A stretch of DNA of 64,000 nt from Amoebophrya sp. A120 (taxonomy: Eukaryota > Protista > Dinoflagellata): the NCBI GenBank assembly GCA_905178155.1, contig CAJINV010000018.1, positions 130,479-194,478 of the forward strand, in the 5' to 3' direction. How positions within the stretch are numbered: the first letter of the stretch is position 1; every line of letters starts with the position of its first letter. Made by a program: the position numbers and the translations under genes. Positions 1 through 64,000 of this stretch are shown one piece after another. The notes under the pieces were generated by a model that saw only the letters and a list, made by a program, of their open reading frames with translations, had not been told where the DNA came from and ran no database searches.

Positions 1-582
1 TCCGAGAATGTCAGTGTGTTTTTGCTCGTTGTACTCAAACATCAATTGGGAGTGAGGCCACCACGCATTGCCGGCGTCGTCTTTCTTTTCCTTGCTCTGG
101 CCCGGAATCGGGTTCTCTTGCTGGTCAATCGCGAAGAATTCCTCCTTGATTTCGACTTTGAAGAGGTTTTGGAAATGCTCAGGTAGCACATAATCGACCA
201 GTTTGTTCATCCCCTCCGTCGGGTCCTGTTGGTTCCAATCATGCCTGCCCCTAAGTTCGTGCCAATTCGCCTTCCGCATGACATAATATAGAAGCGCTTC
301 TACTCCTTGCTGTCGGTTGTAAATTGACAAATTGTTGTTGCTCTGTCCTCGACCGCCCGACCCAGCGACGGCACGGAAAAAGGGGCACCATTGTCTGAGT
401 TTCTCGTTATCTTCCGGGGTACGTTGCTGAAAATTACTACCGGAACTCGCGCTCAGTCCTCGCAGCTCCTGCTCTCGCTGCGCGCACTCCGCCTCGGCCA
501 TCTCGTACACAGAGGGAATGTAGAGCAAACTCTGCGACAGACTGATCATCCAGCACAGGTTCGAGGGATTGTGAATACCGAC
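1..582 (-). other. USP/UCH (peptidase C19) catalytic domain, N-terminal half, within the giant gene
   Basis: The spliced frame reads VGIHNPSNLCWMISLSQSLLYIP (Cys box; Cys codon 553-555) and later HDWNQQDPTEGMNKLVDYVL (QQD box). The His box would lie beyond the window edge. This exon is missing from the ORF track. Confidence 0.75.
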
Positions 583-3500
583 CGCGGGCTGCGAGGAGCT
601 GGAGCGACTAGATGATCCCGAGGAAGTATCCCACGAAGAAACTGTTTCACTGTGATGATCTTGCACGAACCGCATCACAAGTTTGCTACACATGACACAG
701 AAAATTTGCCATGCGCGTTCCCCAAGGAAAACCACGCTTGCAAATCCAATGTCTTGCAGGTGTAGCAAGACAAATAGTTCTGTGCTCCATTTTCTGCATC
801 ACAAGTTCGCAGTGAAGCAGTTTTTTCTTGCGATAGGAAGTGCTGTCGCCGCTGCTTTGTCGAAACAGACGCGGTTGCTTCCACAGCTGCTCTATCAAAT
901 GAAAAAATGTCTGGGTCTGAAAGAATGCAACTTGTGATGCTGCATTTGGATTCCAGAAAAATCTGTATTGCATGAGTACCAAAAGGAATGTAATTTTTGC
1001 TACGCGGAGACGGCATCTGTCATGCGGAATAGGCATCAAGAAGCTCTCGAAAAATCTGTGATGCTAGGGCATGCATCACAGACATCAGGGCTCACGCAAA
1101 ACGTGCATGACAAGTGTCACGATCTTCCAGACCCAGACATTTTTACATTTGATATGCTCTAAAGTCGGCTCTTGTCCAGGGAAGGATCGCACCAGCGCAG
1201 CCCAGGGCTCGCTTCCTCTGCTGTCGTTCTCGCTAAAGTGACTTGCCCCGCTAGCTTTTTGAATCTCGCTTAGCTGGCTGTTCTTCTGCGTGAGCGAATC
1301 CTGCAACATTCGTGCCCACACGTGCAAATGATTCTCCAGAACCGCCTTTGCTGTTGTCGTCACGGCGTCCACGTGCTCGCGTTGCTGGATACTTGCAGCT
1401 GGGTCGTAGCCTTCAGCGGCAAAAGGCTTCAGTTCTTCAGCTCCTGTAAAGTCAGTGTAGGCACTTATTGCCTTCTTCTGCTCTCCCTCTTGTACCCACC
1501 GTACAGTCATCTCATGCAGCCATTTGTAGTCTGTCGCTTCAAACGGACTTCCCGGTCCTGCCATCCAGCTTTTTAACAATATCGCCAAGTTCCGTCCCGC
1601 GGTGAGTTTTTCTTGACTGGCCTCTGCCTCCTCCCTCGCGTCCTGGATTGCTTGAATTTCGTCTTGCAACCTTCGCATTTCCGCCTGCAGCTTCGTTCGT
1701 TCCATCTCGTTCTTTTGGTTTTTAGAACCAAGCTTCCCACTGCGCAAGGCTTCCAGCTCGGAAAGCAACCGGGCCAAGTTCAGCATGGATTCTTCGCGAT
1801 CGCCCAAGTACTTTTCCAGCGTCTGCAGCTTCTCCGCCGAGTACCCTCTGTTCCGTTGCTTCCTCGACCCGGGGGCCGCTTCGTACGCGCTTCGGATGTC
1901 CTTCAGGAACTGCTGCAGCTCACTGGTGAGCTCTTTATCCAGCTGAGTGCTGTAGACTTGCTTCTCCGTGTAGATGTAGTCGAGCAGTTGTCCCACAGCC
2001 GTCAAAAGCGAAGCTTCGTTCGGACTCAGGCCGTGGTCGTTTCCATTTCTTGGCCCGCCACCACCGCCGACGTTGGTCTGAACAACCGCGCCCTTCTTCG
2101 TTTTCACGCTGAGTCCGATGCTGTGCCGCTTGTCCTTCAACAGCACCGCCAACGCGAGCAACTTCCGGAGAGAGTGCGTGGTTACTTTCTGCAACACGTA
2201 GTTGTCCAGTCGCTGCACCGCTGCGTTCGCCGTGTTGCGGACCACGTTGCTCGAGGCAGTGTTGTATGCATTGCAAATATGTCTAGGGTCTGGAAACTTG
2301 GAACTTGTGATGCTGCGTTTGGATTCCAAAAAAATTTGTATTGCATGAGCAGCAAGGGGAGCGCATTTTTTGCTACTTACGCGGAGAGGGCATTTGCCAT
2401 TCGGAATAGGCATTAAGAATCCCTCAAAAAGTCTGTGATGCTAGGGCATACATCACAGACATCACGCATCATGCAAAACGCGCATGACGAGTCTCAGAAT
2501 CTCTCTTTCAGACCCAGACACTTCTGCATTTGATATGTTGTAGACTTGCGCTAAATTCGTCAACTCGTTTGACAACGTTTTCTCGATCTCTCGACGAATT
2601 TGCTGCCCGTGCCCGTCGGAGCAATTTTTCTGTTTATCTTCCAGCAAAACCTGGAGCATGATGTCCAGCAGCAGGTTTTGGGACAAAAACCCATTCCCCC
2701 GCAACACCTGCTCCAACCGCGTGTCCAGTTGGATCACCTCCTGGGCGACCAAAGTCCCCGATTTGACGAGCTGCTTCGCCGCGGTTTCTTTCGGGAGGTC
2801 GACAAACTCCTCCAGATCTTCGTCGTACAAGACAAGCGGGTTCGGAGCCGAGTGGATCGCCGAGCCGATGTTGATCACCTTTTCTTGCATCGGGTCGGCG
2901 GCGGTTTCCTTCCCCAATTTCGACTTTTTGTACAGGTTGTTCAGCAAATGAATGTTGTTCGACTTGATCAAATGGTACTGAATCAGCTGCCGTTCAAACA
3001 AAAACGCGATGTTTTCTTCCTTGAACAGCAGCTTGTCCCCCGGCCGAACGAACTTCAGCGCTTTCGCGGCCCCGGGGTGCGCGTACCCCCGCGGGCAGCC
3101 CTCCCTCGATTTCGTCCGCGCAAACAACAGAAAATCTCGCACGTACTTCTGCTTCCTGTCCATGCCGATCTGGTTCTCCACCTCGTTGCAACGGACCACC
3201 TCGGGCACGGCGATGACTCCGAAATCCGCCAGCAGCGTCATCCACGCCTTGTAAGCGTCGAAGAAAATGCGTAGACCCTTACGGTGGTTCCGCAAGTTCC
3301 GTTTCTGGTTCTCGGTCGCGATGAAGTTCCGCACGAAGAACAGACACCGTTCCGAGCCACAGCCGGTATCCAGAAACGGATTCTCGAAGAACAGTTCGAT
3401 GAACACGTGCGTTCGGTTATCCTGAGCAAAAACGTCCCCATCCCAGAATTGTGATGCAAATCCGCATGCTCGAAATATTTCTCACGCGGAGCCCCATGAG

Positions 3501-6500
3501 AAGCGTTTTCTAGTCGCGTTTTGGAATTTGTCATGCTAGAACCAACATGATATGCCAGGTCTGTGATGTTGCTGAGCTACCTACTTAAACAGAATTACAC
3601 TACGAGGAGAAACTTGTCATGCAAAACAACCCAAGCTGGCTGATTTGTCTAGCAGATTTCCCATCTTGACTCTGGTGTGGGGACGTTTTTCCTCAGGATA
3701 CCGGTGGCGTCTGTTGTAGCCAGAGCTGTCGTCGTGGCCGGCGAACACGGAACAGAGCTGGTGCTTGAAGATCGCATCCTTGTCCGCCGCTTCCAGCACA
3801 GCGAGAACTTCTTTGTTTTGGTATTGTGAGGAAAAACATCATCCCCACCCCAGACAGACTTGTCATGCAAATTTGCATGCCAAAAAAGTTTCTCATGCGG
3901 AGCCCCATGCGAAGCATTTCCTTGTCGTGTTTTGGAGTTTGTGATGCTCAAAGCAGCATGATCTGCTAGATCTGTGATGCTGCTGGAGCTTGCTAAACAG
4001 GATTACACTACGGGGCCAAATTTGTCATGCGAAACGACCAAAGCTGGTTGATTTGTCTAGCAGATTTCCCATCTTGGCTCTGGTGTGGGGATGTTTTTAC
4101 ATAGGATATTTGGTTCTTGTCTACTTTCTTGTAGTACGACAACATGTAGTCAAACGTTTCCATCAATTTCCGCCTTTCCGTCATCACAATCGGGTACAGC
4201 ACCCGCAGGTCCCGGTCAATCCGGAAGTACTGCAGGTGGTCCTGGCCCCAGGTTTGGTTTTTATGAACTGCAAAAGCATCGTACTCGTATAAATGCATTA
4301 CAAATTTTCTCAGCATGAAAAATAAAATTTGTAATGCGGATTTACCTTAAGACAAAGATTTGTAATGCTAGACTTGCATTTATACGAGTACGATACTTTT
4401 GCACGGGATAGTTTTCTCGCTTCGCCAACTGCCGGACGAAATTCACCGCTTTGCCGTTCGACGTCTATCAAGTTTAAAAATGTCTGGGTCTGGAAGAATG
4501 CAACTTGTGATGCTGCATTAAGATTCCAAAAAAATCTGTATTGCATGAGTACCAAAGGGAATGCAATTTTTGCTACGCTGAGAAGGCATTTGTCATGCGG
4601 AATAGGCGTCAAGAAGCCTTCAAAAAATTTGTATTGCTAGGGTATGCATCACAGACATCATGGGTCATGCAAAACGTGCATGACAAATCTCGCATTCTTC
4701 CAGACCCAGACATTTTTACATTTGATAACATCAGAAACTTCCCAAACTGGAAGTCCTTTTCCATCAACCCCACGGACCCGACAAAGCCCTCGATGTTCTC
4801 GATCATCCATTTGATGCCCTCGAGTTTCATCTGCCGTGCCTTCCAGAAGGAGGACTGCTCAAACTTCTGCTTCACGAGATTCAACCGTTTTTCCGCCCGG
4901 GTCCTGACCGCCGGGTCGACGTTCGCCTGCTTTATCAAAGTGAAAAATCCCCCCACCCCATACTCAAACTAGAAACTTGTGATGCGGATTTGTGGTCACA
5001 AATCAGCTTTGTCATGCTAGAAGGGAAAAGATGCGGACTGAGGTGCTGGCTGGCGTGGGAAAGCCTTGCATCTTCAGCATGACAGGGGGCAGCTGGAAGT
5101 GGGAAACAGCATGACAAATTGGTTGCAAACGAGGCCACAGCTGCGTCTCTTGGCCTTTTAGAATTACAAGTCGACTTGTGTACTCAAATACAGCATCACA
5201 AATTTCGTTTTCGATATGGGGAGGGGGGATTTTTCCTTTTGATATGCTTCAGCGTCTCCACATCCGCGTTCAAAACCGGGGAATAGATCTCGTGCGCTCT
5301 GTATCGCAAGAAAAAACTGTTTCACTGTGAACTTGTGATGCAGAAAATGGAACACAGAAGTGTTTTGTCTTGCTACACCTGCAAGACATTGCATTTTCAA
5401 GCGTGTTTTCCATTAGGAAGCACGCATGCCAAGTTTTCTCTGTCATGTGTAACAAACTTGTGATGCAGATCTTGCAAAATTATTACAGTGAAATAGTTTT
5501 TTCGTGGGATACTCTGCGGTCGGTCACCTCCCGGACATCCTCCAGCAGCTGCTCCTCCCGCTTCAGCCGCTCGCGGGCACGTATCAACGCCTCCTTCAAA
5601 TAGTCCTTCATCATCTGCCGCGGCGCTTCCTCGAAGATGCTGGTCCAGAACCCGCGGTTGCGCAATTCCAAGGTCGCCCGCTGATACAGCGCCGCCTCGC
5701 AGTGGTGCGGGTACTTCCGAATGATCTCCTCGTAGACCCGATCCTGGATGTCAGTAGTCAACACCTCCAGCGGCGTGTTGTTTGTGCCCTTCTCGTAAGC
5801 GTTGGAACCAAGTAAACCGGCCAGCGCCAGCAGCTGACTGGGCCCCTTGATCCAGCCCTCGAAGTTTCCGCTGGCGATCTTGGTGTCGAATTCGTGCCAG
5901 ATGCGGCGGGAGAGAAGCCCGTATTCCTGGATCAGGGTCTGATACAAATCCTTGAACGCCTCCTCGAATCCGGCCCGGGAATTTGCCCTGCCTTCCTCCC
6001 CCTCGCCCTCCTCGCCGGAGCCAGCCAAGCTGTTCAGCACTTCGTCGTTATGAATTGCAAATATCCCTGGATGTCTGGAAAGGTTGGAACTTGTCATGGT
6101 AAATCTGAATCATGCAAAACTCTGTATTGCATGACTACCAAAAGCCGCCCACTTTCGACCAAGTTGAGAGGGAGTTTCTCATGCAGGAACAAAGGCATGA
6201 TCGAGATCTCAAAGAATCTGTTATGCTGGGTCTCGCATTCCAGACCCCATGGGTCATGGAAAACCTGCATCACAAATCTTGCATTCTTCCAGACCCAGAC
6301 ACTTTTACATTTGATAGTCGTTCATGTGCTTCAATTCCATGTCGTTCAGCCAAAAATATGCGAGAAAAAAAGTTCGTCACGATCACTCATGCGCATTTTC
6401 GCAATACAAAATTTTCTGTCATGCGTAAAAATGCATCACAGCCAAACTTCCTATAGGGATTTCCCTAGCGTTTCTACAATACAGAGGAAACTTGTGATGC

Positions 6501-9500
6501 TAAAAAATTTGTATTGCAAAACCCGCAAGTTAGTGACAGTGACAAGCTTTTTTCTCTCCATAAAAAAGCGAACATGTTCAACAAGTTGTGCTTTTGCAGC
6601 TCGATGTACTTTTCCATTTTGGCCCCGGACCGGGCGAATAAGCCGTGCGCCAGGTCAAAGCCCTGCACCCGCTCCCTCATATCCCACAGAAAAAGACAGA
6701 CAGGGCAACGTCGGCATACTTGTAATTATGCAAAAACGAATTTACAGAAAACTTTCACTTTGCCATGTGCGGGCCCATAGTGTGCAGCGTAAGATACGAA
6801 GTGCAGTAGATTTTGTTGTGTATTCATTTTTGCATTACAAATACTCTCGCCTTCCCTGTCCTCTTTTTCATCTGTTGGATAACTCAGAGAGGAAACCAAC
6901 ACCCCGTAGTCAGCCATAAACCGTTGGAACAAAGCTTGTTCCATCTCGATTTTTGGAATCGACGTCTGCTGGAACGCGACGAGGGATTGGAAGGATTCGT
7001 TATCCCGTCTGTATTCCACCTCCGCCTGGTCGATGGGCGACCGGTAGTAGTTAAACTCCTCGCAGGATAATGCGGCACTACCAGGGTTCGGACCACCACC
7101 GCCGCCAGCCTTACACGGACGAGAAACAACCGAAGTGGTGGCTTGCTGCAGCATGGAAAGTTTGTAGTTCTTCTCGTCGCGAAGCCATTTTAGCTTTTCC
7201 AGGTCTGTCCGCAAATTGTGCATGGTTTGCTCATCTTTAGTGAGCTCGTTCCCGCTAGAAAACTTGGCTTTGAGGAAGTTGGAGTCGAGATCGAACTGCT
7301 TCTTCAACCAATCCACCTTGTCGAAAAACTCGGTGTGCAATTCGCGGACGAGCGCTTGCAGCATCTTCACCGGATTCTTCTCACTTTCCGCATTCTCGCG
7401 CTTGAACAGGTTCCAGGGCAATAATTCCTGGTAGTTCTTTTCCAAATTTTCATTTTCGCTGAGGCGGTACTCGCGCCACAGCCCGGTTAGCAGTTCGTCA
7501 AACGGGAGGTCTTCGGCTGGTGGAGAGGACAAAGCGTCTTGCTCCTCAGATTCATCAGCAGGTTCTTCGCCCGCCTCAGTTGCAGCCGCAGCCGCAGCCG
7601 CAGCTTTAGCCCTTTCCGCGGCCTCGAATTGGTCGAAAATTTGTCGCTTCTTCTGCCTCTCTTCAAAATCCTCGGACAGCTCGAAAGTAGCCGGCAAATT
7701 ATGCGCTTCTAGCAACCGCTTCAGCTCGCCCTGCGGCCTCCTTCCGCCTCGGCTGAAAGATTTTTCTTCTCCTTTCTCGTAGAAGCCCCGCTCCTTGTCT
7801 TTCTTCAGCCTAGCAATTACCGTCAGCAATTTCTTCGCCGCTGCCACATCGTTTTGGAATTTTTCATTCTTTTCCTTCGCATCGGCTGTTTCCAAGTAGT
7901 ACAACTCCGCGTTGAGCTTTTTCTCCACAGCTCTGCGCAGTTCTTTTTCCTTTTTGGCTTTTTCCTTTTCGGCTTCGTCCATTTTGGCTTCGTCCTTTTC
8001 GTTGCCACCAAGGGGGGAGTATGCACTGCCAAAAGTTTATCGTACTACATAGTCACGTAATTCTTGCACGACATTTATTTCTTTTGAATCTACTTCAGTA
8101 GCAATGGTGGACTTTGCGATCATGCTGATTTAGCTTTGAGCAGAAATCTGCTAACTCATGCAAGACTTCTGCAATTACTACGAGCACGTTATTATAATTC
8201 TTGCTTGCAGTGGATAGCCAAGCTACTTTCACCCGCTCCTCCCAGCGCATCATCTGAAAACTCTCCATGGAGCCACGCTGAAAGCTGGTGGCGTATTCCG
8301 GCGCGGCAATGGCGATTCTGGCCTCTTTCGTCAAAAATTGGTTTTCGATCACCTTGCAGAGTTTGTCGTCTTCACTGCCCTCGGCCCGCGTTTTCGCAGA
8401 AGACCAGCTATGCACGGAAGACTGCGCGCCGGAGGTCGTGTAACCCTTTTCCGCGTTGACCATTCTCTGCTGCAATTTCTCTCGCAAATCTTTGAACCGC
8501 TGCGAAGGCTTTGCAAGGAACTTCCCGCCCTGCTGTCCATTGTGGTCGAAATCGCCAAGAAAAGCGATAACCTGTTTCATCGTCAAGCGCCACTGGAATT
8601 CGTGCGGGTTGAAGGATTGCAAATATTTCTCCCACTCTGGCTGTGTTTTGACCAGGACAGCCCTACGTGCTGCTACTTTGCCTACCATGCTTTTGAAGAT
8701 ACTTTTTTCTGCTGTAGCTGGGTTATTTTTCATCTCCTGCTCAGAGTGCTCGAAGTCTTCCAGTACGTCAATGGCGAAAGTCTTCAAATAAAGTTTTGAC
8801 TCACGGGGTTGTGCCACCTGCCTTGCCCGCAACATTGCCGCAGAATCAGGGCCGCAGCCGTTCTTTTGATCGTACCGTCGGTTCAGCGAATCGATGATAT
8901 CGGAGTCCGTAAACTGCTTCGGGGAAACGAGGCTTGCAGAATCGCTTTCGTCTTCGGAAGGTGCAAACTGCCGGTCGCTCGGCAGCCCGAGATGTCGCGG
9001 AATAAATCTTTTCGGCCAGCTGATGACGTTCAACATCTTTTTCGCCTTGTTTTCTCTCCAGAAAGAGTCGTGCAAATCCTCGAGTTGCTTGTTATTCATA
9101 GGTGGAGAGGAAGAACCGTACTCTTTTTTCTTCGCTTCCTCACCGACGTACTTATTAACGAGGCCTGCCAATTCCTCTGCTAATTGCTTGGCTATGCTTT
9201 CCTGGTACATCTCCAACTTGCTTCTTATGTCCTTTTCCTTCTCTGCGATTTCCCCGTTTAACTTATCAATTTCCTCGTTCAATTGTTGCTGCTCCTTTCC
9301 GGAGGTTTTTGTCACCATGTACGCATATCCCACAGAAAAAAACTGGCAGGTCATATTTGTAATGCAAAAATAACCAGACAGAAAAAATTGTATTGCATAT
9401 CCGAAGCAGCATGCTATGAGGCCGCCCATGACAGATCTTTCTGTGTATTTATTTTTGCATTACACATATGTCCTGCCAGCTTTTTTCTGTGGGATAACGC

Positions 9501-12500
9501 AATCTGCTTCTTCGGCTTGCCATCGTTGTTGAACTCCGAGAGGTCGTACCCGACCTGCTGCCGCCTCCAGTCAAACACATACATCTATTGTGAGGAAAAA
9601 TCCCCCCTCCCCATATCGAAAGCGGAATTTGTGTTGCTGTATTTGAGTACACAAATCACATCTGTCTTGCTGGAGAGGACTGCAGACCCATATCAAGCCT
9701 GAGCAGAGAGGCTTTGACTTAGGCGCTTAGCATGAAAAGCGTCGGAGAAGTTTGCTCAACAGCATGAAAAACCGCCTCCATAATGGGACGGAAGCTGCTG
9801 CCCTTGTCTTCTTGCAACACAGACGTGATTTGTGACCTCAAATCAGCAACACAAATTTTTGAAAACCTACCTCTTCAATATGGGGAGGGGGGATTTTTCC
9901 TTGCGATAACATCCCCGACCCCGGCCTGCCGCACCTGGCCGTCCGGCCAAACGCCTGCTCTTCCACGCGCTTGCCACCCCGATCCGCGGGGAGGAAGCCA
10001 ACTAGGACAAACAAACCGTAGTTGTTTTCCACCACCGGTGTGATGCCCAGATCCATCCCGCGCCCACCGATGTTCGTGGTAACGAGAATTTCACCGGGTT
10101 GCATCTTCTTTTCCTCGAGCGGGTTCCCGGTGTAGACTCGGTCGAACTTGTAGAACTTCGGCTGCAGCGTATCACAGTGAAAAATGCCCCCACCCCCAAA
10201 GTTGCAAAAATTTGTGATGCGAAGTTTCCAAATGAAAACTTTTTGTCATGCATGAAAGGAGTATGATGAATCTTTCTGATGCAGAGTCTAGACGTGTATC
10301 GCATCGCATGCACGACAAGCGCCGCTCTTGCTGGGGTCTTTTGCAATACAAATTTTTGCTACAATTCACGATCGGAAACCTGTGATGCTGATAGATGCAA
10401 GAGGGCGAGTGTTTCATTTGGAAAGGTTTGCAATACAAATGCTCCCAAGTTCGGAGGTGAGGGCATTTTTCATTGGAATACACCGCCTCCCGCAACTGCG
10501 GGTGGGCGGAAAGTGCGTCGTAGAGCGTCGACACGTCCTTTATCCAGGAAAAAAACTGCGTCAGTGTAAGTCTTTTGGGAAAACAGCATCACAAGTTTGT
10601 CTGCCATGACAGGAAAAACTTGTTATGCGCAGATAGGAAGGGAAAACACACAGGAAGCGAGCCGATCATACACGTTAAGCATGACAAGTGTAAACTGTTT
10701 TGCATTTTCTGCATCACAGATTTACACTTACACAGTTTTTTTCTTGCATATCCTTGATGGACTCCACAATGATCAAAGCGGATCTTCTCACATCCCCCAA
10801 ATCCTCTCCGGTGAAGGTGGTTGCGCGCCTCCTTGGATTCGACAAATTCCGCTTCTCCAGTTCGTTCCACTTTTTGAAGCGGAGTTCGAACTTCTGCCTC
10901 TGGTCCCCGGCTTTCACCTCCTTCCCGATCTCCGGACAGGCTTCCAAAACTTCCGGCGACGCGGTCTTCGCTGTCACAATCTGCGACTCATCGTTCATAT
11001 AGGTGGCACAGGCGACTTCGAGGTACTTTTTGTTTCCCTTAATGTACTGTTCCGCGGTCGCCTTCTCGTCCCCGATCTCCCAATATTTCTTCACGCCATG
11101 CTTCGCTCGGTCCCAAAACTTCTGCAGTTTTCCGAATTGCAGCTGTTCCGCCGTCTGCGCGTTCTCGGTGTTCCTCGCTTGTTGGTGGATTTTAGACTGA
11201 AACTCCTTCTCGGACAACTTCCCCGTAACTGCTTCCACCAGAAGGTTCGCCAAGTCCATTTGCGGCTGAACCGCGGGCAAGCCCCGCACGTTCAAATCTG
11301 ACGGGTTACCGGTCGGCTGGCCGGAGGGTTGTAGTTCCTTATCGTCTTTGTCTTTTAACTCTTCGGGCAAATTCGGGTAAGTGTCTTCGTCCCCAAAAGT
11401 CCTCTTCACCAGGGAAATCTCCCGGTTCACGAGAACCTTCAACAACGCGTGAAGGGTTGGGACTTCCTTCAGCAAGCCCTCCTCTAAATTCACGAAGTCC
11501 CTGCGGAGCTTCTTCGCCTCGTACCCCGTGCCGAACAAAGCGTTGATCCCGTAGTTGGTGGAAGCGCAGAGTCCGTCGACGTTCGAAACGTCATCCCCTA
11601 CCACCGCCTTCAGAATCGCTTCCACCTTGTTCAGATTATTCCGCAACGCGGCGTAGTGCATCTTCTCGCTGTCAATCAGCTCCGACAACTGGTTTTGCAA
11701 CCGCATCCCCCGCAGCCGGAACTTCAAAATCCGGTCCTCAAAGTCCGGGTTCAATTTCTCGTTCTTCGCAGGCCGCCGGAGAATCTCCCTCGCAAACGGC
11801 TGCATCGTGTAGATCAAGGCCTCGGCGATCGTGTCGACCCAGATTTGATCCGGAACGGAAAGCTGAATTCCGTGGAAATCGCCCATCTCTTCGCCATTCG
11901 ACTGCTCGAGCGACTGCAGCGCGTAGTTCTCCGCGGCGGAGGAAGATTTTTGCATGTCGGCGGCGATCGCGTCGGAGTCCAAGATCAAACTCGGCATCTG
12001 GTAGTACCGCCTCTGCTCGTAGCGTGGCAATTTGAAGAAGTCCACCTGGTAGATCGACCGCAAAAAGGATTTTTCCTGCCGCCCACCCAAGGTGCCCGTC
12101 ATCCCGAACATCCAGGCGTATTTCTTCAGAAAGCCCATGTTGCTGTCAAAGTACGCTTTTAACCCGAGTGGTTCCAACTTCCCCAAGTGCTTCAACTGCA
12201 AAAACTGGTGCAGACCGTTGGACCACCGGGTCGAGGGGTTCTCCTGGCCCGTGTCCTTCTCCATGGGCAAGACCTTGTCGTTGTACTCGGATCCGGCAAC
12301 CGCCTTCTCCTTTTCCTTCACCTTGTCGTTCGGATTCACAATCATCGGCACTGGGGTGCGGGCGCGCTTCTTGTAGCTGCCGGACACCTTGTCGTACCCC
12401 TTGGTGCTCATGGCCGTCCGCGCGCGGGACAGCTCCTTGTTCAAATCTTCCCGCGTATCCTCTGCAAAAGTATAATCGCACTCGTATTGTTTGCAGAATC

Positions 12501-15500
12501 ATGCACTACAAATCTTTTTCTGAAGGTAAATCAGCATTACAAATTTCATTTCTCATCCTGAGGGAATTTGTCATGCATTTGTAGGAGTACGATCCTTTTG
12601 CAGTTCATACTGCGTCGGGGCCATCAGTTCGTTCCAGTGCTTCCCCGCGCCGGAGGGGAACAGGTAGTCGTTTGACTCGGTCAAGGAGAGGGCGAAAAAC
12701 GCGTTTTCGACCAGAACGCGGATCTGCCGGGGGTTTAGCATCATCTTCCTCAGCAACTCGTTCCCTAACGGAATCTGGAACCGGTTCCTGCGGATTTCGT
12801 CCAAGACTTGCTCGGTCATCTGGTCCATCAGCACGTCGTCCTCCCACGGGTCTTTGCCCATCAGCTCGGTGTCGTAGGGGATCTCGTTCGCCATCTCCCA
12901 GATGCGGACGACTATAAATTGCAAAAATATCGCACGTCGTGTAAATGCATATACAAATTTCCTCAGCATGACAAATGTAATTTGTAGTGCGAATTTACCT
13001 TAACAAAAGGATTTGCAATGCATGATTGCACAATACGAGTACGATACTTTTGCACAGGATAACGACCACAGGTGCGCAATACTCCAGATCGTCGACCTCG
13101 TGGGAAATGTAGAGAGACTTGTCCGCGTTGTCGATGGTCAGACTGTCGACCTCGTCAATCACGGTGACCAGTTCCACCGACATTTTTTCCTTCGCGGGCA
13201 CCATGTTGTCGCGGATCTTCTGCTTGTCGTACTCGGACAGCAAAAAGTCCCGCTCGTACGCTCCGATTTCCCCGTAAATGATATCCGTTTCCAGGTACAT
13301 AAAGTGCCGGGCTTTGGTGTGCTTCTCGTACATATCCTTCGCGTTAGAGTTTGCCTTGATCCCGGTGGTGTCGTAGAAAACGGACCACTCTTCATACTAT
13401 CATGTGCAAAAACGTCCCAGTTTATTTTCTGAGATGGGAAAAAATCTTCTGCTTCTGCTAGACAACTCAACTAACAGGTCTTGGTTGTTGCTCATGGCAC
13501 CAGCTTTATTCGGCTCGCGATGTACTAGCCGTGCATAGCTAGCTAGCGCTGAGCAGCAACACAGATCAAGCATCTCATGCTGATTGAGGCACCACAAACT
13601 CGTCCAAAACAACGAGAAAATTATACCTCTCATGGGGCTGCGCATGAGAAACATTTTAGGCATGCAGATATGCATGCCAGCTCTGGTACTCAAAATCTTT
13701 GGGACGTTTTTACCATGGATACATACTGGGTCTTCGCCAACACCCGGTTACTGGTCATCATGTCCACCTTGAATTTCTTGCTCGCGGGATCCTGAGTAAA
13801 AACGTACCCACACCAGAGTCAAAATGGGAAAACTGCTAGACAAATCATCCAGCTTTGGTTATTCCGCATGACAAGTTTGCCCTCGTAGTGTAATCCAGTT
13901 TAGCTAGTTCCGAAGCATCACAGATCTAGCACATCATGCCGATTCTAGCATCACAAATTCCAAAACACGACTAGAAAACGGCTCTCATGGGGCTCCGCAA
14001 GAGAAACGTTTTTGGCATGCAGATTTACATGACAACTCTGGGGTGGGGACGTTTTTCCTCAAAATATGCGGCTAAAGCGACCGAGAGCAGGGCGACGACG
14101 TGCGACTTGCCCTCACCGGTCTCCACCTGCCCCAAGCGGCCGCGGTTCGTCGTTTGCGTCTTCACCGCGTGCCGGTCACTTGCGAGATCGGACAACGGGC
14201 AAGTCAAGCACAACTCTTTGTTGTCGTTGTCCGTGACCGGGCCGCGCTTCGGCTCGTTTTGCTTTGAGGGTAAAGCCTCTTCCTTCATCAATTTTTCCAC
14301 CCGCTTCATGATCTTCTCCTGCTGGTCCGTGGTACTAGACGCAGAAATATCACATGTAAAAATGTCTGGGTCTGGAAACTTGTGATGCTGTGTGGCGTAT
14401 CATGAGGAGGCCACAGTTGAGGGCTCAGCATGACAAGTTTCTGAGCTTCTAGATGTTGCCTATTCTGCATGACAAACTACGTTTCTGCATGACAGAAAAG
14501 TGGGGCTCTTTGGTAATGTGCATGACAGATTCAAGAGTCATGCCAGAAAAGCATGACAAACTTGCATTCTTCCAGATCCAGACATTTTTGCATTTCATAA
14601 GAAAAGCCTGTGTCGTCATCCAACATTTCCTGGTCGGATTCCGATTTCGACTTCCCGAACGCGTTATCAAATGTAAAAATGTCTGGGTCTGGAAGAATGC
14701 AACTTGTGATGCTGCATTTGGATTGCAAGAAAATCTGTATTGCATCAGTACTAAAGGAAATGCAATTTTTGCTACGCTGAGAAGGCATTTGTCATGCGGA
14801 AGAAGCATCAGAAAGCCCTCAGAAAATCTGTATTGCTAGGGTATGCATCACAGACATCATGGCTCATGCAAAACGTGCATGCCAAGTGTCAGAATCTTCC
14901 AGACCCAGACATTTTTACACTTGATACGCGTCCAAAAACATGATGACGGCGATCACCTGCACGTCCCGCGCAAACATGTCTCTCGAGAGCAGCAAAGCCC
15001 GCTGCATCACGGCAACTAACGTGTGGAAGTGCGGCTTGCGCCAGTCGTAGATCCTCGCTGGGTCTTTGTCGATCATTTCGACCCCGAAGGACCGGATCCA
15101 CTGCTGGATGTCCTCACTGTTCCACTCGCAAATCGGCTTCTGGTCCGAGATATCAAATGTAAAAATATCTGGGCCTGGAAACTTGTGATGCTGTGTGGCG
15201 TATCATGAGGAGGCCACAATTGCTGGCTCAGCATGACAAGTTTCAGAGCTTCTAGGTGTTGCCTATTTTGCATGACAACCTACGTTTCTGCATGACAGAA
15301 AAGTGGGGCTCTTTGGTAATGTGCATGACAGATTTAAGAGTCATGCCAGACAAGCATGACAAACTTGCATTCTTCCAGACGGAGACATTTTTACACTTGA
15401 TACGAGATCAACTCCTCCAGTGCCGGGTTGTCGTTGAAATACACCCGGTATCACCTGCAAAAATGTCTGGGTCTGGAAGGATGCAAGGTTTGTCATGCAC

Positions 15501-18500
15501 AGTTTGCATGAGTCTTGACGTTTGTGATGCATGCCCTAGCATCACAGAGTTTGTGAGGGCTTCCTGATGCCTATACCGCATGAGAAATGCCCTCTCGCCG
15601 TGGCAAAAACTGGACCTCCTTTACTGTTCACGCAATACAGATTTTTGTAGTATCCAAATGCAGCATCACAAGTTCCACTCTTCCAGACCCAGACATATTT
15701 GCAATGCATACCTGGCTTTGCGGCTTCGAGTTCTTCAACAGCTGCTCTTCGAAGGGAACTGCAGGGGCGTTGCTTTCACCGCCCGAAGTAGCGGCTGCAA
15801 CCGTGTTTCTGCTACTTTGGATCGACGGCGCGGGTAAGTAATACTGCAAGTGGATTTGCGACAGCGCGTCGGACAGTCTCTTCTGAAACACGTTCTTCTT
15901 CGCGGTCGACAACATCGGGTCCGGGCCGGCTTTCACCTTCAAATGCTATCCAGGGAGTAAAGGGCTACAGTTCTTACCCGTTTCCGTTTGTAGTGAATGC
16001 AGCATCTTCACAAAGTTGCCTTGCATGACAGAGAAAACTTGCAATGCTGAGATCATATGGCAACACACAACTGAAACGAGGCTCGCAAGAATCTTGCGCA
16101 TGACAGAGGTTGTTTGCCTTGCATGCTTTGCAACACAGTGTGGAACTACTGCAGCTGCCCTTTTTTCTTTGCATAAATGCCGCGAGTTCGTCAATTCCTT
16201 CCGATATTCTTCCTCGGCGTCCTTCTGCGCCGCCTCTTGCCTGAGCTCAAACTCGAGCCGATATCACTATGAAAAATCCCCCCTCCCCATATCAAAATGG
16301 AAACTTCTGATGCTGATTTGCGTACACAAATCAGCTTTGTATTGCAGAGAGGCACTCGGGGAAAGCTCCAGGCTGGATAGGGGCGTATGTGTCTAGTTGT
16401 TCAGCATGGCAAACGGCTCCCCTTTAGGCCCAAGAGCATGACAAATCGCTTCCATAATGGGGCGAAAGCTCCTACCCTTGTCTACTTGCAAGACGAATAT
16501 GATTTGTGACCTCAAATCAGCAACACAAATTTTCGAAGTCATACATTTTCAATAGAGGGGGGCGAATTTTCCTTTCAATAGCCGACTGTCGTTCCACACG
16601 TTGCTATCTCCGATGCGCTGCACGAGCGTTATGGATGTGTCAGGATCGAAATCGACAAAATCGAAATAAAACTTGTGATGCACAAAATCGATACCAGTTG
16701 GAGCCTCTGTGTCCGAGTGGCGCATAACAAATTTTGGGAGCATCAAAATCCAGTCTCTCATGCTGTTTGGGCAAAGAAGACTGCGCCTGTCATGCTATTC
16801 TGGCAGTACATCTTTAGGGCTAAACAGGCTTGCAATCGGTCTCATGTGCCTCCTCTCCAACACAAGCCTTCTGCGCCCTACATTTTATGCATTACAAATT
16901 TTTCGATTTTGTCAATTTCGATTCTGACACTTCCATAAGCGTTTGCCGCGCCGCGTCCCCGGCGGAGGTCTTGTGCGTGGAGCAGTACTTTCTCAAGGTG
17001 GCCTTCAATAATGCGATCTCGTTCTTTTCCATCTCCTTGATAAAAGCCTGCGCATCCGAGAACGATTTCGCCTCCAAGGTTTTCACCATTTGCTCCTGCT
17101 CCTGGTTCGTGAATTCGCCCAGCCGCTCCATCTGCGCGGCCTCAATGTCCACCCCCTGCTGCATGAATTGGCTCGGCATCACACGCAGCGCGTCCGGAAC
17201 ATCTTTCCCCCCGCCCATGGCGTTGTCCCGCAGCGTCTGCAGCTGCCGGATCTTCCCGACCTTCCCGGACATGATTTGGTTGTGCTCGTGGAACAACCGC
17301 TCCAGCTCCGTTTCGTACCAGATCGTCCTGGTGTAAACCTGTTGCTCCACCATGTTCGCGGCCGCTTTCTCCTGCGGGGTGCCGGACTGCCGAATACGGT
17401 CCTGTTCCTGCTGCTGCCTGTCCGCCGTGTTTTCATCATCGGACTCCTCCTGTTGGTTCCTGACTCGGGCGGCTTTCGCCGTCGCCTTCATCTTCGCGAT
17501 GTCCTGCTGTTGCCTCCAGCGCTGCTCCCCCTTCTCGTAGGCTCCGTTGACTTTCTGCTTAATCTCGTTGAACACGAGTTCCAGCACCCCCCCGGGGCCC
17601 GTCATCGGCCGGTTGACGAAATCTGGGTTGGTGGAGGCGGAGATCAAAGTCCCATCCCTGTCGATGTAGTAGCTTCCGATCTTGGCCGCGGTGTAGACGT
17701 TGTCAACGATAAACCCGACGAGCAAACTATCCTGAGCAAAAACGTCCCCGCCCCAGAGTCAAGATGGGAGAACCGCTACACAAATCAACCACCTTTGGCT
17801 GTTGCGCATGACAAGCTTTGCCTCGTAGTGTAATGCTGTTTAGCTAGTCCAGAAGCATCACAGATCTAGCATATCGTGCTTATTGGAGCATGACAAGTTC
17901 CCAAACACGACTGGAAAATGCTCCTCATGGGGCTGCGCACGAGAAACATTTTCGGCATGCAGATTTGCATTACAACTATGTGGTGGGGACGTTTTTACTC
18001 AGGATACAAACCGCCGAGATCCTTCGAGCGCGCTCGGAACTCGGACTCCAAGTCTTCCAATTTCTCGATATCATACGCCTTCCCATCCGCACCCAGGGAG
18101 ACCGCGTAGCAGTCCTTCTCCCACTGCTTCGCATTCACGGACAATTTCGGCGGTTTCGGGCGGAAAATGGAAAATTTCTGGTCCAGATTCGACCGGGCGA
18201 AGACGATATGCTGTTTCAGGGTATTCGGACCTATGTAGGACGGCGCGGCCACGAGATTGCAGGAGCTGCCCCCCTCAGGCGGGTCGTCATCTTGCTCAAC
18301 ACCAGCACAGGGGTTGCTGTCAAACAGCTTCCCGTACTTCTGCAACCCCTTCTCATCGGCCTTCGCAGCGATTTCCGGCGGCAGCTCTCGCAGAACCTCC
18401 AGCGAGTCTTCGTTCAATACGTACTCGCCCGAGGCGAACCGCCGCGAGATTTGCCACAGCTGGTCATACAACGGCTCCCGGAGATGGGACCCGGGTCGGT

Positions 18501-21500
18501 CGTCTTCGAACGCTTTGTATTTCCGCTCTTCCAGTTCGGACCCCGAGCTGCTGCGCGTCGCGTCCGCAATCATCGGCAACATCTTTTCCATGATCCAGTT
18601 GAACTGCCGCTTGATGTGCGACCCGACGGGGAGCTTCTGGACGGAAACATATGGATTGCAAAAATGTCTGGGTCTGGAAGAGTCGGGACTTGTCATGCAC
18701 ATTTTGCATGACCCGTGAGGTCTGTGATGCTGGTGCTAGCACCACAGATTTTTGAGAGCTTCTTGATGCTAATTTACGCATGAGAAATTCCCTCTCCGCG
18801 TGCCAAGAGCTGACTCCTCTTGCTGCTCATGCAACACAGATATTTTTAGAATCCGCAGACAGCATTACAAGTTGCAGTCTTCCAGACAGACCCAGACATT
18901 TTAACATTTGATAAAACAAACGCGTTGCTGAAGTCGTGAATCGTGCCGCTCCGGCCGCTATCCTGTGCAAAAGTATCGTACTCGCACGAATGCAACTCTT
19001 GCATTACAAATCCCGTTCTCAAGGCAAATCAGCATGGCAAATTTTCTTTCTCATGGTGCTGAGGAAATTAAAATTTGTAATGCAATAACCACTAATAAGA
19101 TAATACTTTTGCATTGCATAGCCGCCGAACTTGAAGGGCGGCACGCCGGACAGAGTCAACAGTTTCTCGAAATGCACCTGCTTCAGCGCCAAAATCCACA
19201 TGAAGAGTGAGGCGGGTTTTAAAACTCTCTTATTGAGAGGAAAAATCCCCCCTCCCCATACCAGAACGGGATACTACTCAAAATTTGTCATGCTGATTTG
19301 AGGTCACAAATCGTCTCTGTAATGCAAGAAGACAAATAAAAAAACCCCGCCGCGTTATGCAGGCAATTTGTGATGCTGTCTGGCCTACAGAGAATATCCC
19401 TACCTTGCTAGGCGCCTACACCAAAACATCCCTAATCCGGCTTTGTATCTGTCTGCAGTTCTCTATTGCAAGACAAAGCCGATTTGTGTACACAAATCCC
19501 GCATCACAGATTTCCATCTCGATATGGGGTGGGGGGATTTTTCCTTTTGATATCTCTGTTGAAATTCGCAGTCCGCGTACACCTTGTCGACCAATTGCTC
19601 TTCCAATTCCGGCATCAAATGCGAATATGTCTGAGTCTGGAAGGATGCAATGTCTGCCATGCATATACTTTCGCATGACTCATGTTGATTGTCTGTCGTC
19701 CGCGTAGCACAAACTGGGCTCCTGTTGCTGGTCATGCAATACAGAATTCTTTAGAATCCGAAGACAGCATCACAAGTTCCAACTTTCTAGACCCAGATCG
19801 ATATTTGCAGTGCATATCCGGGTTCTCGTCCTCCTCCGGGTTTTTGATCTCGATCACGGAATACTCCAGCACATCCGCCGCGGCCTCGACGATACCAACT
19901 GTAAAAATGTCTGGGTCTGGAAACTTGTGATGCTAAAACGTGCATGATAGAAACACTTCCGAATGCAGACCAGCATTTTAACTTTCCGGAGCACTTTCGC
20001 ATAGGCAGCCCGCATGAGAAACTGCGTTTTTGCATGATAAAAATGGCTCCGGCTTTTGTCGGTTATGCAATACAGATTTCCCAGAAATGTAAAACTAGCA
20101 TTACAAGTTCCAACTTTCCAGACCCAGACATTTTTACATTTGATAGACGACCTCCAAAAACAAGGTGGCCCGGGCGTTGAACGAGGAGAAATTCTCATGC
20201 TTCAGCATTCCGTAGTCGCGCGCTTGAGAAAACTCACTGTTGCCCCCTGCGTCGGAACCCAACAAATCGGTCAACTTCTTCGCAAACGCGTTCAGGTAGC
20301 TGACGGGGCAGTTCAGCAAAGCCTGCTTCTCTTTCTCCCGCTCCTGCTCCCGGAAGTGCCAGGCAGCAGCATATGAAAAGGAAAAATCCCCCCTCCCCAT
20401 ATCAAAAAGGAAATCTGTGATGCTGGATTTGCGTACACAAATCAGATTTGTACTGCAGGAAGGCATTGCGGCCAGATCCCCAGGCTAGGCAGGGGCGTAT
20501 GGGTCTAGTTGTGCAGCATTGCAAACGGCTGACCTTTAGGCCCAGCAGCATGACAAATCGCTTCCATAATGGGGCGGAAGCTTCTGCCCTTGTCTTCTTG
20601 CAAGACGAATGTGATTTGTGACCTCAAATCAGCAACGCAAATTTTCGGAAAGATACCTTTTCGATATGGGGAGGGGGGATTTTTCCTCTCAATACAGCAT
20701 CGGCGGAGTCGGAAAGATCTTGGCTCATCGAGATTTGCTTCTCATCGGCCCACTTCAACTCCAATTTCCGAATATCTTTTTCGATGTTGGACTGCAATTT
20801 GGAAAGTTTTTCCTTGATGAACTTCATTTTCTCCCGTACCACCATCGGCGCTTCGTCGCTCGCCTTCACCGCCTGCTCACTGGTCCGCTCCAGCATGGAC
20901 CGGAGGGACAGGATCGCGTGGGAGACGAAAAGCGTTTCGTCCAGCCCCGGCATAATGTACTGTTCGCGGACAATAATCTCGGCGTTATTGTCACTTTTCA
21001 CCGGTACGCGCATTTCCCGTACCTCGCACTTCGGGCCGACCAGCAGGTTCGAAGCCGTCGATTTGGTCTTCGCGTGGAAGTTCTTGTTGAAGCTGAACGC
21101 CCGCTGGTGCACAATCCGGCTGGACGGCAAAGCGTTCTGCAAAACCGCAGTCGTGAACATTTCCAGCTCCGGGCGGAACTGCGACAGTTCCGTGGCGACC
21201 TGCGACGCCTGCTCTGCGCGCTTGAAGATCTGAAACCCGCACCGCTGCTCCTGCCGCGAGGGGGTCAGCAGGAACGATCTCGGTTTGGCTAGCTCTTGCT
21301 GTTTCAAAGCAGGCGTCTGGTGGTCGATGTAAAAGCTGTTGAAGAAGATGGAAAACCGCTGCAAAACCGTGGTCTCATACATCACGAGCGAGCGGAACTC
21401 GTCCTTCGTCCCCTGCTGCAGCTCCTTTACAATCGCGGCCTGGTAGTCTGCCCGCTTCTGCGACACGAGCATTTTCATCCTCGTCTGCTGCTTCAGCCGG

Positions 21501-24500
21501 GTCTTTTCCTTGTACGCCTTTTGAGACACCAAGCGCCGCCACAGCGACTGCAGTTTCTGGTACGGCTGAAAGAGTTTCTCCTGCAGTTTTTTCTGCTTCT
21601 TCTCCAACGCGGTATAAAGTGCAAAAATGTTTGGGTCTGGAAACTTGTGATGCTAAAATGTGCATGATGGAAAGGCGTCCAAATGCAGCCCAGCATGACA
21701 ACTTTCCGGACCGCTTTCTCATAGGCAGTCCGCATGAGAAACTGCGTTCTTGCATGACAAAAAGGGCTGCGGCTTTTGTGGGTTATGCAATACAGATTTC
21801 CCAGGAGTGTAAAGCTAGCATTACAAGTTCCAACTTTCCAGACCCAGACACTTTTGCAATTCATACGCCGCCTCTGCAGTCAAATTCGTGCTGTCTTCCG
21901 CCTGCAGGTATCGAAAGGGGGAGAGCGAGTAGTCTGTTTCCCTCAGCTTTTCGTATTTTTCAGCTTCTTTGCGCTTTGACTCCGCAGACTGTTCGCGCCC
22001 GATTTCTTGTTTCTGCTGAGCCAGCTGTCGCTTGTGTTCCGACACCAGCAGCCTCTCCTGCACATCCAGCCGCCGCAAATCGTATCGGTTCGTGCAGAAC
22101 AGGTGGCCGAAGGGTGTGTAGGTCAGCGCTTCCGCTTCTTCATTCACGCGATCGCGGAGGATAAGGAGGCTGCTCGGGGGGTCTTCGCTAGGGCGCGGGG
22201 CGTTCGGGTTCTTGACAACGACGACACCGCGCGTGGTTAGATGCTGCGCAAAGTCATTAATATTTGAGCCTTGTCGTGGTTGTGCGCCTGATAATGATGC
22301 GAGGGCGGAATTGGACGGCGTCTGGTTTGTTTCCTCTTCGATCCCGCTATTCGGCTGCTCAATCTCCTCATGGGTAAAGGATTCCCGGAGAATTTCCGTT
22401 TTCAGCTCGAACAGCAGCCGGGACCAATCTTTCCTCGGCGAGCCCCAGAGAATGCCGAGTAATTTCTCCTGCACCACGCGCTTTCGGTGGATCGCCTTGT
22501 GGGAGCGGAACAGAAAGGTCCGAGCGTCGGCCAGGTACTTCTGCGCTTCCTTCGTTCCGAAAAAAGTTGTCGGGGATAAAAACGCTCTTGCATCGTTACC
22601 ACCATCGTTGTGTAAGACATTGAAGTGTTTGTTACTTTCCCCCTCATCGGCAAAGGCCTTCAAGCAGAAGGTCTCGCCCTTCTTCCCCTCCGGCCCTTTG
22701 TTCGTGTGCTTCGGCGGCAGCGTGATCTTGACGAAGCTCCTGCTGTGCTGCAACGACCGTCGATTATCAAGCCGGTAGAAGAAAGATTCGCGCTGCAAAG
22801 CGTCCTCGTCGAGCGGTTCTGTTTGTCCTCCGTCGCTAGAAGTTATTTGCGGCTCTAGGTATTCGCGCTCAACATTCGACCACAACCTCGGGACGTAGGC
22901 ATGATGAGAATGTTGGCCGCTTGTTCCAGCATTATCGGTGAAACTTTCACCAACCAAAAGCGTGTTGGACGGGTTCAGACCCGATCTGGTCCCCTCGTCC
23001 ACACACATCGCGCCGATGCAATGCATGTTGTCCACGCGAAGCTTGCCATTGCTGTACCAGTTGAGAAATTCTTTGTCGTTCAACGCGTACAAACTTGCAT
23101 CTGGATCCAGTTTATCAAATGTAAAAATGTCTGGGTCTGGAAGAATGCAACTTGTGATGCTGCATTTGGATTCGAAAAAAATCTGTATTGCATGAGTACC
23201 AAAGGAAATGCAATTTTTGCTACGCTGAGAAGGCATTTGTCATGCGGAATACGCATCAAGAAGCCCCAAAAAAATCTGTATTGCTAGGGTATGCATCACA
23301 GACATCATGGCTCATGCAAAACGTGCATGACAAGTGTCAGAACCTTCCAGACCCAGACATTTTTACAGTTGATACAGTTCCTTGCCTTCCAATTTTCTCA
23401 CGTGCTCGACCGCCTTCGGGTCCAACCCCAACTCCAGAGCCGCGTTCTCATCCTCCAGCTCCATCCGGATGGTACTGGTGTCACCTCCAAAATTCGTCAA
23501 ACTGTAGGCGTCGCCTTGCTCATCCAAGTTTAGTTTGGAACTTGGCAGCTGCTGAATCGGCTGTTCGCCCGGACAGGTGTAGAGCTGGTCGTCTTCTTCG
23601 AACCGGCTTGGCACGAGGTGGTGGCCGTGCAGAATCGTCCACAATTCTCGGTTGTCCTCAAACAGCTGCCGCCGGCGCTTCCGCAGAGACTCGGGTGAGG
23701 CCGCAGGACCAATGGCATTTTCTTCTTCTTTGTCGCCAATGAAGTACCGCTCGGTCGTGTGAAAGCGAAAAGCGCCCCTAGGCTTGTAACGCAGAATGCT
23801 TCGACGTGTTTGTCCTCATGCAAAGTCTGCCTGTGGAAATCATACTCTAGTGCCTTTGTCTGTCAGAAAGGCAGCGTTTCAGTGCGGATCAGCAGCAATC
23901 TGCCCGATAGTACTGCGCCCCTATCGTACTCGGATTTTTATTCCCTACACTTTGGCGAATAACAAAGTGTACTTTATTATTTCATGATCGAAGATCGATC
24001 GCTTCTTCATGTTCATCCAAGATGACAGAAAGTTCATTCTGCTCGGAAACTTTTACATGATCGCAATAGAAGTACTTGGTCTAGGTGGCGCTTTTCAATA
24101 TCATAAGTTGGTTCCCCGATGTAGAACTCTTCTGGCTTGTTGTCATCGTCGTCATCTTCTTCATCGACGTCCATATCGCAGGAGCCGAAGTCGGTCGAGC
24201 ACTGGCTTTGCTGGTCATACTCGGCAGTCTGCGGCCGTTGCTTGTGCTTGTCATCAACTTCCATGGGACCAGCCCCAGCTGGAAGCCACGGATCGGGGTC
24301 TTGGATGTCATTCCCAGCATCATCTTTTTCATTTACGCCATGGTCGTTTTGGTATGAGAGCTCGACTTCTGCCGTGTCGTACTCGGAAAGGGGTTTTTTC
24401 TCGCGGTTGCCGAAATGCGTTGGGTCCCAAGCCCAACTCCCTTCGTCATCCCGCCGGTCGATGGCCTTCAGCAGCTTCAGGAACCGGCGCGGCAGCCGGT

Positions 24501-27500
24501 TCAGCTTTTTTGGGTAGTGGTTCAGCAGAAACTGCAGGAGCTTCAACCCTTTGCCGCTGAAATCCGGCAAAGGTAGTTCGCCCCTTTTTATCTCCGAGAA
24601 CCTAGGGGGCCGCACGGCTTCCAGAAAGTCCACCAGGTCAAACCCCCCGGTGTACTGCCCGAGGACGTCAAAATACTTTTTCGGGCGGACGGTCGTGTGC
24701 CCGCCGGCGGGGTTGAAGGATGGGTCCGCATCGATGAGCCGGCGGTACACCGGTTTGAACAGCCGAGGAATGCTGGTGATCGATGCAGGTTGATGCTCTG
24801 ACCCATGTTCTTCTTGATCCTCCTGTAGTTTTCTTTCCCCCGCCCCACAGCCTGCCTCTCCTTCCGGGATCAGTCGGTCGGAGTACTTGTGCTTGTACGC
24901 CAGGGTGAGTTGCTCCACCAACTCAAAAATGTCGGACAACTGATACCTCAACTCGAACTCCGTCTCGCCGAAGAGATGCAGTAGTGGTTCTTATGCATTG
25001 CAAAAGTATCGCACTCGTATAAATGCATTACAAATTTCCTCAGCATGAGAAATCAAATTTGCAATGCAGATTTGCCTTGGAAACAAGATTTGTAATGCAA
25101 GGCCCGCATTTGTACGAGTACGATACTTTTGCACAGGATAGTTCTGACTCCGGGTCGATCTTGTTGCGAAATTGGTTTCTCTCGGAAAACTCCTGTAGTG
25201 CGGTAGCGGTGGCGTGCTGCTGCGTGGCTGCCCCAGGCTGAGAACCCGTCGCCGCTCCTGCTGGCTGTTGGTTTGCAGCGCCGGTAGAAGAAGAGCCTGC
25301 GCCTTGTTCTGCAGATGTGCCAGTTGATGTACCGCCACCCGTCGCGGCAGTGTCGCCCTGCTGCTGCCCCTTGATCTGGAGGGGCTCCGACCCGAGAGAC
25401 CCAAAGAAGCTGAGGAACGCGTTGTCCAGGAGTTCTGCGCACTGCTGAGGTTTCTGGTCCAGCAGAAAGTTGTTGAAGGGCGTCAGCAGCTTCTCTTGCA
25501 GAAATTTTTGGAGCTCCTGAAGGGCCTCGGTGCGGTATAACGTCTCCCCTTGGTCCAAAAGTGCCCGGAAGTTCGATTCTTCCGGTAACGCCAAGGCGAT
25601 GGCACGGTAGAAGTTCACCATCAGTCTATTACAATGAAAAATGCCCCCACCCCCGAACTTGAAAGCATTTGTATTGCAAACCTTTCCAAATGAAACATTC
25701 GCCCTCTTGCATGTATCAGCATCACAGATTTCCGATGGAGAATAGCAAAAATTTGTATTGCAAAAGATCCCAGCAAGAGCGGTGCTTGTCATGCAAGCGA
25801 TGCGAAACACGACAAGAATCTGCATCAGAAAGATTCGTACTCCTTTCATGCATGACAAAAACTTTTCATTTGGAAACCTTATGCATCACAAATTCTTGCA
25901 ATTTCAGGGGTGGGGGGGCACTTTTCACTGTGATACAGTCGCAACAAAACCTGTTCCAGCGACCGCCCCACGCGGTCCACAAACTGCTCAATTTTGAATC
26001 TGGAGCCGCGACTATCCTGAGTAAAAACGTCCCCACACCAGAGTCAAGATGGCAAATCTGCTAGACAAATCAGCCAGCTTTGGTCGTTTGGCATGACAAG
26101 TTCGTCTTCGTAGTGTAATCCTGTTTAGGTAGTTCAGCAGCATCACAGATCTAGTATATCATGCCGATTGTAGCATCACAAATTCCAAAACACGACTAGA
26201 CAATGCCTGTCATGGCGCTCCGCATGAGAAACTTTTTTGGCATGCAGATTTGCATGACAACTCTGGTGTGGGTACGTTTTTACTCAGGATAGCGACGAAG
26301 CATCAAGTCCGCACAGCCGCTGCTGGCTTGGTCCCCGAAGCTGTAGTCCTTCAGGTTGAACTGCAGAAGCTGCTGCTCTGCTTCCGCTACCAAGTCCAAA
26401 TGCAACTGCAAAAAATCTTCCGGGTGTTCGTAGTGGTTGAATTGCTCGTCTCGGACCGACTGCCGCAGCAGCCACTTGCGGGCAAATTTTTTGTTGTCAC
26501 TCGGCGGGGTCAGTTCGAAAAGCGTCGGCACGACGTGTGACAGTGTTTTCTTTGAATACCGGGTAGTTTCGATCTGCTCTTTTACGCTGCGGTACAAGTC
26601 TGCGTGTTTACGGCGGATTTCCCGGTCCAGCTCTAACTCGGAAGAGAACTCAACGGGGGTTAGCGGCGTCGCGACGTCGACCGTGTTGCCGACCCACGTG
26701 GGGTCGTTGTTGTCTTGGTTCCAAGGCTCATGGTCATCAAACATTAGGATCTCGCGGAATATCATATTGAAAAGCGCCCCTACAACAGCTTCAGAACTTG
26801 GACGCATTTGCATTGCAAAGCGCCTTCCCAATGAGTCAAGCGCTCAGGCTCAAAAATATTCCATGCTGAATAGCAAAGATTTGCAGCACTACAAATAAAG
26901 AGCCCAGCAACAACAGCCGGGCCTGTCATGTGCGAGACGCCTTGGGCGGCCAAATCAGAAACGCCAGTAGCCCTTTCATGCAAGCCATTCGAAAAGAATA
27001 TTGCATCAGAAACATTTCCAACTTTCGGGGGTCGGGCGCTCTTCAGTGCAATACGGAGCGAAGCCGTTCCTGCAGGGATTATTTCTTCTACAGCCTCGTT
27101 TGTTTCTTCTACAGCGTTTTTTTTCTTTTCCTCTTTTATTTCCTCATCTGTTTCCTGCTTAGTCCGGTACATGCGCTTGCGCGTGTCGATGTGGGGCTTA
27201 GTGAACGGCTTACAGCTACGCGGCTTCGTCTCCTCGACCACCAGCACCCAGTTATTGCCTTTGCGGAAGGCCAACGAGTCCGCCTTTTCGGACAGCTGCA
27301 GGTTTTCGGAAAGAAATTTCAATCGGTATCGGGGCACAATGCGCAAGTCCAGGTCGCACTTCAGGGGCGTAGGTGGTGTTGTTCCCTCTCCGTCGCTCAT
27401 CTTGTTCTCCAGACCCTTTATTATCCCTCGATGGAGGGGAAACCGGATATCCGCCAGAATTTCTTTGAAATCGGGGAGGAGCTTTTGCTTCGCGATGCCA

Positions 27501-30500
27501 GCTTTCAACGCCTCAACCTTCGGACGCCAGAAGTTTTCCATGGCGTGATAGAGAATTTTGTTTCGCTGGAAATCCGACCGCTGAAGCAGGCTCGCGTAGT
27601 AGTTTTGCTCCTCATAGCGGACCACTTGGTGTTGGACGGGGTACTGCTGCATAAAGAGGTAGTTGTTCGCAGCAGTATCATCTGGACGACTTTCTACGGT
27701 GCCGGAACGTAGAGCTTTTGGCTCAACCGACGCGGCGACCAGGGACCTGGCCGCGGGAACGGCCGCGCCCAGGAATGCTTCTGGCAACCCGTGCAACAAG
27801 CCCGGCAGCGCCCCGAACCACAGCCAGGGACTCTTTTTGACTGCAGCTCCGGCGGTAGTCGATTTGAGCGTGATCTGTGCCGCGGTCGAAACAAATCTGT
27901 CCGGGGTCCAGTAGGCGGCGGAAACCCGTGTGCACGGCACGGGTTCCGACCCCGGCTTGGCTCCGTGCGCACCGCACGCCGCTTTCGAGGTGAAGACGGG
28001 AACACAATCTGACTCTCGGTCTCGCCCAGAGGACTGCTCTTCTGGTTCGTCCTCTGCCGTGGTCAATCTCCTCTGCCGCGTTCCATCTTCCCGAATATCA
28101 AGTGTAAAAATGTCTGGGTCTGGAAGAATGCAAGTTTGTCATGCTTGTCTGGCATGACTATTAAATCTGTCATGCACATTACCAAAGAGCTCCACTTTTC
28201 TGTCATGTAGAAACGTAGTTTGTCATGCAGAATAGGCAACACCTAGAAGCTCAGAAACTTGTCATGCTGAGCCAGCAATTGTGGCCTCCTCATGATACGC
28301 CAAACAGCATCACAAGTTTCCAGACCCAGACATTTTTACATTTGATACCGAAAGCATTGGTGCCAATGCGTCACTCGACGTTGCGGCAGCGCGAAAAAGA
28401 CGTCCGACTTGCACATGAACAGGATATTTCTATTCTGCGTGCCGCTCAGCTCTATCAAGTGTAAAAGTGTCTGGGTCTGGAAGAATGCAACTTGTCATGC
28501 TGATTTTGGATTCTAAAAAAATCTGTATTGCATGAGCAGCAAAGAGAGTCCAAGTTTTGCTACACGGAAAGAGCATTTGTCATGCGGTATAGGCATCAGG
28601 AAACCCTCACAAAATCTGTGATGCTAGGGCATGCGTCACAGACATCAGGAGTCATGCAAAATATGCATGACAAACCTGGCAATCTTCCAGACCCAGACAC
28701 TTTTACATTTGATAAGCTCCCGATCGCTCGCAGGTTTGAAGTTCTCAGTGTCAAACCCGGCTTCCTGGTCCTGGACAACCAGCACAGTCTGGTCGAAAGC
28801 GTCAACCACCTTGGTCAGCTGGCAAAAATTCTTAGCGGCTGGTTGCGTAGTACGCGGCTTCACCGCTAAAACCTCACCCACTTCTACCACAGCCTGCGCG
28901 GCTACTTCCACGCGAGGTTTGTCACCCCCAACCTGGTTTGGCAAAGCTTGATACACGTTGCGCAGAAACGCTTCCCACTGGCCCTGGGAAAAGGGCAGCG
29001 CGTCCGTCTTCACGTGAATGCTCAGATTGTTGGCGGCGCTGGGACCGGTTATTTTCCCTCCGGCACTCATGATGTAGGGCTGGCAACTGGGCTTCACCAA
29101 CACCTCGCGCGCGACCGGGATCTGTCGCTCCACGACGGGGTGTTCCGCAAGGTGTTGCAGTTCGTCCGGCGTCAGAACGCCAAAGTCCTCCTCCATGTCG
29201 TTACGGATGACGGTTCTGTCTTCTTCGAACGGACCCGATCGGTTCTCCCTCCGCCCCTGGCTGCGGCTCCACTGCTCCACCAGCACCGACCCGGTGGAGC
29301 CGGTGAAACGCGGCAGCAGAAAGAGCTTGGCGAAAAGCGTAGATGCTGGCGCGGGAGCTGCTGCGCCTGGCGTGCCCGTGCTCGCCTTGTAGTTCCCGAT
29401 GCTTGACAACTGCAGCATGGCCTGTTGCTCGGGCGTTAGAAGTGCAGCACTCGTTGCGTGGCCCGCGGACGAAGCCGCGTTACGGTACAAACCGAGCGTG
29501 CGCAGCAAATTTTCCCCGGTGGTACCGCACACGACTGGCTGTGGCAGCTCGATGGTCTGCGGAATTTGGATTGCCTTTTTGTTTTCGACCTCGATTTGTT
29601 TCGGATCGCGGTCCGCCAAAAACCGATCTTCCTGGCTCTGCAACTCTTTTTCGTTGGTCACGTCAACGTCGTCAAACCAGCGCAGGCGGCGGTCCTCGAC
29701 CACGTTCAAGGCGCGTCTGCTGTTCAGGTGGTCCACAAGGAACTCCAAAGCCTGACTCAGGTTCTCCACCTTTTTCTCAATTACCTTCAGCCAGTTGTCA
29801 AAGGTTTCGTACATGGCCTGATTGATCTCCTCCTGCTCGTACGCAGTGCGCAGCGCCAGCGAGTCTTTCCGTCTCTTTTGCTGTTCCTTTCGGCGCTCAG
29901 GGGTAAGGGACGTTGCACCTTCCAACTCTTTGTGCTTTTCCAGCTCGGACATTTTACCAGTCAGCATTTCGTTGAAAAGCTGCTGCAGCTGCTGTTTCTG
30001 GTCATTCTTCTTTTCAGGGTCCGCGTGGTCTGCAGCGTCCGCACTGTAGGCGCTCCACTCCCCGTCGAGTCTGCAGGCCTTGTGGCCCTTCCCGAAGGAC
30101 TGATGTGCGTTCATCGTGATGGTCAGGAATTTCACATCCTCCAAGATCTGTTGAAAGATTATAGCAGTGCGATCCACCAGTCGGTGCAGGAACAGTTTAT
30201 CCCCGCGCTCGAACGGAACGCCGGCGCGTTGGGCCATGTCGTCCGTCAAGCTGCGCTTCGGCCCGTTCAAACCCTGGATAAGGTACGAGTGCACGTAGAA
30301 CACCGCCGAGAATTCCTTCGCAAGCTGCAAGAAGAACGAAGCGTTCGTTGTGAATTTGTCGAAGATAATGCGAAAAACGCTGCAGAGCTTCCCCCGGACG
30401 TCTGCTTCCTGCGCTACATTCCCAGGTGCGAACTTTACGGCGCTTGCTGTGCTTGACAGGTCGGCCTCAAACTGCACCCCGATCAGCTTCCCTGCTTTCT

Positions 30501-33500
30501 TGAATTGCTGCTCCGTCCAGGGGTCCTTTGTTTCCAAAAATTCTTCTTCGCTCTGACGCAACGGCTGCCGGATTCTCGCGTCGATGTTGAGCCACTGCTT
30601 CACGTAGAGCCAGTAGAATCTATACAGAGATACCCCGAAAATCGCAAACCGCTTTTGCAAAGCCTCGTAGATCTTCGCGAGCTTTTCGCCGCCCAGCCGC
30701 GCGCGCCCGGTCAACAGCGCGAGCGCAATCCGGTGCTTTTCCAGCGCCAACAAATGGCCGTTTAGGTCGAAAAACGCCTGGTCGTCTTCCTCCTTCCGCA
30801 GTTGCTTCTCGTTCATCGATATCAAATGCAAAAGTGTCTGGGTCTGGAACAAAGCAACTTGTCATGCTAAATCTGAATCATGTAAAAATCTATGTTGCAT
30901 GATTCCCAAAGGCTGTCCACTTTTGACCTAATCAAGAGGCAGTTTCACATGCAGGATAGGCATGATAGAAACCTCCTCACATGATCTGTCATGCTATGTC
31001 CTGCATACCAGTCCTCATGGATCATGGAAAACCTGCACGACAAATCTGGCATTCTTTCAGACCAAGATATTTCTACATTTGATAATCGAGGTGAGGGAGA
31101 GCAACTCCCGGTCGATCAGTTCGTACTCAACCTTCTTGGGCGTCAGCACCACCCGCCCCGCGGCTGGATTCGGTGCGGGTTCTGACTGCCGCTTCGCTCG
31201 TTCCAATTCGGTGCCGACGGCCGGGTAGAGCTTTAGCATGACTTGGTCAATCGCTTCTAAAGCTAGTGTGCTACCGGTTTTCTTTGCCTTTCTGGTTAGC
31301 GAGCGGAACTTCCCGTCTTGCTCCAGCAGGTCTCGCTCCGCCTGGGCGAGCAGATTCGGGTCCTCGTCGAACATGTCTTTCACCTTGCGCAGCTCCTGAA
31401 ACCTCTTGTACATGGAGCTGCCCAACGTGTTTCGGACGAACTCCGAGATGAGTCTTCCGGACAGCTCTTTGACGTACGTAGGCTCTGCCAAAACGTGCTG
31501 CAGCTGCTGCGACAGCTCCGCGACCCCGTTCCAAGAATCCTTGGAGGCTTCTTTGCTCGTCGCTTCGGCACCGTCCCCCTTGAAATCCCGGCTCGCTTGG
31601 AGCAAGTGCGACAGCTTTCCGGCCAAGGCCGCGTTTTTGCCTTCCGCATTGGAAGCAGTTGCTCCACTTGTCTGGCTGTCGGACAACTCCTTCACTGCGG
31701 TTTTGACTCGCGACAAAGAGTCCAGCACCCGCTGCTCAGCACGCTGCTTGCGTAGAGCGTGGCTCGTGGTGTCCTCATCCTTGGACCACCCTTCGTTTTG
31801 CAGGTTATCCAAAGCGTCGTCAATTGTCGTAGAGGTGGAAGACGGCAGGATACATGGTCAAGAAAAGCGCAAATTTGTGTCGGTTTTGCGAACTTAGAAC
31901 TAAGTACTCTGCTTGACTGAGCCTGTAGGTCTCGCAAGCTGCCGCTGTTCTTGGCTTCCTCTACAAGCGAAGCGTGTCGATTTTCTAAAGGAATGCCAGT
32001 GCAGATGACAACTACAAACAGGCGTCTCCCTTATTTGCGGTTTGTGGTTAATATAGTCTCCTGAAAATTATAAACATCTTTTACGCTTGCGCTTGATCAT
32101 GCTATTATCCTGCCATGTTCCATCTGCCTAAGTTCCTCGTCCTCCTCGTCATCATCCTTCGGCAGTTCGGGTTTGCGCTCTTTCAACAAAAATTTGTTTG
32201 CAGTTTTCAACATGGAATTCATCGTGCTGAGGACCACCGCAGCCGAAGTTTCCGCGTTGTTGCTGCTACTCAACGGAAAGCCGGGCTCCACCTTGACCTG
32301 GAAGTTTCGAGGAGCGCCGTCTGCAGAAGAATTCCCTGATTTTGGCGCCCGAATCCACAGTCCGATCCTCTGAACTTTTACGTCTGGCTTCTCGGGTTTC
32401 TCTTCCTCCCCGCTCTCGGAGGCGTTGTCTTCGGGAGAAGGAGCTGGGTTGGGGACCGGTACTTGTGTCTCGACTGCCCACCAATGATCCTCCGGCTGGC
32501 CGTCTATAGCTGGTTTGTCTTTCAGCCACACCACGCTCTTTTGTTGCAACCGACCGGCGTTGTGTTTGATTTCGAAGAAATCGGTACACGCCGCGTGGAA
32601 GAACTCGGAAAACTTTCTGCGGAACACCTCCGTGATACCGTGTTGAGCTGCGATGGTCTCCGGGTCGCCGCCCACAGTCGGGCCCGCGTCCGGGTCGGCG
32701 TGGAGTAGCAGGGGCACGGTTTTCGCAGCTTTAGCGCCTGCAAAGTGGATGCGGAGGGTGGCTGCAACCTGCACCTCGACATTCAGATCTGGGTTCCCCT
32801 GTAGAATCACACCAAAAAAACCCAGGATCTGCAAACCATTCCAAGCATGCGCTCACTTGCCGTATTTCTCTCGTTGTCGAGAAAAAGACCGAAGGCGCGA
32901 ACAATATTTTCAGTAGCATAAAAATCTTTCTCAACATGCAGACGTCGTGCTGGCTCCAGACAGCTTTGATCACAGTATCACAGCGTCGCGATCACTTGAG
33001 GATAGCGCTTGACTACCGTGCCATTATCAACAAACATAGACCTCGGTGAGAAGGGTACAAATTGATGCCCACTGCATCTCGACAGCACAAGTCCTTTTTA
33101 CAAAGTGTTTTTTTGCACCAGCAAAGATCCTCCTCATGGTTTTTGATGTGATAGCGCCGTTCTCGCGCATCTTCTTCTCCGCTTTTTCCTTCACGATTTT
33201 TGTTTCGTCCGTGCCTTTAGGGTTTAGGGTTTTGTCTTGCTCCTTGCTGTACAAGTGCAAGTCGATTCCCAATAGTGCGAAAATGTTTTTCGTCGGTTTG
33301 CTGCCCCATTCGTCCTTCAGGTGGCGGTCGATTGGTAGGAGAATCGGCGCAAACAGACTCCGGGTAAACGTCAGTGTTTCGGATTGCTTAGAAGTTCCGT
33401 TCTCCTGCTCCTCACCGTCTTCTTTCTGCTCCTCTTCCCCCCCTGGGCTAGGGCTACCACCAGCCATCATCTGTTTGACCGCGTCAAAGTCCCTGTTTTT

Positions 33501-35081
33501 GTATTCGTGCACCAATTCCGCAAATGCGTCGGTCAGCATCTGCTCCAAGTAGTCCTGGTACTTGCTGTCCCACTGATTCATAAAATCAATGTCGACCGCC
33601 TGGTCCTTCTGTTTTCCCGGCAGTCCTTTCACGACGTGTTTCGGCTCGTGTAAGCTGGACTGCGGCTTTTGTCGGTTCCCACTTTTGTCGCGAAGATCGT
33701 TGGTGAAGTGCGGCATGCCGGCGACCCGCATGCCCTCGACAAAGTCCGCAAACGTTGGCTCCGGCGGACTACCTTCGACCGAGCTCGGGCCCGACCCGAG
33801 CTTGATCGAAGATAGAGTGTGTTTGCGCTTGGCTGCCTCGTAGACCAGCCGCAGAAAGAGCAGCTCCAACCTCGGGTTTGCCAGCTGGAAGTCAGCGCGC
33901 TCCTTGCTGTAGGTCGTGCTTCGCGAGGACGGGGCACCTGCTCCGCTGGTTCCCACAACGAGTTCGGACGCCGAATTACGAACCCTCGCCTTCACGGCGG
34001 CCGGAGACTCATTGCCAGAGGTGTCGCCCGGCTTTGAACTTCCTATGAGCTCCTTCCACGCGCCCATGCGGCGGAATGTGCCCCAGTTCGGGAGCTCTCG
34101 AAAATCTTCCGCGACCTTGGAAACCCGATCGCGTTCAGCTCGAAGCTGGTCGAGCGGAAGTCTAGTCCCGAGATCCGCGGCATCGGTTCTGGTCTCTATG
34201 TCCAGCAGTGCCTGCTGAATGATTTCTGTGCGCGCGAGGCGCGAATCCTTCACTAGTTGCATCCACTCAGAGTCTGCTGCAACCTGTTCTGCGATTTTTT
34301 GCAGTTTCTGCCGTCCTGGCGCCTTTTTCTTGTCGCTCTTCAGTTCCGTCTCACTCGTCGGGCGGATCCGCGCAAACAATTTCCTGAACTCCAAGTTGTG
34401 CTGCGCGACCTGCTGTTGGCCGTCCGCGGATACGCTTTCCTCGAAAAGGAGGTCCTCTGTCAGCACGTGCGGAAGGAGTGCCACTCTTGTGTGCGACTCT
34501 GGAAACATGGAGTCCAGTCGGTCCTGAATGGGTTCTTTCGCCGTGGTTCCCTCGTCGGACAAGTCGAGGGTCGCCGACCCCTCCAGCGCGTTCCAGGGCC
34601 GCACCGACAGCGATAAATGGTTCAGCAGCAGTTGAAACTCCGATACGGCATAGGTCATCGCTGGGGTTGGTGGCTCGTTCGCCGGCTTGCTTCCGAATTC
34701 CTCGTCGTCCGCATCGTCGGCGGCGCCGCGAGACAGCAGCGCAAACTGCTTCAGGGCGTATTCGTCGGCAGAGCTAGGATCCACGTTTCTGGTGTTTCCG
34801 GTCTGCCCCACTGTTAGTGCGCTGTACTTTCTCCCGAAACTCACCAGATTCTCCTCCTCAGTCAATTTGTCTTCCTGCTCCCGAATGCCTTTCCACGCCT
34901 GCGCACCTTCGTACGCGCGTGCGCCGGAAAGCGCTGAAAATGCCGCGAGGCCGGCAAAAAATGCCGTCATGACCACAACCCGCGGTCGTCGCTGTTGGTT
35001 CGCTGATGAGGTCGTGGAAACCCGCAACATGCGAGAACTGGTTTCTTTTCCTTGCGCAGGGAAAGAGGGTGAGGAAATCAT
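1..35081 (-). CDS. Giant multi-exon gene (~47 introns, >7,600 aa, runs off the left edge): signal peptide, long helical/charged regions, SecA-like SF2 ATPase, USP (peptidase C19) domain
   Basis: The minus-strand ORF fragments 33027-35081, 32097-32834, 31057-31812, 28645-30852, 26780-28066 and on down to 1085-2413 join in frame when each TIR element plus one 5-bp direct repeat is removed (44 junctions checked by hand). One junction at ~23820-24070 is unresolved. Confidence 0.85.
627..835. mobile_element. Introner, family B
   Basis: TIR tatcccacgaagaaactg...cagttttttcttgcgata; DR ggaag/ggaag; in-frame join DSTS|SGSS. Confidence 0.9.
893..1154. mobile_element. Introner, family A (262 bp)
   Basis: TIR tatcaaatgaaaaaatgtctgggtctg...cagacccagacatttttacatttgata; DR tgctc; join TLE|QLW. 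Confidence 0.92.
2265..2535. mobile_element. Introner, family A
   Basis: DR tgttg; join QVYN|TASS. Confidence 0.9.
3418..3700. mobile_element. Introner, family C
   Basis: TIR tatcctgagcaaaaacgtcccca...tggggacgtttttcctcaggata; DR tcggt/ccggt; join RHR|THVF. Confidence 0.9.
3822..4108. mobile_element. Introner, family C
   Basis: DR tttgg; join KNQ|NKEV. Confidence 0.88.
4262..4410. mobile_element. Introner, family D (149 bp)
   Basis: Long TIR tgcaaaagcatcgtactcgtataaatgca...tgcatttatacgagtacgatacttttgca; DR gtttt; join KREN|QTW. Confidence 0.9.
4466..4727. mobile_element. Introner, family A (262 bp)
   Basis: DR acgtc/acatc; in-frame join. Confidence 0.9.
4933..5244. mobile_element. Introner, family E
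   Basis: TIR tatcaaagtgaaaaatcccccc...ggggggatttttccttttgata; DR tgctt; join TLK|QAN. Confidence 0.9.
5302..5511. mobile_element. Introner, family B (opposite orientation to 627-835)
   Basis: DR ctctg; join DRR|AHE. Confidence 0.9.
6049..6316. mobile_element. Introner, family A TIR, variant interior
   Basis: DR gtcgt; join HMND|EVL. Confidence 0.88.
6357..6562. mobile_element. Introner, family F (single copy here)
   Basis: TIR tatgcgagaaaaaaagttcgtcac...gtgacaagcttttttctctccata; DR aaaaa; join MFAF|WLND. Confidence 0.85.
6680..6881. mobile_element. Introner, family G
   Basis: TIR tatcccacagaaaaag...tctgttggata; DR cctca/actca; in-frame join. Confidence 0.85.
8020..8216. mobile_element. 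Degenerate introner
   Basis: Short TIR tatgcactgc/gcagtggata; DR decayed (gggag/gccaa); removing the element plus 5 nt still restores frame. Confidence 0.6.
9326..9496. mobile_element. Introner, family G
   Basis: TIR tatcccacagaaaaaaactggcagg...cctgccagcttttttctgtgggata; DR acgca; join QIA|YMV. Confidence 0.9.
9586..9908. mobile_element. Introner, family E (323 bp)
   Basis: DR acatc; join GSGM|YVFD, just after SecA motif VI. Confidence 0.9.
10170..10480. mobile_element. Introner, family H
   Basis: TIR tatcacagtgaaaaatgccc...gggcatttttcattggaata; DR cagcg/caccg; in-frame join. Confidence 0.88.
10541..10750. mobile_element. Introner, B-like TIR, distinct interior
   Basis: tatccaggaaaaaaactg...cagtttttttcttgcata; DR tcctt; join SIKD|VSTL. 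Confidence 0.88.
12456..12609. mobile_element. Introner, family D (reverse orientation)
   Basis: DR ccgcg/ctgcg; join PTQ|EDL. Confidence 0.88.
12913..13061. mobile_element. Introner, family D (149 bp)
   Basis: DR acgac; join PVVV|RIW. Confidence 0.9.
13398..13721. mobile_element. Introner, C-like diverged
   Basis: tatcatgtgcaaaaacgtccca...tgggacgtttttaccatggata; DR catac; join KTQY|EEW. Confidence 0.88.
13788..14066. mobile_element. Introner, family C (279 bp)
   Basis: Left end is gatc rather than tatc; DR cgcgg/tgcgg; join ALAA|SKKF between Walker A and motif Ia. Confidence 0.88.
14348..14599. mobile_element. Introner, family A2 (252 bp)
   Basis: Family A TIR with a different interior; DR agaaa; join GFS|ASS. 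Confidence 0.9.
14665..14926. mobile_element. Introner, family A (262 bp)
   Basis: DR cgcgt; join FLDA|FGK. Confidence 0.92.
15151..15402. mobile_element. Introner, family A2 (252 bp)
   Basis: DR cgaga; join ELIS|DQK. Confidence 0.92.
15449..15710. mobile_element. Introner, family A (reverse orientation, 262 bp)
   Basis: DR cccgg/cctgg; join SQ|VYF. Confidence 0.9.
15947..16175. mobile_element. Introner, family J (single copy, weak TIR)
   Basis: tatccagggagtaaagggc...gcccttttttctttgcata; DR aatgc; join SRH|LKV. Confidence 0.82.
16262..16580. mobile_element. Introner, family E
   Basis: DR gccga; join DSR|LEF. Confidence 0.9.
16630..16937. mobile_element. Introner, family K (single copy, ~37-bp TIR)
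   Basis: tatggatgtgtcaggatcgaaatcgacaaaatcgaaa...tttcgattttgtcaatttcgattctgacacttccata; DR agcgt; join QTL|VQR. Confidence 0.9.
17728..18006. mobile_element. Introner, family C (279 bp)
   Basis: DR caaac; join LGGL|LVG. Confidence 0.92.
18650..18913. mobile_element. Introner, family A (reverse orientation)
   Basis: DR aaaca; join AFV|SVQ. Confidence 0.9.
18959..19120. mobile_element. Introner, family D (reverse orientation)
   Basis: DR gccgc; join FGG|RSG. Confidence 0.9.
19231..19552. mobile_element. Introner, family E
   Basis: DR tctct; join QQR|VLK. Confidence 0.9.
19613..19816. mobile_element. Introner, family A, internally deleted and diverged
   Basis: Left end catc; DR tccgg; join NPE|LEE. 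Confidence 0.85.
19893..20145. mobile_element. Introner, family A3 (253 bp)
   Basis: DR gacga; join EVV|EAA. Confidence 0.9.
20372..20694. mobile_element. Introner, family E (323 bp)
   Basis: DR cagca; join ADA|AAW. Confidence 0.9.
21613..21865. mobile_element. Introner, family A3 (253 bp)
   Basis: DR cgcgg/cgccg; join EAA|LEK. Confidence 0.9.
23113..23374. mobile_element. Introner, family A (262 bp)
   Basis: DR cagtt; join KEL|DPD; near-identical to 14665-14926. Confidence 0.92.
24992..25140. mobile_element. Introner, family D (149 bp)
   Basis: DR gttct; join ESE|PLL. Confidence 0.92.
25627..25935. mobile_element. Introner, family H (opposite orientation to 10170-10480)
   Basis: DR cagtc; join LRL|MVN. 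Confidence 0.9.
26013..26291. mobile_element. Introner, family C (279 bp)
   Basis: DR gcgac; join LRR|GSR. Confidence 0.92.
26760..27053. mobile_element. Introner, H-like, diverged
   Basis: tatcatattgaaaagcgccc...gggcgctcttcagtgcaata; DR cggaa/cggag; join SLR|EIL. Confidence 0.8.
28096..28347. mobile_element. Introner, family A2 (reverse orientation, 252 bp)
   Basis: DR ccgaa; join CFR|EDG. Confidence 0.92.
28453..28714. mobile_element. Introner, family A (262 bp)
   Basis: DR agctc; join REL|SGT. Confidence 0.92.
30820..31084. mobile_element. Introner, family A TIR, interior like 6049-6316
   Basis: DR atcga; join TSM|NEK. Confidence 0.88.
31826..32130. other. Probable intron bounded by an imperfect inverted repeat, no clear DR (boundaries approximate)
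   Basis: aggtggaagacggcaggatacatggtcaag (31833-) pairs with cttgatcatgctattatcctgccatgttccatct (-32125); it separates two exons of the giant gene. Confidence 0.55.
32829..33041 (-). other. Probable canonical GT-AG intron
   Basis: GAG|GTCTAT...TTTGCAG|ATCCTG is a phase-0 in-frame join; an alternative in-frame acceptor lies at 32799. Confidence 0.55.
34914..35030 (-). other. Putative N-terminal signal peptide of the giant protein
   Basis: RRPRVVVMTAFFAGLAAFSALSGARA|YEG has a basic n-region, a hydrophobic h-region and an A-X-A cleavage site. Confidence 0.6.
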
Positions 35082-36354
35082 CGCGTGCGAAGAAGTGTCT
35101 TTCGTTTACATGGACACGTTTGAGATTTTTGTAAGTATGTGGTTCTTGGAAGAAAATCAATAAGAATAACAGAATATCGTTATATTTCGTGATTCGTAAA
35201 GATTTTTGAATATGATCGACGAATAGAAGTAAAAAACAAAAAGAATGTCTGAGATAACACGAAGGAAGTAGTTCGTTAAGTTTGATTTCAGCAATAGATG
35301 TTTTGGATGAGAAATATCACTAAGTTTTATTTTTCTTCGAATAACATAATCATATACAATATCAAGTGGAAAATGCGAAGACAGCTTCGAACGGCATGTC
35401 TGTAGAAACGATTGCTCGGCAAAAACGATTTTGCCTCAACTCAACCTTTCCATACAGAGCAGGAAAAATGAAGTCTCGCTCGTTATATTTCGTTGTGATA
35501 TCGGGGATTCTCTATGTGTCAATCGTACATAAGTGGAAGCTCGCGTCTGCGTCTAGCGTTTAGGGGGACTTACTATTGTTTCTTAAAGTCTTTGTTGACT
35601 ACTCACCTTACATAAAGCTGATGTAGCGGTGTCGACTTTTGTGAGTGCTACTCTGGTGTGACGTAGCCAAAAACTGTAGATCAATGAATAAGCCTGGAGA
35701 TGATGAAAAGGAGTGATGCTGTGGATGATAAATACCTCTTCGACTTAGAGTTAGACATGAAGAAACTAATACTAATGTTGTGCGATGCGCGCAGCATAGC
35801 TGCCAACATCAACACGAAGCAGCTTGCTAGGAATAGTTAGATCGGACATGACGTCCTGGACACACGTCCTGGACCGGAAGGCTAGACCCTTTTTTGACTA
35901 TACTTGGGTGTTCTGGTACATTGCAAGTAGTGATCACGTATAACATCTTCAGGGGGAGCGAACTTGCAAGAAAGTAGATCTTGTTTGGTCGACTACGTAC
36001 ACTGACTACGATTGATCACAACTTCGGAATCGGATCACTTCTTTGTTCACCCATGGCATTGCGCCAGTTGGTAAAAAAGCTGCAAGATGATCGTCGACGA
36101 GCTGGGTCATTATCAAAAAGGCACGCAAGAATGCTGCTTACAATCGATCTGCGTCGTCTGACAGTTGAATAAAAGTAGTGCAGCTCTGTCAAAAGCTTAA
36201 GGAGATCTCGCCAGAACTGTCACACTGGAAGATCCGCCAAGTTTTTCTATCCAATGTGTGTGGACCGAACTGCATGTGGCCCGTTCGTACATTATCGTAA
36301 ACGAAGGAACTTGCCGAAGCAGAGTGTAGTATTGCCCGAATGACAGGAATCAAT

Positions 36355-37020
36355 TTGCAATGAAAATGATTGCTAATACCATCATGGCACCTCGCATTCG
36401 TACTACTTTTTATTACTTTCTTTAAAAATACTGTTGATCATCCGCTCTGTAACAGAGCCTCTGTTGTCTTCCATAGAGGCTGCACATCCGTGAGGAAGAA
36501 GGCAAGATGCTGACTGACCGATGCTCGGCGTGGAGATCTTCTAGTTACATACTGTTTTTCATTTTTATTGTGACGACACGGCATCCGAGGTGCATTTAAG
36601 GTTACGGAATTTTGACGAAAGGCCTATGGAGAAATCTCTTCCTCTTACAATCCCGAGTTAGTCGTCCGGCCGCCCGGATTTCGTTGGCCGGTTGACAAAG
36701 TCATGGCTTCCGTACAATACCATAAGGATACCAGGTTGCGGAACAGGAATAAAATCGTAATCGAAATAATTGTGCTGGCCACATCAACCGCGGCACCTCG
36801 CCTTCGGATCATCAGAGTCTATTCATACATTACTTCCAAAATAATGCTGTTGATCCGCGCTGTTGTTTTTCACAGAAGCTGTGCACTTCTTAGGAAGGAG
36901 GGAAACAAATGCTGATTGATCTTCGCTCGGCATTTCGATGGTCATCCAATTACTAACTTTGATTGTCCTGACAACACAGTGTCCGTGATTTTAGATTTAG
37001 AGTTAAGGAATTTCGAATTT
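36355..37020. repeat. Degenerate non-coding direct duplication (~270 bp x2, ~400 bp apart) downstream of gene 2
   Basis: Shared blocks ggcacctcgc, ctgttgatc, ggaagaagg/ggaaggagg, atgctga, gctcggc and agtta.ggaattt at ~36355-36615 and ~36755-37015. Confidence 0.6.
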
Positions 37021-37039
37021 CCGTCAATCTCTTGTTGCC

Positions 37040-40000
37040 TCAAGCGTCGGAAGATCCGCTGGTGGTGTCATCAGATTGCTGCATTGCGTTTCGCTGTAAG
37101 AACCTTCTGTTTTGCCGAGTATGGTAGAGCCTCCCATTCGTCCCGCCGCCCCCCGACTCCGCTTTCGCCTTTGGTTTGGACTTCCCGAACGACTTGGCTC
37201 GACTCGCGGCAGAGCCGGCGAGATGCTTCGGGGCAGCTGTTCTCGAAGGCTCGTCGTCACTGTCGTTGTCGGAGGAACTGTCGTATGCATCGCAAAAATA
37301 TGATCCCGGTTGTATGATCTGGTCTCTCACCTGAATACGCATGACAGATTCTGTTTGTCTTTTTGAAGAAGTACGTAGATCACAATGAATACATTTGCGA
37401 TGCATATGTCGTCATCGGAAGGCCGCTTTGGAGAAACCGGCGGTTTTGGCGCCGGCGCGGCTAGAGCCGAAGATCGACTTTCCATGCCCGGCAAGGTCGT
37501 TTGCGGTATTGCAGCTCCTGCTTGCGCCCGCAAACGCTCTTCGTTTTCCGCGCGTTCCTTAGCCTCCCGGTCCGCGCGCTCTTTCGCCTCTTTGTCCGCT
37601 TGCTCCTTGGCCTCTCTTTCCGCACGGTCCCGTGCTTCCTGCTCTTGTTTCTCCGCACGAGCTCTCACTTCCTGTTCCGACGATGCTGGTGCGACGCTGC
37701 TTGCACTACCACCTGAAGATCTTTCCGGAGGAGAAAACGCTGCAGGACCACCAGCAGCAGCGGGGGCTGCACCTCCCGCAGGTTGCTGCGCCGGGGCGGA
37801 TGGTCCATTGTCATCACTCGAGTCGTCATCGTCGCTACTTTTGTTGCTTGCCGCGCCTCCCGTCCTTCTTGCAAAGGCTACCGAACTTACTTGACTAATA
37901 CGACCAGCCCCCACGGAGCCACCCCGCTGTCCGGCGACGGCCCGCGGCTTGGGTTTCGACTTCGCTTTCGGCTTCCCAAGCGACTTGCCTCGACTTTTAG
38001 CAGAGCAGGCGCTTTGCTTCGGGGCAGCTGTTCTCGAAGGCTCGTCGTCACTGTCGATGTCCGAGGAACTGTTCTTGTATGCATCGCAAAAGTATGTTGA
38101 TTCTTACTCGTATGAATTGCAACCTGGCATGACATCTTCAGTACATCTGGTCTCTCAAGAACAACTGAATACGCATTTTTCAAAAAGTTTGTTTTTGATG
38201 CAAAATATAAAAACTGTAGTACGTACACCTACAACGCGTATGTGATCGCACTTTTGCAATGCATATGTCGTCGGCAGGAGACCGTTTTGGAGCACCCGGC
38301 GGTTTTGGTGCTGCCGCCGCCGGAGTGGAAGCTCGACTTTCAACGCCCGGCAAGACCGTTTGCGGTATTGCAGCTGCTTGCGCCCGCAAACGCTCTGCGT
38401 TTTCCGCGCAGTCCTTGGCCTCCTGGTCCGCGCGTTCTTTGTCCGCGCGCTCTTTTGCCTCGCTGTCCGCTCGTTCCCTGGCCTCTCTTTCTGCGCGATC
38501 TTGTGCTTCCTGCGCGGCTGCGCGGTCCTTTGCCTCTTGTTCCGCGCGAGACTTTTCCTGCTGCTCCACACGGTCTCTTGCCTCTTGTTCCGCGCGGGCT
38601 TTTTGTTCTTGCTCCAAACGCCGCTCCCGTTCGACTCGCTCCTTTTCCAGTTGTTTCTCCCTCTCCTCTTGCTCCAAGCGACCTTGTTGCCTCTCCTGCT
38701 CCTCGCGCTTCGCTACTGCAGCGGCGTCAGCCAGGGCACTAGTAGTACCCGACGAGGACCCCGCAGCACCTGCCACTTCCGCATCACTGCTGTCATCGTC
38801 GCTGGAGCTGTTATGTTCGGGGGCACCTCGCGCGCCGCGCTTCGCAACTACCCTTGCCTTCGGTTTCGCCTTACCGGCGGGGGACTTCGGACCACCAGCG
38901 GCTTTCGCCCGCGGCGGGCCCGCCTGTCGGGGAGGTTCGTCATCGGAATCGACGTCGGACGAACTCTCATCGTGATCTCGACGAGCAGCAGCAGGTGGGG
39001 GTTTAGGAGTTTGGGAAACAGGTGTTCGTGATTCTTCATGCGGCAGAGTAGCAGGACCACCAGCAGCAACGGGGGCTGCACCTCCCGCAGGTTGCTGCGC
39101 CGGGGCGGATGGTCCATTGTCATCACTCGAGTCGTCATCGTCGCTACTTTTGTTGCTTGCCGCGCCTCCCGTCCTTCTTGCCGCGCCTACCGAACTTCGT
39201 TGATTACGACCAACCATCACGGGTTCCGGCTTCGCTTTGGGCTTCGGCTTGGATTTCGACTTCGCTTTGGGCTTCCCAAGCGACTTGCCTCGACTTTTGG
39301 CAGAACCGGCGCTTTGCTTCGGGGCAGCTGTTCTCGAAGGCTCGTCGTCGCTGTCGTTGTCCGAAGAACTACTGTCGTATACATTGCAAAAGTATTTATT
39401 CGTAGGTGTAGTATGAAAAATTGTTGAATTCTCCTGGCATGACATGTTCAGGTATGGTCTCTCAGCTGAATACGCATGACAGATTCAGATACTGTGTCTC
39501 ATAGAAAAAGCTTTACCTGCTTAATTATGCGAAACCGAAACTTCTTCGTACGTAGGCGATCATAGTACTTTTGCAATGCATATGTCGTCATGGGGAAAGC
39601 GTTTTGGAGCAGCGGGCGGTTTTGGCGCCGCCACAGCCGCCGCAGCGGAAGCTCGACTTTCAACGCCCGGCAAAACCGTTTGCGGTGTCGCAGCTGCTTG
39701 CGCCCGCAAACGCTCTTCGTTTTCCGCGCGGTCCTTGGCCTCCAGGTCCGCGCGCTCTTTGTCCGCGCGCTCTTTTGCCTCTCTGTCCGCTTGCTTCCTG
39801 GCCTCTCTTTCCGCGCGATCTTGTGCTTCCTGCGCGGCTGCACGGTCCTTTGCCTCTTGTTCCGCGCGAGCCTTTTCCTCTTGCTCCGCACGGTGTCTTG
39901 CCTCTTGTTCCGCGCGGGCTTTTTGCTCTTTCTCCGCACGAGCTTTCTCCTCCCGTTCGCGCTCCGCCACTGCAGCGGCGGCAGCCTGTGCACTAGTACC

Positions 40001-41914
40001 TGACGACCCCGCAGCACCTGCCACTTCTGCATCACTGTCATCATCGCTGGGGCTGGAGTTTTCCGCTTGTCCGCCCCGACGCACGGGTGCACCTCGCGCG
40101 CCGCGCTTCGCAGCTACCCTTGCCGTCGGTTTTGCCTTACCGGCGGGGGACTTTGGGCCACCAGCGGCTTTCGCCCGTGCCGGACCCGCCTGTCGGGGAG
40201 GCTCGTCATCGGAATCGACGTCGGACGAACTCTGATCGTGAGCAGCAGTTGTTGGGGGTTTAGGAGTTTGGGCACCCACTGTTCGGGACGTTTCTTGCGG
40301 CAGAGTAGCCGGGCCACCAGTAGCAGCAGTCGCCGCGGTTGACGTCGGGGATGTTGGGTCAGCATCAACACCATCTGCACTTCTAGTTCCTGATTGTTCC
40401 TGCGGTTGATGTAAGTATGAATTGCAATGTGGCATGACGTCTTCAGATCTGGTCTCGCAGCTGAATACCCATGACAGATTCCGTTTCTCGCTTTCAAAAA
40501 GTTCATTTATGCAAAATGTACTTGAAGACGTATGTAGCAGTACTTTTGCAATGCATATGTCGTTATCCGAAGTCCATTTTGGAACAGCCGGCGGACATGG
40601 CACAGCCGCAGCTGGAACAGAAGCGCCGGCGTTTGCATTCAGTGCTGCAGAGAAAGCAGAACTTGGGTGCAGTTGTCCCTGTTGCCGATTTGGGGCGTCG
40701 TCCAAGGCGTCGGTCGCTACGCCGGCTGCGTCGCCACAAGCCTGTCCACTGGCGGACCCCATTGAGGAATCATTCTGCCCAGTCGCGTCAGCTACACTGC
40801 CGTCCGAATGAATGGTGGAATGGCTTTCGGGATCTCGCGTTCCAGTTTGCTCAGACCAGTAGGGAGTCGTGCACGACGCGGGTTTGAAACTGGAAATATT
40901 CTTCGCAGTCTCCTGTGAAAGTGGCGCCGCACCGGCAGAGGCAACACGACAGTGCGGAACGGCCGACTCAACATCGGAATCACCGTCAGAGCTGCTACTG
41001 CACGGCCTTTCTGGGGCGAGACGGGGTTGCTCTGTGGTTGAGAGCGGCGCGCTTTTCGCTGTTGAAGACGCCGTGTCCATATCAACGTTTTGGAGATGAT
41101 CCGACTCCGCAACATCACTAGTCGCTGCAAAACCACATGGTGTCAGTGCCGAGGAATTATTTGCCTCTGCATGAGCATTCTCTTGTCGCACATCACATTC
41201 TGGCGCTGCGTCAGCTTTCCCTGTCTCTGCACCAACCTCGTGCCGGCCATCACCCTCTGGTGCTGCGTCAGGAAGTCGGCTCGGTGCGACCACAGAAGAA
41301 GTGATGTTTATAGTCTTTCCGTCCAGGACCGATGCGGTGGCGGTGTCAGAAGAGTCAAATCGCGTAGTAGAAAAGCCTACATCATCTACTTCACGAAGTT
41401 TCGAATCGGCGCTTTTGTTCTCAACGAGTGACAAAGAACAGTTTGTCCCTACGTCATCCGTGCCTGACAGCAACAAAGTATGACCCTTCTGCGCAGTCAG
41501 CATCTCCTCGACAGTATTTTTCGGCTCGGCGGCACACGGCGCACTCAGCCCTGATTGTGTTGGTACTTCTGGAGAATCTTCCTTTTCACTGTCCGATTCG
41601 TCCTCCAGACTCGAGATACTGCTACGGCAGAATGACTCTTCGTCGGAATCCTCTTCCGCTGACGCAGGATTTTCTGTTGCCTCAAGGGCAGCTTGCTTCC
41701 TTTCGCGATCCTCTCGTTCGATAACCCTCCAATCAAGGCCTGCCACACTGGACCCGCCTACTGATGAGCAGGGTCGACGTCCAGCTAGCGATGAGGGGGC
41801 ACGTGATCGGGCGCCATCAGACGTGCTTTCCTCATCCGAGGCCTCGTCTTCGCTACATGTTTCTACAACTCGTGACTCAGAGTTGTGTATCCTACGCGAA
41901 AGAAGTTGACCCAT
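37040..41914 (-). CDS. ~1,398-aa low-complexity Ser/Asp/Ala/Pro- and Glu/Arg-rich repeat protein with 4 introner introns; putative N-myristoylation
   Basis: ORFs 39560-41914, 38180-39445, 37327-37914 and 37040-37405 join in frame across the elements. The protein starts MGQLLS (MGxxxS) and has tandem ARAEQEAKDRA coiled-coil units. Confidence 0.75.
37284..37406. mobile_element. Introner, family L (123 bp), duplicated with the host repeat
   Basis: tatgcatcgcaaa...tttgcgatgcata; DR tgtcg; in-frame join. Confidence 0.85.
38078..38265. mobile_element. Introner, family L (188 bp)
   Basis: tatgcatcgcaaaagt...acttttgcaatgcata; DR tcttg/tgtcg; in-frame join. Confidence 0.82.
39378..39582. mobile_element. 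Introner, family L (205 bp)
   Basis: tatacattgcaaaagta...tacttttgcaatgcata; DR tgtcg; in-frame join. Confidence 0.88.
40416..40557. mobile_element. Introner, family L, left end truncated or replaced; stop-free in frame
   Basis: The right end and flank (gcaatgcata|tgtcg) match the sister copies; the left end is tatgaattgcaa; element + 5 = 147 nt and ORF 39560-41914 reads through it. Confidence 0.6.
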
Positions 41915-42125
41915 ATTTTACCTCGAAAAAGATGCCGTGGCGCGTGTCATTCAAATTTTTTATCTGGCTTTGATGCAAAAATTCTGATGGGTTTAGTGCG
42001 GGTCGCGCAAACCGAACTGTTTGCTTCCCAAGGCGAGCTGCCTGCCTGATTCTGTGCAGAAAGTACTTAAGTAACTACACCATCTTCAGTCAGAAATCCA
42101 ATTTCTGTGCTGGTTTCTATGCCGA

Positions 42126-45100
42126 TCAACTTTTGCTATGGATACCACTGCTCGCAAAGTCTTTATCTTCAGCGTCAGCCGGACCTGTCTGTTCTGCTGC
42201 GGCAGTGCCAACGTCAGTTGCGTCTTTCACAAGACTGACTCTGCTGCCATCATCCTCACGAGCACCAGAGGCCGGGGGTGATATCGAATGCTGCTGAAGG
42301 ATTCCAGCAGGTGCTGTGCTTGGCGAAGCTAATGCCGTAATTGCTTGCCGCTCTGTGGGTTCAGGTTCGTGCTCCGCGGGGGCCGCCACTGCAGCGTGTC
42401 TTGCGTCAGCATGGAGACTAGCTCCGGTTTCTGGGGGATTCTCAATCGCCGGATCCGGAGATATTGCTATTTGATCTGCCCCTGTCGCAGAGGCGACACC
42501 CACTGTTGCGGGCATCGCTGCCCCGGAAACACCTTCACCCTCCGGGAGAGCCGCATCTACTTGTGCGGGAAAAGTCGCTTCTTCTTCTAGGTTCTGCTTC
42601 TCACGGCCCAAATCTCTTGACTCAAAGACAGCACGCTCCGCGTCCGCGCTTGTGGACACCGCTTGCTTTGTGCCGGCAGCATCCGGCTCTGTTCTTTGCA
42701 CCTTCAGATCGCTTTGCACTAGCGCGGCAGGAGGAGCAGAGGCCAGAACTGGCGAATTATGAACTTCCGAGGCCGCGGGATTGCTTGCTGGCACGCTGCT
42801 GCTCGGAGCGACACTTTCCGACGCTACGGCAGGCTCGCTAAACGGGTCATCGCCTCCTTCTTCCGCCAGCACTTGGTGTATTTTCGAGACCCTCAGCAGA
42901 TTTGCCTCAGCCGCGAATGTAACATCCCCTGACGCATCGTCGCCCTTGTCTTCTGACTGTGCCGCTTCTCCTGGAGGATGCGCTGGCCGCGAGTCGCTGC
43001 TGTTGCTTTGTAACGCGGATACTTCTGCGGGAAGATCTGTTGACGCGTCGCTGCCCTTGCTTTCTGGCTCAGTCGCTCCTACTGAAAGATCCCCTGACGG
43101 CGTAACGCTGCTGTTGCTAAAAATCTCCTCCCCCGATTCGTCGTTAACGACAATCCAATCGTCCCGCTTTTCGCTCCAGACGAGACGCGCTCGCCCCGAG
43201 GAGCCACCCGACGAGACCGCCATGCCGTACTTGCTGCACCGAGCCACGTCAGTTTCCTGCTCACTGCACGTTGCTGCTGACTCTGTGAGGAGTCTTGTCG
43301 CAACTACATCTCCGCTACTTGCGTCGGGCCTTTCTTCCGTGGCGGATTTTTTTTTCTCAAGTAGGCCCTGTCCTTCGCGGAAAGCATGCGCTACGACCTC
43401 AGAGCCAGGCGGAGCCGACACATCATGCACGACACTCTTTACACGAGGCGAAAACGCCGCGGCTGCCGCGCTGCGCGCGGATTGCCTGGGTCCGGTGTCA
43501 CCGTTCCTTATTTTTTCGAGTAAAAAATCTAGTTCGCGCAGCACTCGGCGAAACTGCAGCTCCTCGTCAGTAACCCCGACCCAGGATCCGGAGTTTTTCT
43601 GGTAGAGAAGCCCCATGTACCGATTGTTCGCAGGGCTTTGGTGCAGCCAAGTTAGCAACCCCTTCAACTCTGCATCCCCATCCTCGTCCAGTCGCGCCAC
43701 AGCCGCCCGTACTTCGTCGCTGCTGTATGAAGTCAGGCGGTTAATGGAACAGTAAAGAAACTTGTCTTCGTGTAGGTTTTGTTTTAAATACGCTTGCACG
43801 AAGCGTTTTACCTCCACTTCGTAGTCGCGGGGGTCTCCTTGATTCTGTAGTACCTGCACAGCCCTGCCATCGGCGACCTGCCGAAATTTCCCACCGCGGC
43901 TGATCGGGCTGGGTTCCTCCTTGTCCTCCTGCAGGCGCCGGAGGTCTTCATCCACCACCTCTTCGGCATGCTCAGCATGCCGATGCCCCAGCGCACCACC
44001 AGGAAACTGGTGTTGAAACAGGCTGTCTAGTATGCGGGATTTTGCGAGTAGCTCGATCAGTTCCGGCTTTCTGTGCTGGTTCAGCCGAGCGAGTGCTCGC
44101 CTTACATCTCGCTCCTGCAGTTCGAAGTCCAATGCCTGCAATCTGGCCTGCATTTCTCGTTCTTCGACGGCTTTTGCGTTTGTCTCTTCCTCCTGCCGTT
44201 TTTGTTCGGAAGAAATCATTTGCACTGGTTGTGTCTTTGAGACTCTCAGCAGATTTGCCTCAGCCGCGAATGGAACATCCCCTGACGCATCGTCGCTCTC
44301 GTTTTCTGACTGAGCCCCTTCTTCTGGAGGATGCGCTGGCAGCGCGTCGCTGCTGTTGCTTTCTTCTAGCGCGGCCGCTTCTGCGGGAAGATCTGTTGAC
44401 GCGTCGCTGCCCTTGCTTTCTGGCTCAGTCGCTCCTACTGAAAGATCCCCTGGCGGCGCACCGCTGCTATTGCTTTCGGAGTAAGTAGCCGCCTCTAGTA
44501 CTGGAAGATCCCCTGACGCCTCCTCAATTCCGGTAATCTCCTTCCCCGACTCGTCGTCAACGAAAATCAAATCGTCCCGCTTTCTGCTGTAGACGAGACG
44601 CACTCGCCCCGAGGAGCCGCCCGACGAGACCGCCATGCATCGGGGCTCGTCGCCGCTCTTGCTCTCTGCACCGTCGACAGTGGCGGCGCCAGAAGCTAAA
44701 TTTTCAGCCTCCGCTTCTGGGCTATCAGCACTACTTTTGGACAGCGATTCGCCTCCTTCCTCCGTGCCGCTAGCACCGGACGCAATGCAAGCGGTATTCC
44801 AAGTTGATGCGGAGGCCGCCTCTGCAGCTAAGTTCGCTGCGCCTGCTCCAGCGACGCCCGCCGTGCCTGCGTCTGGATGTGGGTTTGCATCGCCGTACTT
44901 GCTGCACCGAGCCACGTCAGTGGCCTTCCGCTTGTTCATGAGGGTGAATCTCTCGTAGTTGTTCGCGGTGATGGTCCTGTAGATGAGCGGGAAGTCCTCC
45001 TTGAATTTGAACTTGCTGACGCCCAGGGCCCGGGCCAGGACCAAGGCCACGAACCCGCTCAAGGTTAATTCTTGCTCACTGCCGGTTGCTGCTGACCCAT

Positions 45101-48100
45101 CATGATTAGCGGTCGGCCATTCTCCTGAAAACGCAGCAGCCGTGGCCGGCCGGGTTAGTCCTTCTGCCTCGAAGATGTCGTGAGGCTCCAGCCTTGCGAC
45201 CGTCTTCCAGTTCTGGCGGCGAAAAATGCGCGGATGTCGTGCGGAGAAGCTGTCAACGGTATCTTCCGGCTCCAACAGTAGTTCCCCAACCTGCGCGAAA
45301 TGTCGACAGGGCCCGCGGCGGGGGGGGTACAGTTCAGGCATGAAATACTCGTCAGGGTCGTACTCGCAGTCTTGATTTTTGTGTAGGTTTTCGGGAATAC
45401 CCATCATTCTGTCACTCGTGATATCGTCGACGCCGCGATCCAAAATGTCGTCCAGGTAGGCACCGTCGGTGATACGTTTCGCCCGACGCACAATAACCTG
45501 CAATCGCTCTTGGAATACCATCTCAGGGTCAGAGGGCACCACGGCAGGCTTTTTTTTTGTCTGATAAAGCTTCCACTTCGTGGAGTCGCCGAGGTCATAC
45601 CAGAACCGCAGAGCTACATCGATTTGAAAAAAGTGGCTCTCGTCGGTGCCCGCCGAGATGTTACGGAAATCCAACTGCACCAGCCCATCTGCTTCCGATT
45701 CCTCCTGGTCAACCCGCATGCCAACGAGAACCGCTACCGGGCTTGCATCCAGTGACGGGCCGAGTGTGGACTTTGCCGTACTTTCTAGCAAGGTCAGCGG
45801 ATCGTCCATTCTACCGCCGCAGCGCTTGTTGTTGAAATTGCACTTGTTGCAGCCGCGTTTGTCGGCATGGCAGTTACACACGTCTTTCGGACAGTTGGAT
45901 GTGCGCTGGGAAACACGATACGATCTTTGTGTAATCTTGCGCGTGTCCTCTTCCTCGGGGGCGGAGTCGTCTACTCTCTTTCCAAACGAAAGATGGCTTG
46001 CAATCTGCAGAAACAGCTCATCGCGATGCGGGTACGCAGCGAACATCGACTTCACAATCGCATTTCCAACTTTGATGAGACCCGACGGGTCTTGAGTTTC
46101 TGCCATGGCTGAAAAATGCGGAACAGAGAGGCTCAGTAATTCTCTCTCGCGCTGCAACAATAGGTCTTTCCAATGCTCTTCTAAAACGGTGCGCGCATGC
46201 TCTCGCTCTTCCACGGATTCATACCTTGTCGCTGGACCGGGTCCTTGGTAGTACGTACTGTCAAAATAGATGGCCCGACGCACTGCTGTTTCCAGAAGAT
46301 TGGGGCTTGTATGGGTTTGATAGGTTGCAAAGTCCTGCTGCCAAAGGTTGCCTGCGCCACCGCATGTGTGCGGTAGATGGAAACGAATTTCAAGTGGCAC
46401 GTTCGTAAACCACGGGGCGGTCTCATTGGTCTCGAGCTCTGTACAGGTTTCGGGAAACACGTTTGAGCGGCTGGTCATGTAGTCGTAGTAGGCCCAGGTT
46501 GGCTGCCGCCCTTCGCCAACACTTTTTCGACCCTGGTGCCTGGAGTGCTTGCAACTGTCGGATGCTGCATTTGAGTCGTGCCGGCCAGACGCAGACCCAG
46601 AGTCGGGGTGCGAATTTATCTCATCTGTCTCAGCAAGCTGCTCATGTCCAGGTCCACCCATGAGTTGGCCATTGTATGTTGCGGGGCGCGAGGTTGCTTC
46701 CGCCGCAAATGGCACCACAACATGTCGAGTTATGTCGTACTTCCTTTTGCTGGTATCTTGGTCTTCGAACCGTAATCCCGGCACGCCGCACGCAACATTT
46801 CCAATGCTGATACGAGGCAGCCGCATCCACCACGGCTGCAGGGCGGTGGCAAGTACATTTGCTCCATGGCCCTCGTTTTCGGGTCCATCGGAAAGCTTTA
46901 AAACCGATGTCATGAACGCAACAGCTGTCTCTGCTGCATCGTGGTGCTGTTTCCGCACTGAGTCGAACTGATCGTCCAGCTTAGACATCCTTGACACCGG
47001 CTCTTCGGGATCGAACCCGAAGGGTGTAATTTGTCTAAAATGCCATGTGTGGTGCAATAAATCTCGTAGGCCTGTGGGGTACAGATGACGGAGCTCCTCT
47101 TCCGCTCCGGTATACCACTCAATCGGTCTAGACACGTCACGAACCCTCCACTTTTCCCCTAGATAGCCGCGGAAGCGTCGTTGCGATTGATGATTCTGAC
47201 CGGAGTGGTGTTGCAAATAATCCCACAAACTGCGGAGGAGGACTAGTGACAAATACAACATTTGACAAAATGCGCTTGCCTCCACAAAGTCGCCACGTTT
47301 GTGCGCTGCGATTGCCCTCATTAATCGATCTTGCCGTTGCATGAGGTAGCTACGGTCGCCGAGTTGCTTCAAAAAACGACCAAGTTGCACGGCGGGTTCA
47401 TCCTTGTCGTCGTCTGGATGTTCGCTGCGGGTGAGGTCGTCAACCCAAAAATCTGGATATCCTACAGAAAAAAGCAGGCAGGGCACATTCGAGATGAAAA
47501 AAATAATGAACAATGAAACCCCCTGCTCTACGAGCTATTGCGGCGCAATAGCTCGTAGAGCCCTGTCATCTTCCACCAAATAAAACATCAATGGTGAGGT
47601 GCCCTGGGCCCCTGAAGGTGAGAATCGAGGGTGGCAACTACAGTCGATCAAACCAACTGATATGCCAGGCAATGGGGAAATGGGTAGGGAACACAAATGT
47701 CTCGGCACAACACGAATGAATACCCCGGGATAGCACGAAAGCAAAAAATAATTAGCAGGAAAATAAGCGGCAATGATTTCTCTGCGTTTTCATTTTCGCA
47801 TTCAAAACATGCCCTGCCTGATTTTTTCTGCGGGATACTGGATAAGCGTCACCCAGAGGGAAAGACCGTATGTCCTCAAAGGCTAATTGCTTATCTACAA
47901 ATTCCGCTGCCAGCGGGTACTTTTCGATCTCGTTGAGCGCATTGCGACGTCTGTACTTGTACGGTGTAGCTTCTTTCGGAAAACGGATCATGATCCTCCG
48001 GTAAAGAAGAAGTATTGCGGGCCCTTTTCGCTCCACTCTGGCTTTATCCAGAGCAGGCCTCTCTGTGTCGCTGTTTTCGCCGGCGTCTGTGAAGATCCTT

Positions 48101-51100
48101 CTTGTTGCTGTAAGCGAACGAGGCTCGTCTTCCCGGAATTCTGCTCTGTTGTGTGCGGCGCAAAATGAAACGGCGGTTTGATTGCGGTGTGCAGCGAGGG
48201 CCCTAAGTATCTGCGATGCCTTCTGCAGTTCGACCAGAGCTGCAGGATGCCTAATCTGCAAGAAAATTGCCGGAGCATCAAAGTTTGGAAGCAAACTCTG
48301 GTCTCGAGTTAAGCTGTAGTGCGACGGCAAGTATCGGATATTGGCTGCATAGTAAAGTTTTTCTGCAGTGAGCTTGTAGAAGCTGGCCGGAACAGTTACC
48401 GGCGCCGGTTTCTTAGATCCCGCTGTTGTGGTCGACGACCCACCCATACCATCAAATCCTGATATAATTTTTTCTGCTGGGACAGGCCGAAAAAGTTCGC
48501 CGCCTATTGGAGCGAGCATTTTCGGCGAGTACGCACCAGGTGGGGGCACTACGGTCGTGCTGTTTAACACAGCTTTGTCCGGGGAGTCTGTGTGAAGCCA
48601 GTCCTTCGCCCGCAGCAAGAGTTCCAAAAAAGGTTCTGCCGACTCCCCTAGCAAATCCCGCTTCCAAAATTTCTGGTACTCTAGCCAATCCTCCCATTTT
48701 GCGATTTTCACGTCGAGAAAGTGACTGAGATCATGGTCGCGCGGTTCGCGCTCTCTTGCAGGAACAAACGTCGGAAGACACGTGCGCAGCCAGCCCTTGA
48801 GCATAAGTTGGGAGTTCGGTTCCCAGCGATGTGGAGCGGCATAGCGTCCCCAGTCTCTGTCCAACACGTTCTGCCAGAGATGCAACAGTTCGGAGACGGT
48901 AGGCCCAAGGTCTTTTCTGTGCCAACTTTTGAAGAAGAATTCATGTTTCTCGAACATGGCGAAGTTATAATCCCTTTTCTCGATGGCATTTTTCTCGTCG
49001 GTAATGTGTCTCCGGATTTTCATTTGGATGCTCCGCAGGCCCCAGAATTTGGATGCTCCGCTCCGCAGGACCTCGTCTCCCAGAATTTTGCCCATTTCGT
49101 CAGGCCCCATCGTTGCTGTCGTCGTAGGACAGGCGCAACTTTTCTGCAGAACGCGGCTACGAAACCTCAGCACGGCGTGCTTGTCTACCGCCACGGCATA
49201 TTTGTAGCGCAGCCGCAGTATCCACTTCAGGACGTCCGAATCGTCCGGCGCAAGGTCATCCCCGACCCCCGGATTGTCACCTGTATTTCTGAACAATTTC
49301 TCTGCCACAGCAAGGTCGCTCCAGGACTCGGACAAACTGGTGTTGAATTTCATCGATCTTGTCCATTCCGGCCCGGGTGGTGAAATCTTCCGAAAGGCAT
49401 ATACCACATGAGACTCTAGAGCACTGTCCTCCCTCAGAAGGCGCTGAATTGTCTCTAACATCTCCAGGTCAATGTGGTACGCGGAGGGGTTTTGCGTGCA
49501 GGAATGATCGAGGCTCTTATTGTTCAAGCGCCACGGGGATGTTCTGGATCGGTCGTCCTCTGGCTTTCGCGATTGCCGTCCGGGAGACAAGTATTTTGCC
49601 CCTGAACTGCTAAAAGTTTCCCAGACTTTCTGCATAGCGGTGTCTTTACTTCGCATGCAGGCTGCCTCTTCTGGAGAAGCGTCGGAAAACAGGTTTGCGT
49701 CCGGGTCTGGTGTTTCTTGTACAGCGGAGAGGCCTGCAAGGTCATATTCACTTTTACGAAAGTCATCATAAAAGTCTATTTCCTGTTGCCACCATGTTGG
49801 CATCCCAAAAAAATAAACTATTTCCTGTTGCCACCATGTTGGCATCGCAGTGCTATTGCCAGCACTATGCGCAGAAAGATTTCGCGACGCCTCGTGCCGC
49901 CGCTCCCTTGAGAGATCGATCGTAGATCTCGAGACACCAGGTCCGCTCCCACCTCTTTCGACCACACCGCATTTCCTTTTCGTAGTGCATTTTCTGCCAA
50001 AAATGGCGTCAGGAGATGGCTCTACAAACGTCACACGAAACTTCTGTATCGTGCCTTCGTCCTTCTGCGGAACGACGCAGTGGCGGTCTATCGTGCTCGA
50101 ACCGCTGCTACTCGACGTCGCAGACCCCATTTGCATGGGCGAGTCGCTTCTATCGGTCTCCACTTCTGCAGGTGCGCTGCTCGCCGACAAAGCCGCACCA
50201 TTTGCGGCTGGCCGTCCTTGTGGATCTGACGAGCTGCTACTCGCAAGAGTGGAAACAAGCGCCGCGCCCGTTGATGTGGCGGTGGGCGCTTCCACAGGCG
50301 GCGCACTTGATGCACTGCAGTTCTCTACTGGCGTGTTAGCAGGCACAGCTGAGGGATGACTACTTGAGAATGCACTTGCCACCTGAATATTTGTGGTTTC
50401 TACGCTGCCGCTGGGAATATCTTCTGGTGAGGTTGCCAGTTGTTCCTCGCTACTAGGATGATCCCGATCCGAACCACCACCAATGCATTCTCCTGTTTGA
50501 TCACTGGGACGAATAGCGGCAGGGGGGTCACCGCGCCCAGAGATTTCTTGCACCTCAGACACCAGCGAAGCGTCGCTGCGGTCGTCGTCCGGCCTGCCTC
50601 GAAATCTCAACCTTTCGTCTGATGCAGTTGCAGCAGCTGCTTCGCCGCCTCCTGCCCTACCACATTCGCCGTTATCGCAGGCATTGGTGCTTATCGACGA
50701 AGTGCCTCCTTCTGTCGCTTCAGAACAACTGTTTGAGTTTGACGAAGACGCACTATGAGTTTCGCTCGAAGAGGTAGAGGAGATGGATACGGCAACGCTG
50801 CTGCCATTTGCAGAATCTCCTACTGCCGTGTTGTCTTCGGAACTGATAGCATTTTGTCCCACGCTTTGAAAAGCAGTTGAAGCGACAGTGCTCTCTTGCG
50901 GAGAAAACAAGGTGCTTTCTCCTGTGGCTATTACGGGAGACGGTTGCGCCTGCTCGGGAAGGCTGCCACGCTCCTGGTTTGATGCGTGCAACGTCGTTTC
51001 TGACTCGGGCGCGTCCGTCTGCGCTTGTGTTGACGTATGTTCTTGCGATAAAAATGCATGACGCGGACGAATTACGTGTGTCGGAAGAGAACTGGCCTGG

Positions 51101-53884
51101 AGGTCGCGATCAGATGAGGCACTTCCACTCAGAGCCTGTGTCGACGAAGTCTCGGGCGGCAGAGGATCTCTTTCGCTTGCAGCGGAGGTTCTCAAAGCTG
51201 TAATTGACGAACTTGGAAGTGCTGCCGGTGTTGAGCTGCTGGTGGAGGATGCTGCTGTCGCTCCTGGTGTTGAGCTGCTAATTGAAGACGTTGCTGGTAC
51301 TGTTGGTGTTGAGCTGCTAATTTCATTGGCGGTTGCTGTTCCTGCGTGATGCGGCGCATCATTTGCCGTGGCGCTGATCACACCGGGAGGAGCAGTCGGT
51401 GCTGCCGAACCGGAGACAGGTGCTGCAGTAGTACTTGCAGGTCCAACAGTGCCGAGGGTTGCTGGTGTCGGGGCGATGCCTGGCTCGGATATGATGGCGA
51501 CTGGACCCCCACCTGAAGGAAAGCGCTGCACCTCTGGTGGAATCAGCGGAAATAGGTCACTGCCGGTCGCCCCAGTCCCGTCGCCACTTGCAGACGGCGC
51601 AGTCGGAGGGCCGTTCTTGTGGACTACTGGAACGCCCCGAGTCGATGCCCGCGGCAAGAAGGCCTGCTTGTTTTGCCCGTCGGCATCAATTTTTGGACCA
51701 AGAAATGCGACGCCGGCCGAAATACCGATTCCAGCGAAGAGCAAGAGGCAGGGAAGCAAAATTTTTCCAACTGCTGTAGACGTCCAGAAACTCTTCGAAA
51801 ACACCAGCCCTGCGGTGCACTGCTGGCCACTAGTTGAAGCACGTTCCAGATTTTCAACTTGGTCGCGGCCAGAGTCATCGTTTGAAGTCAACCTTTCTAG
51901 TGACGCTCGTCGTAGATCCTCGTTTAATCCTTGAGCTTCTGGTGGACCTGTGTATTGCTGCCCGCTTGGAGGATCTTGGCCGCCTTGTGGCGCTGAGTGG
52001 TCTGAGGTTTGTACAAGACTCCGCTGCAACAGCTTCTGGATGGTGGCAAGATCCTCAGCAGTCGAAAGTTCGTCGTGTCGCAGACTTTTGGCCTGGCTTA
52101 CGAGTTGTTGCTCCATCTCGTCAGCTTGCTCGTCCTCGCTGTCGACGGCATTCGCATGATTACCGAAATCTCTTCGAAGCTCCTGCTCTGCGTTCGGATT
52201 GGCAAATACGATTGCGCGGCGGGGAATATGCTTTTCATGCGCGATATGAAAGTGAGAGTTGAAGTATCCACCTCGACATTGACACATCTTCAACGGATTA
52301 TATTATCGATCCTGTTGAATCACATCAGCGGCTTGTTCAATAAAAGCGGGAAAGGCAGCATTTATACTTAGTAGGTGGCAGTTGTTCTAACGAAAACCTG
52401 TCGAGGATACACATCTCACTTTGATAAAACACAGATGCTGAGTTTCCCGGAATCGGACGGATTGTTGCTTGCTGGAAAGAAAAGAACGCGTGTGTGCCTT
52501 GGGCTGTTGCTGAGGAAATCGAAGCGAGTGTGCGCAGATCACCCTCCAGTTCGAATGCAGTGATGCGGTCTTGTGCCTTGCGCACAAGACATCGCTGAAG
52601 TAAGTGCATCAAATGCTCAAACTTGTCCGCTGCGAGCCGATTTTCCGCGGGAGACAACTGCAGAAGCTCCTGTTGCGCAGCGTACGCGGAGTACCTGTCC
52701 GGATACTGAATTTCCATGCAGTTATCCACGATGCAGAACATCACCCGGTTTCTTCCGCCTCTCTGGTTGCACAGGTAGGCGTGCGGCGGCCTTCCGTAAA
52801 TCATAGCATACAAGATGATACCCAACGACCAGACGTCCGTCCCCGACTTCATCTTCATGCTGCTCTCGTACTGCTCACCTTGATGGAACGCTTCTGGCGC
52901 CATGTACAACACCGTGCCGCAATGCCCATCACGACTCACATGAGTTTTGTCGTGCTCGAGCACTCTTGCGAGGCCAAAGTCTGAGAGCTTGATTTTTGTT
53001 CGCTGATTGAACAAGAGAAAGTTTGCTGGCTTCAGATCGAAGTGCAAAATGTTTTTCGAATGAATGAACCGCACCGCGGCGACCATCTGCGTAAAGCAGT
53101 GCAGGATCATCGGTAGTGGCATGAAGTTTGCATTCTGGCGGGAGAAGACATCCCGCTGGTAAAGTTGGAAGTCACAGTCCGCATATTCCAACAGGATGAA
53201 GATTCGCAGCGACGGAGCGTCGCACTTGGAGCCATAGCAGCGCACCACATGCTCGCGACCTTCGTCTCTGTTAATCCGGGTAAGGTTTTCAAGGAGTACA
53301 ACCTCCTGCTGAAAGCTCGCTAGCTGCCGTCGGTCCTGCGCCTTGACGACTTTCAACGCGAAGTTGAATCCTTTCCGGTGCGCCTGGTAGACTTCCGCCG
53401 TCCCACCGCGTCCCAATAAGTGTTGAATTTCGAAAGAGCCATCGCCCACAGAAAAGGACTTCTTCACCTCGTCTTCCCACTGATGCAAGCGCGCCTCGTT
53501 CCCGTCCGGCGGCAGATGCAGACCGCACCGAGGGGGAGGCATTGGACCTGCCTCAGTCGCGCCATTCTCAATGGAAGAAGCAGCTGGGCGTAGTCGGTCT
53601 GTTGTGCCAAGTCGCGGCGAAGACGGAGAACAGCACTTGCGCTCCTTTGTTCCAAGAGTTGATGAGGCAGGAGGGCGCGCTCGGTCCGTTGTACCAAGAG
53701 TTGATGACGCACCGGGCCGGGGTGCTCCTGCCGGTGATATTTGAAGAGTTTCTGATACAGGCGGACGTGCTCGGTCCGTCGTGCCAAGAGTAGATGACGC
53801 AGGAGGGCGTGCTCGGTCCGTCGTGCCAAGGCTAGGGGGCTTGCTGAAGCCTGAATCTCCTTTGGAAAATTGTGTGTACGTCAT
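42126..53884 (-). CDS. ~3,730-aa protein: N-terminal Mps1/TTK-like kinase, one transmembrane helix, long low-complexity/unknown C-terminal region (3 exons)
   Basis: ORFs 52337-53884, 47752-52293 and 42126-47513 join in frame across elements 52245-52426 (SVF|HEKH) and 47458-47837 (AYP|DFWV). The first join is the less certain one. Confidence 0.7.
42884..44925. repeat. Internal duplication (~370 bp) in the tail of the kinase-TM protein
   Basis: MAVSSGGSSGR..KRDD..DESG and GDLSVGATEPESKGSDASTDLPAE..AAEANLLRVSK each occur twice (~42884-43225, ~44235-44636); TDVARCSKYG occurs twice. Confidence 0.85.
47458..47837. mobile_element. Introner, G-like TIR (380 bp, longest here)
   Basis: tatcctacagaaaaaagcaggcagggca...tgccctgcctgattttttctgcgggata; DR ctgga; join AYP|DFW. 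Confidence 0.9.
49776..49846. repeat. Perfect 29-bp direct repeat with a 42-bp period (MPTWWQQEI x2)
   Basis: ctatttcctgttgccaccatgttggcatc at 49776 and 49818. Confidence 0.9.
51697..51762 (-). other. Predicted transmembrane helix
   Basis: ILLPCLLLFAGIGISAGVAFLG is a 22-residue uncharged hydrophobic stretch. Confidence 0.7.
52245..52426. mobile_element. Degenerate introner linking the kinase exon to the TM exon
   Basis: TIR tatgaaagtgaga..gtatccacctcgaca / tgtcgaggatac..tctcactttgata; DR decayed; removing the element plus 5 nt is in frame. Confidence 0.65.
52530..53440 (-). other. Protein kinase domain, Mps1/TTK-like, non-RD
   Basis: LGRGGTAEV, ALKVV, HFDLKPANFLL, KLSDFGLAR, THVSRDGHCGTVLYMAPEA and DVWSLGIILYAMIYG are all present. 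DLKPANFL and the RD-x-x-x-GT activation segment resemble Mps1/TTK. Confidence 0.88.
53580..53840. repeat. Peptide repeat (SST)LGTTDRARPP, ~5 copies, N-terminal to the kinase
   Basis: Visible in ORF 52337-53884. Confidence 0.85.
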
Positions 53885-55456
53885 GCTGCGAAAGCATTCA
53901 CAAAAGACCTAAATAAAGAATGAGTAGATAAGCGGAAAAATAAAGTGAAACTTGTTCTTGCATTTCATACTTGTGACGAGATGAAACAAATCAGAATTAT
54001 CCACGTAGAAAAAAAAGTCGAAACATCTCCAATTATACATGTACTTTTAGTCGGTATTGTTGTGCTATATCGAGCAAAAAAATGAAAACCAAAAAAAAAA
54101 AACTTGCATAGTCTACTCTAACCTTAGTCTTAATGTTTATGAGGTGCGTGTTACCGCATGGCTAAGCGCACTATTTCCAAAGTGCGAATGTGTTTATGGA
54201 CTATCATATTTACGATCGCTCACAAATATCCCCGCTGGTGAATTCAAGTCGACACTTGTTTGAAACTTGCAAATGCAAAGCAAAGGTGAAAGCTGAAACA
54301 AACTGGAAAATAATGCAAGATCCCTCCGTTCGGAAAGAAAGAATTTCGGGCGAAGATCAGTGTATGGGTTGCAAGATCATTCATGATCTACGTCTAGTTT
54401 CACATCATGTTATCTGCGGAGATCGAAGATCAAGAGCCAGAAAAAGTGTTATTACAACATCCATGAGCACCTGTCAGATTTATCACTGACGCTGGGTTCC
54501 AAGAAGGGATCTCGTGCAACTAGCTTGCTCAGCACGACCTTGTACAGGTCCATCTACCGTTACCCAAAGGAGACGAATATGCTTTGAAGATTAAGGTGGT
54601 GCCCGTAGCAACTGCTTCTCACGTTTCGCATCTGCGCCTGAAAGAACAGACACAAACAATGCCACGGAATCTGTGCATAGAAGTGACTTGATAGTGCCAC
54701 AATTGATAGTGCCACACTCGCGTCATCAATAGCGTTCTTCTTCTTGCCTCAACAGGGAAAAACATTACTCCCTAGTGAAAATGTCCATATCATTTACATG
54801 ATCCTTGTAAAATTGTGGCACAACAGCGTGCAGAAACATAATCCTAGAAAATAGCTATCCAAGTATTCATTATATTTACATCGCTCGTTTTTTTTACGCA
54901 TGTCAGCGTTGACTTGTGATTCAAATTCACTTCGAGCGGAAATATCGACTCTACACATAAAAAACTGGAGTAGAAGTATGGCAGTCCATTTTCGTATAAC
55001 GCTTCACAAACTTCGCGTCTCTGCGACGTGTGTCTCTGACAAAACACCTTGTCAGAAGACAAAATCTTTTTCGACCGAGTGGCAAGTTCTGGTCTGAAGG
55101 GCCTTCAAAACTTTTCTCTAGAAAAATGGTTATCCCTAAAGTTCGCTTGAAAGGCCAACAAGCGAAACAAGGTACCCTCATCGGGGTTAGATTAATGTAA
55201 AAATCCTGCTCTTGTTGTTTATGGAAAAGCAGTTTGAGTGCCTGGTAAGAGTCCTTAGATTTTGAAAAACATAGCTCACGAAAAAATGAAAAAATTCAAC
55301 ATCAAACGATAGATATTGTGGGACTGTCCACTCATATCATAGCGTTGATTGCTACAGTGCAGGTGAATGCATCTGCAGAAAATGTTCGTTAGATTTTGAT
55401 CTTACAAGAAGCACAGAATTCGCATTCGTTATGTTTTTATGTGTGCCTGAAGCTTT

Positions 55457-58400
55457 CTACATACGTCGAGTGTTTGTCCTGGGGCTACAGTTCCCAGTGG
55501 CACAAGATCCTCCATTGGAGGTGCCTACCGGAGGCGTCTTGTGCGTTACCTTGTTCCGGGCATCGGCCTCTGCAGAGCCGGCAGCTCCGTCACCACGATC
55601 CTCATTGTCGTCTTCGCCACCCAAGAACTGTTCTGTATCTGCGACTTTGACAGTTTCGGTGTTGAAGCTGCGGTCGAAGAATTCATCATAAGATTCAAAG
55701 GAATCCAAAATCTGCGCCAGCACAATTTCTTCTGTTGTTTGCTTCAGGATTGCACTGTTGTCGACGCTCTCACCACCCTGGTTCGCTAAATACTTTTTGG
55801 CCTTGTGGTTTCGACGCACCTTATCCCTTTCTCCCTGCATTGCCGTGGCACGATCCAGAAGAGAGGCATCCAGGCGCTCACGCTCGGCCCTCACGGCGCG
55901 ATTGAACGATGGCAACTTGCACACGTCGTGCGGGCGATAGCGGTATCTGTAAATAGTCTTATCGTTCACCGCAACAACAGGATAATCCGTTGGCTTCAAC
56001 CCTTTTCCGATGTCGTGGATCTCCTGGTCGAGATTCTCCCGCTCGTATCTGAATTGCTCGCATTTGTCCCGGAATGACATCTCGAAGTACATCTCACGCA
56101 AGAGCTTGGCCAACTTCACAGCCGAGGAGCATTGTCCCCACTTGACGTAGAAGTATGCGAAGGCCTTTACTGATTCCTTCGTCCATAGCTTTCCCAGGCG
56201 GCGCTCCTCGTCATTCAAGTTGGCAGACGGGTACTCGAGTAGAAGAGAATACTCGGTGTATTGCCGCATAAAGCCTACCAGTTTCGATACAACGTCACTG
56301 CTGGCGAAGGCCGAAACTGCTGTTTCAGGGCACACTAGGATGCGCTGTACCGAGTCGAGCTGTTTCGGCCTTTTAAACTTGCTTGGAGCCGCTTGTTGGA
56401 GGGATTTCTGTTATATTTTTTTGACAAGTGATATGGTCATGCTAGTGGAAAGAGACTTAGTGCTTGGATGAAGGGGCTGGCGAGGATTCGAGTATTTTTT
56501 GTGCGCAAGCAGGATAAAAAAAGGTCGTCTCGACATACCACTTCTTGAAGTTTTGCCTCGCGCTCGTCCGCCTTGGCCTGCTGTAGCTCCTTGAGGTACG
56601 TTGCGCCCGGTTGCGTTGTCAAAGCGAAAAAAGTCCTCCCTGGACCAGCTTCCAAGCATATTTCAATTTCAATTTTATCAAAAATTCCTTTGTTTGGATG
56701 GAGCCAAGTCGCTAAATTTCCTCACTTCGATCCACCATTGCGAAAATGTGATGGCGCTGGAACGGTCGACATTTTACTAAAAAAAGAAAATAAATATCCT
56801 TCAAACATCTTCAATGATCCGCATGACAGAGAACTGGTCGTGGAAGTACATATCATTTTCGTACCCACCATGTAGGGCAAGGGCTTCCAGATCCAGTTGC
56901 CCTCAGTCATCGCTGTCGGACGGTACACGTTGTCAGAAGATATCCACATTGCGGAAGCGCCGTTTGACGAAGCCGCGCAGGTGATGGAGTGCTTCGAAAC
57001 CGAAAACGTAGCTTCCACGATCCTACCACGTTCCTGATTCGTCTGCAGCTTCGACCGCTCCTTCTTCTTCTCCGCCATTTGCTTTTTGTCTTGACGCGCC
57101 TTCTTCTCCAGCTTTCGCAGTTCGACCATTTGCTTTTTACTCAGCGCACGCCGGTTTGTTTGCACCAGGCCGCGACCAGAGGGGTCCGCTTTCGCCTCGA
57201 TTGCCTTCTGCAAGAAAATGCGTTGCGCTCTGTTAGCGCTTGTCAAATCGAATTTCTTGTTGTCACTATTGACGAACTTTAAGTCTGCTTCGTACTTATG
57301 CTTCACGGAGGTGCACGTCTGAACTGGAACTTCTAACGCAAAGACGTGGTGGTTGCGGAAAATGCGGGTCAGCTCTCGTTTCAAAACGATGCCGGTGACC
57401 TTCCTCACGTAGGCGGTAGTCAGATTGCTCGACAGGTCTCCGCCCTGCTTTCTCATCGACTCGAGCATGGCGGTGGTGGAGTAGAGCTTCATCCGCTCGG
57501 AATGAGACTGGTGTCTCGCGAGATGCATTTCGCGATCTAACAATGCCTCAAGATTCTTAGCGACAAGGATCTTGACGTCGCTCAGAATCTGCTCTTTTTT
57601 CTTGACGCAATTCACCAGTGGATGAGACTGGCCATTACGAGTGGAGGTCCTGTGTTTTTGAATTTTTGATTGAAACAAGTAGTCGTTTGTTACTTTCACT
57701 TTCTACATAGAGGTGATTGATCGCTGCTTTCCATGCGTCACTTGCGTTCTTTTGGCATCAAAACAAACACGGAAAAAGTACAAAATGGTCACAGGTTATT
57801 CTGTTTCAACATAATTTTCGCCAAAATATTACCAGCTGAGCCGCGCCAACTGCGGGCAGTCCAGATACTGGGCGAACATGCCCTGCAGCGTCCTCGTCAA
57901 GATCTCCTCAATCACACCCGTTGATTGCTCAAACAGTCCCATGTTCAGGTACTGCTTCGGGATGTAGTTCACGTTTTCCGATTTTGCGTCCAGAATTTCG
58001 CGCAGCTGTTCCAACGAGCTGAGCGTCTCCTGGATGCCTGCAAGCTGGAACACGTTGTCGTTGTTCAGCGGCTTGAACCACTGATCGAAGGGAACCCACG
58101 ACTCCACCACATTCAAGAAGGACTCAATTTCCTGCGCCGCCAGCGCCAGCACTTCGCGCTCCGGGGCGTTGTTCGGTGGAATCCAAAGGTAAGTTAGGTG
58201 TGACCGCAACAACCACGTCGCCGGCAAAATTACGCCCGCGAGCAGCGTCGTCACCATGTCGATCTTTTTCTTGATCAGGTCCTGCGTGCCGAGCGAGGTG
58301 TCAGCGGAATCGTCCTGGTAGTTTTGGTCGCCCTTCCAGAAGAAACCGAGCAACACCGGGAAGGACCTCAGCATCCAGGTCAAGTTGTTGGCCAAGTCCA

Positions 58401-61400
58401 TCAATGCCGACATCGGGTACGCAAATTTCCGCAAGAACTTTCTAGACCGGACTATATCGCGCTCACGCTGCAATTCCCGCTCGGCGTCGTACAAGACCCA
58501 GACAGACTTGTTCGCAAAAGCGTCTCCGGCTCGGTCGCAGTTCGCCTTCCACTCATCAGAAAAGATACCGGCTAAGTGGCCAACAAAGTAGGAGCAACCT
58601 GACAGGAAACCGAAGCCCCAAGATTCCCAGGCAGCGGCCGAGCGCTTGCGGCGCCTGTCGTGTGTTTGAGGAGAGTTTGAATAGGCGCAACGGTGAACAA
58701 CTTCTTCGCTAGGGCACATACTAGAGTCCTGCTTTCGCTTCAGATTCGTTGGAAAAGAATCACTTCTGAAGTGTGGGTCGACGGCCGCATTAAGTTAATT
58801 CGGTCGTGACATCAAATAAGTACATATACAGTCACAGCTGAGATTGCGCCTCTAGAAAATCAAAAGAATCATACATACCCTCAAAAAAATCATGACGCAG
58901 AAACAAGATTACCTTCTTCCTTGTTGATCAAAGTCCAGCTCGTCCTTCTTCACTACGGCAACCTGCCGGTCCAGTTCCGCTTCAGTCAGCATTGCCGATT
59001 CCCCAGAACCGAAGATTTTATTGAACTGCGGTCGGAGAACCGTCTCGAGCAGTTTGTTGAGCTGCCACAGACTGTAGAGCTTTTTGCGGATTGTGAGGCC
59101 CTGCCTCACTGGGACGCGGAAGGTCGATTTGTGGTGATCTTTATCCTCTTGCGTTACCGCAGATTCCTTCAGTTTCATGCTGACATAGCTCGTCTCCTCG
59201 TACTCAAGCTCTTCGCGGGTCACTCTGGCGATTTTAATCTGCTTCCTTCCGTCGTACTTTTCCTGCCCAAAATGCCACTGCGGAATCGCGACAATGAAGC
59301 CAGTAACCGCGTTGTGCAGCACGTGGTTCCAGAGCTCCGCGGCAATTTGTCCACCGGCGCCGTTGCCAGTGCCGAGGTCACGATAGTCTTCGTCGAACAA
59401 GTCCTGCAACAGAACGGGGTGCCACAAGTTGTACTCGACGGCCTTGGTCTTCAAGAACCGCTCCTTGATGATCTTGGCAAAAATGTTCTCCCACTGGAAC
59501 ACGATTGGCTTCAACCGCACCCATTCTCGATTCTGCACTTTAACTTGCTCTTGAGGACCATTATCCTTCTGCTGTTTGCCTTCGTTTCCTCCTGCTTCCG
59601 GGCCACTTCCCGCCTTGGAATATGTGTCTATGAAATCGTCCAGGCCTTTCTGGTGCGATATGTCAACGCTGGCGAGCAGTTTTTGCTTTTCCGTCTCACT
59701 GAGGCTTTCCCATTTATTCTGTCCCCAGCTGAAGAGAAGGAAAATCCAACCCAACCGCGCAACTCTTGTGCGCGCAAACTCGGAATTCATCTTGCAGAGC
59801 GACTCCAGACTGGATTTCATGAAGACGTGCTCCCGCAGCTTCGGATTCGTTGCGTAGCCCTGGTCCTTTTCCTCCTGAGTAAAAGTGTACCGTCCACCGC
59901 CGTAGGACTCCAGGCTAGCGTCTGTGCCGAACGAAGCGCCGTTGCGCTTTTCAATTTCCCAGCTCTTGACGTCATTGTCCCAGTGTGCTCCTCCGCCTCC
60001 CTTGCTCGGCGTTCGAAGGTGGTTCTCATGAAAGATGTCCTCTACCAGGCCTTTCTGGACCCACGGCAGAATGATATCACAGGCGAGCGGACCCCACATC
60101 TGCAACAAGTGCATCTTGCGCATCACTAAGCCGTGGTTCCACTCCTCCCAGCGAGCGCCAACGTCCTTGCCTGCTTCCTTGTTTTTCGAGAACCCGCGCC
60201 CGCCATCTATCACGCCGTTGACATGGTTCAGCCACTGTTGCTTCGTCTGTCCCTCTGGTTTCTTTTTCTCACTGGGCCGGATCTGCAACACCTCCTGGTT
60301 CTGGAAAAACGAGAGAATCCGGTCCTGAGGGTCGATGAACGCGGTCTCGGCGGGGCGGATGTCGACAAAACTTTCGGGCAGTGTCGGCCACTCTTGGTCG
60401 AAGCTTTTGTCCCAGTAAAGCGGCTCCGTGTGCCTCTGCCCGTTCTTGTCCTCGTAAGTGTGCTTGCGCTGGTGGGCGGCTTCCAGTCTCTTCACGGCGC
60501 GTTCGTAGTAGTCCGTCACCGTGATCGCGTCGCGCTGGTCGGCTTTTCCGTTCATGGGGTCGTCTTCCCCTTCTGGGCGGATCATCTTCTGAATCGCCAA
60601 AGCTTTGTCCACGACGACAAGCTGGTTCTGTTTGGTTTTGACCTTTTCCGCGGCCTCCGTTACCGTGGCAGAGAGCATTGCTGCCGCGGTGGTGGGAAGT
60701 TTCAGGGTGGCTTCAATTTTCTTCTCATTCCCATTTTCATCCTTTTCTGAGAATTTGAACGTCGTGTCCTTCAACTCTCCAACCTTGCCGACCCAGTGTG
60801 CAAATGTTTCTGCAGTTGGCGGATTTTTCATCCTCTTGCCCAGACGCGCCGCGCGCAACAGCGCGGGCTGCATGTGGTGCTGGAACCGACGCAGGACGGC
60901 GCCGAAGCGCTGCTCGTCGGTGCTTTTGCGAAGCAGTTGCATGGGGCCATAGTCGTCCGGAAAGTGGACGCGGAAGTTGGAATCTACATCTTTTACCATC
61001 GACTGCAGCCTCTGCTTTCCGCTCGTGGTGTACACCATGGCGCTGTGCTTCAGCAGAATCTGCAGTGCTTTCTTCTCTTTCGGTCGAACTGTTCCCGCTT
61101 CCGTCTGGAACAAAACCTCCCGCACAGCACCCTGGTGGTGGTGGTAGAACGCAGACGCCGAATTTTTGTTACTCTTGTCCGCGTCCTCTTCGACCTCTCT
61201 GTCGAGAAGCTGGGCGAGGTCTAGTAGATTCATCTGCCGCAGGGTCAGCGAATTGGAGTAATCGCGGAGCAAGGACATCCACGCAAAGTTGCCCTGGACC
61301 TGCATCTCATTCTGCATCTGGATTCCCTGCTCGAGGTTGTGCTTCTCGATTTCGCCGGAAAGCTTCTTCCCCTTCTTCTGGCGACACACCAAGCAGTTCG

Positions 61401-64000
61401 TCTGGCACTCATACCCGTCATCCGGCCGACCGACCAAATCTCGGAATCCGGTCTCGCCGTCTTCGGGCAGCTGGTTCTTCGCAAGCGGTGTGTTCCGCAA
61501 ACCCATTTGCTGTTGTTCCTTGATTGGCAGGACGTCAGTGCCGCTGAAGCATGGGCAGCTGTATCCTGAGTAAATACGTCCCCGCCTCAGACGCAAGGCC
61601 AGGTGGGGATTTTGCAACACAACCCTAGAAGTTTTGGGACTCCGGCATCACAAGTTGCAGTCAGTAGTGTAGTGCAACGTCACAGGGTTAAACACATCGC
61701 AAATCCGTCTGCTTATCCTGGTTACAGCATCACAAATGCCACAGTACGAATAGAAATGCCTCTCATGGAGATGCGCATTGCAAATGTTTCTGTCATTGCA
61801 AATCTGCATGACAACTCTGGGGTGGGGACGTTTTTCCAAATGATAAGCTGCACTTTTTGACTTTCTGTTTCTCGTTTCCCGCTCGCGTCGCCTTCTTCAC
61901 GGACGAATCCAACGCCATGTACATCAGGCCCGGAAAAAAGGGCGAGACCTTCAGTAGGGTTTCCAGTTCAAGTTCTTTGTCCCGAGAAAAGTCGGCCCGC
62001 TGCGCAACCTCCGTCAGTTCGGCCACCAGTTCGTGCTGGCTGCGTTCGCCCGGGACGAAAAACTGGCCGGACGCGACGGTCGGAACGTTCACGAATCCGT
62101 TGTTTCGCATCATCTCGTCCATCCAAAGGCGCCACTCGTTGATATTCCTGTACTTGCCCGCGAAGAAGAAGTTCAAATAGCGATCCACATTCCGGCTGCC
62201 CACAAGTTTCAGTCTCTCCGACTCCGGATCTTGGCCCTCGCCTTCATCGTTTGTCCGCTTCCGGTAGTGCTTCCCAGCACCGCGGCGGACGCCGGAGGCC
62301 CCGTAGGAACCCGTTCCATACGTGACAAAGTCGTCAGAAATTTGCAGGTCGCGCACGTCGTCGTTTTGCGCCAGGTAGAGTCCGGAAGCCCTTGTGTTTT
62401 TCCCCGTATTACCCGGCAGGTCTTTCACGTCTTCAATCGAGCCATACCTCGGGTCTAGGCTTTGCAAGCCGGTTTTCAGGCGCTGCTTGTCCTCGCGGGA
62501 GCCGAGGTAGTCCTCGTAGACGAGACTGCCGCCAACGTTGTGCCGCTTGTCCGTGTAGTAGTCTGGGAACCACTGTCTGTCTTGGTCCGACACCCGCACT
62601 TGGTGCTTCCGGTTCGACTCGTCGCCGTCCTCGCTAAAATGCTCGAAGGAGTACTTGGTGTGCCAGCCCGGCGCCTGCATGAAGAGCGTCTTTTCCGATA
62701 GTCTGTGCAGGGCGTCTTTCGCCTTCACCGCAACCCGCAAGCGCTTCTCGATCCCGTAGGCAGACTGCGCTAGCTTGTCCTCGGGCGAGAACCTGCCGAA
62801 CGCCGCGTTGCTGTTAGTGAAGGCCTTGGACAGCATGAATCGCTGCATCAGCTCCCGCTTCACGCGGTTCTCTTCCCGCCGCTGCATTTTTCTGCGGAGA
62901 AAGAAGTTCTTGCGCATGCCCACGTCGATCAAGTGGAAGGTCTGCGTCGCGGAAATTTCGCTGCAGATCTGCTTTTATCAAATGCAAATATGTCTGGGTC
63001 CCATGGAAGAGTACACGACTTGTCATGCTTTTTGCAGACCACACACTCGGTCTGGAATGAGATTTCGCGAGACAGACCTTAATCATGAGTATCCCGCATT
63101 AGTAGAAATCAACCTTTTATTGCCCAGCAAGGAGTGAGCAGCTTTATTTGGCGTTCCTGCAACTACTTACCCAAATCTTTTTGTAATCGGGATTTTTTCG
63201 CATGACAGGTTAAAACTCCAGACCCAGACTACATATTTGCAATGCATAGCTTCTGGTGTTTTTCCATTCGAAGGAGCTCGCGCACGCGCTGCAGGGTGAT
63301 AGGGTCGAAGTCCGTCAGTTCGCGCTTGTCGATCGCGCCTTCGTCTTGGTGCTCCAGAATCAACAGGTTGTACGCGCTCTCCTCCTGGTTGCTGCGCCAT
63401 TTGCCCTGGTTATGTTCCTTCAAGTTGCGCGAAATCGGTTTGCACAGCTTGTCGTAGATGTGACCAAAGAAATCGTTCAGCTCGTGTCGGCTGCGCGCCC
63501 AGAATCCGGTGTCGGCAGTCTGCCAAACAGAGAGGAGTGCGTGGAAGGCATCCGCATACTCAATGTGGTACATGACATCGCGCATGCCAACCCGGGGGTT
63601 TTATGGTCTTCGAAAATTTGAAGTGCATCCTTGTTTCAGTTTCTACCCGTGATTTAGTACGTGCTGACTTCATCGCAGCTTTCGTAGCAGTTTCCGTGCA
63701 AGAGCTGTGCCACCATATGTTCTCTTTCCGAAGTATATCTTTTGTTTCTTTGCAACCAATAGGACATCCGGATACACAAAAATGGCAATAGCTCGCCAAG
63801 CCAATTCGTCTCACGGGTAGAGACAGACACACAGAAACTCAATTACAACAAATTTTTTGTGATACCCGATTCTGAACGGCTCCGATCGAGCGCGGCGGAG
63901 TGACAACGTACGTCATATGGCTGTTGTCGGGACGAATTATAAATCTTGCTACTCTGTCGGCGGGTGGCTCGGTAACGTACATGAAGGCGTCGGCCGCGAG
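55457..64000 (-). CDS. 3' part of a large multi-exon gene of unknown function (starts beyond the right edge); could be more than one gene
   Basis: ORFs 63229-63585, 61793-62932 and 58909-61620 join in frame across TIR elements. ORFs 57829-58719, 56722-57699, 56437-56655 and 55457-56335 can be joined by plausible GT-AG introns; the junction at ~56650-56865 is uncertain. Confidence 0.6.
56408..56538 (-). other. Probable canonical GT-AG intron
   Basis: GTG|GTATGT...AACAG|AAATCC, phase 0, joins LQEV|KSLQ in frame. Confidence 0.65.
57650..57832 (-). other. Possible canonical GT-AG intron
   Basis: TG|GTAATA...ACACAG|GACC, phase 2, in frame; the upstream ORF's stop codon lies inside the donor. Confidence 0.5.
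58766..58912 (-). other. Possible canonical GT-AG intron
   Basis: AG|GTAATC...CTTCAG|AAGT, phase 2, in frame; the upstream ORF's stop codon lies inside the donor. Confidence 0.5.
61562..61845. mobile_element. Introner, family C TIR
   Basis: DR agctg; join KCS|CPC. Confidence 0.9.
62976..63248. mobile_element. Introner, family A TIR, diverged interior
   Basis: DR gcttt/gcttc; join HQK|QIC. Confidence 0.85.
63602..63864. mobile_element. Degenerate introner (right boundary +/-3 nt)
   Basis: tatggtcttcgaaaatttg...caaattttttgtgata; weak DR; removing the element plus 5 nt is in frame. Confidence 0.5.

What the first reader, a model, noticed from the sequence alone, without database searches (positions are those of the whole stretch)
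1..35081. Hidden >7,600-aa protein combining a signal peptide, a SecA-type ATPase motor and a USP deubiquitinase domain
This protein appears only after ~47 introns are removed. Every SecA nucleotide-binding motif is intact (TGEGKS, DEVD, GMTGT, TNIGGRGMD, QAFGRTAR), with a large insertion between motifs III and IV. About 2,000 aa further on is a USP Cys box (GIHNPSNLCWMISLSQSL) and a QQD box. Known: SecA is a polypeptide-threading translocase ATPase, and SecA-DEAD-like domains of unknown function occur in large eukaryotic proteins. Inference: a secreted protein coupling a threading motor to a ubiquitin protease would fit an effector of an intracellular parasite, since a deubiquitinase has no obvious substrate in the secretory lumen. 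I do not know of this architecture being described.
Basis: partly seen in the sequence, partly recalled or inferred. Interest (0 to 1): 0.85.

Follow-up and report, generated by a model that had tools for sequence, protein, structure and literature searches.

The report
Giant SecA-like ATPase–deubiquitinase gene in Amoebophrya
The hidden gene is real: about 54 transposon-derived introns split one roughly 9,500-residue protein of the parasitic dinoflagellate Amoebophrya sp. A120, which has an N-terminal export-type signal, a SecA-like ATPase motor and an intact-looking ubiquitin protease, and the public annotation shows it only as a 222-residue fragment.

Summary
The window is Amoebophrya sp. 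A120, contig C18.

Removing 54 introns gives one open frame of about 9,475 codons. It runs from the ATG at 35081 to a TAA 7.2 kb left of the window. Forty-two introns are well-formed introner elements excised exactly as "element + 5 nt"; ten are aged copies.

Three things support the model:
- Codon usage favours the model frame in every sizeable exon.
- Both flanks are non-coding.
- A paralogue supplies an empty site that confirms the excision rule.

The ATPase is SecA-like: it passes the Pfam SecA_DEAD cut-off, and its only sequence matches among solved structures are SecA. No scaffold or wing domain was detected. The USP has its Cys, QQD, KRF, His and Asp boxes; the His box lies 730–750 nt left of the window.

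The USP cassette was recently duplicated. It is 85–88% identical at DNA level to contig C22, and the Amoebophrya AT5.2 homologue lacks it. No other SecA_DEAD locus in this genome has a USP nearby.

There is no RNA evidence: the reads did not cover the locus. The signal peptide and the effector role remain inference. The scan has noted other SecA-like giant genes in this genome.

The parts
1..35081 (-). In-window part of the gene: exons 1-48, 47 introns, 7,633 codons. The gene continues 7,188 nt left of the window (L004) to a TAA at L004 2812-2814.
   Evidence: Intron chain and stop-free frame; non-coding flanks on both sides.
33154..35081 (-). Exon 1, with the start ATG at 35079-35081
   Evidence: 642 codons; codon LLR +0.39 against -0.53 and -0.55; upstream 2 kb is non-coding.
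34929..34979 (-). Hydrophobic h-region VVVMTAFFAGLAAFSAL (aa 35-51): candidate signal peptide or signal anchor. RRPR precedes it and SGARA|YEG (34905-34928) follows.
   Evidence: It is the only Kyte-Doolittle segment >=1.5 (19-aa window) in the whole protein. No predictor was available.
32800..33153 (-). Intron 1, an aged introner-like element; boundaries uncertain
   Evidence: TAT start, inverted repeat 12/16, no direct repeat; the 'element + 5' rule keeps the frame.
32122..32799 (-). Exon 2
   Evidence: LLR +0.38. The first Met of this open frame is at residue 211 of 251, so it cannot start a gene.
31832..32121 (-). Intron 2, a hairpin-type non-canonical intron; boundaries uncertain
   Evidence: 14/16 inverted repeat at its ends, no direct repeat.
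31085..31831 (-). Exon 3
   Evidence: LLR +0.52.
30815..31084 (-). Intron 3, a typical introner element (TATCAAATGT...CATTTGATA plus direct repeat TCGAT)
   Evidence: exact excision joins 771 nt and 2,166 nt of open frame.
28715..30814 (-). Exon 4
   Evidence: 699 codons, LLR +0.54.
28348..28447 (-). Exon 5
   Evidence: Lies between two introner elements with direct repeats GAGCT and TTCGG.
27054..28090 (-). Exon 6
26292..26754 (-). Exon 7
25936..26007 (-). Exon 8
25141..25621 (-). Exon 9
24069..24986 (-). Exon 10; its 3' boundary (intron 10, 23803-24068) is uncertain
23375..23802 (-). Exon 11
21866..23107 (-). Exon 12, the first exon with similarity to the AT5.2 homologue P0005 (residues 1355-1411)
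20695..21607 (-). Exon 13
20146..20366 (-). Exon 14
19817..19887 (-). Exon 15
19553..19607 (-). Exon 16
19121..19225 (-). Exon 17
18914..18953 (-). Exon 18
18007..18644 (-). Exon 19
16938..17722 (-). Exon 20
16581..16624 (-). Exon 21
16176..16256 (-). Exon 22
15711..15941 (-). Exon 23
15403..15443 (-). Exon 24
14927..15145 (-). Exon 25, a family-conserved segment just upstream of the motor
   Evidence: phmmer hits to 14 family members.
14600..14659 (-). Exon 26
14067..14342 (-). Exon 27, with Walker A TGEGKS at 14103-14120
13722..13782 (-). Exon 28. Joined to exons 27 and 29 it restores a SecA-like motif Ia stretch (VDMMTSNRVLAKTQYEEW).
   Evidence: Read directly from the sequence and compared with the SecA pattern from my own knowledge.
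13062..13392 (-). Exon 29, with Walker B DEVD at 13145-13156
   Evidence: Pfam SecA_DEAD 32.5 bits, positions 138-226.
12610..12907 (-). Exon 30, at the position of the preprotein cross-linking domain (PPXD); no Pfam hit
10751..12450 (-). Exon 31: SecA signature RWSNGLHQ (12205-12228), motif III GMTGT (12091-12105) and a 376-codon insertion (10786-11913)
   Evidence: The best solved-structure matches are all SecA, residues 320-420. The insertion is coding and partly conserved.
10481..10535 (-). Exon 32, which the public model P0002 skips
9909..10164 (-). Exon 33: motif V TNIGGRGMD (10051-10077) and motif VI QAFGRTAR (9934-9957)
   Evidence: Aligns to Thermotoga SecA 518-581; Helicase_C and P-loop_SecA below threshold.
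9497..9580 (-). Exon 34
8217..9320 (-). Exon 35. Intron 35 (8015-8216) is an aged introner element; the alternative 7973-8111 adds 21 aa.
6882..8014 (-). Exon 36, similar to P0005 2981-3023
6563..6674 (-). Exon 37
6317..6351 (-). Exon 38
5512..6043 (-). Exon 39
5245..5296 (-). Exon 40
4728..4927 (-). Exon 41, similar to P0005
4411..4460 (-). Exon 42
4109..4256 (-). Exon 43
3701..3816 (-). Exon 44
2536..3412 (-). Exon 45, the last exon with similarity to P0005 (3524-3887)
1155..2259 (-). Exon 46
836..887 (-). Exon 47, 17 codons between two introner elements; too short for a codon signal
622..835 (-). Intron 47, the introner element bracketing the USP cassette on its 5' side (direct repeat CTTCC). 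This family has over 1,000 candidate copies in the genome.
1..621 (-). Exon 48 (continues to L004 9908), the N-terminal half of the USP: Cys box at 526-579 and QQD box at 211-234
   Evidence: Pfam UCH positions 1-47, E 0.043. From 592 leftwards it is 85-88% identical at DNA level to C22:566204-567873.

Best explanation
Shown. This is one 42-kb gene on the minus strand of Amoebophrya sp. A120 contig C18. It has about 55 exons. Nearly all its introns are miniature inverted-repeat 'introner elements' that are removed exactly as element plus one 5-nt target-site copy. The product is about 9,475 aa. It has one N-terminal signal-peptide-like or anchor-like hydrophobic segment (aa 33-51). At aa ~4,470-5,560 it carries a SecA-type DEAD motor: Walker A and B, the SecA-specific RWSxGLHQ stem, and motifs III, V and VI, with a 376-aa insertion in the second nucleotide-binding domain. 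No helical scaffold or wing domain was detected. At aa ~7,440-7,830 it has a USP (peptidase C19) domain with Cys, QQD, KRF, His and Asp boxes all present. About 1,650 further residues have no recognisable domain. The gene belongs to an uncharacterised family of giant SecA-like proteins, with at least 8 SecA_DEAD loci in this genome. The family also occurs in Amoebophrya AT5.2, a diplonemid, rotifers, a nematode and many metagenomes, and giant bacterial proteins of similar make-up are described. The USP part is a young cassette shared at 85-88% DNA identity with an unrelated gene on contig C22.

Inferred. The protein enters the secretory pathway through its N-terminal signal. The SecA-like clamp ATPase grips and moves unfolded polypeptide, either the giant protein's own chain during export or assembly (as proposed for bacterial giants) or a client protein. 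The USP removes ubiquitin from targets that only exist outside the secretory lumen, which points to the host cell. So this would be an exported parasite factor to which a deubiquitinase was recently added.
For: Organism and locus. The public protein CAD7970713.1 of A120 (222 aa) matches exons 31 and 33 at 95-100% and lies on a contig of the same length as C18.

Single ORF:
- The chain of 54 introns leaves 9,475 codons without a stop.
- 42 introns are well-formed elements, and 25 of these shift the frame exactly as the downstream open frame requires.
- Codon-usage LLR is +0.2 to +1.25 in the model frame for all exons of 18 codons or more except exon 5. All introns score <=0.17.
- Sequence is non-coding for 2 kb upstream of the ATG and 2.6 kb downstream of the TAA.
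- Exon 2's open frame has no Met for 210 codons.

Excision rule:
- It matches the introner elements published for this strain (PMC7789003).
- C18 holds an empty site where C22 holds a filled site with a 5-nt duplication, AGGAC.
- Excision around exons 27-29 restores a SecA-like motif Ia stretch.

SecA likeness: plus 1,351 library proteins sharing the motif III region.

USP. Skipping exons 48 and 49 together (1,213 nt) would break the frame of the coding exons downstream.

Cassette: (dN/dS 0.54, catalytic residues kept in both copies).

Family:
-. An Adineta member carries a C-terminal thioesterase.
- One search lists the SecA_DEAD loci in this genome.
- In one search a C1 paralogue also has an N-terminal hydrophobic segment and a SecA-like motor far downstream.
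- Bacterial giant proteins with SecA_DEAD but no scaffold or wing domain are described in bioRxiv 10.1101/2023.11.21.568195.
Against: - There is no transcript evidence. Three RNA runs with the same species label laid no read on 29900-35800, and the tool itself marks that result as no test.
- The public annotation has only a 222-aa partial model here, which splices out the insertion with a weak GT-AG intron.
- Introns 1, 2, 10, 35, 48 and 52 have uncertain boundaries, so the link of exon 1 to the rest rests on weaker signals than the rest of the chain.
- No signal-peptide predictor was available. The n-region is long (33 aa).
- The AT5.2 homologue's model starts without a hydrophobic segment and has no UCH.
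- The youth of the USP cassette argues against a co-evolved motor-protease machine.
- Pfam detects neither a SecA preprotein-binding domain nor a scaffold/wing domain.
Confidence: 0.72

Rival explanations
1. The gene and its domains are as described, but the protein stays with the parasite. It could be anchored by its N-terminal segment in an internal or surface membrane, or packed into a secretory organelle or extrusome. The SecA-like module would serve only the export or assembly of the giant chain itself. The USP would be a recent add-on without mechanistic coupling to the motor.
For: The same idea is proposed for bacterial giant proteins that carry SecA_DEAD domains without scaffold or wing. 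A C1 paralogue shows the same layout of an N-terminal hydrophobic segment with a distant SecA-like motor and no USP. The USP cassette is young and is absent from the AT5.2 homologue. dN/dS of 0.54 indicates only mild constraint.
Against: A USP has no known substrate in the secretory lumen or outside a cell. The catalytic residues are kept in both copies. The cassette is needed to keep the frame of 1,650 coding residues downstream.
Confidence: 0.3
2. It is a cytosolic giant scaffold of the parasite. The N-terminal hydrophobic stretch would not be a working ER signal: the true start could lie further downstream, or the stretch could target another compartment. The motor and the USP would act in the parasite's own protein quality control.
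For: Other family members carry cytosolic-type modules such as SH3, Agenet, ankyrin and TPR. The AT5.2 homologue's model has no N-terminal hydrophobic segment. The whole protein has a single hydrophobic segment and only about 0.7% Cys.
Against: The first Met opens a long coding exon directly after non-coding DNA. It is followed by a classic positive / hydrophobic / small-x-small pattern. A paralogue shows the same N-terminal pattern.
Confidence: 0.2
3. One reading: a 684-aa signal-peptide protein, a SecA-like giant and a USP gene. In this reading the continuous frame is an artefact of free intron choice.
For: Amoebophrya genes sit in dense same-strand clusters (PMC7789003). Exon 1's open frame ends in its own stop at 33029. 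Introns 1 and 2 are weak. With permissive intron rules my search could thread almost any DNA.
Against: With strict element-plus-5 excision, 42 independent elements all keep one frame. Introns score as non-coding and exons as coding in a single phase. Exon 2 has no start codon for 210 codons. The AT5.2 protein is colinear from exon 12 to exon 45. Three exact element excisions link exon 45 to the USP exon. Clear non-coding DNA appears only outside 35081 and -7188.
Confidence: 0.06

Closest known systems
SecA, the bacterial and plastid preprotein translocase ATPase
   Same: It has the DEAD-type motor with Walker A (TGEGKS), Walker B (DEVD), motif III (GMTGT), motif V (TNIGGRGMD) and motif VI (QAFGRTAR). 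It also has the SecA-specific RWSxGLHQ stretch that leads out of the preprotein cross-linking domain. SecA entries are the only sequence matches among solved structures. Pfam SecA_DEAD scores above its cut-off.
   Different: The motor sits about 4,500 aa inside a 9,475-aa eukaryotic protein. It has a 376-aa insertion in the second nucleotide-binding domain. No helical scaffold, two-helix finger, wing domain or C-terminal tail was detected. The organism has lost its plastid (PMC7789003), so this cannot be a plastid SecA.
Giant bacterial proteins with divergent SecA_DEAD domains (Omnitrophota and Actinobacteria; bioRxiv 10.1101/2023.11.21.568195)
   Same: They are very long proteins with a SecA DEAD domain (plus a preprotein-binding part) but no scaffold/wing domain. 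They combine this with hydrolytic enzyme domains and membrane or export signals.
   Different: Those are bacterial and have many transmembrane segments and carbohydrate-active or peptidase domains. This one is eukaryotic, has a single N-terminal hydrophobic segment, and its enzyme is a eukaryote-type USP.
Uncharacterised eukaryotic giant SecA-like proteins: Amoebophrya AT5.2 g11589.t1 (6,053 aa), Rhynchopus euleeides transcripts, Adineta/Rotaria/Brachionus and Halicephalobus proteins
   Same: They share the motor and flanking conserved segments. The AT5.2 protein is colinear with exons 12-45. Add-on domains vary; for example, Adineta CAF3824772.1 has a thioesterase.
   Different: None of those inspected has a UCH/USP domain. 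The AT5.2 model lacks the N-terminal hydrophobic segment.
USP/UCH deubiquitinases (peptidase family C19), e.g. USP14 and USP28
   Same: The Cys box with its oxyanion Asn, the QQD box, the KRF motif, the His box (SGHY) and the Asp box (FDDD) are all present. Pfam UCH scores 62 bits on the C-terminal half. The best solved-structure matches are USP14, USP28 and USP8.
   Different: The Cys box is divergent (PSNLCWMIS instead of GNTCYMNS), so the N-terminal half scores only E 0.043. The domain is embedded in a giant protein next to a SecA-like motor.
Amoebophrya introner elements (Farhat et al. 2021, PMC7789003)
   Same: They are non-canonical introns with terminal inverted repeats and 3-5 nt direct repeats overlapping the exon borders, in repeated families. 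The elements here fit exactly: TAT...ATA ends, 5-nt repeat, 154-329 nt long.
   Different: Nothing essential differs. New here is a filled/empty site pair between paralogues, which shows insertion with a 5-nt duplication into coding sequence.

Membership tests
SecA translocase ATPase | First nucleotide-binding domain with Walker A and Walker B (DEVD) in a SecA_DEAD-type fold | tested here: met
   Motifs located. Pfam SecA_DEAD scores 32.5 bits against a cut-off of 24.6.
SecA translocase ATPase | Preprotein cross-linking domain (PPXD) inserted in the first nucleotide-binding domain | tested here: inconclusive
   About 240 aa lie between DEVD and GMTGT. Their C-terminal part aligns to E. coli SecA 320-420, including RWSDGLHQ. 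Pfam SecA_PP_bind gives no hit on exons 30 and 31.
SecA translocase ATPase | Second nucleotide-binding domain with motifs V and VI | tested here: met
   Aligns to Thermotoga SecA 518-581. Helicase_C scores 21 bits and P-loop_SecA 16 bits, both below threshold.
SecA translocase ATPase | Helical scaffold with two-helix finger, and helical wing domain (Pfam SecA_SW) | tested here: not met
   No Pfam hit at E<=0.1 on exons 35 and 36 downstream of the motor. Detection was by sequence profile only; no fold search was done.
SecA translocase ATPase | Works with a SecYEG channel in a bacterial or plastid membrane | not testable with these tools
   The organism is reported to lack a plastid (PMC7789003).
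USP/UCH deubiquitinase (Pfam PF00443, peptidase C19) | Cys box with the catalytic Cys and the oxyanion Asn | tested here: met
   GIHNPSNLCWMISLSQSL at 526-579. Pfam UCH positions 1-47 score only E 0.043.
USP/UCH deubiquitinase (Pfam PF00443, peptidase C19) | His box and Asp box in the C-terminal half | tested here: met
   NSGHYTA at L004 9250-9270 and WRHFDDD at L004 9196-9216. They align with the USP14 His and Asp boxes. Pfam UCH scores 62 bits, E 8e-17.
USP/UCH deubiquitinase (Pfam PF00443, peptidase C19) | Hydrolysis of ubiquitin conjugates | not testable with these tools
   Needs an enzyme assay.
Giant SecA_DEAD proteins (as described for bacteria) | Very long protein with a SecA DEAD domain but no scaffold or wing domain | tested here: met
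   About 9,475 aa. Domain content. Description of the kind.
Giant SecA_DEAD proteins (as described for bacteria) | Numerous transmembrane segments | tested here: not met
   Only one hydrophobic segment, aa 33-51, was found.
Amoebophrya introner elements | Terminal inverted repeats of 8-20 nt plus a 3-5 nt direct repeat overlapping the exon borders; repeated families | tested here: met
   42 of 54 introns have TAT/ATA ends, inverted repeat >=10/16 and direct repeat >=4/5. Copies occur within the window and genome-wide.
Secretory signal peptide | Positive n-region, hydrophobic h-region, small residues at -3 and -1 | tested here: inconclusive
   RRPR, then a 17-aa h-region, then ARA|Y, checked by eye and by hydropathy only. 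No dedicated predictor was on hand.

The most novel reading that the evidence does not exclude
The parasite exports a self-contained 'unfoldase-deubiquitinase'. The SecA-type clamp motor would grip and thread ubiquitin-tagged host proteins, or parasite proteins tagged by the host, while the neighbouring USP strips the ubiquitin. This would resemble a proteasome lid without the protease and would disarm host ubiquitin-dependent defence. The USP would have been captured recently as a cassette that now lies between two introner elements, which would make introners agents of exon shuffling.
Probability: 0.1. Interest if true: 0.85.

Novelty: new variant of a known kind. Interest (0 to 1): 0.6.

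Why it matters
- **Annotation gap.** One of the largest genes of a marine parasite is missing from its public annotation, because gene finders cannot handle its non-canonical introner introns. Applying the exact "element + 5 nt" rule recovers it, and the same approach should recover other such genes in this genome.
- **An unstudied family.** The gene puts a name on a widespread, uncharacterised family of giant eukaryotic proteins built around a SecA-like motor. In this family the combination with a deubiquitinase was seen only here.
- **Possible function.** If the protein is exported, it is a candidate host-manipulation factor of a parasite that controls algal blooms.
- **A dated example of gene evolution.** The young USP cassette and the filled/empty introner site give a dated, concrete case of domain gain and intron gain.

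Tried and rejected
- **RNA evidence.** One run search and one read-laying run were allowed. Three RNA runs with the same species label gave zero reads on 29900-35800, and one contig set touched only the introner repeat. This is no test either way.
- **Homologue search with exon 1** found nothing. This says little, because of the tool's length window.
- **ESM Atlas** on exons 4 and 54 gave no usable hit.
- **Early intron searches.** The first searches with loose rules or free GT-AG choice produced paths that skipped real SecA exons or read through elements. I rejected them for the strict element-based chain. Beyond the TAA, permissive rules still "find" paths, but that DNA is non-coding by codon usage.
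- **P0002's 1,128-nt GT-AG intron** across the insertion was rejected as the main form, because the insertion is open, coding by codon usage and conserved.
- **A recollection of mine** that viral-tegument-like deubiquitinases sit in DUF3638/DUF3645 giant proteins was not borne out by PMC9741609, so I dropped it.
- **The joined spliced protein** was not sent to any search, fold or family tool. Exons were searched one by one, by reference. Inside scripts the exons were joined only to count stop codons and length. Exon 48 straddles the window edge and was searched as its in-window part only.
- **No structure was predicted**, because every domain is split over several exons.

Full report
**Where the window comes from.** The window is G000:C18:130479-194478 in a 115.5-Mb, 401-contig assembly. 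A 222-aa public protein, CAD7970713.1 / GSA120T00014667001, "unnamed protein product, partial [Amoebophrya sp. A120]", matches two exon pieces of the locus at 95-100%. It lies on a contig of 1,463,775 bp, the length of C18. The organism is therefore the parasitic dinoflagellate Amoebophrya sp. A120, an intracellular parasite of other dinoflagellates.

**Check of the observation.** The open frame starting at the ATG of 35081 runs 684 codons. Pfam gives:
- SecA_DEAD above its cut-off on the DEVD exon;
- weak Helicase_C and P-loop_SecA hits on the motif V/VI exon;
- a weak UCH N-terminal hit on the Cys-box exon;
- a strong UCH hit (62 bits, positions 140-239 of 254) on an open frame 235-912 nt to the left of the window (L004 = C18:120479-130478).

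NSGHYTA and WRHFDDD align with the catalytic His and Asp boxes of USP14. KRF and QQD boxes are also present.

**The introns.** The gaps between the long minus-strand open frames coincide with about 38 dispersed repeats. Reading three of them showed miniature inverted-repeat elements, TATCAAATGT...ACATTTGATA, flanked by a 5-nt direct repeat. Removing the element plus one repeat copy joins the flanking open frames in phase.

This is the non-canonical "introner element" class that Farhat et al. 2021 described for this very strain. They report that more than 60% of introns are non-canonical, with inverted repeats of 8-20 nt and direct repeats of 3-5 nt (PMC7789003).

I searched for all element-like pairs and chained them with a shortest-path search that forbids in-frame stops. 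Loose rules gave wrong paths; one skipped the Walker A and B exons. The strict rule gave a clean chain, and I extended it into L004.

**The gene model.** The model has 55 exons and 54 introns, with a 28,428-nt CDS of 9,475 codons. With an alternative intron 35 it is 9,496 codons. It runs from the ATG at 35079-35081 to a TAA at window position -7186..-7188 (L004 2812-2814), with no internal stop.

Of the introns, 42 are well-formed elements (TAT/ATA ends, inverted repeat >=10/16, direct repeat >=4/5, 154-329 nt), 10 are aged copies, and 2 are of other types. Twenty-five of the 42 are not a multiple of three long, and in each case the open frame continues in the predicted shifted phase.

Independent checks:
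- **Codon usage.** A log-odds score is positive in the model frame and negative in the other two for every exon of 18 codons or more except exon 5 (+0.06). This holds for exons not used in training, namely exons 1-3 (+0.38 to +0.52) and 50-55. No intron exceeds +0.17.
- **Flanks.** The 2 kb upstream of the ATG and the 2.6 kb downstream of the TAA are non-coding.
- **Restored motif.** Excising the two elements around exon 28 restores a SecA-like motif Ia stretch.
- **Empty site.** The paralogous USP copy on contig C22 carries an element with the duplication AGGAC at a place where C18 has the uninterrupted coding sequence. This is a filled/empty site pair that validates the excision rule.
- **No internal start.** Exon 2's open frame has no Met for its first 210 codons, so it cannot begin a gene.

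The weak points are introns 1, 2, 10, 35, 48 and 52, whose exact borders are uncertain. Intron 2 has a 14/16 inverted repeat at its ends. Intron 48 can be read as GC-AG with a 6-nt repeat and is conserved in the paralogue.

The joined protein was never sent to a search tool. Exons were searched singly, by reference. Exons were joined only inside scripts, to count stops and length.

**Transcript evidence.** There is none. Whether the gene is expressed, and as one mRNA, therefore rests on sequence logic alone.

The public 222-aa model (P0002) splices out 1,128 nt of exon 31 with a weak GT-AG pair and skips exon 32. The spliced-out part is open, has coding codon usage, and is conserved in a metagenomic relative (58%) and in the AT5.2 homologue (32%).

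**The motor.** Searches against the sequences of solved structures return only SecA. Exon 31 residues 75-177 align with E. coli SecA 320-420, across the SecA-specific RWSDGLHQ stretch and GMTGT. Exon 33 aligns with Thermotoga SecA 518-581, across motifs V and VI.

Pfam finds no SecA preprotein-binding domain and no scaffold or wing domain. This is therefore a SecA-derived DEAD motor and not an orthodox SecA. The organism has no plastid that would need one (PMC7789003).

**The family.** A full library search with exon 31 found 1,351 proteins sharing the roughly 100-aa motif III region, many of them 2,000-7,800 aa long. Named members come from:
- Amoebophrya sp. AT5.2 (6,053 aa);
- the diplonemid Rhynchopus (transcriptome contigs of about 3,760 aa);
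- the rotifers Adineta, Rotaria and Brachionus;
- the nematode Halicephalobus.

Their other domains vary: SH3, Agenet, ankyrin, TPR, and in one Adineta protein a C-terminal thioesterase. The AT5.2 protein is colinear with exons 12 to 45 but has no UCH.

The A120 genome has at least eight SecA_DEAD loci. One sits in a 14,739-codon intron-free open frame on C1 that also begins with a positively flanked hydrophobic segment. Only the present locus has a UCH domain within 20 kb of a SecA_DEAD match.

Giant bacterial proteins with divergent SecA DEAD domains lacking scaffold and wing have been described, with the proposal that the domain helps export the giant protein itself (bioRxiv 10.1101/2023.11.21.568195). 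I found no paper on the eukaryotic family.

**The USP cassette.** The stretch from window 592 to -801 covers exon 48, intron 48 and exon 49. It is 85-88% identical at DNA level to C22:566204-567873. No other exon of the gene matches that region. The two protein copies are 73-79% identical, with dS 0.26 and dN/dS 0.54, and both keep the catalytic residues.

In C18 the cassette lies between two introner elements. In C22 it starts at a canonical-looking acceptor. The direction of transfer is not known. Because exons 48 and 49 together are 1,213 nt, skipping them would put the 1,650 coding residues downstream out of frame. The USP is thus an obligatory part of the reading frame, and it is an evolutionarily young addition.

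**How it most likely works.** Shown:
- one gene of the stated structure;
- a SecA-type motor with all nucleotide-binding motifs;
- a USP with a complete catalytic set;
- a single N-terminal hydrophobic segment with signal-peptide features (RRPR, a 17-residue h-region, ARA|Y).

Inferred:
- entry into the secretory pathway;
- ATP-driven handling of unfolded polypeptide by the SecA-like clamp, either the protein's own chain or a client;
- ubiquitin removal in a compartment that contains ubiquitin, which for a secreted parasite protein means the host cell.

The rivals are a parasite-retained giant whose USP is an uncoupled add-on, a cytosolic scaffold whose N-terminus is not a working signal, and, least likely, several merged genes.

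**Verdict.** This is a new variant of a known kind: giant proteins built around a SecA-like motor, here eukaryotic and carrying a USP. Interest is moderate to high for protist genomics and ubiquitin biology, and it is limited by the lack of any expression or localisation data.

Noticed in passing
G000:C1:10117285-10161501 and 10161712-10177755 (L011-L017): An intron-free open frame of 14,739 codons is followed 210 nt later by another of 5,348 codons on the same strand. It has an N-terminal hydrophobic segment after a positively charged stretch, and SecA-like GEGKT, DEVD and GRGTD motifs at residues 13,537-14,414. If the two frames are one gene, the product is about 20,000 aa.
   Followed up: partly
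window 345-349 versus L009 (C22:566452-566714): This is a filled/empty site pair. The C22 USP copy carries a 263-nt introner element with the 5-nt duplication AGGAC, while C18 has uninterrupted coding sequence at that place. The element therefore inserted after the duplication (dS about 0.26), which dates introner activity.
   Followed up: yes
C22:549869-554780, 560799-569364, 575429-579908 (L007-L010); also C22:628036-629214 and 645098-646279: A tandem family of large plus-strand genes, with at least three further copies of this USP type at 63-78% protein identity.
   Followed up: partly
window 622-835 (introner family TATCGCAAGAAAAAAC...): This roughly 210-nt element has over 1,000 candidate copies across the genome at 88-95% identity. 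Several families in the window share TAT(C/G)...(C/G)ATA ends and a 5-nt target duplication.
   Followed up: partly
window 10751-12450 and 9909-10164: The public model CAD7970713.1 (222 aa, partial) is the only annotation found for this 42-kb gene. It starts at an internal Met, removes 1,128 coding nt by a weak GT-AG intron, reads into an introner element and skips exon 32.
   Followed up: yes
L004 1-220 and L005 (window -9779 to about -14500): A further minus-strand gene starts about 2.6 kb downstream of the TAA. It has its own introner elements (for example at window -10063..-10237 and -13623..-13888) and long open exons.
   Followed up: no
G000: C2:13081390, C13:196108, C4:5061850, C13:132744, C39:11212, C15:240937: Further SecA_DEAD-matching loci in a plastid-less genome. 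C13:132744 and C39:11212 look like duplicates, each with one TGA inside the match.
   Followed up: no
window 35201-35500: GC content drops to 0.34 just upstream of the start codon, in otherwise 52% GC DNA. This may be a promoter or spliced-leader acceptor region.
   Followed up: no
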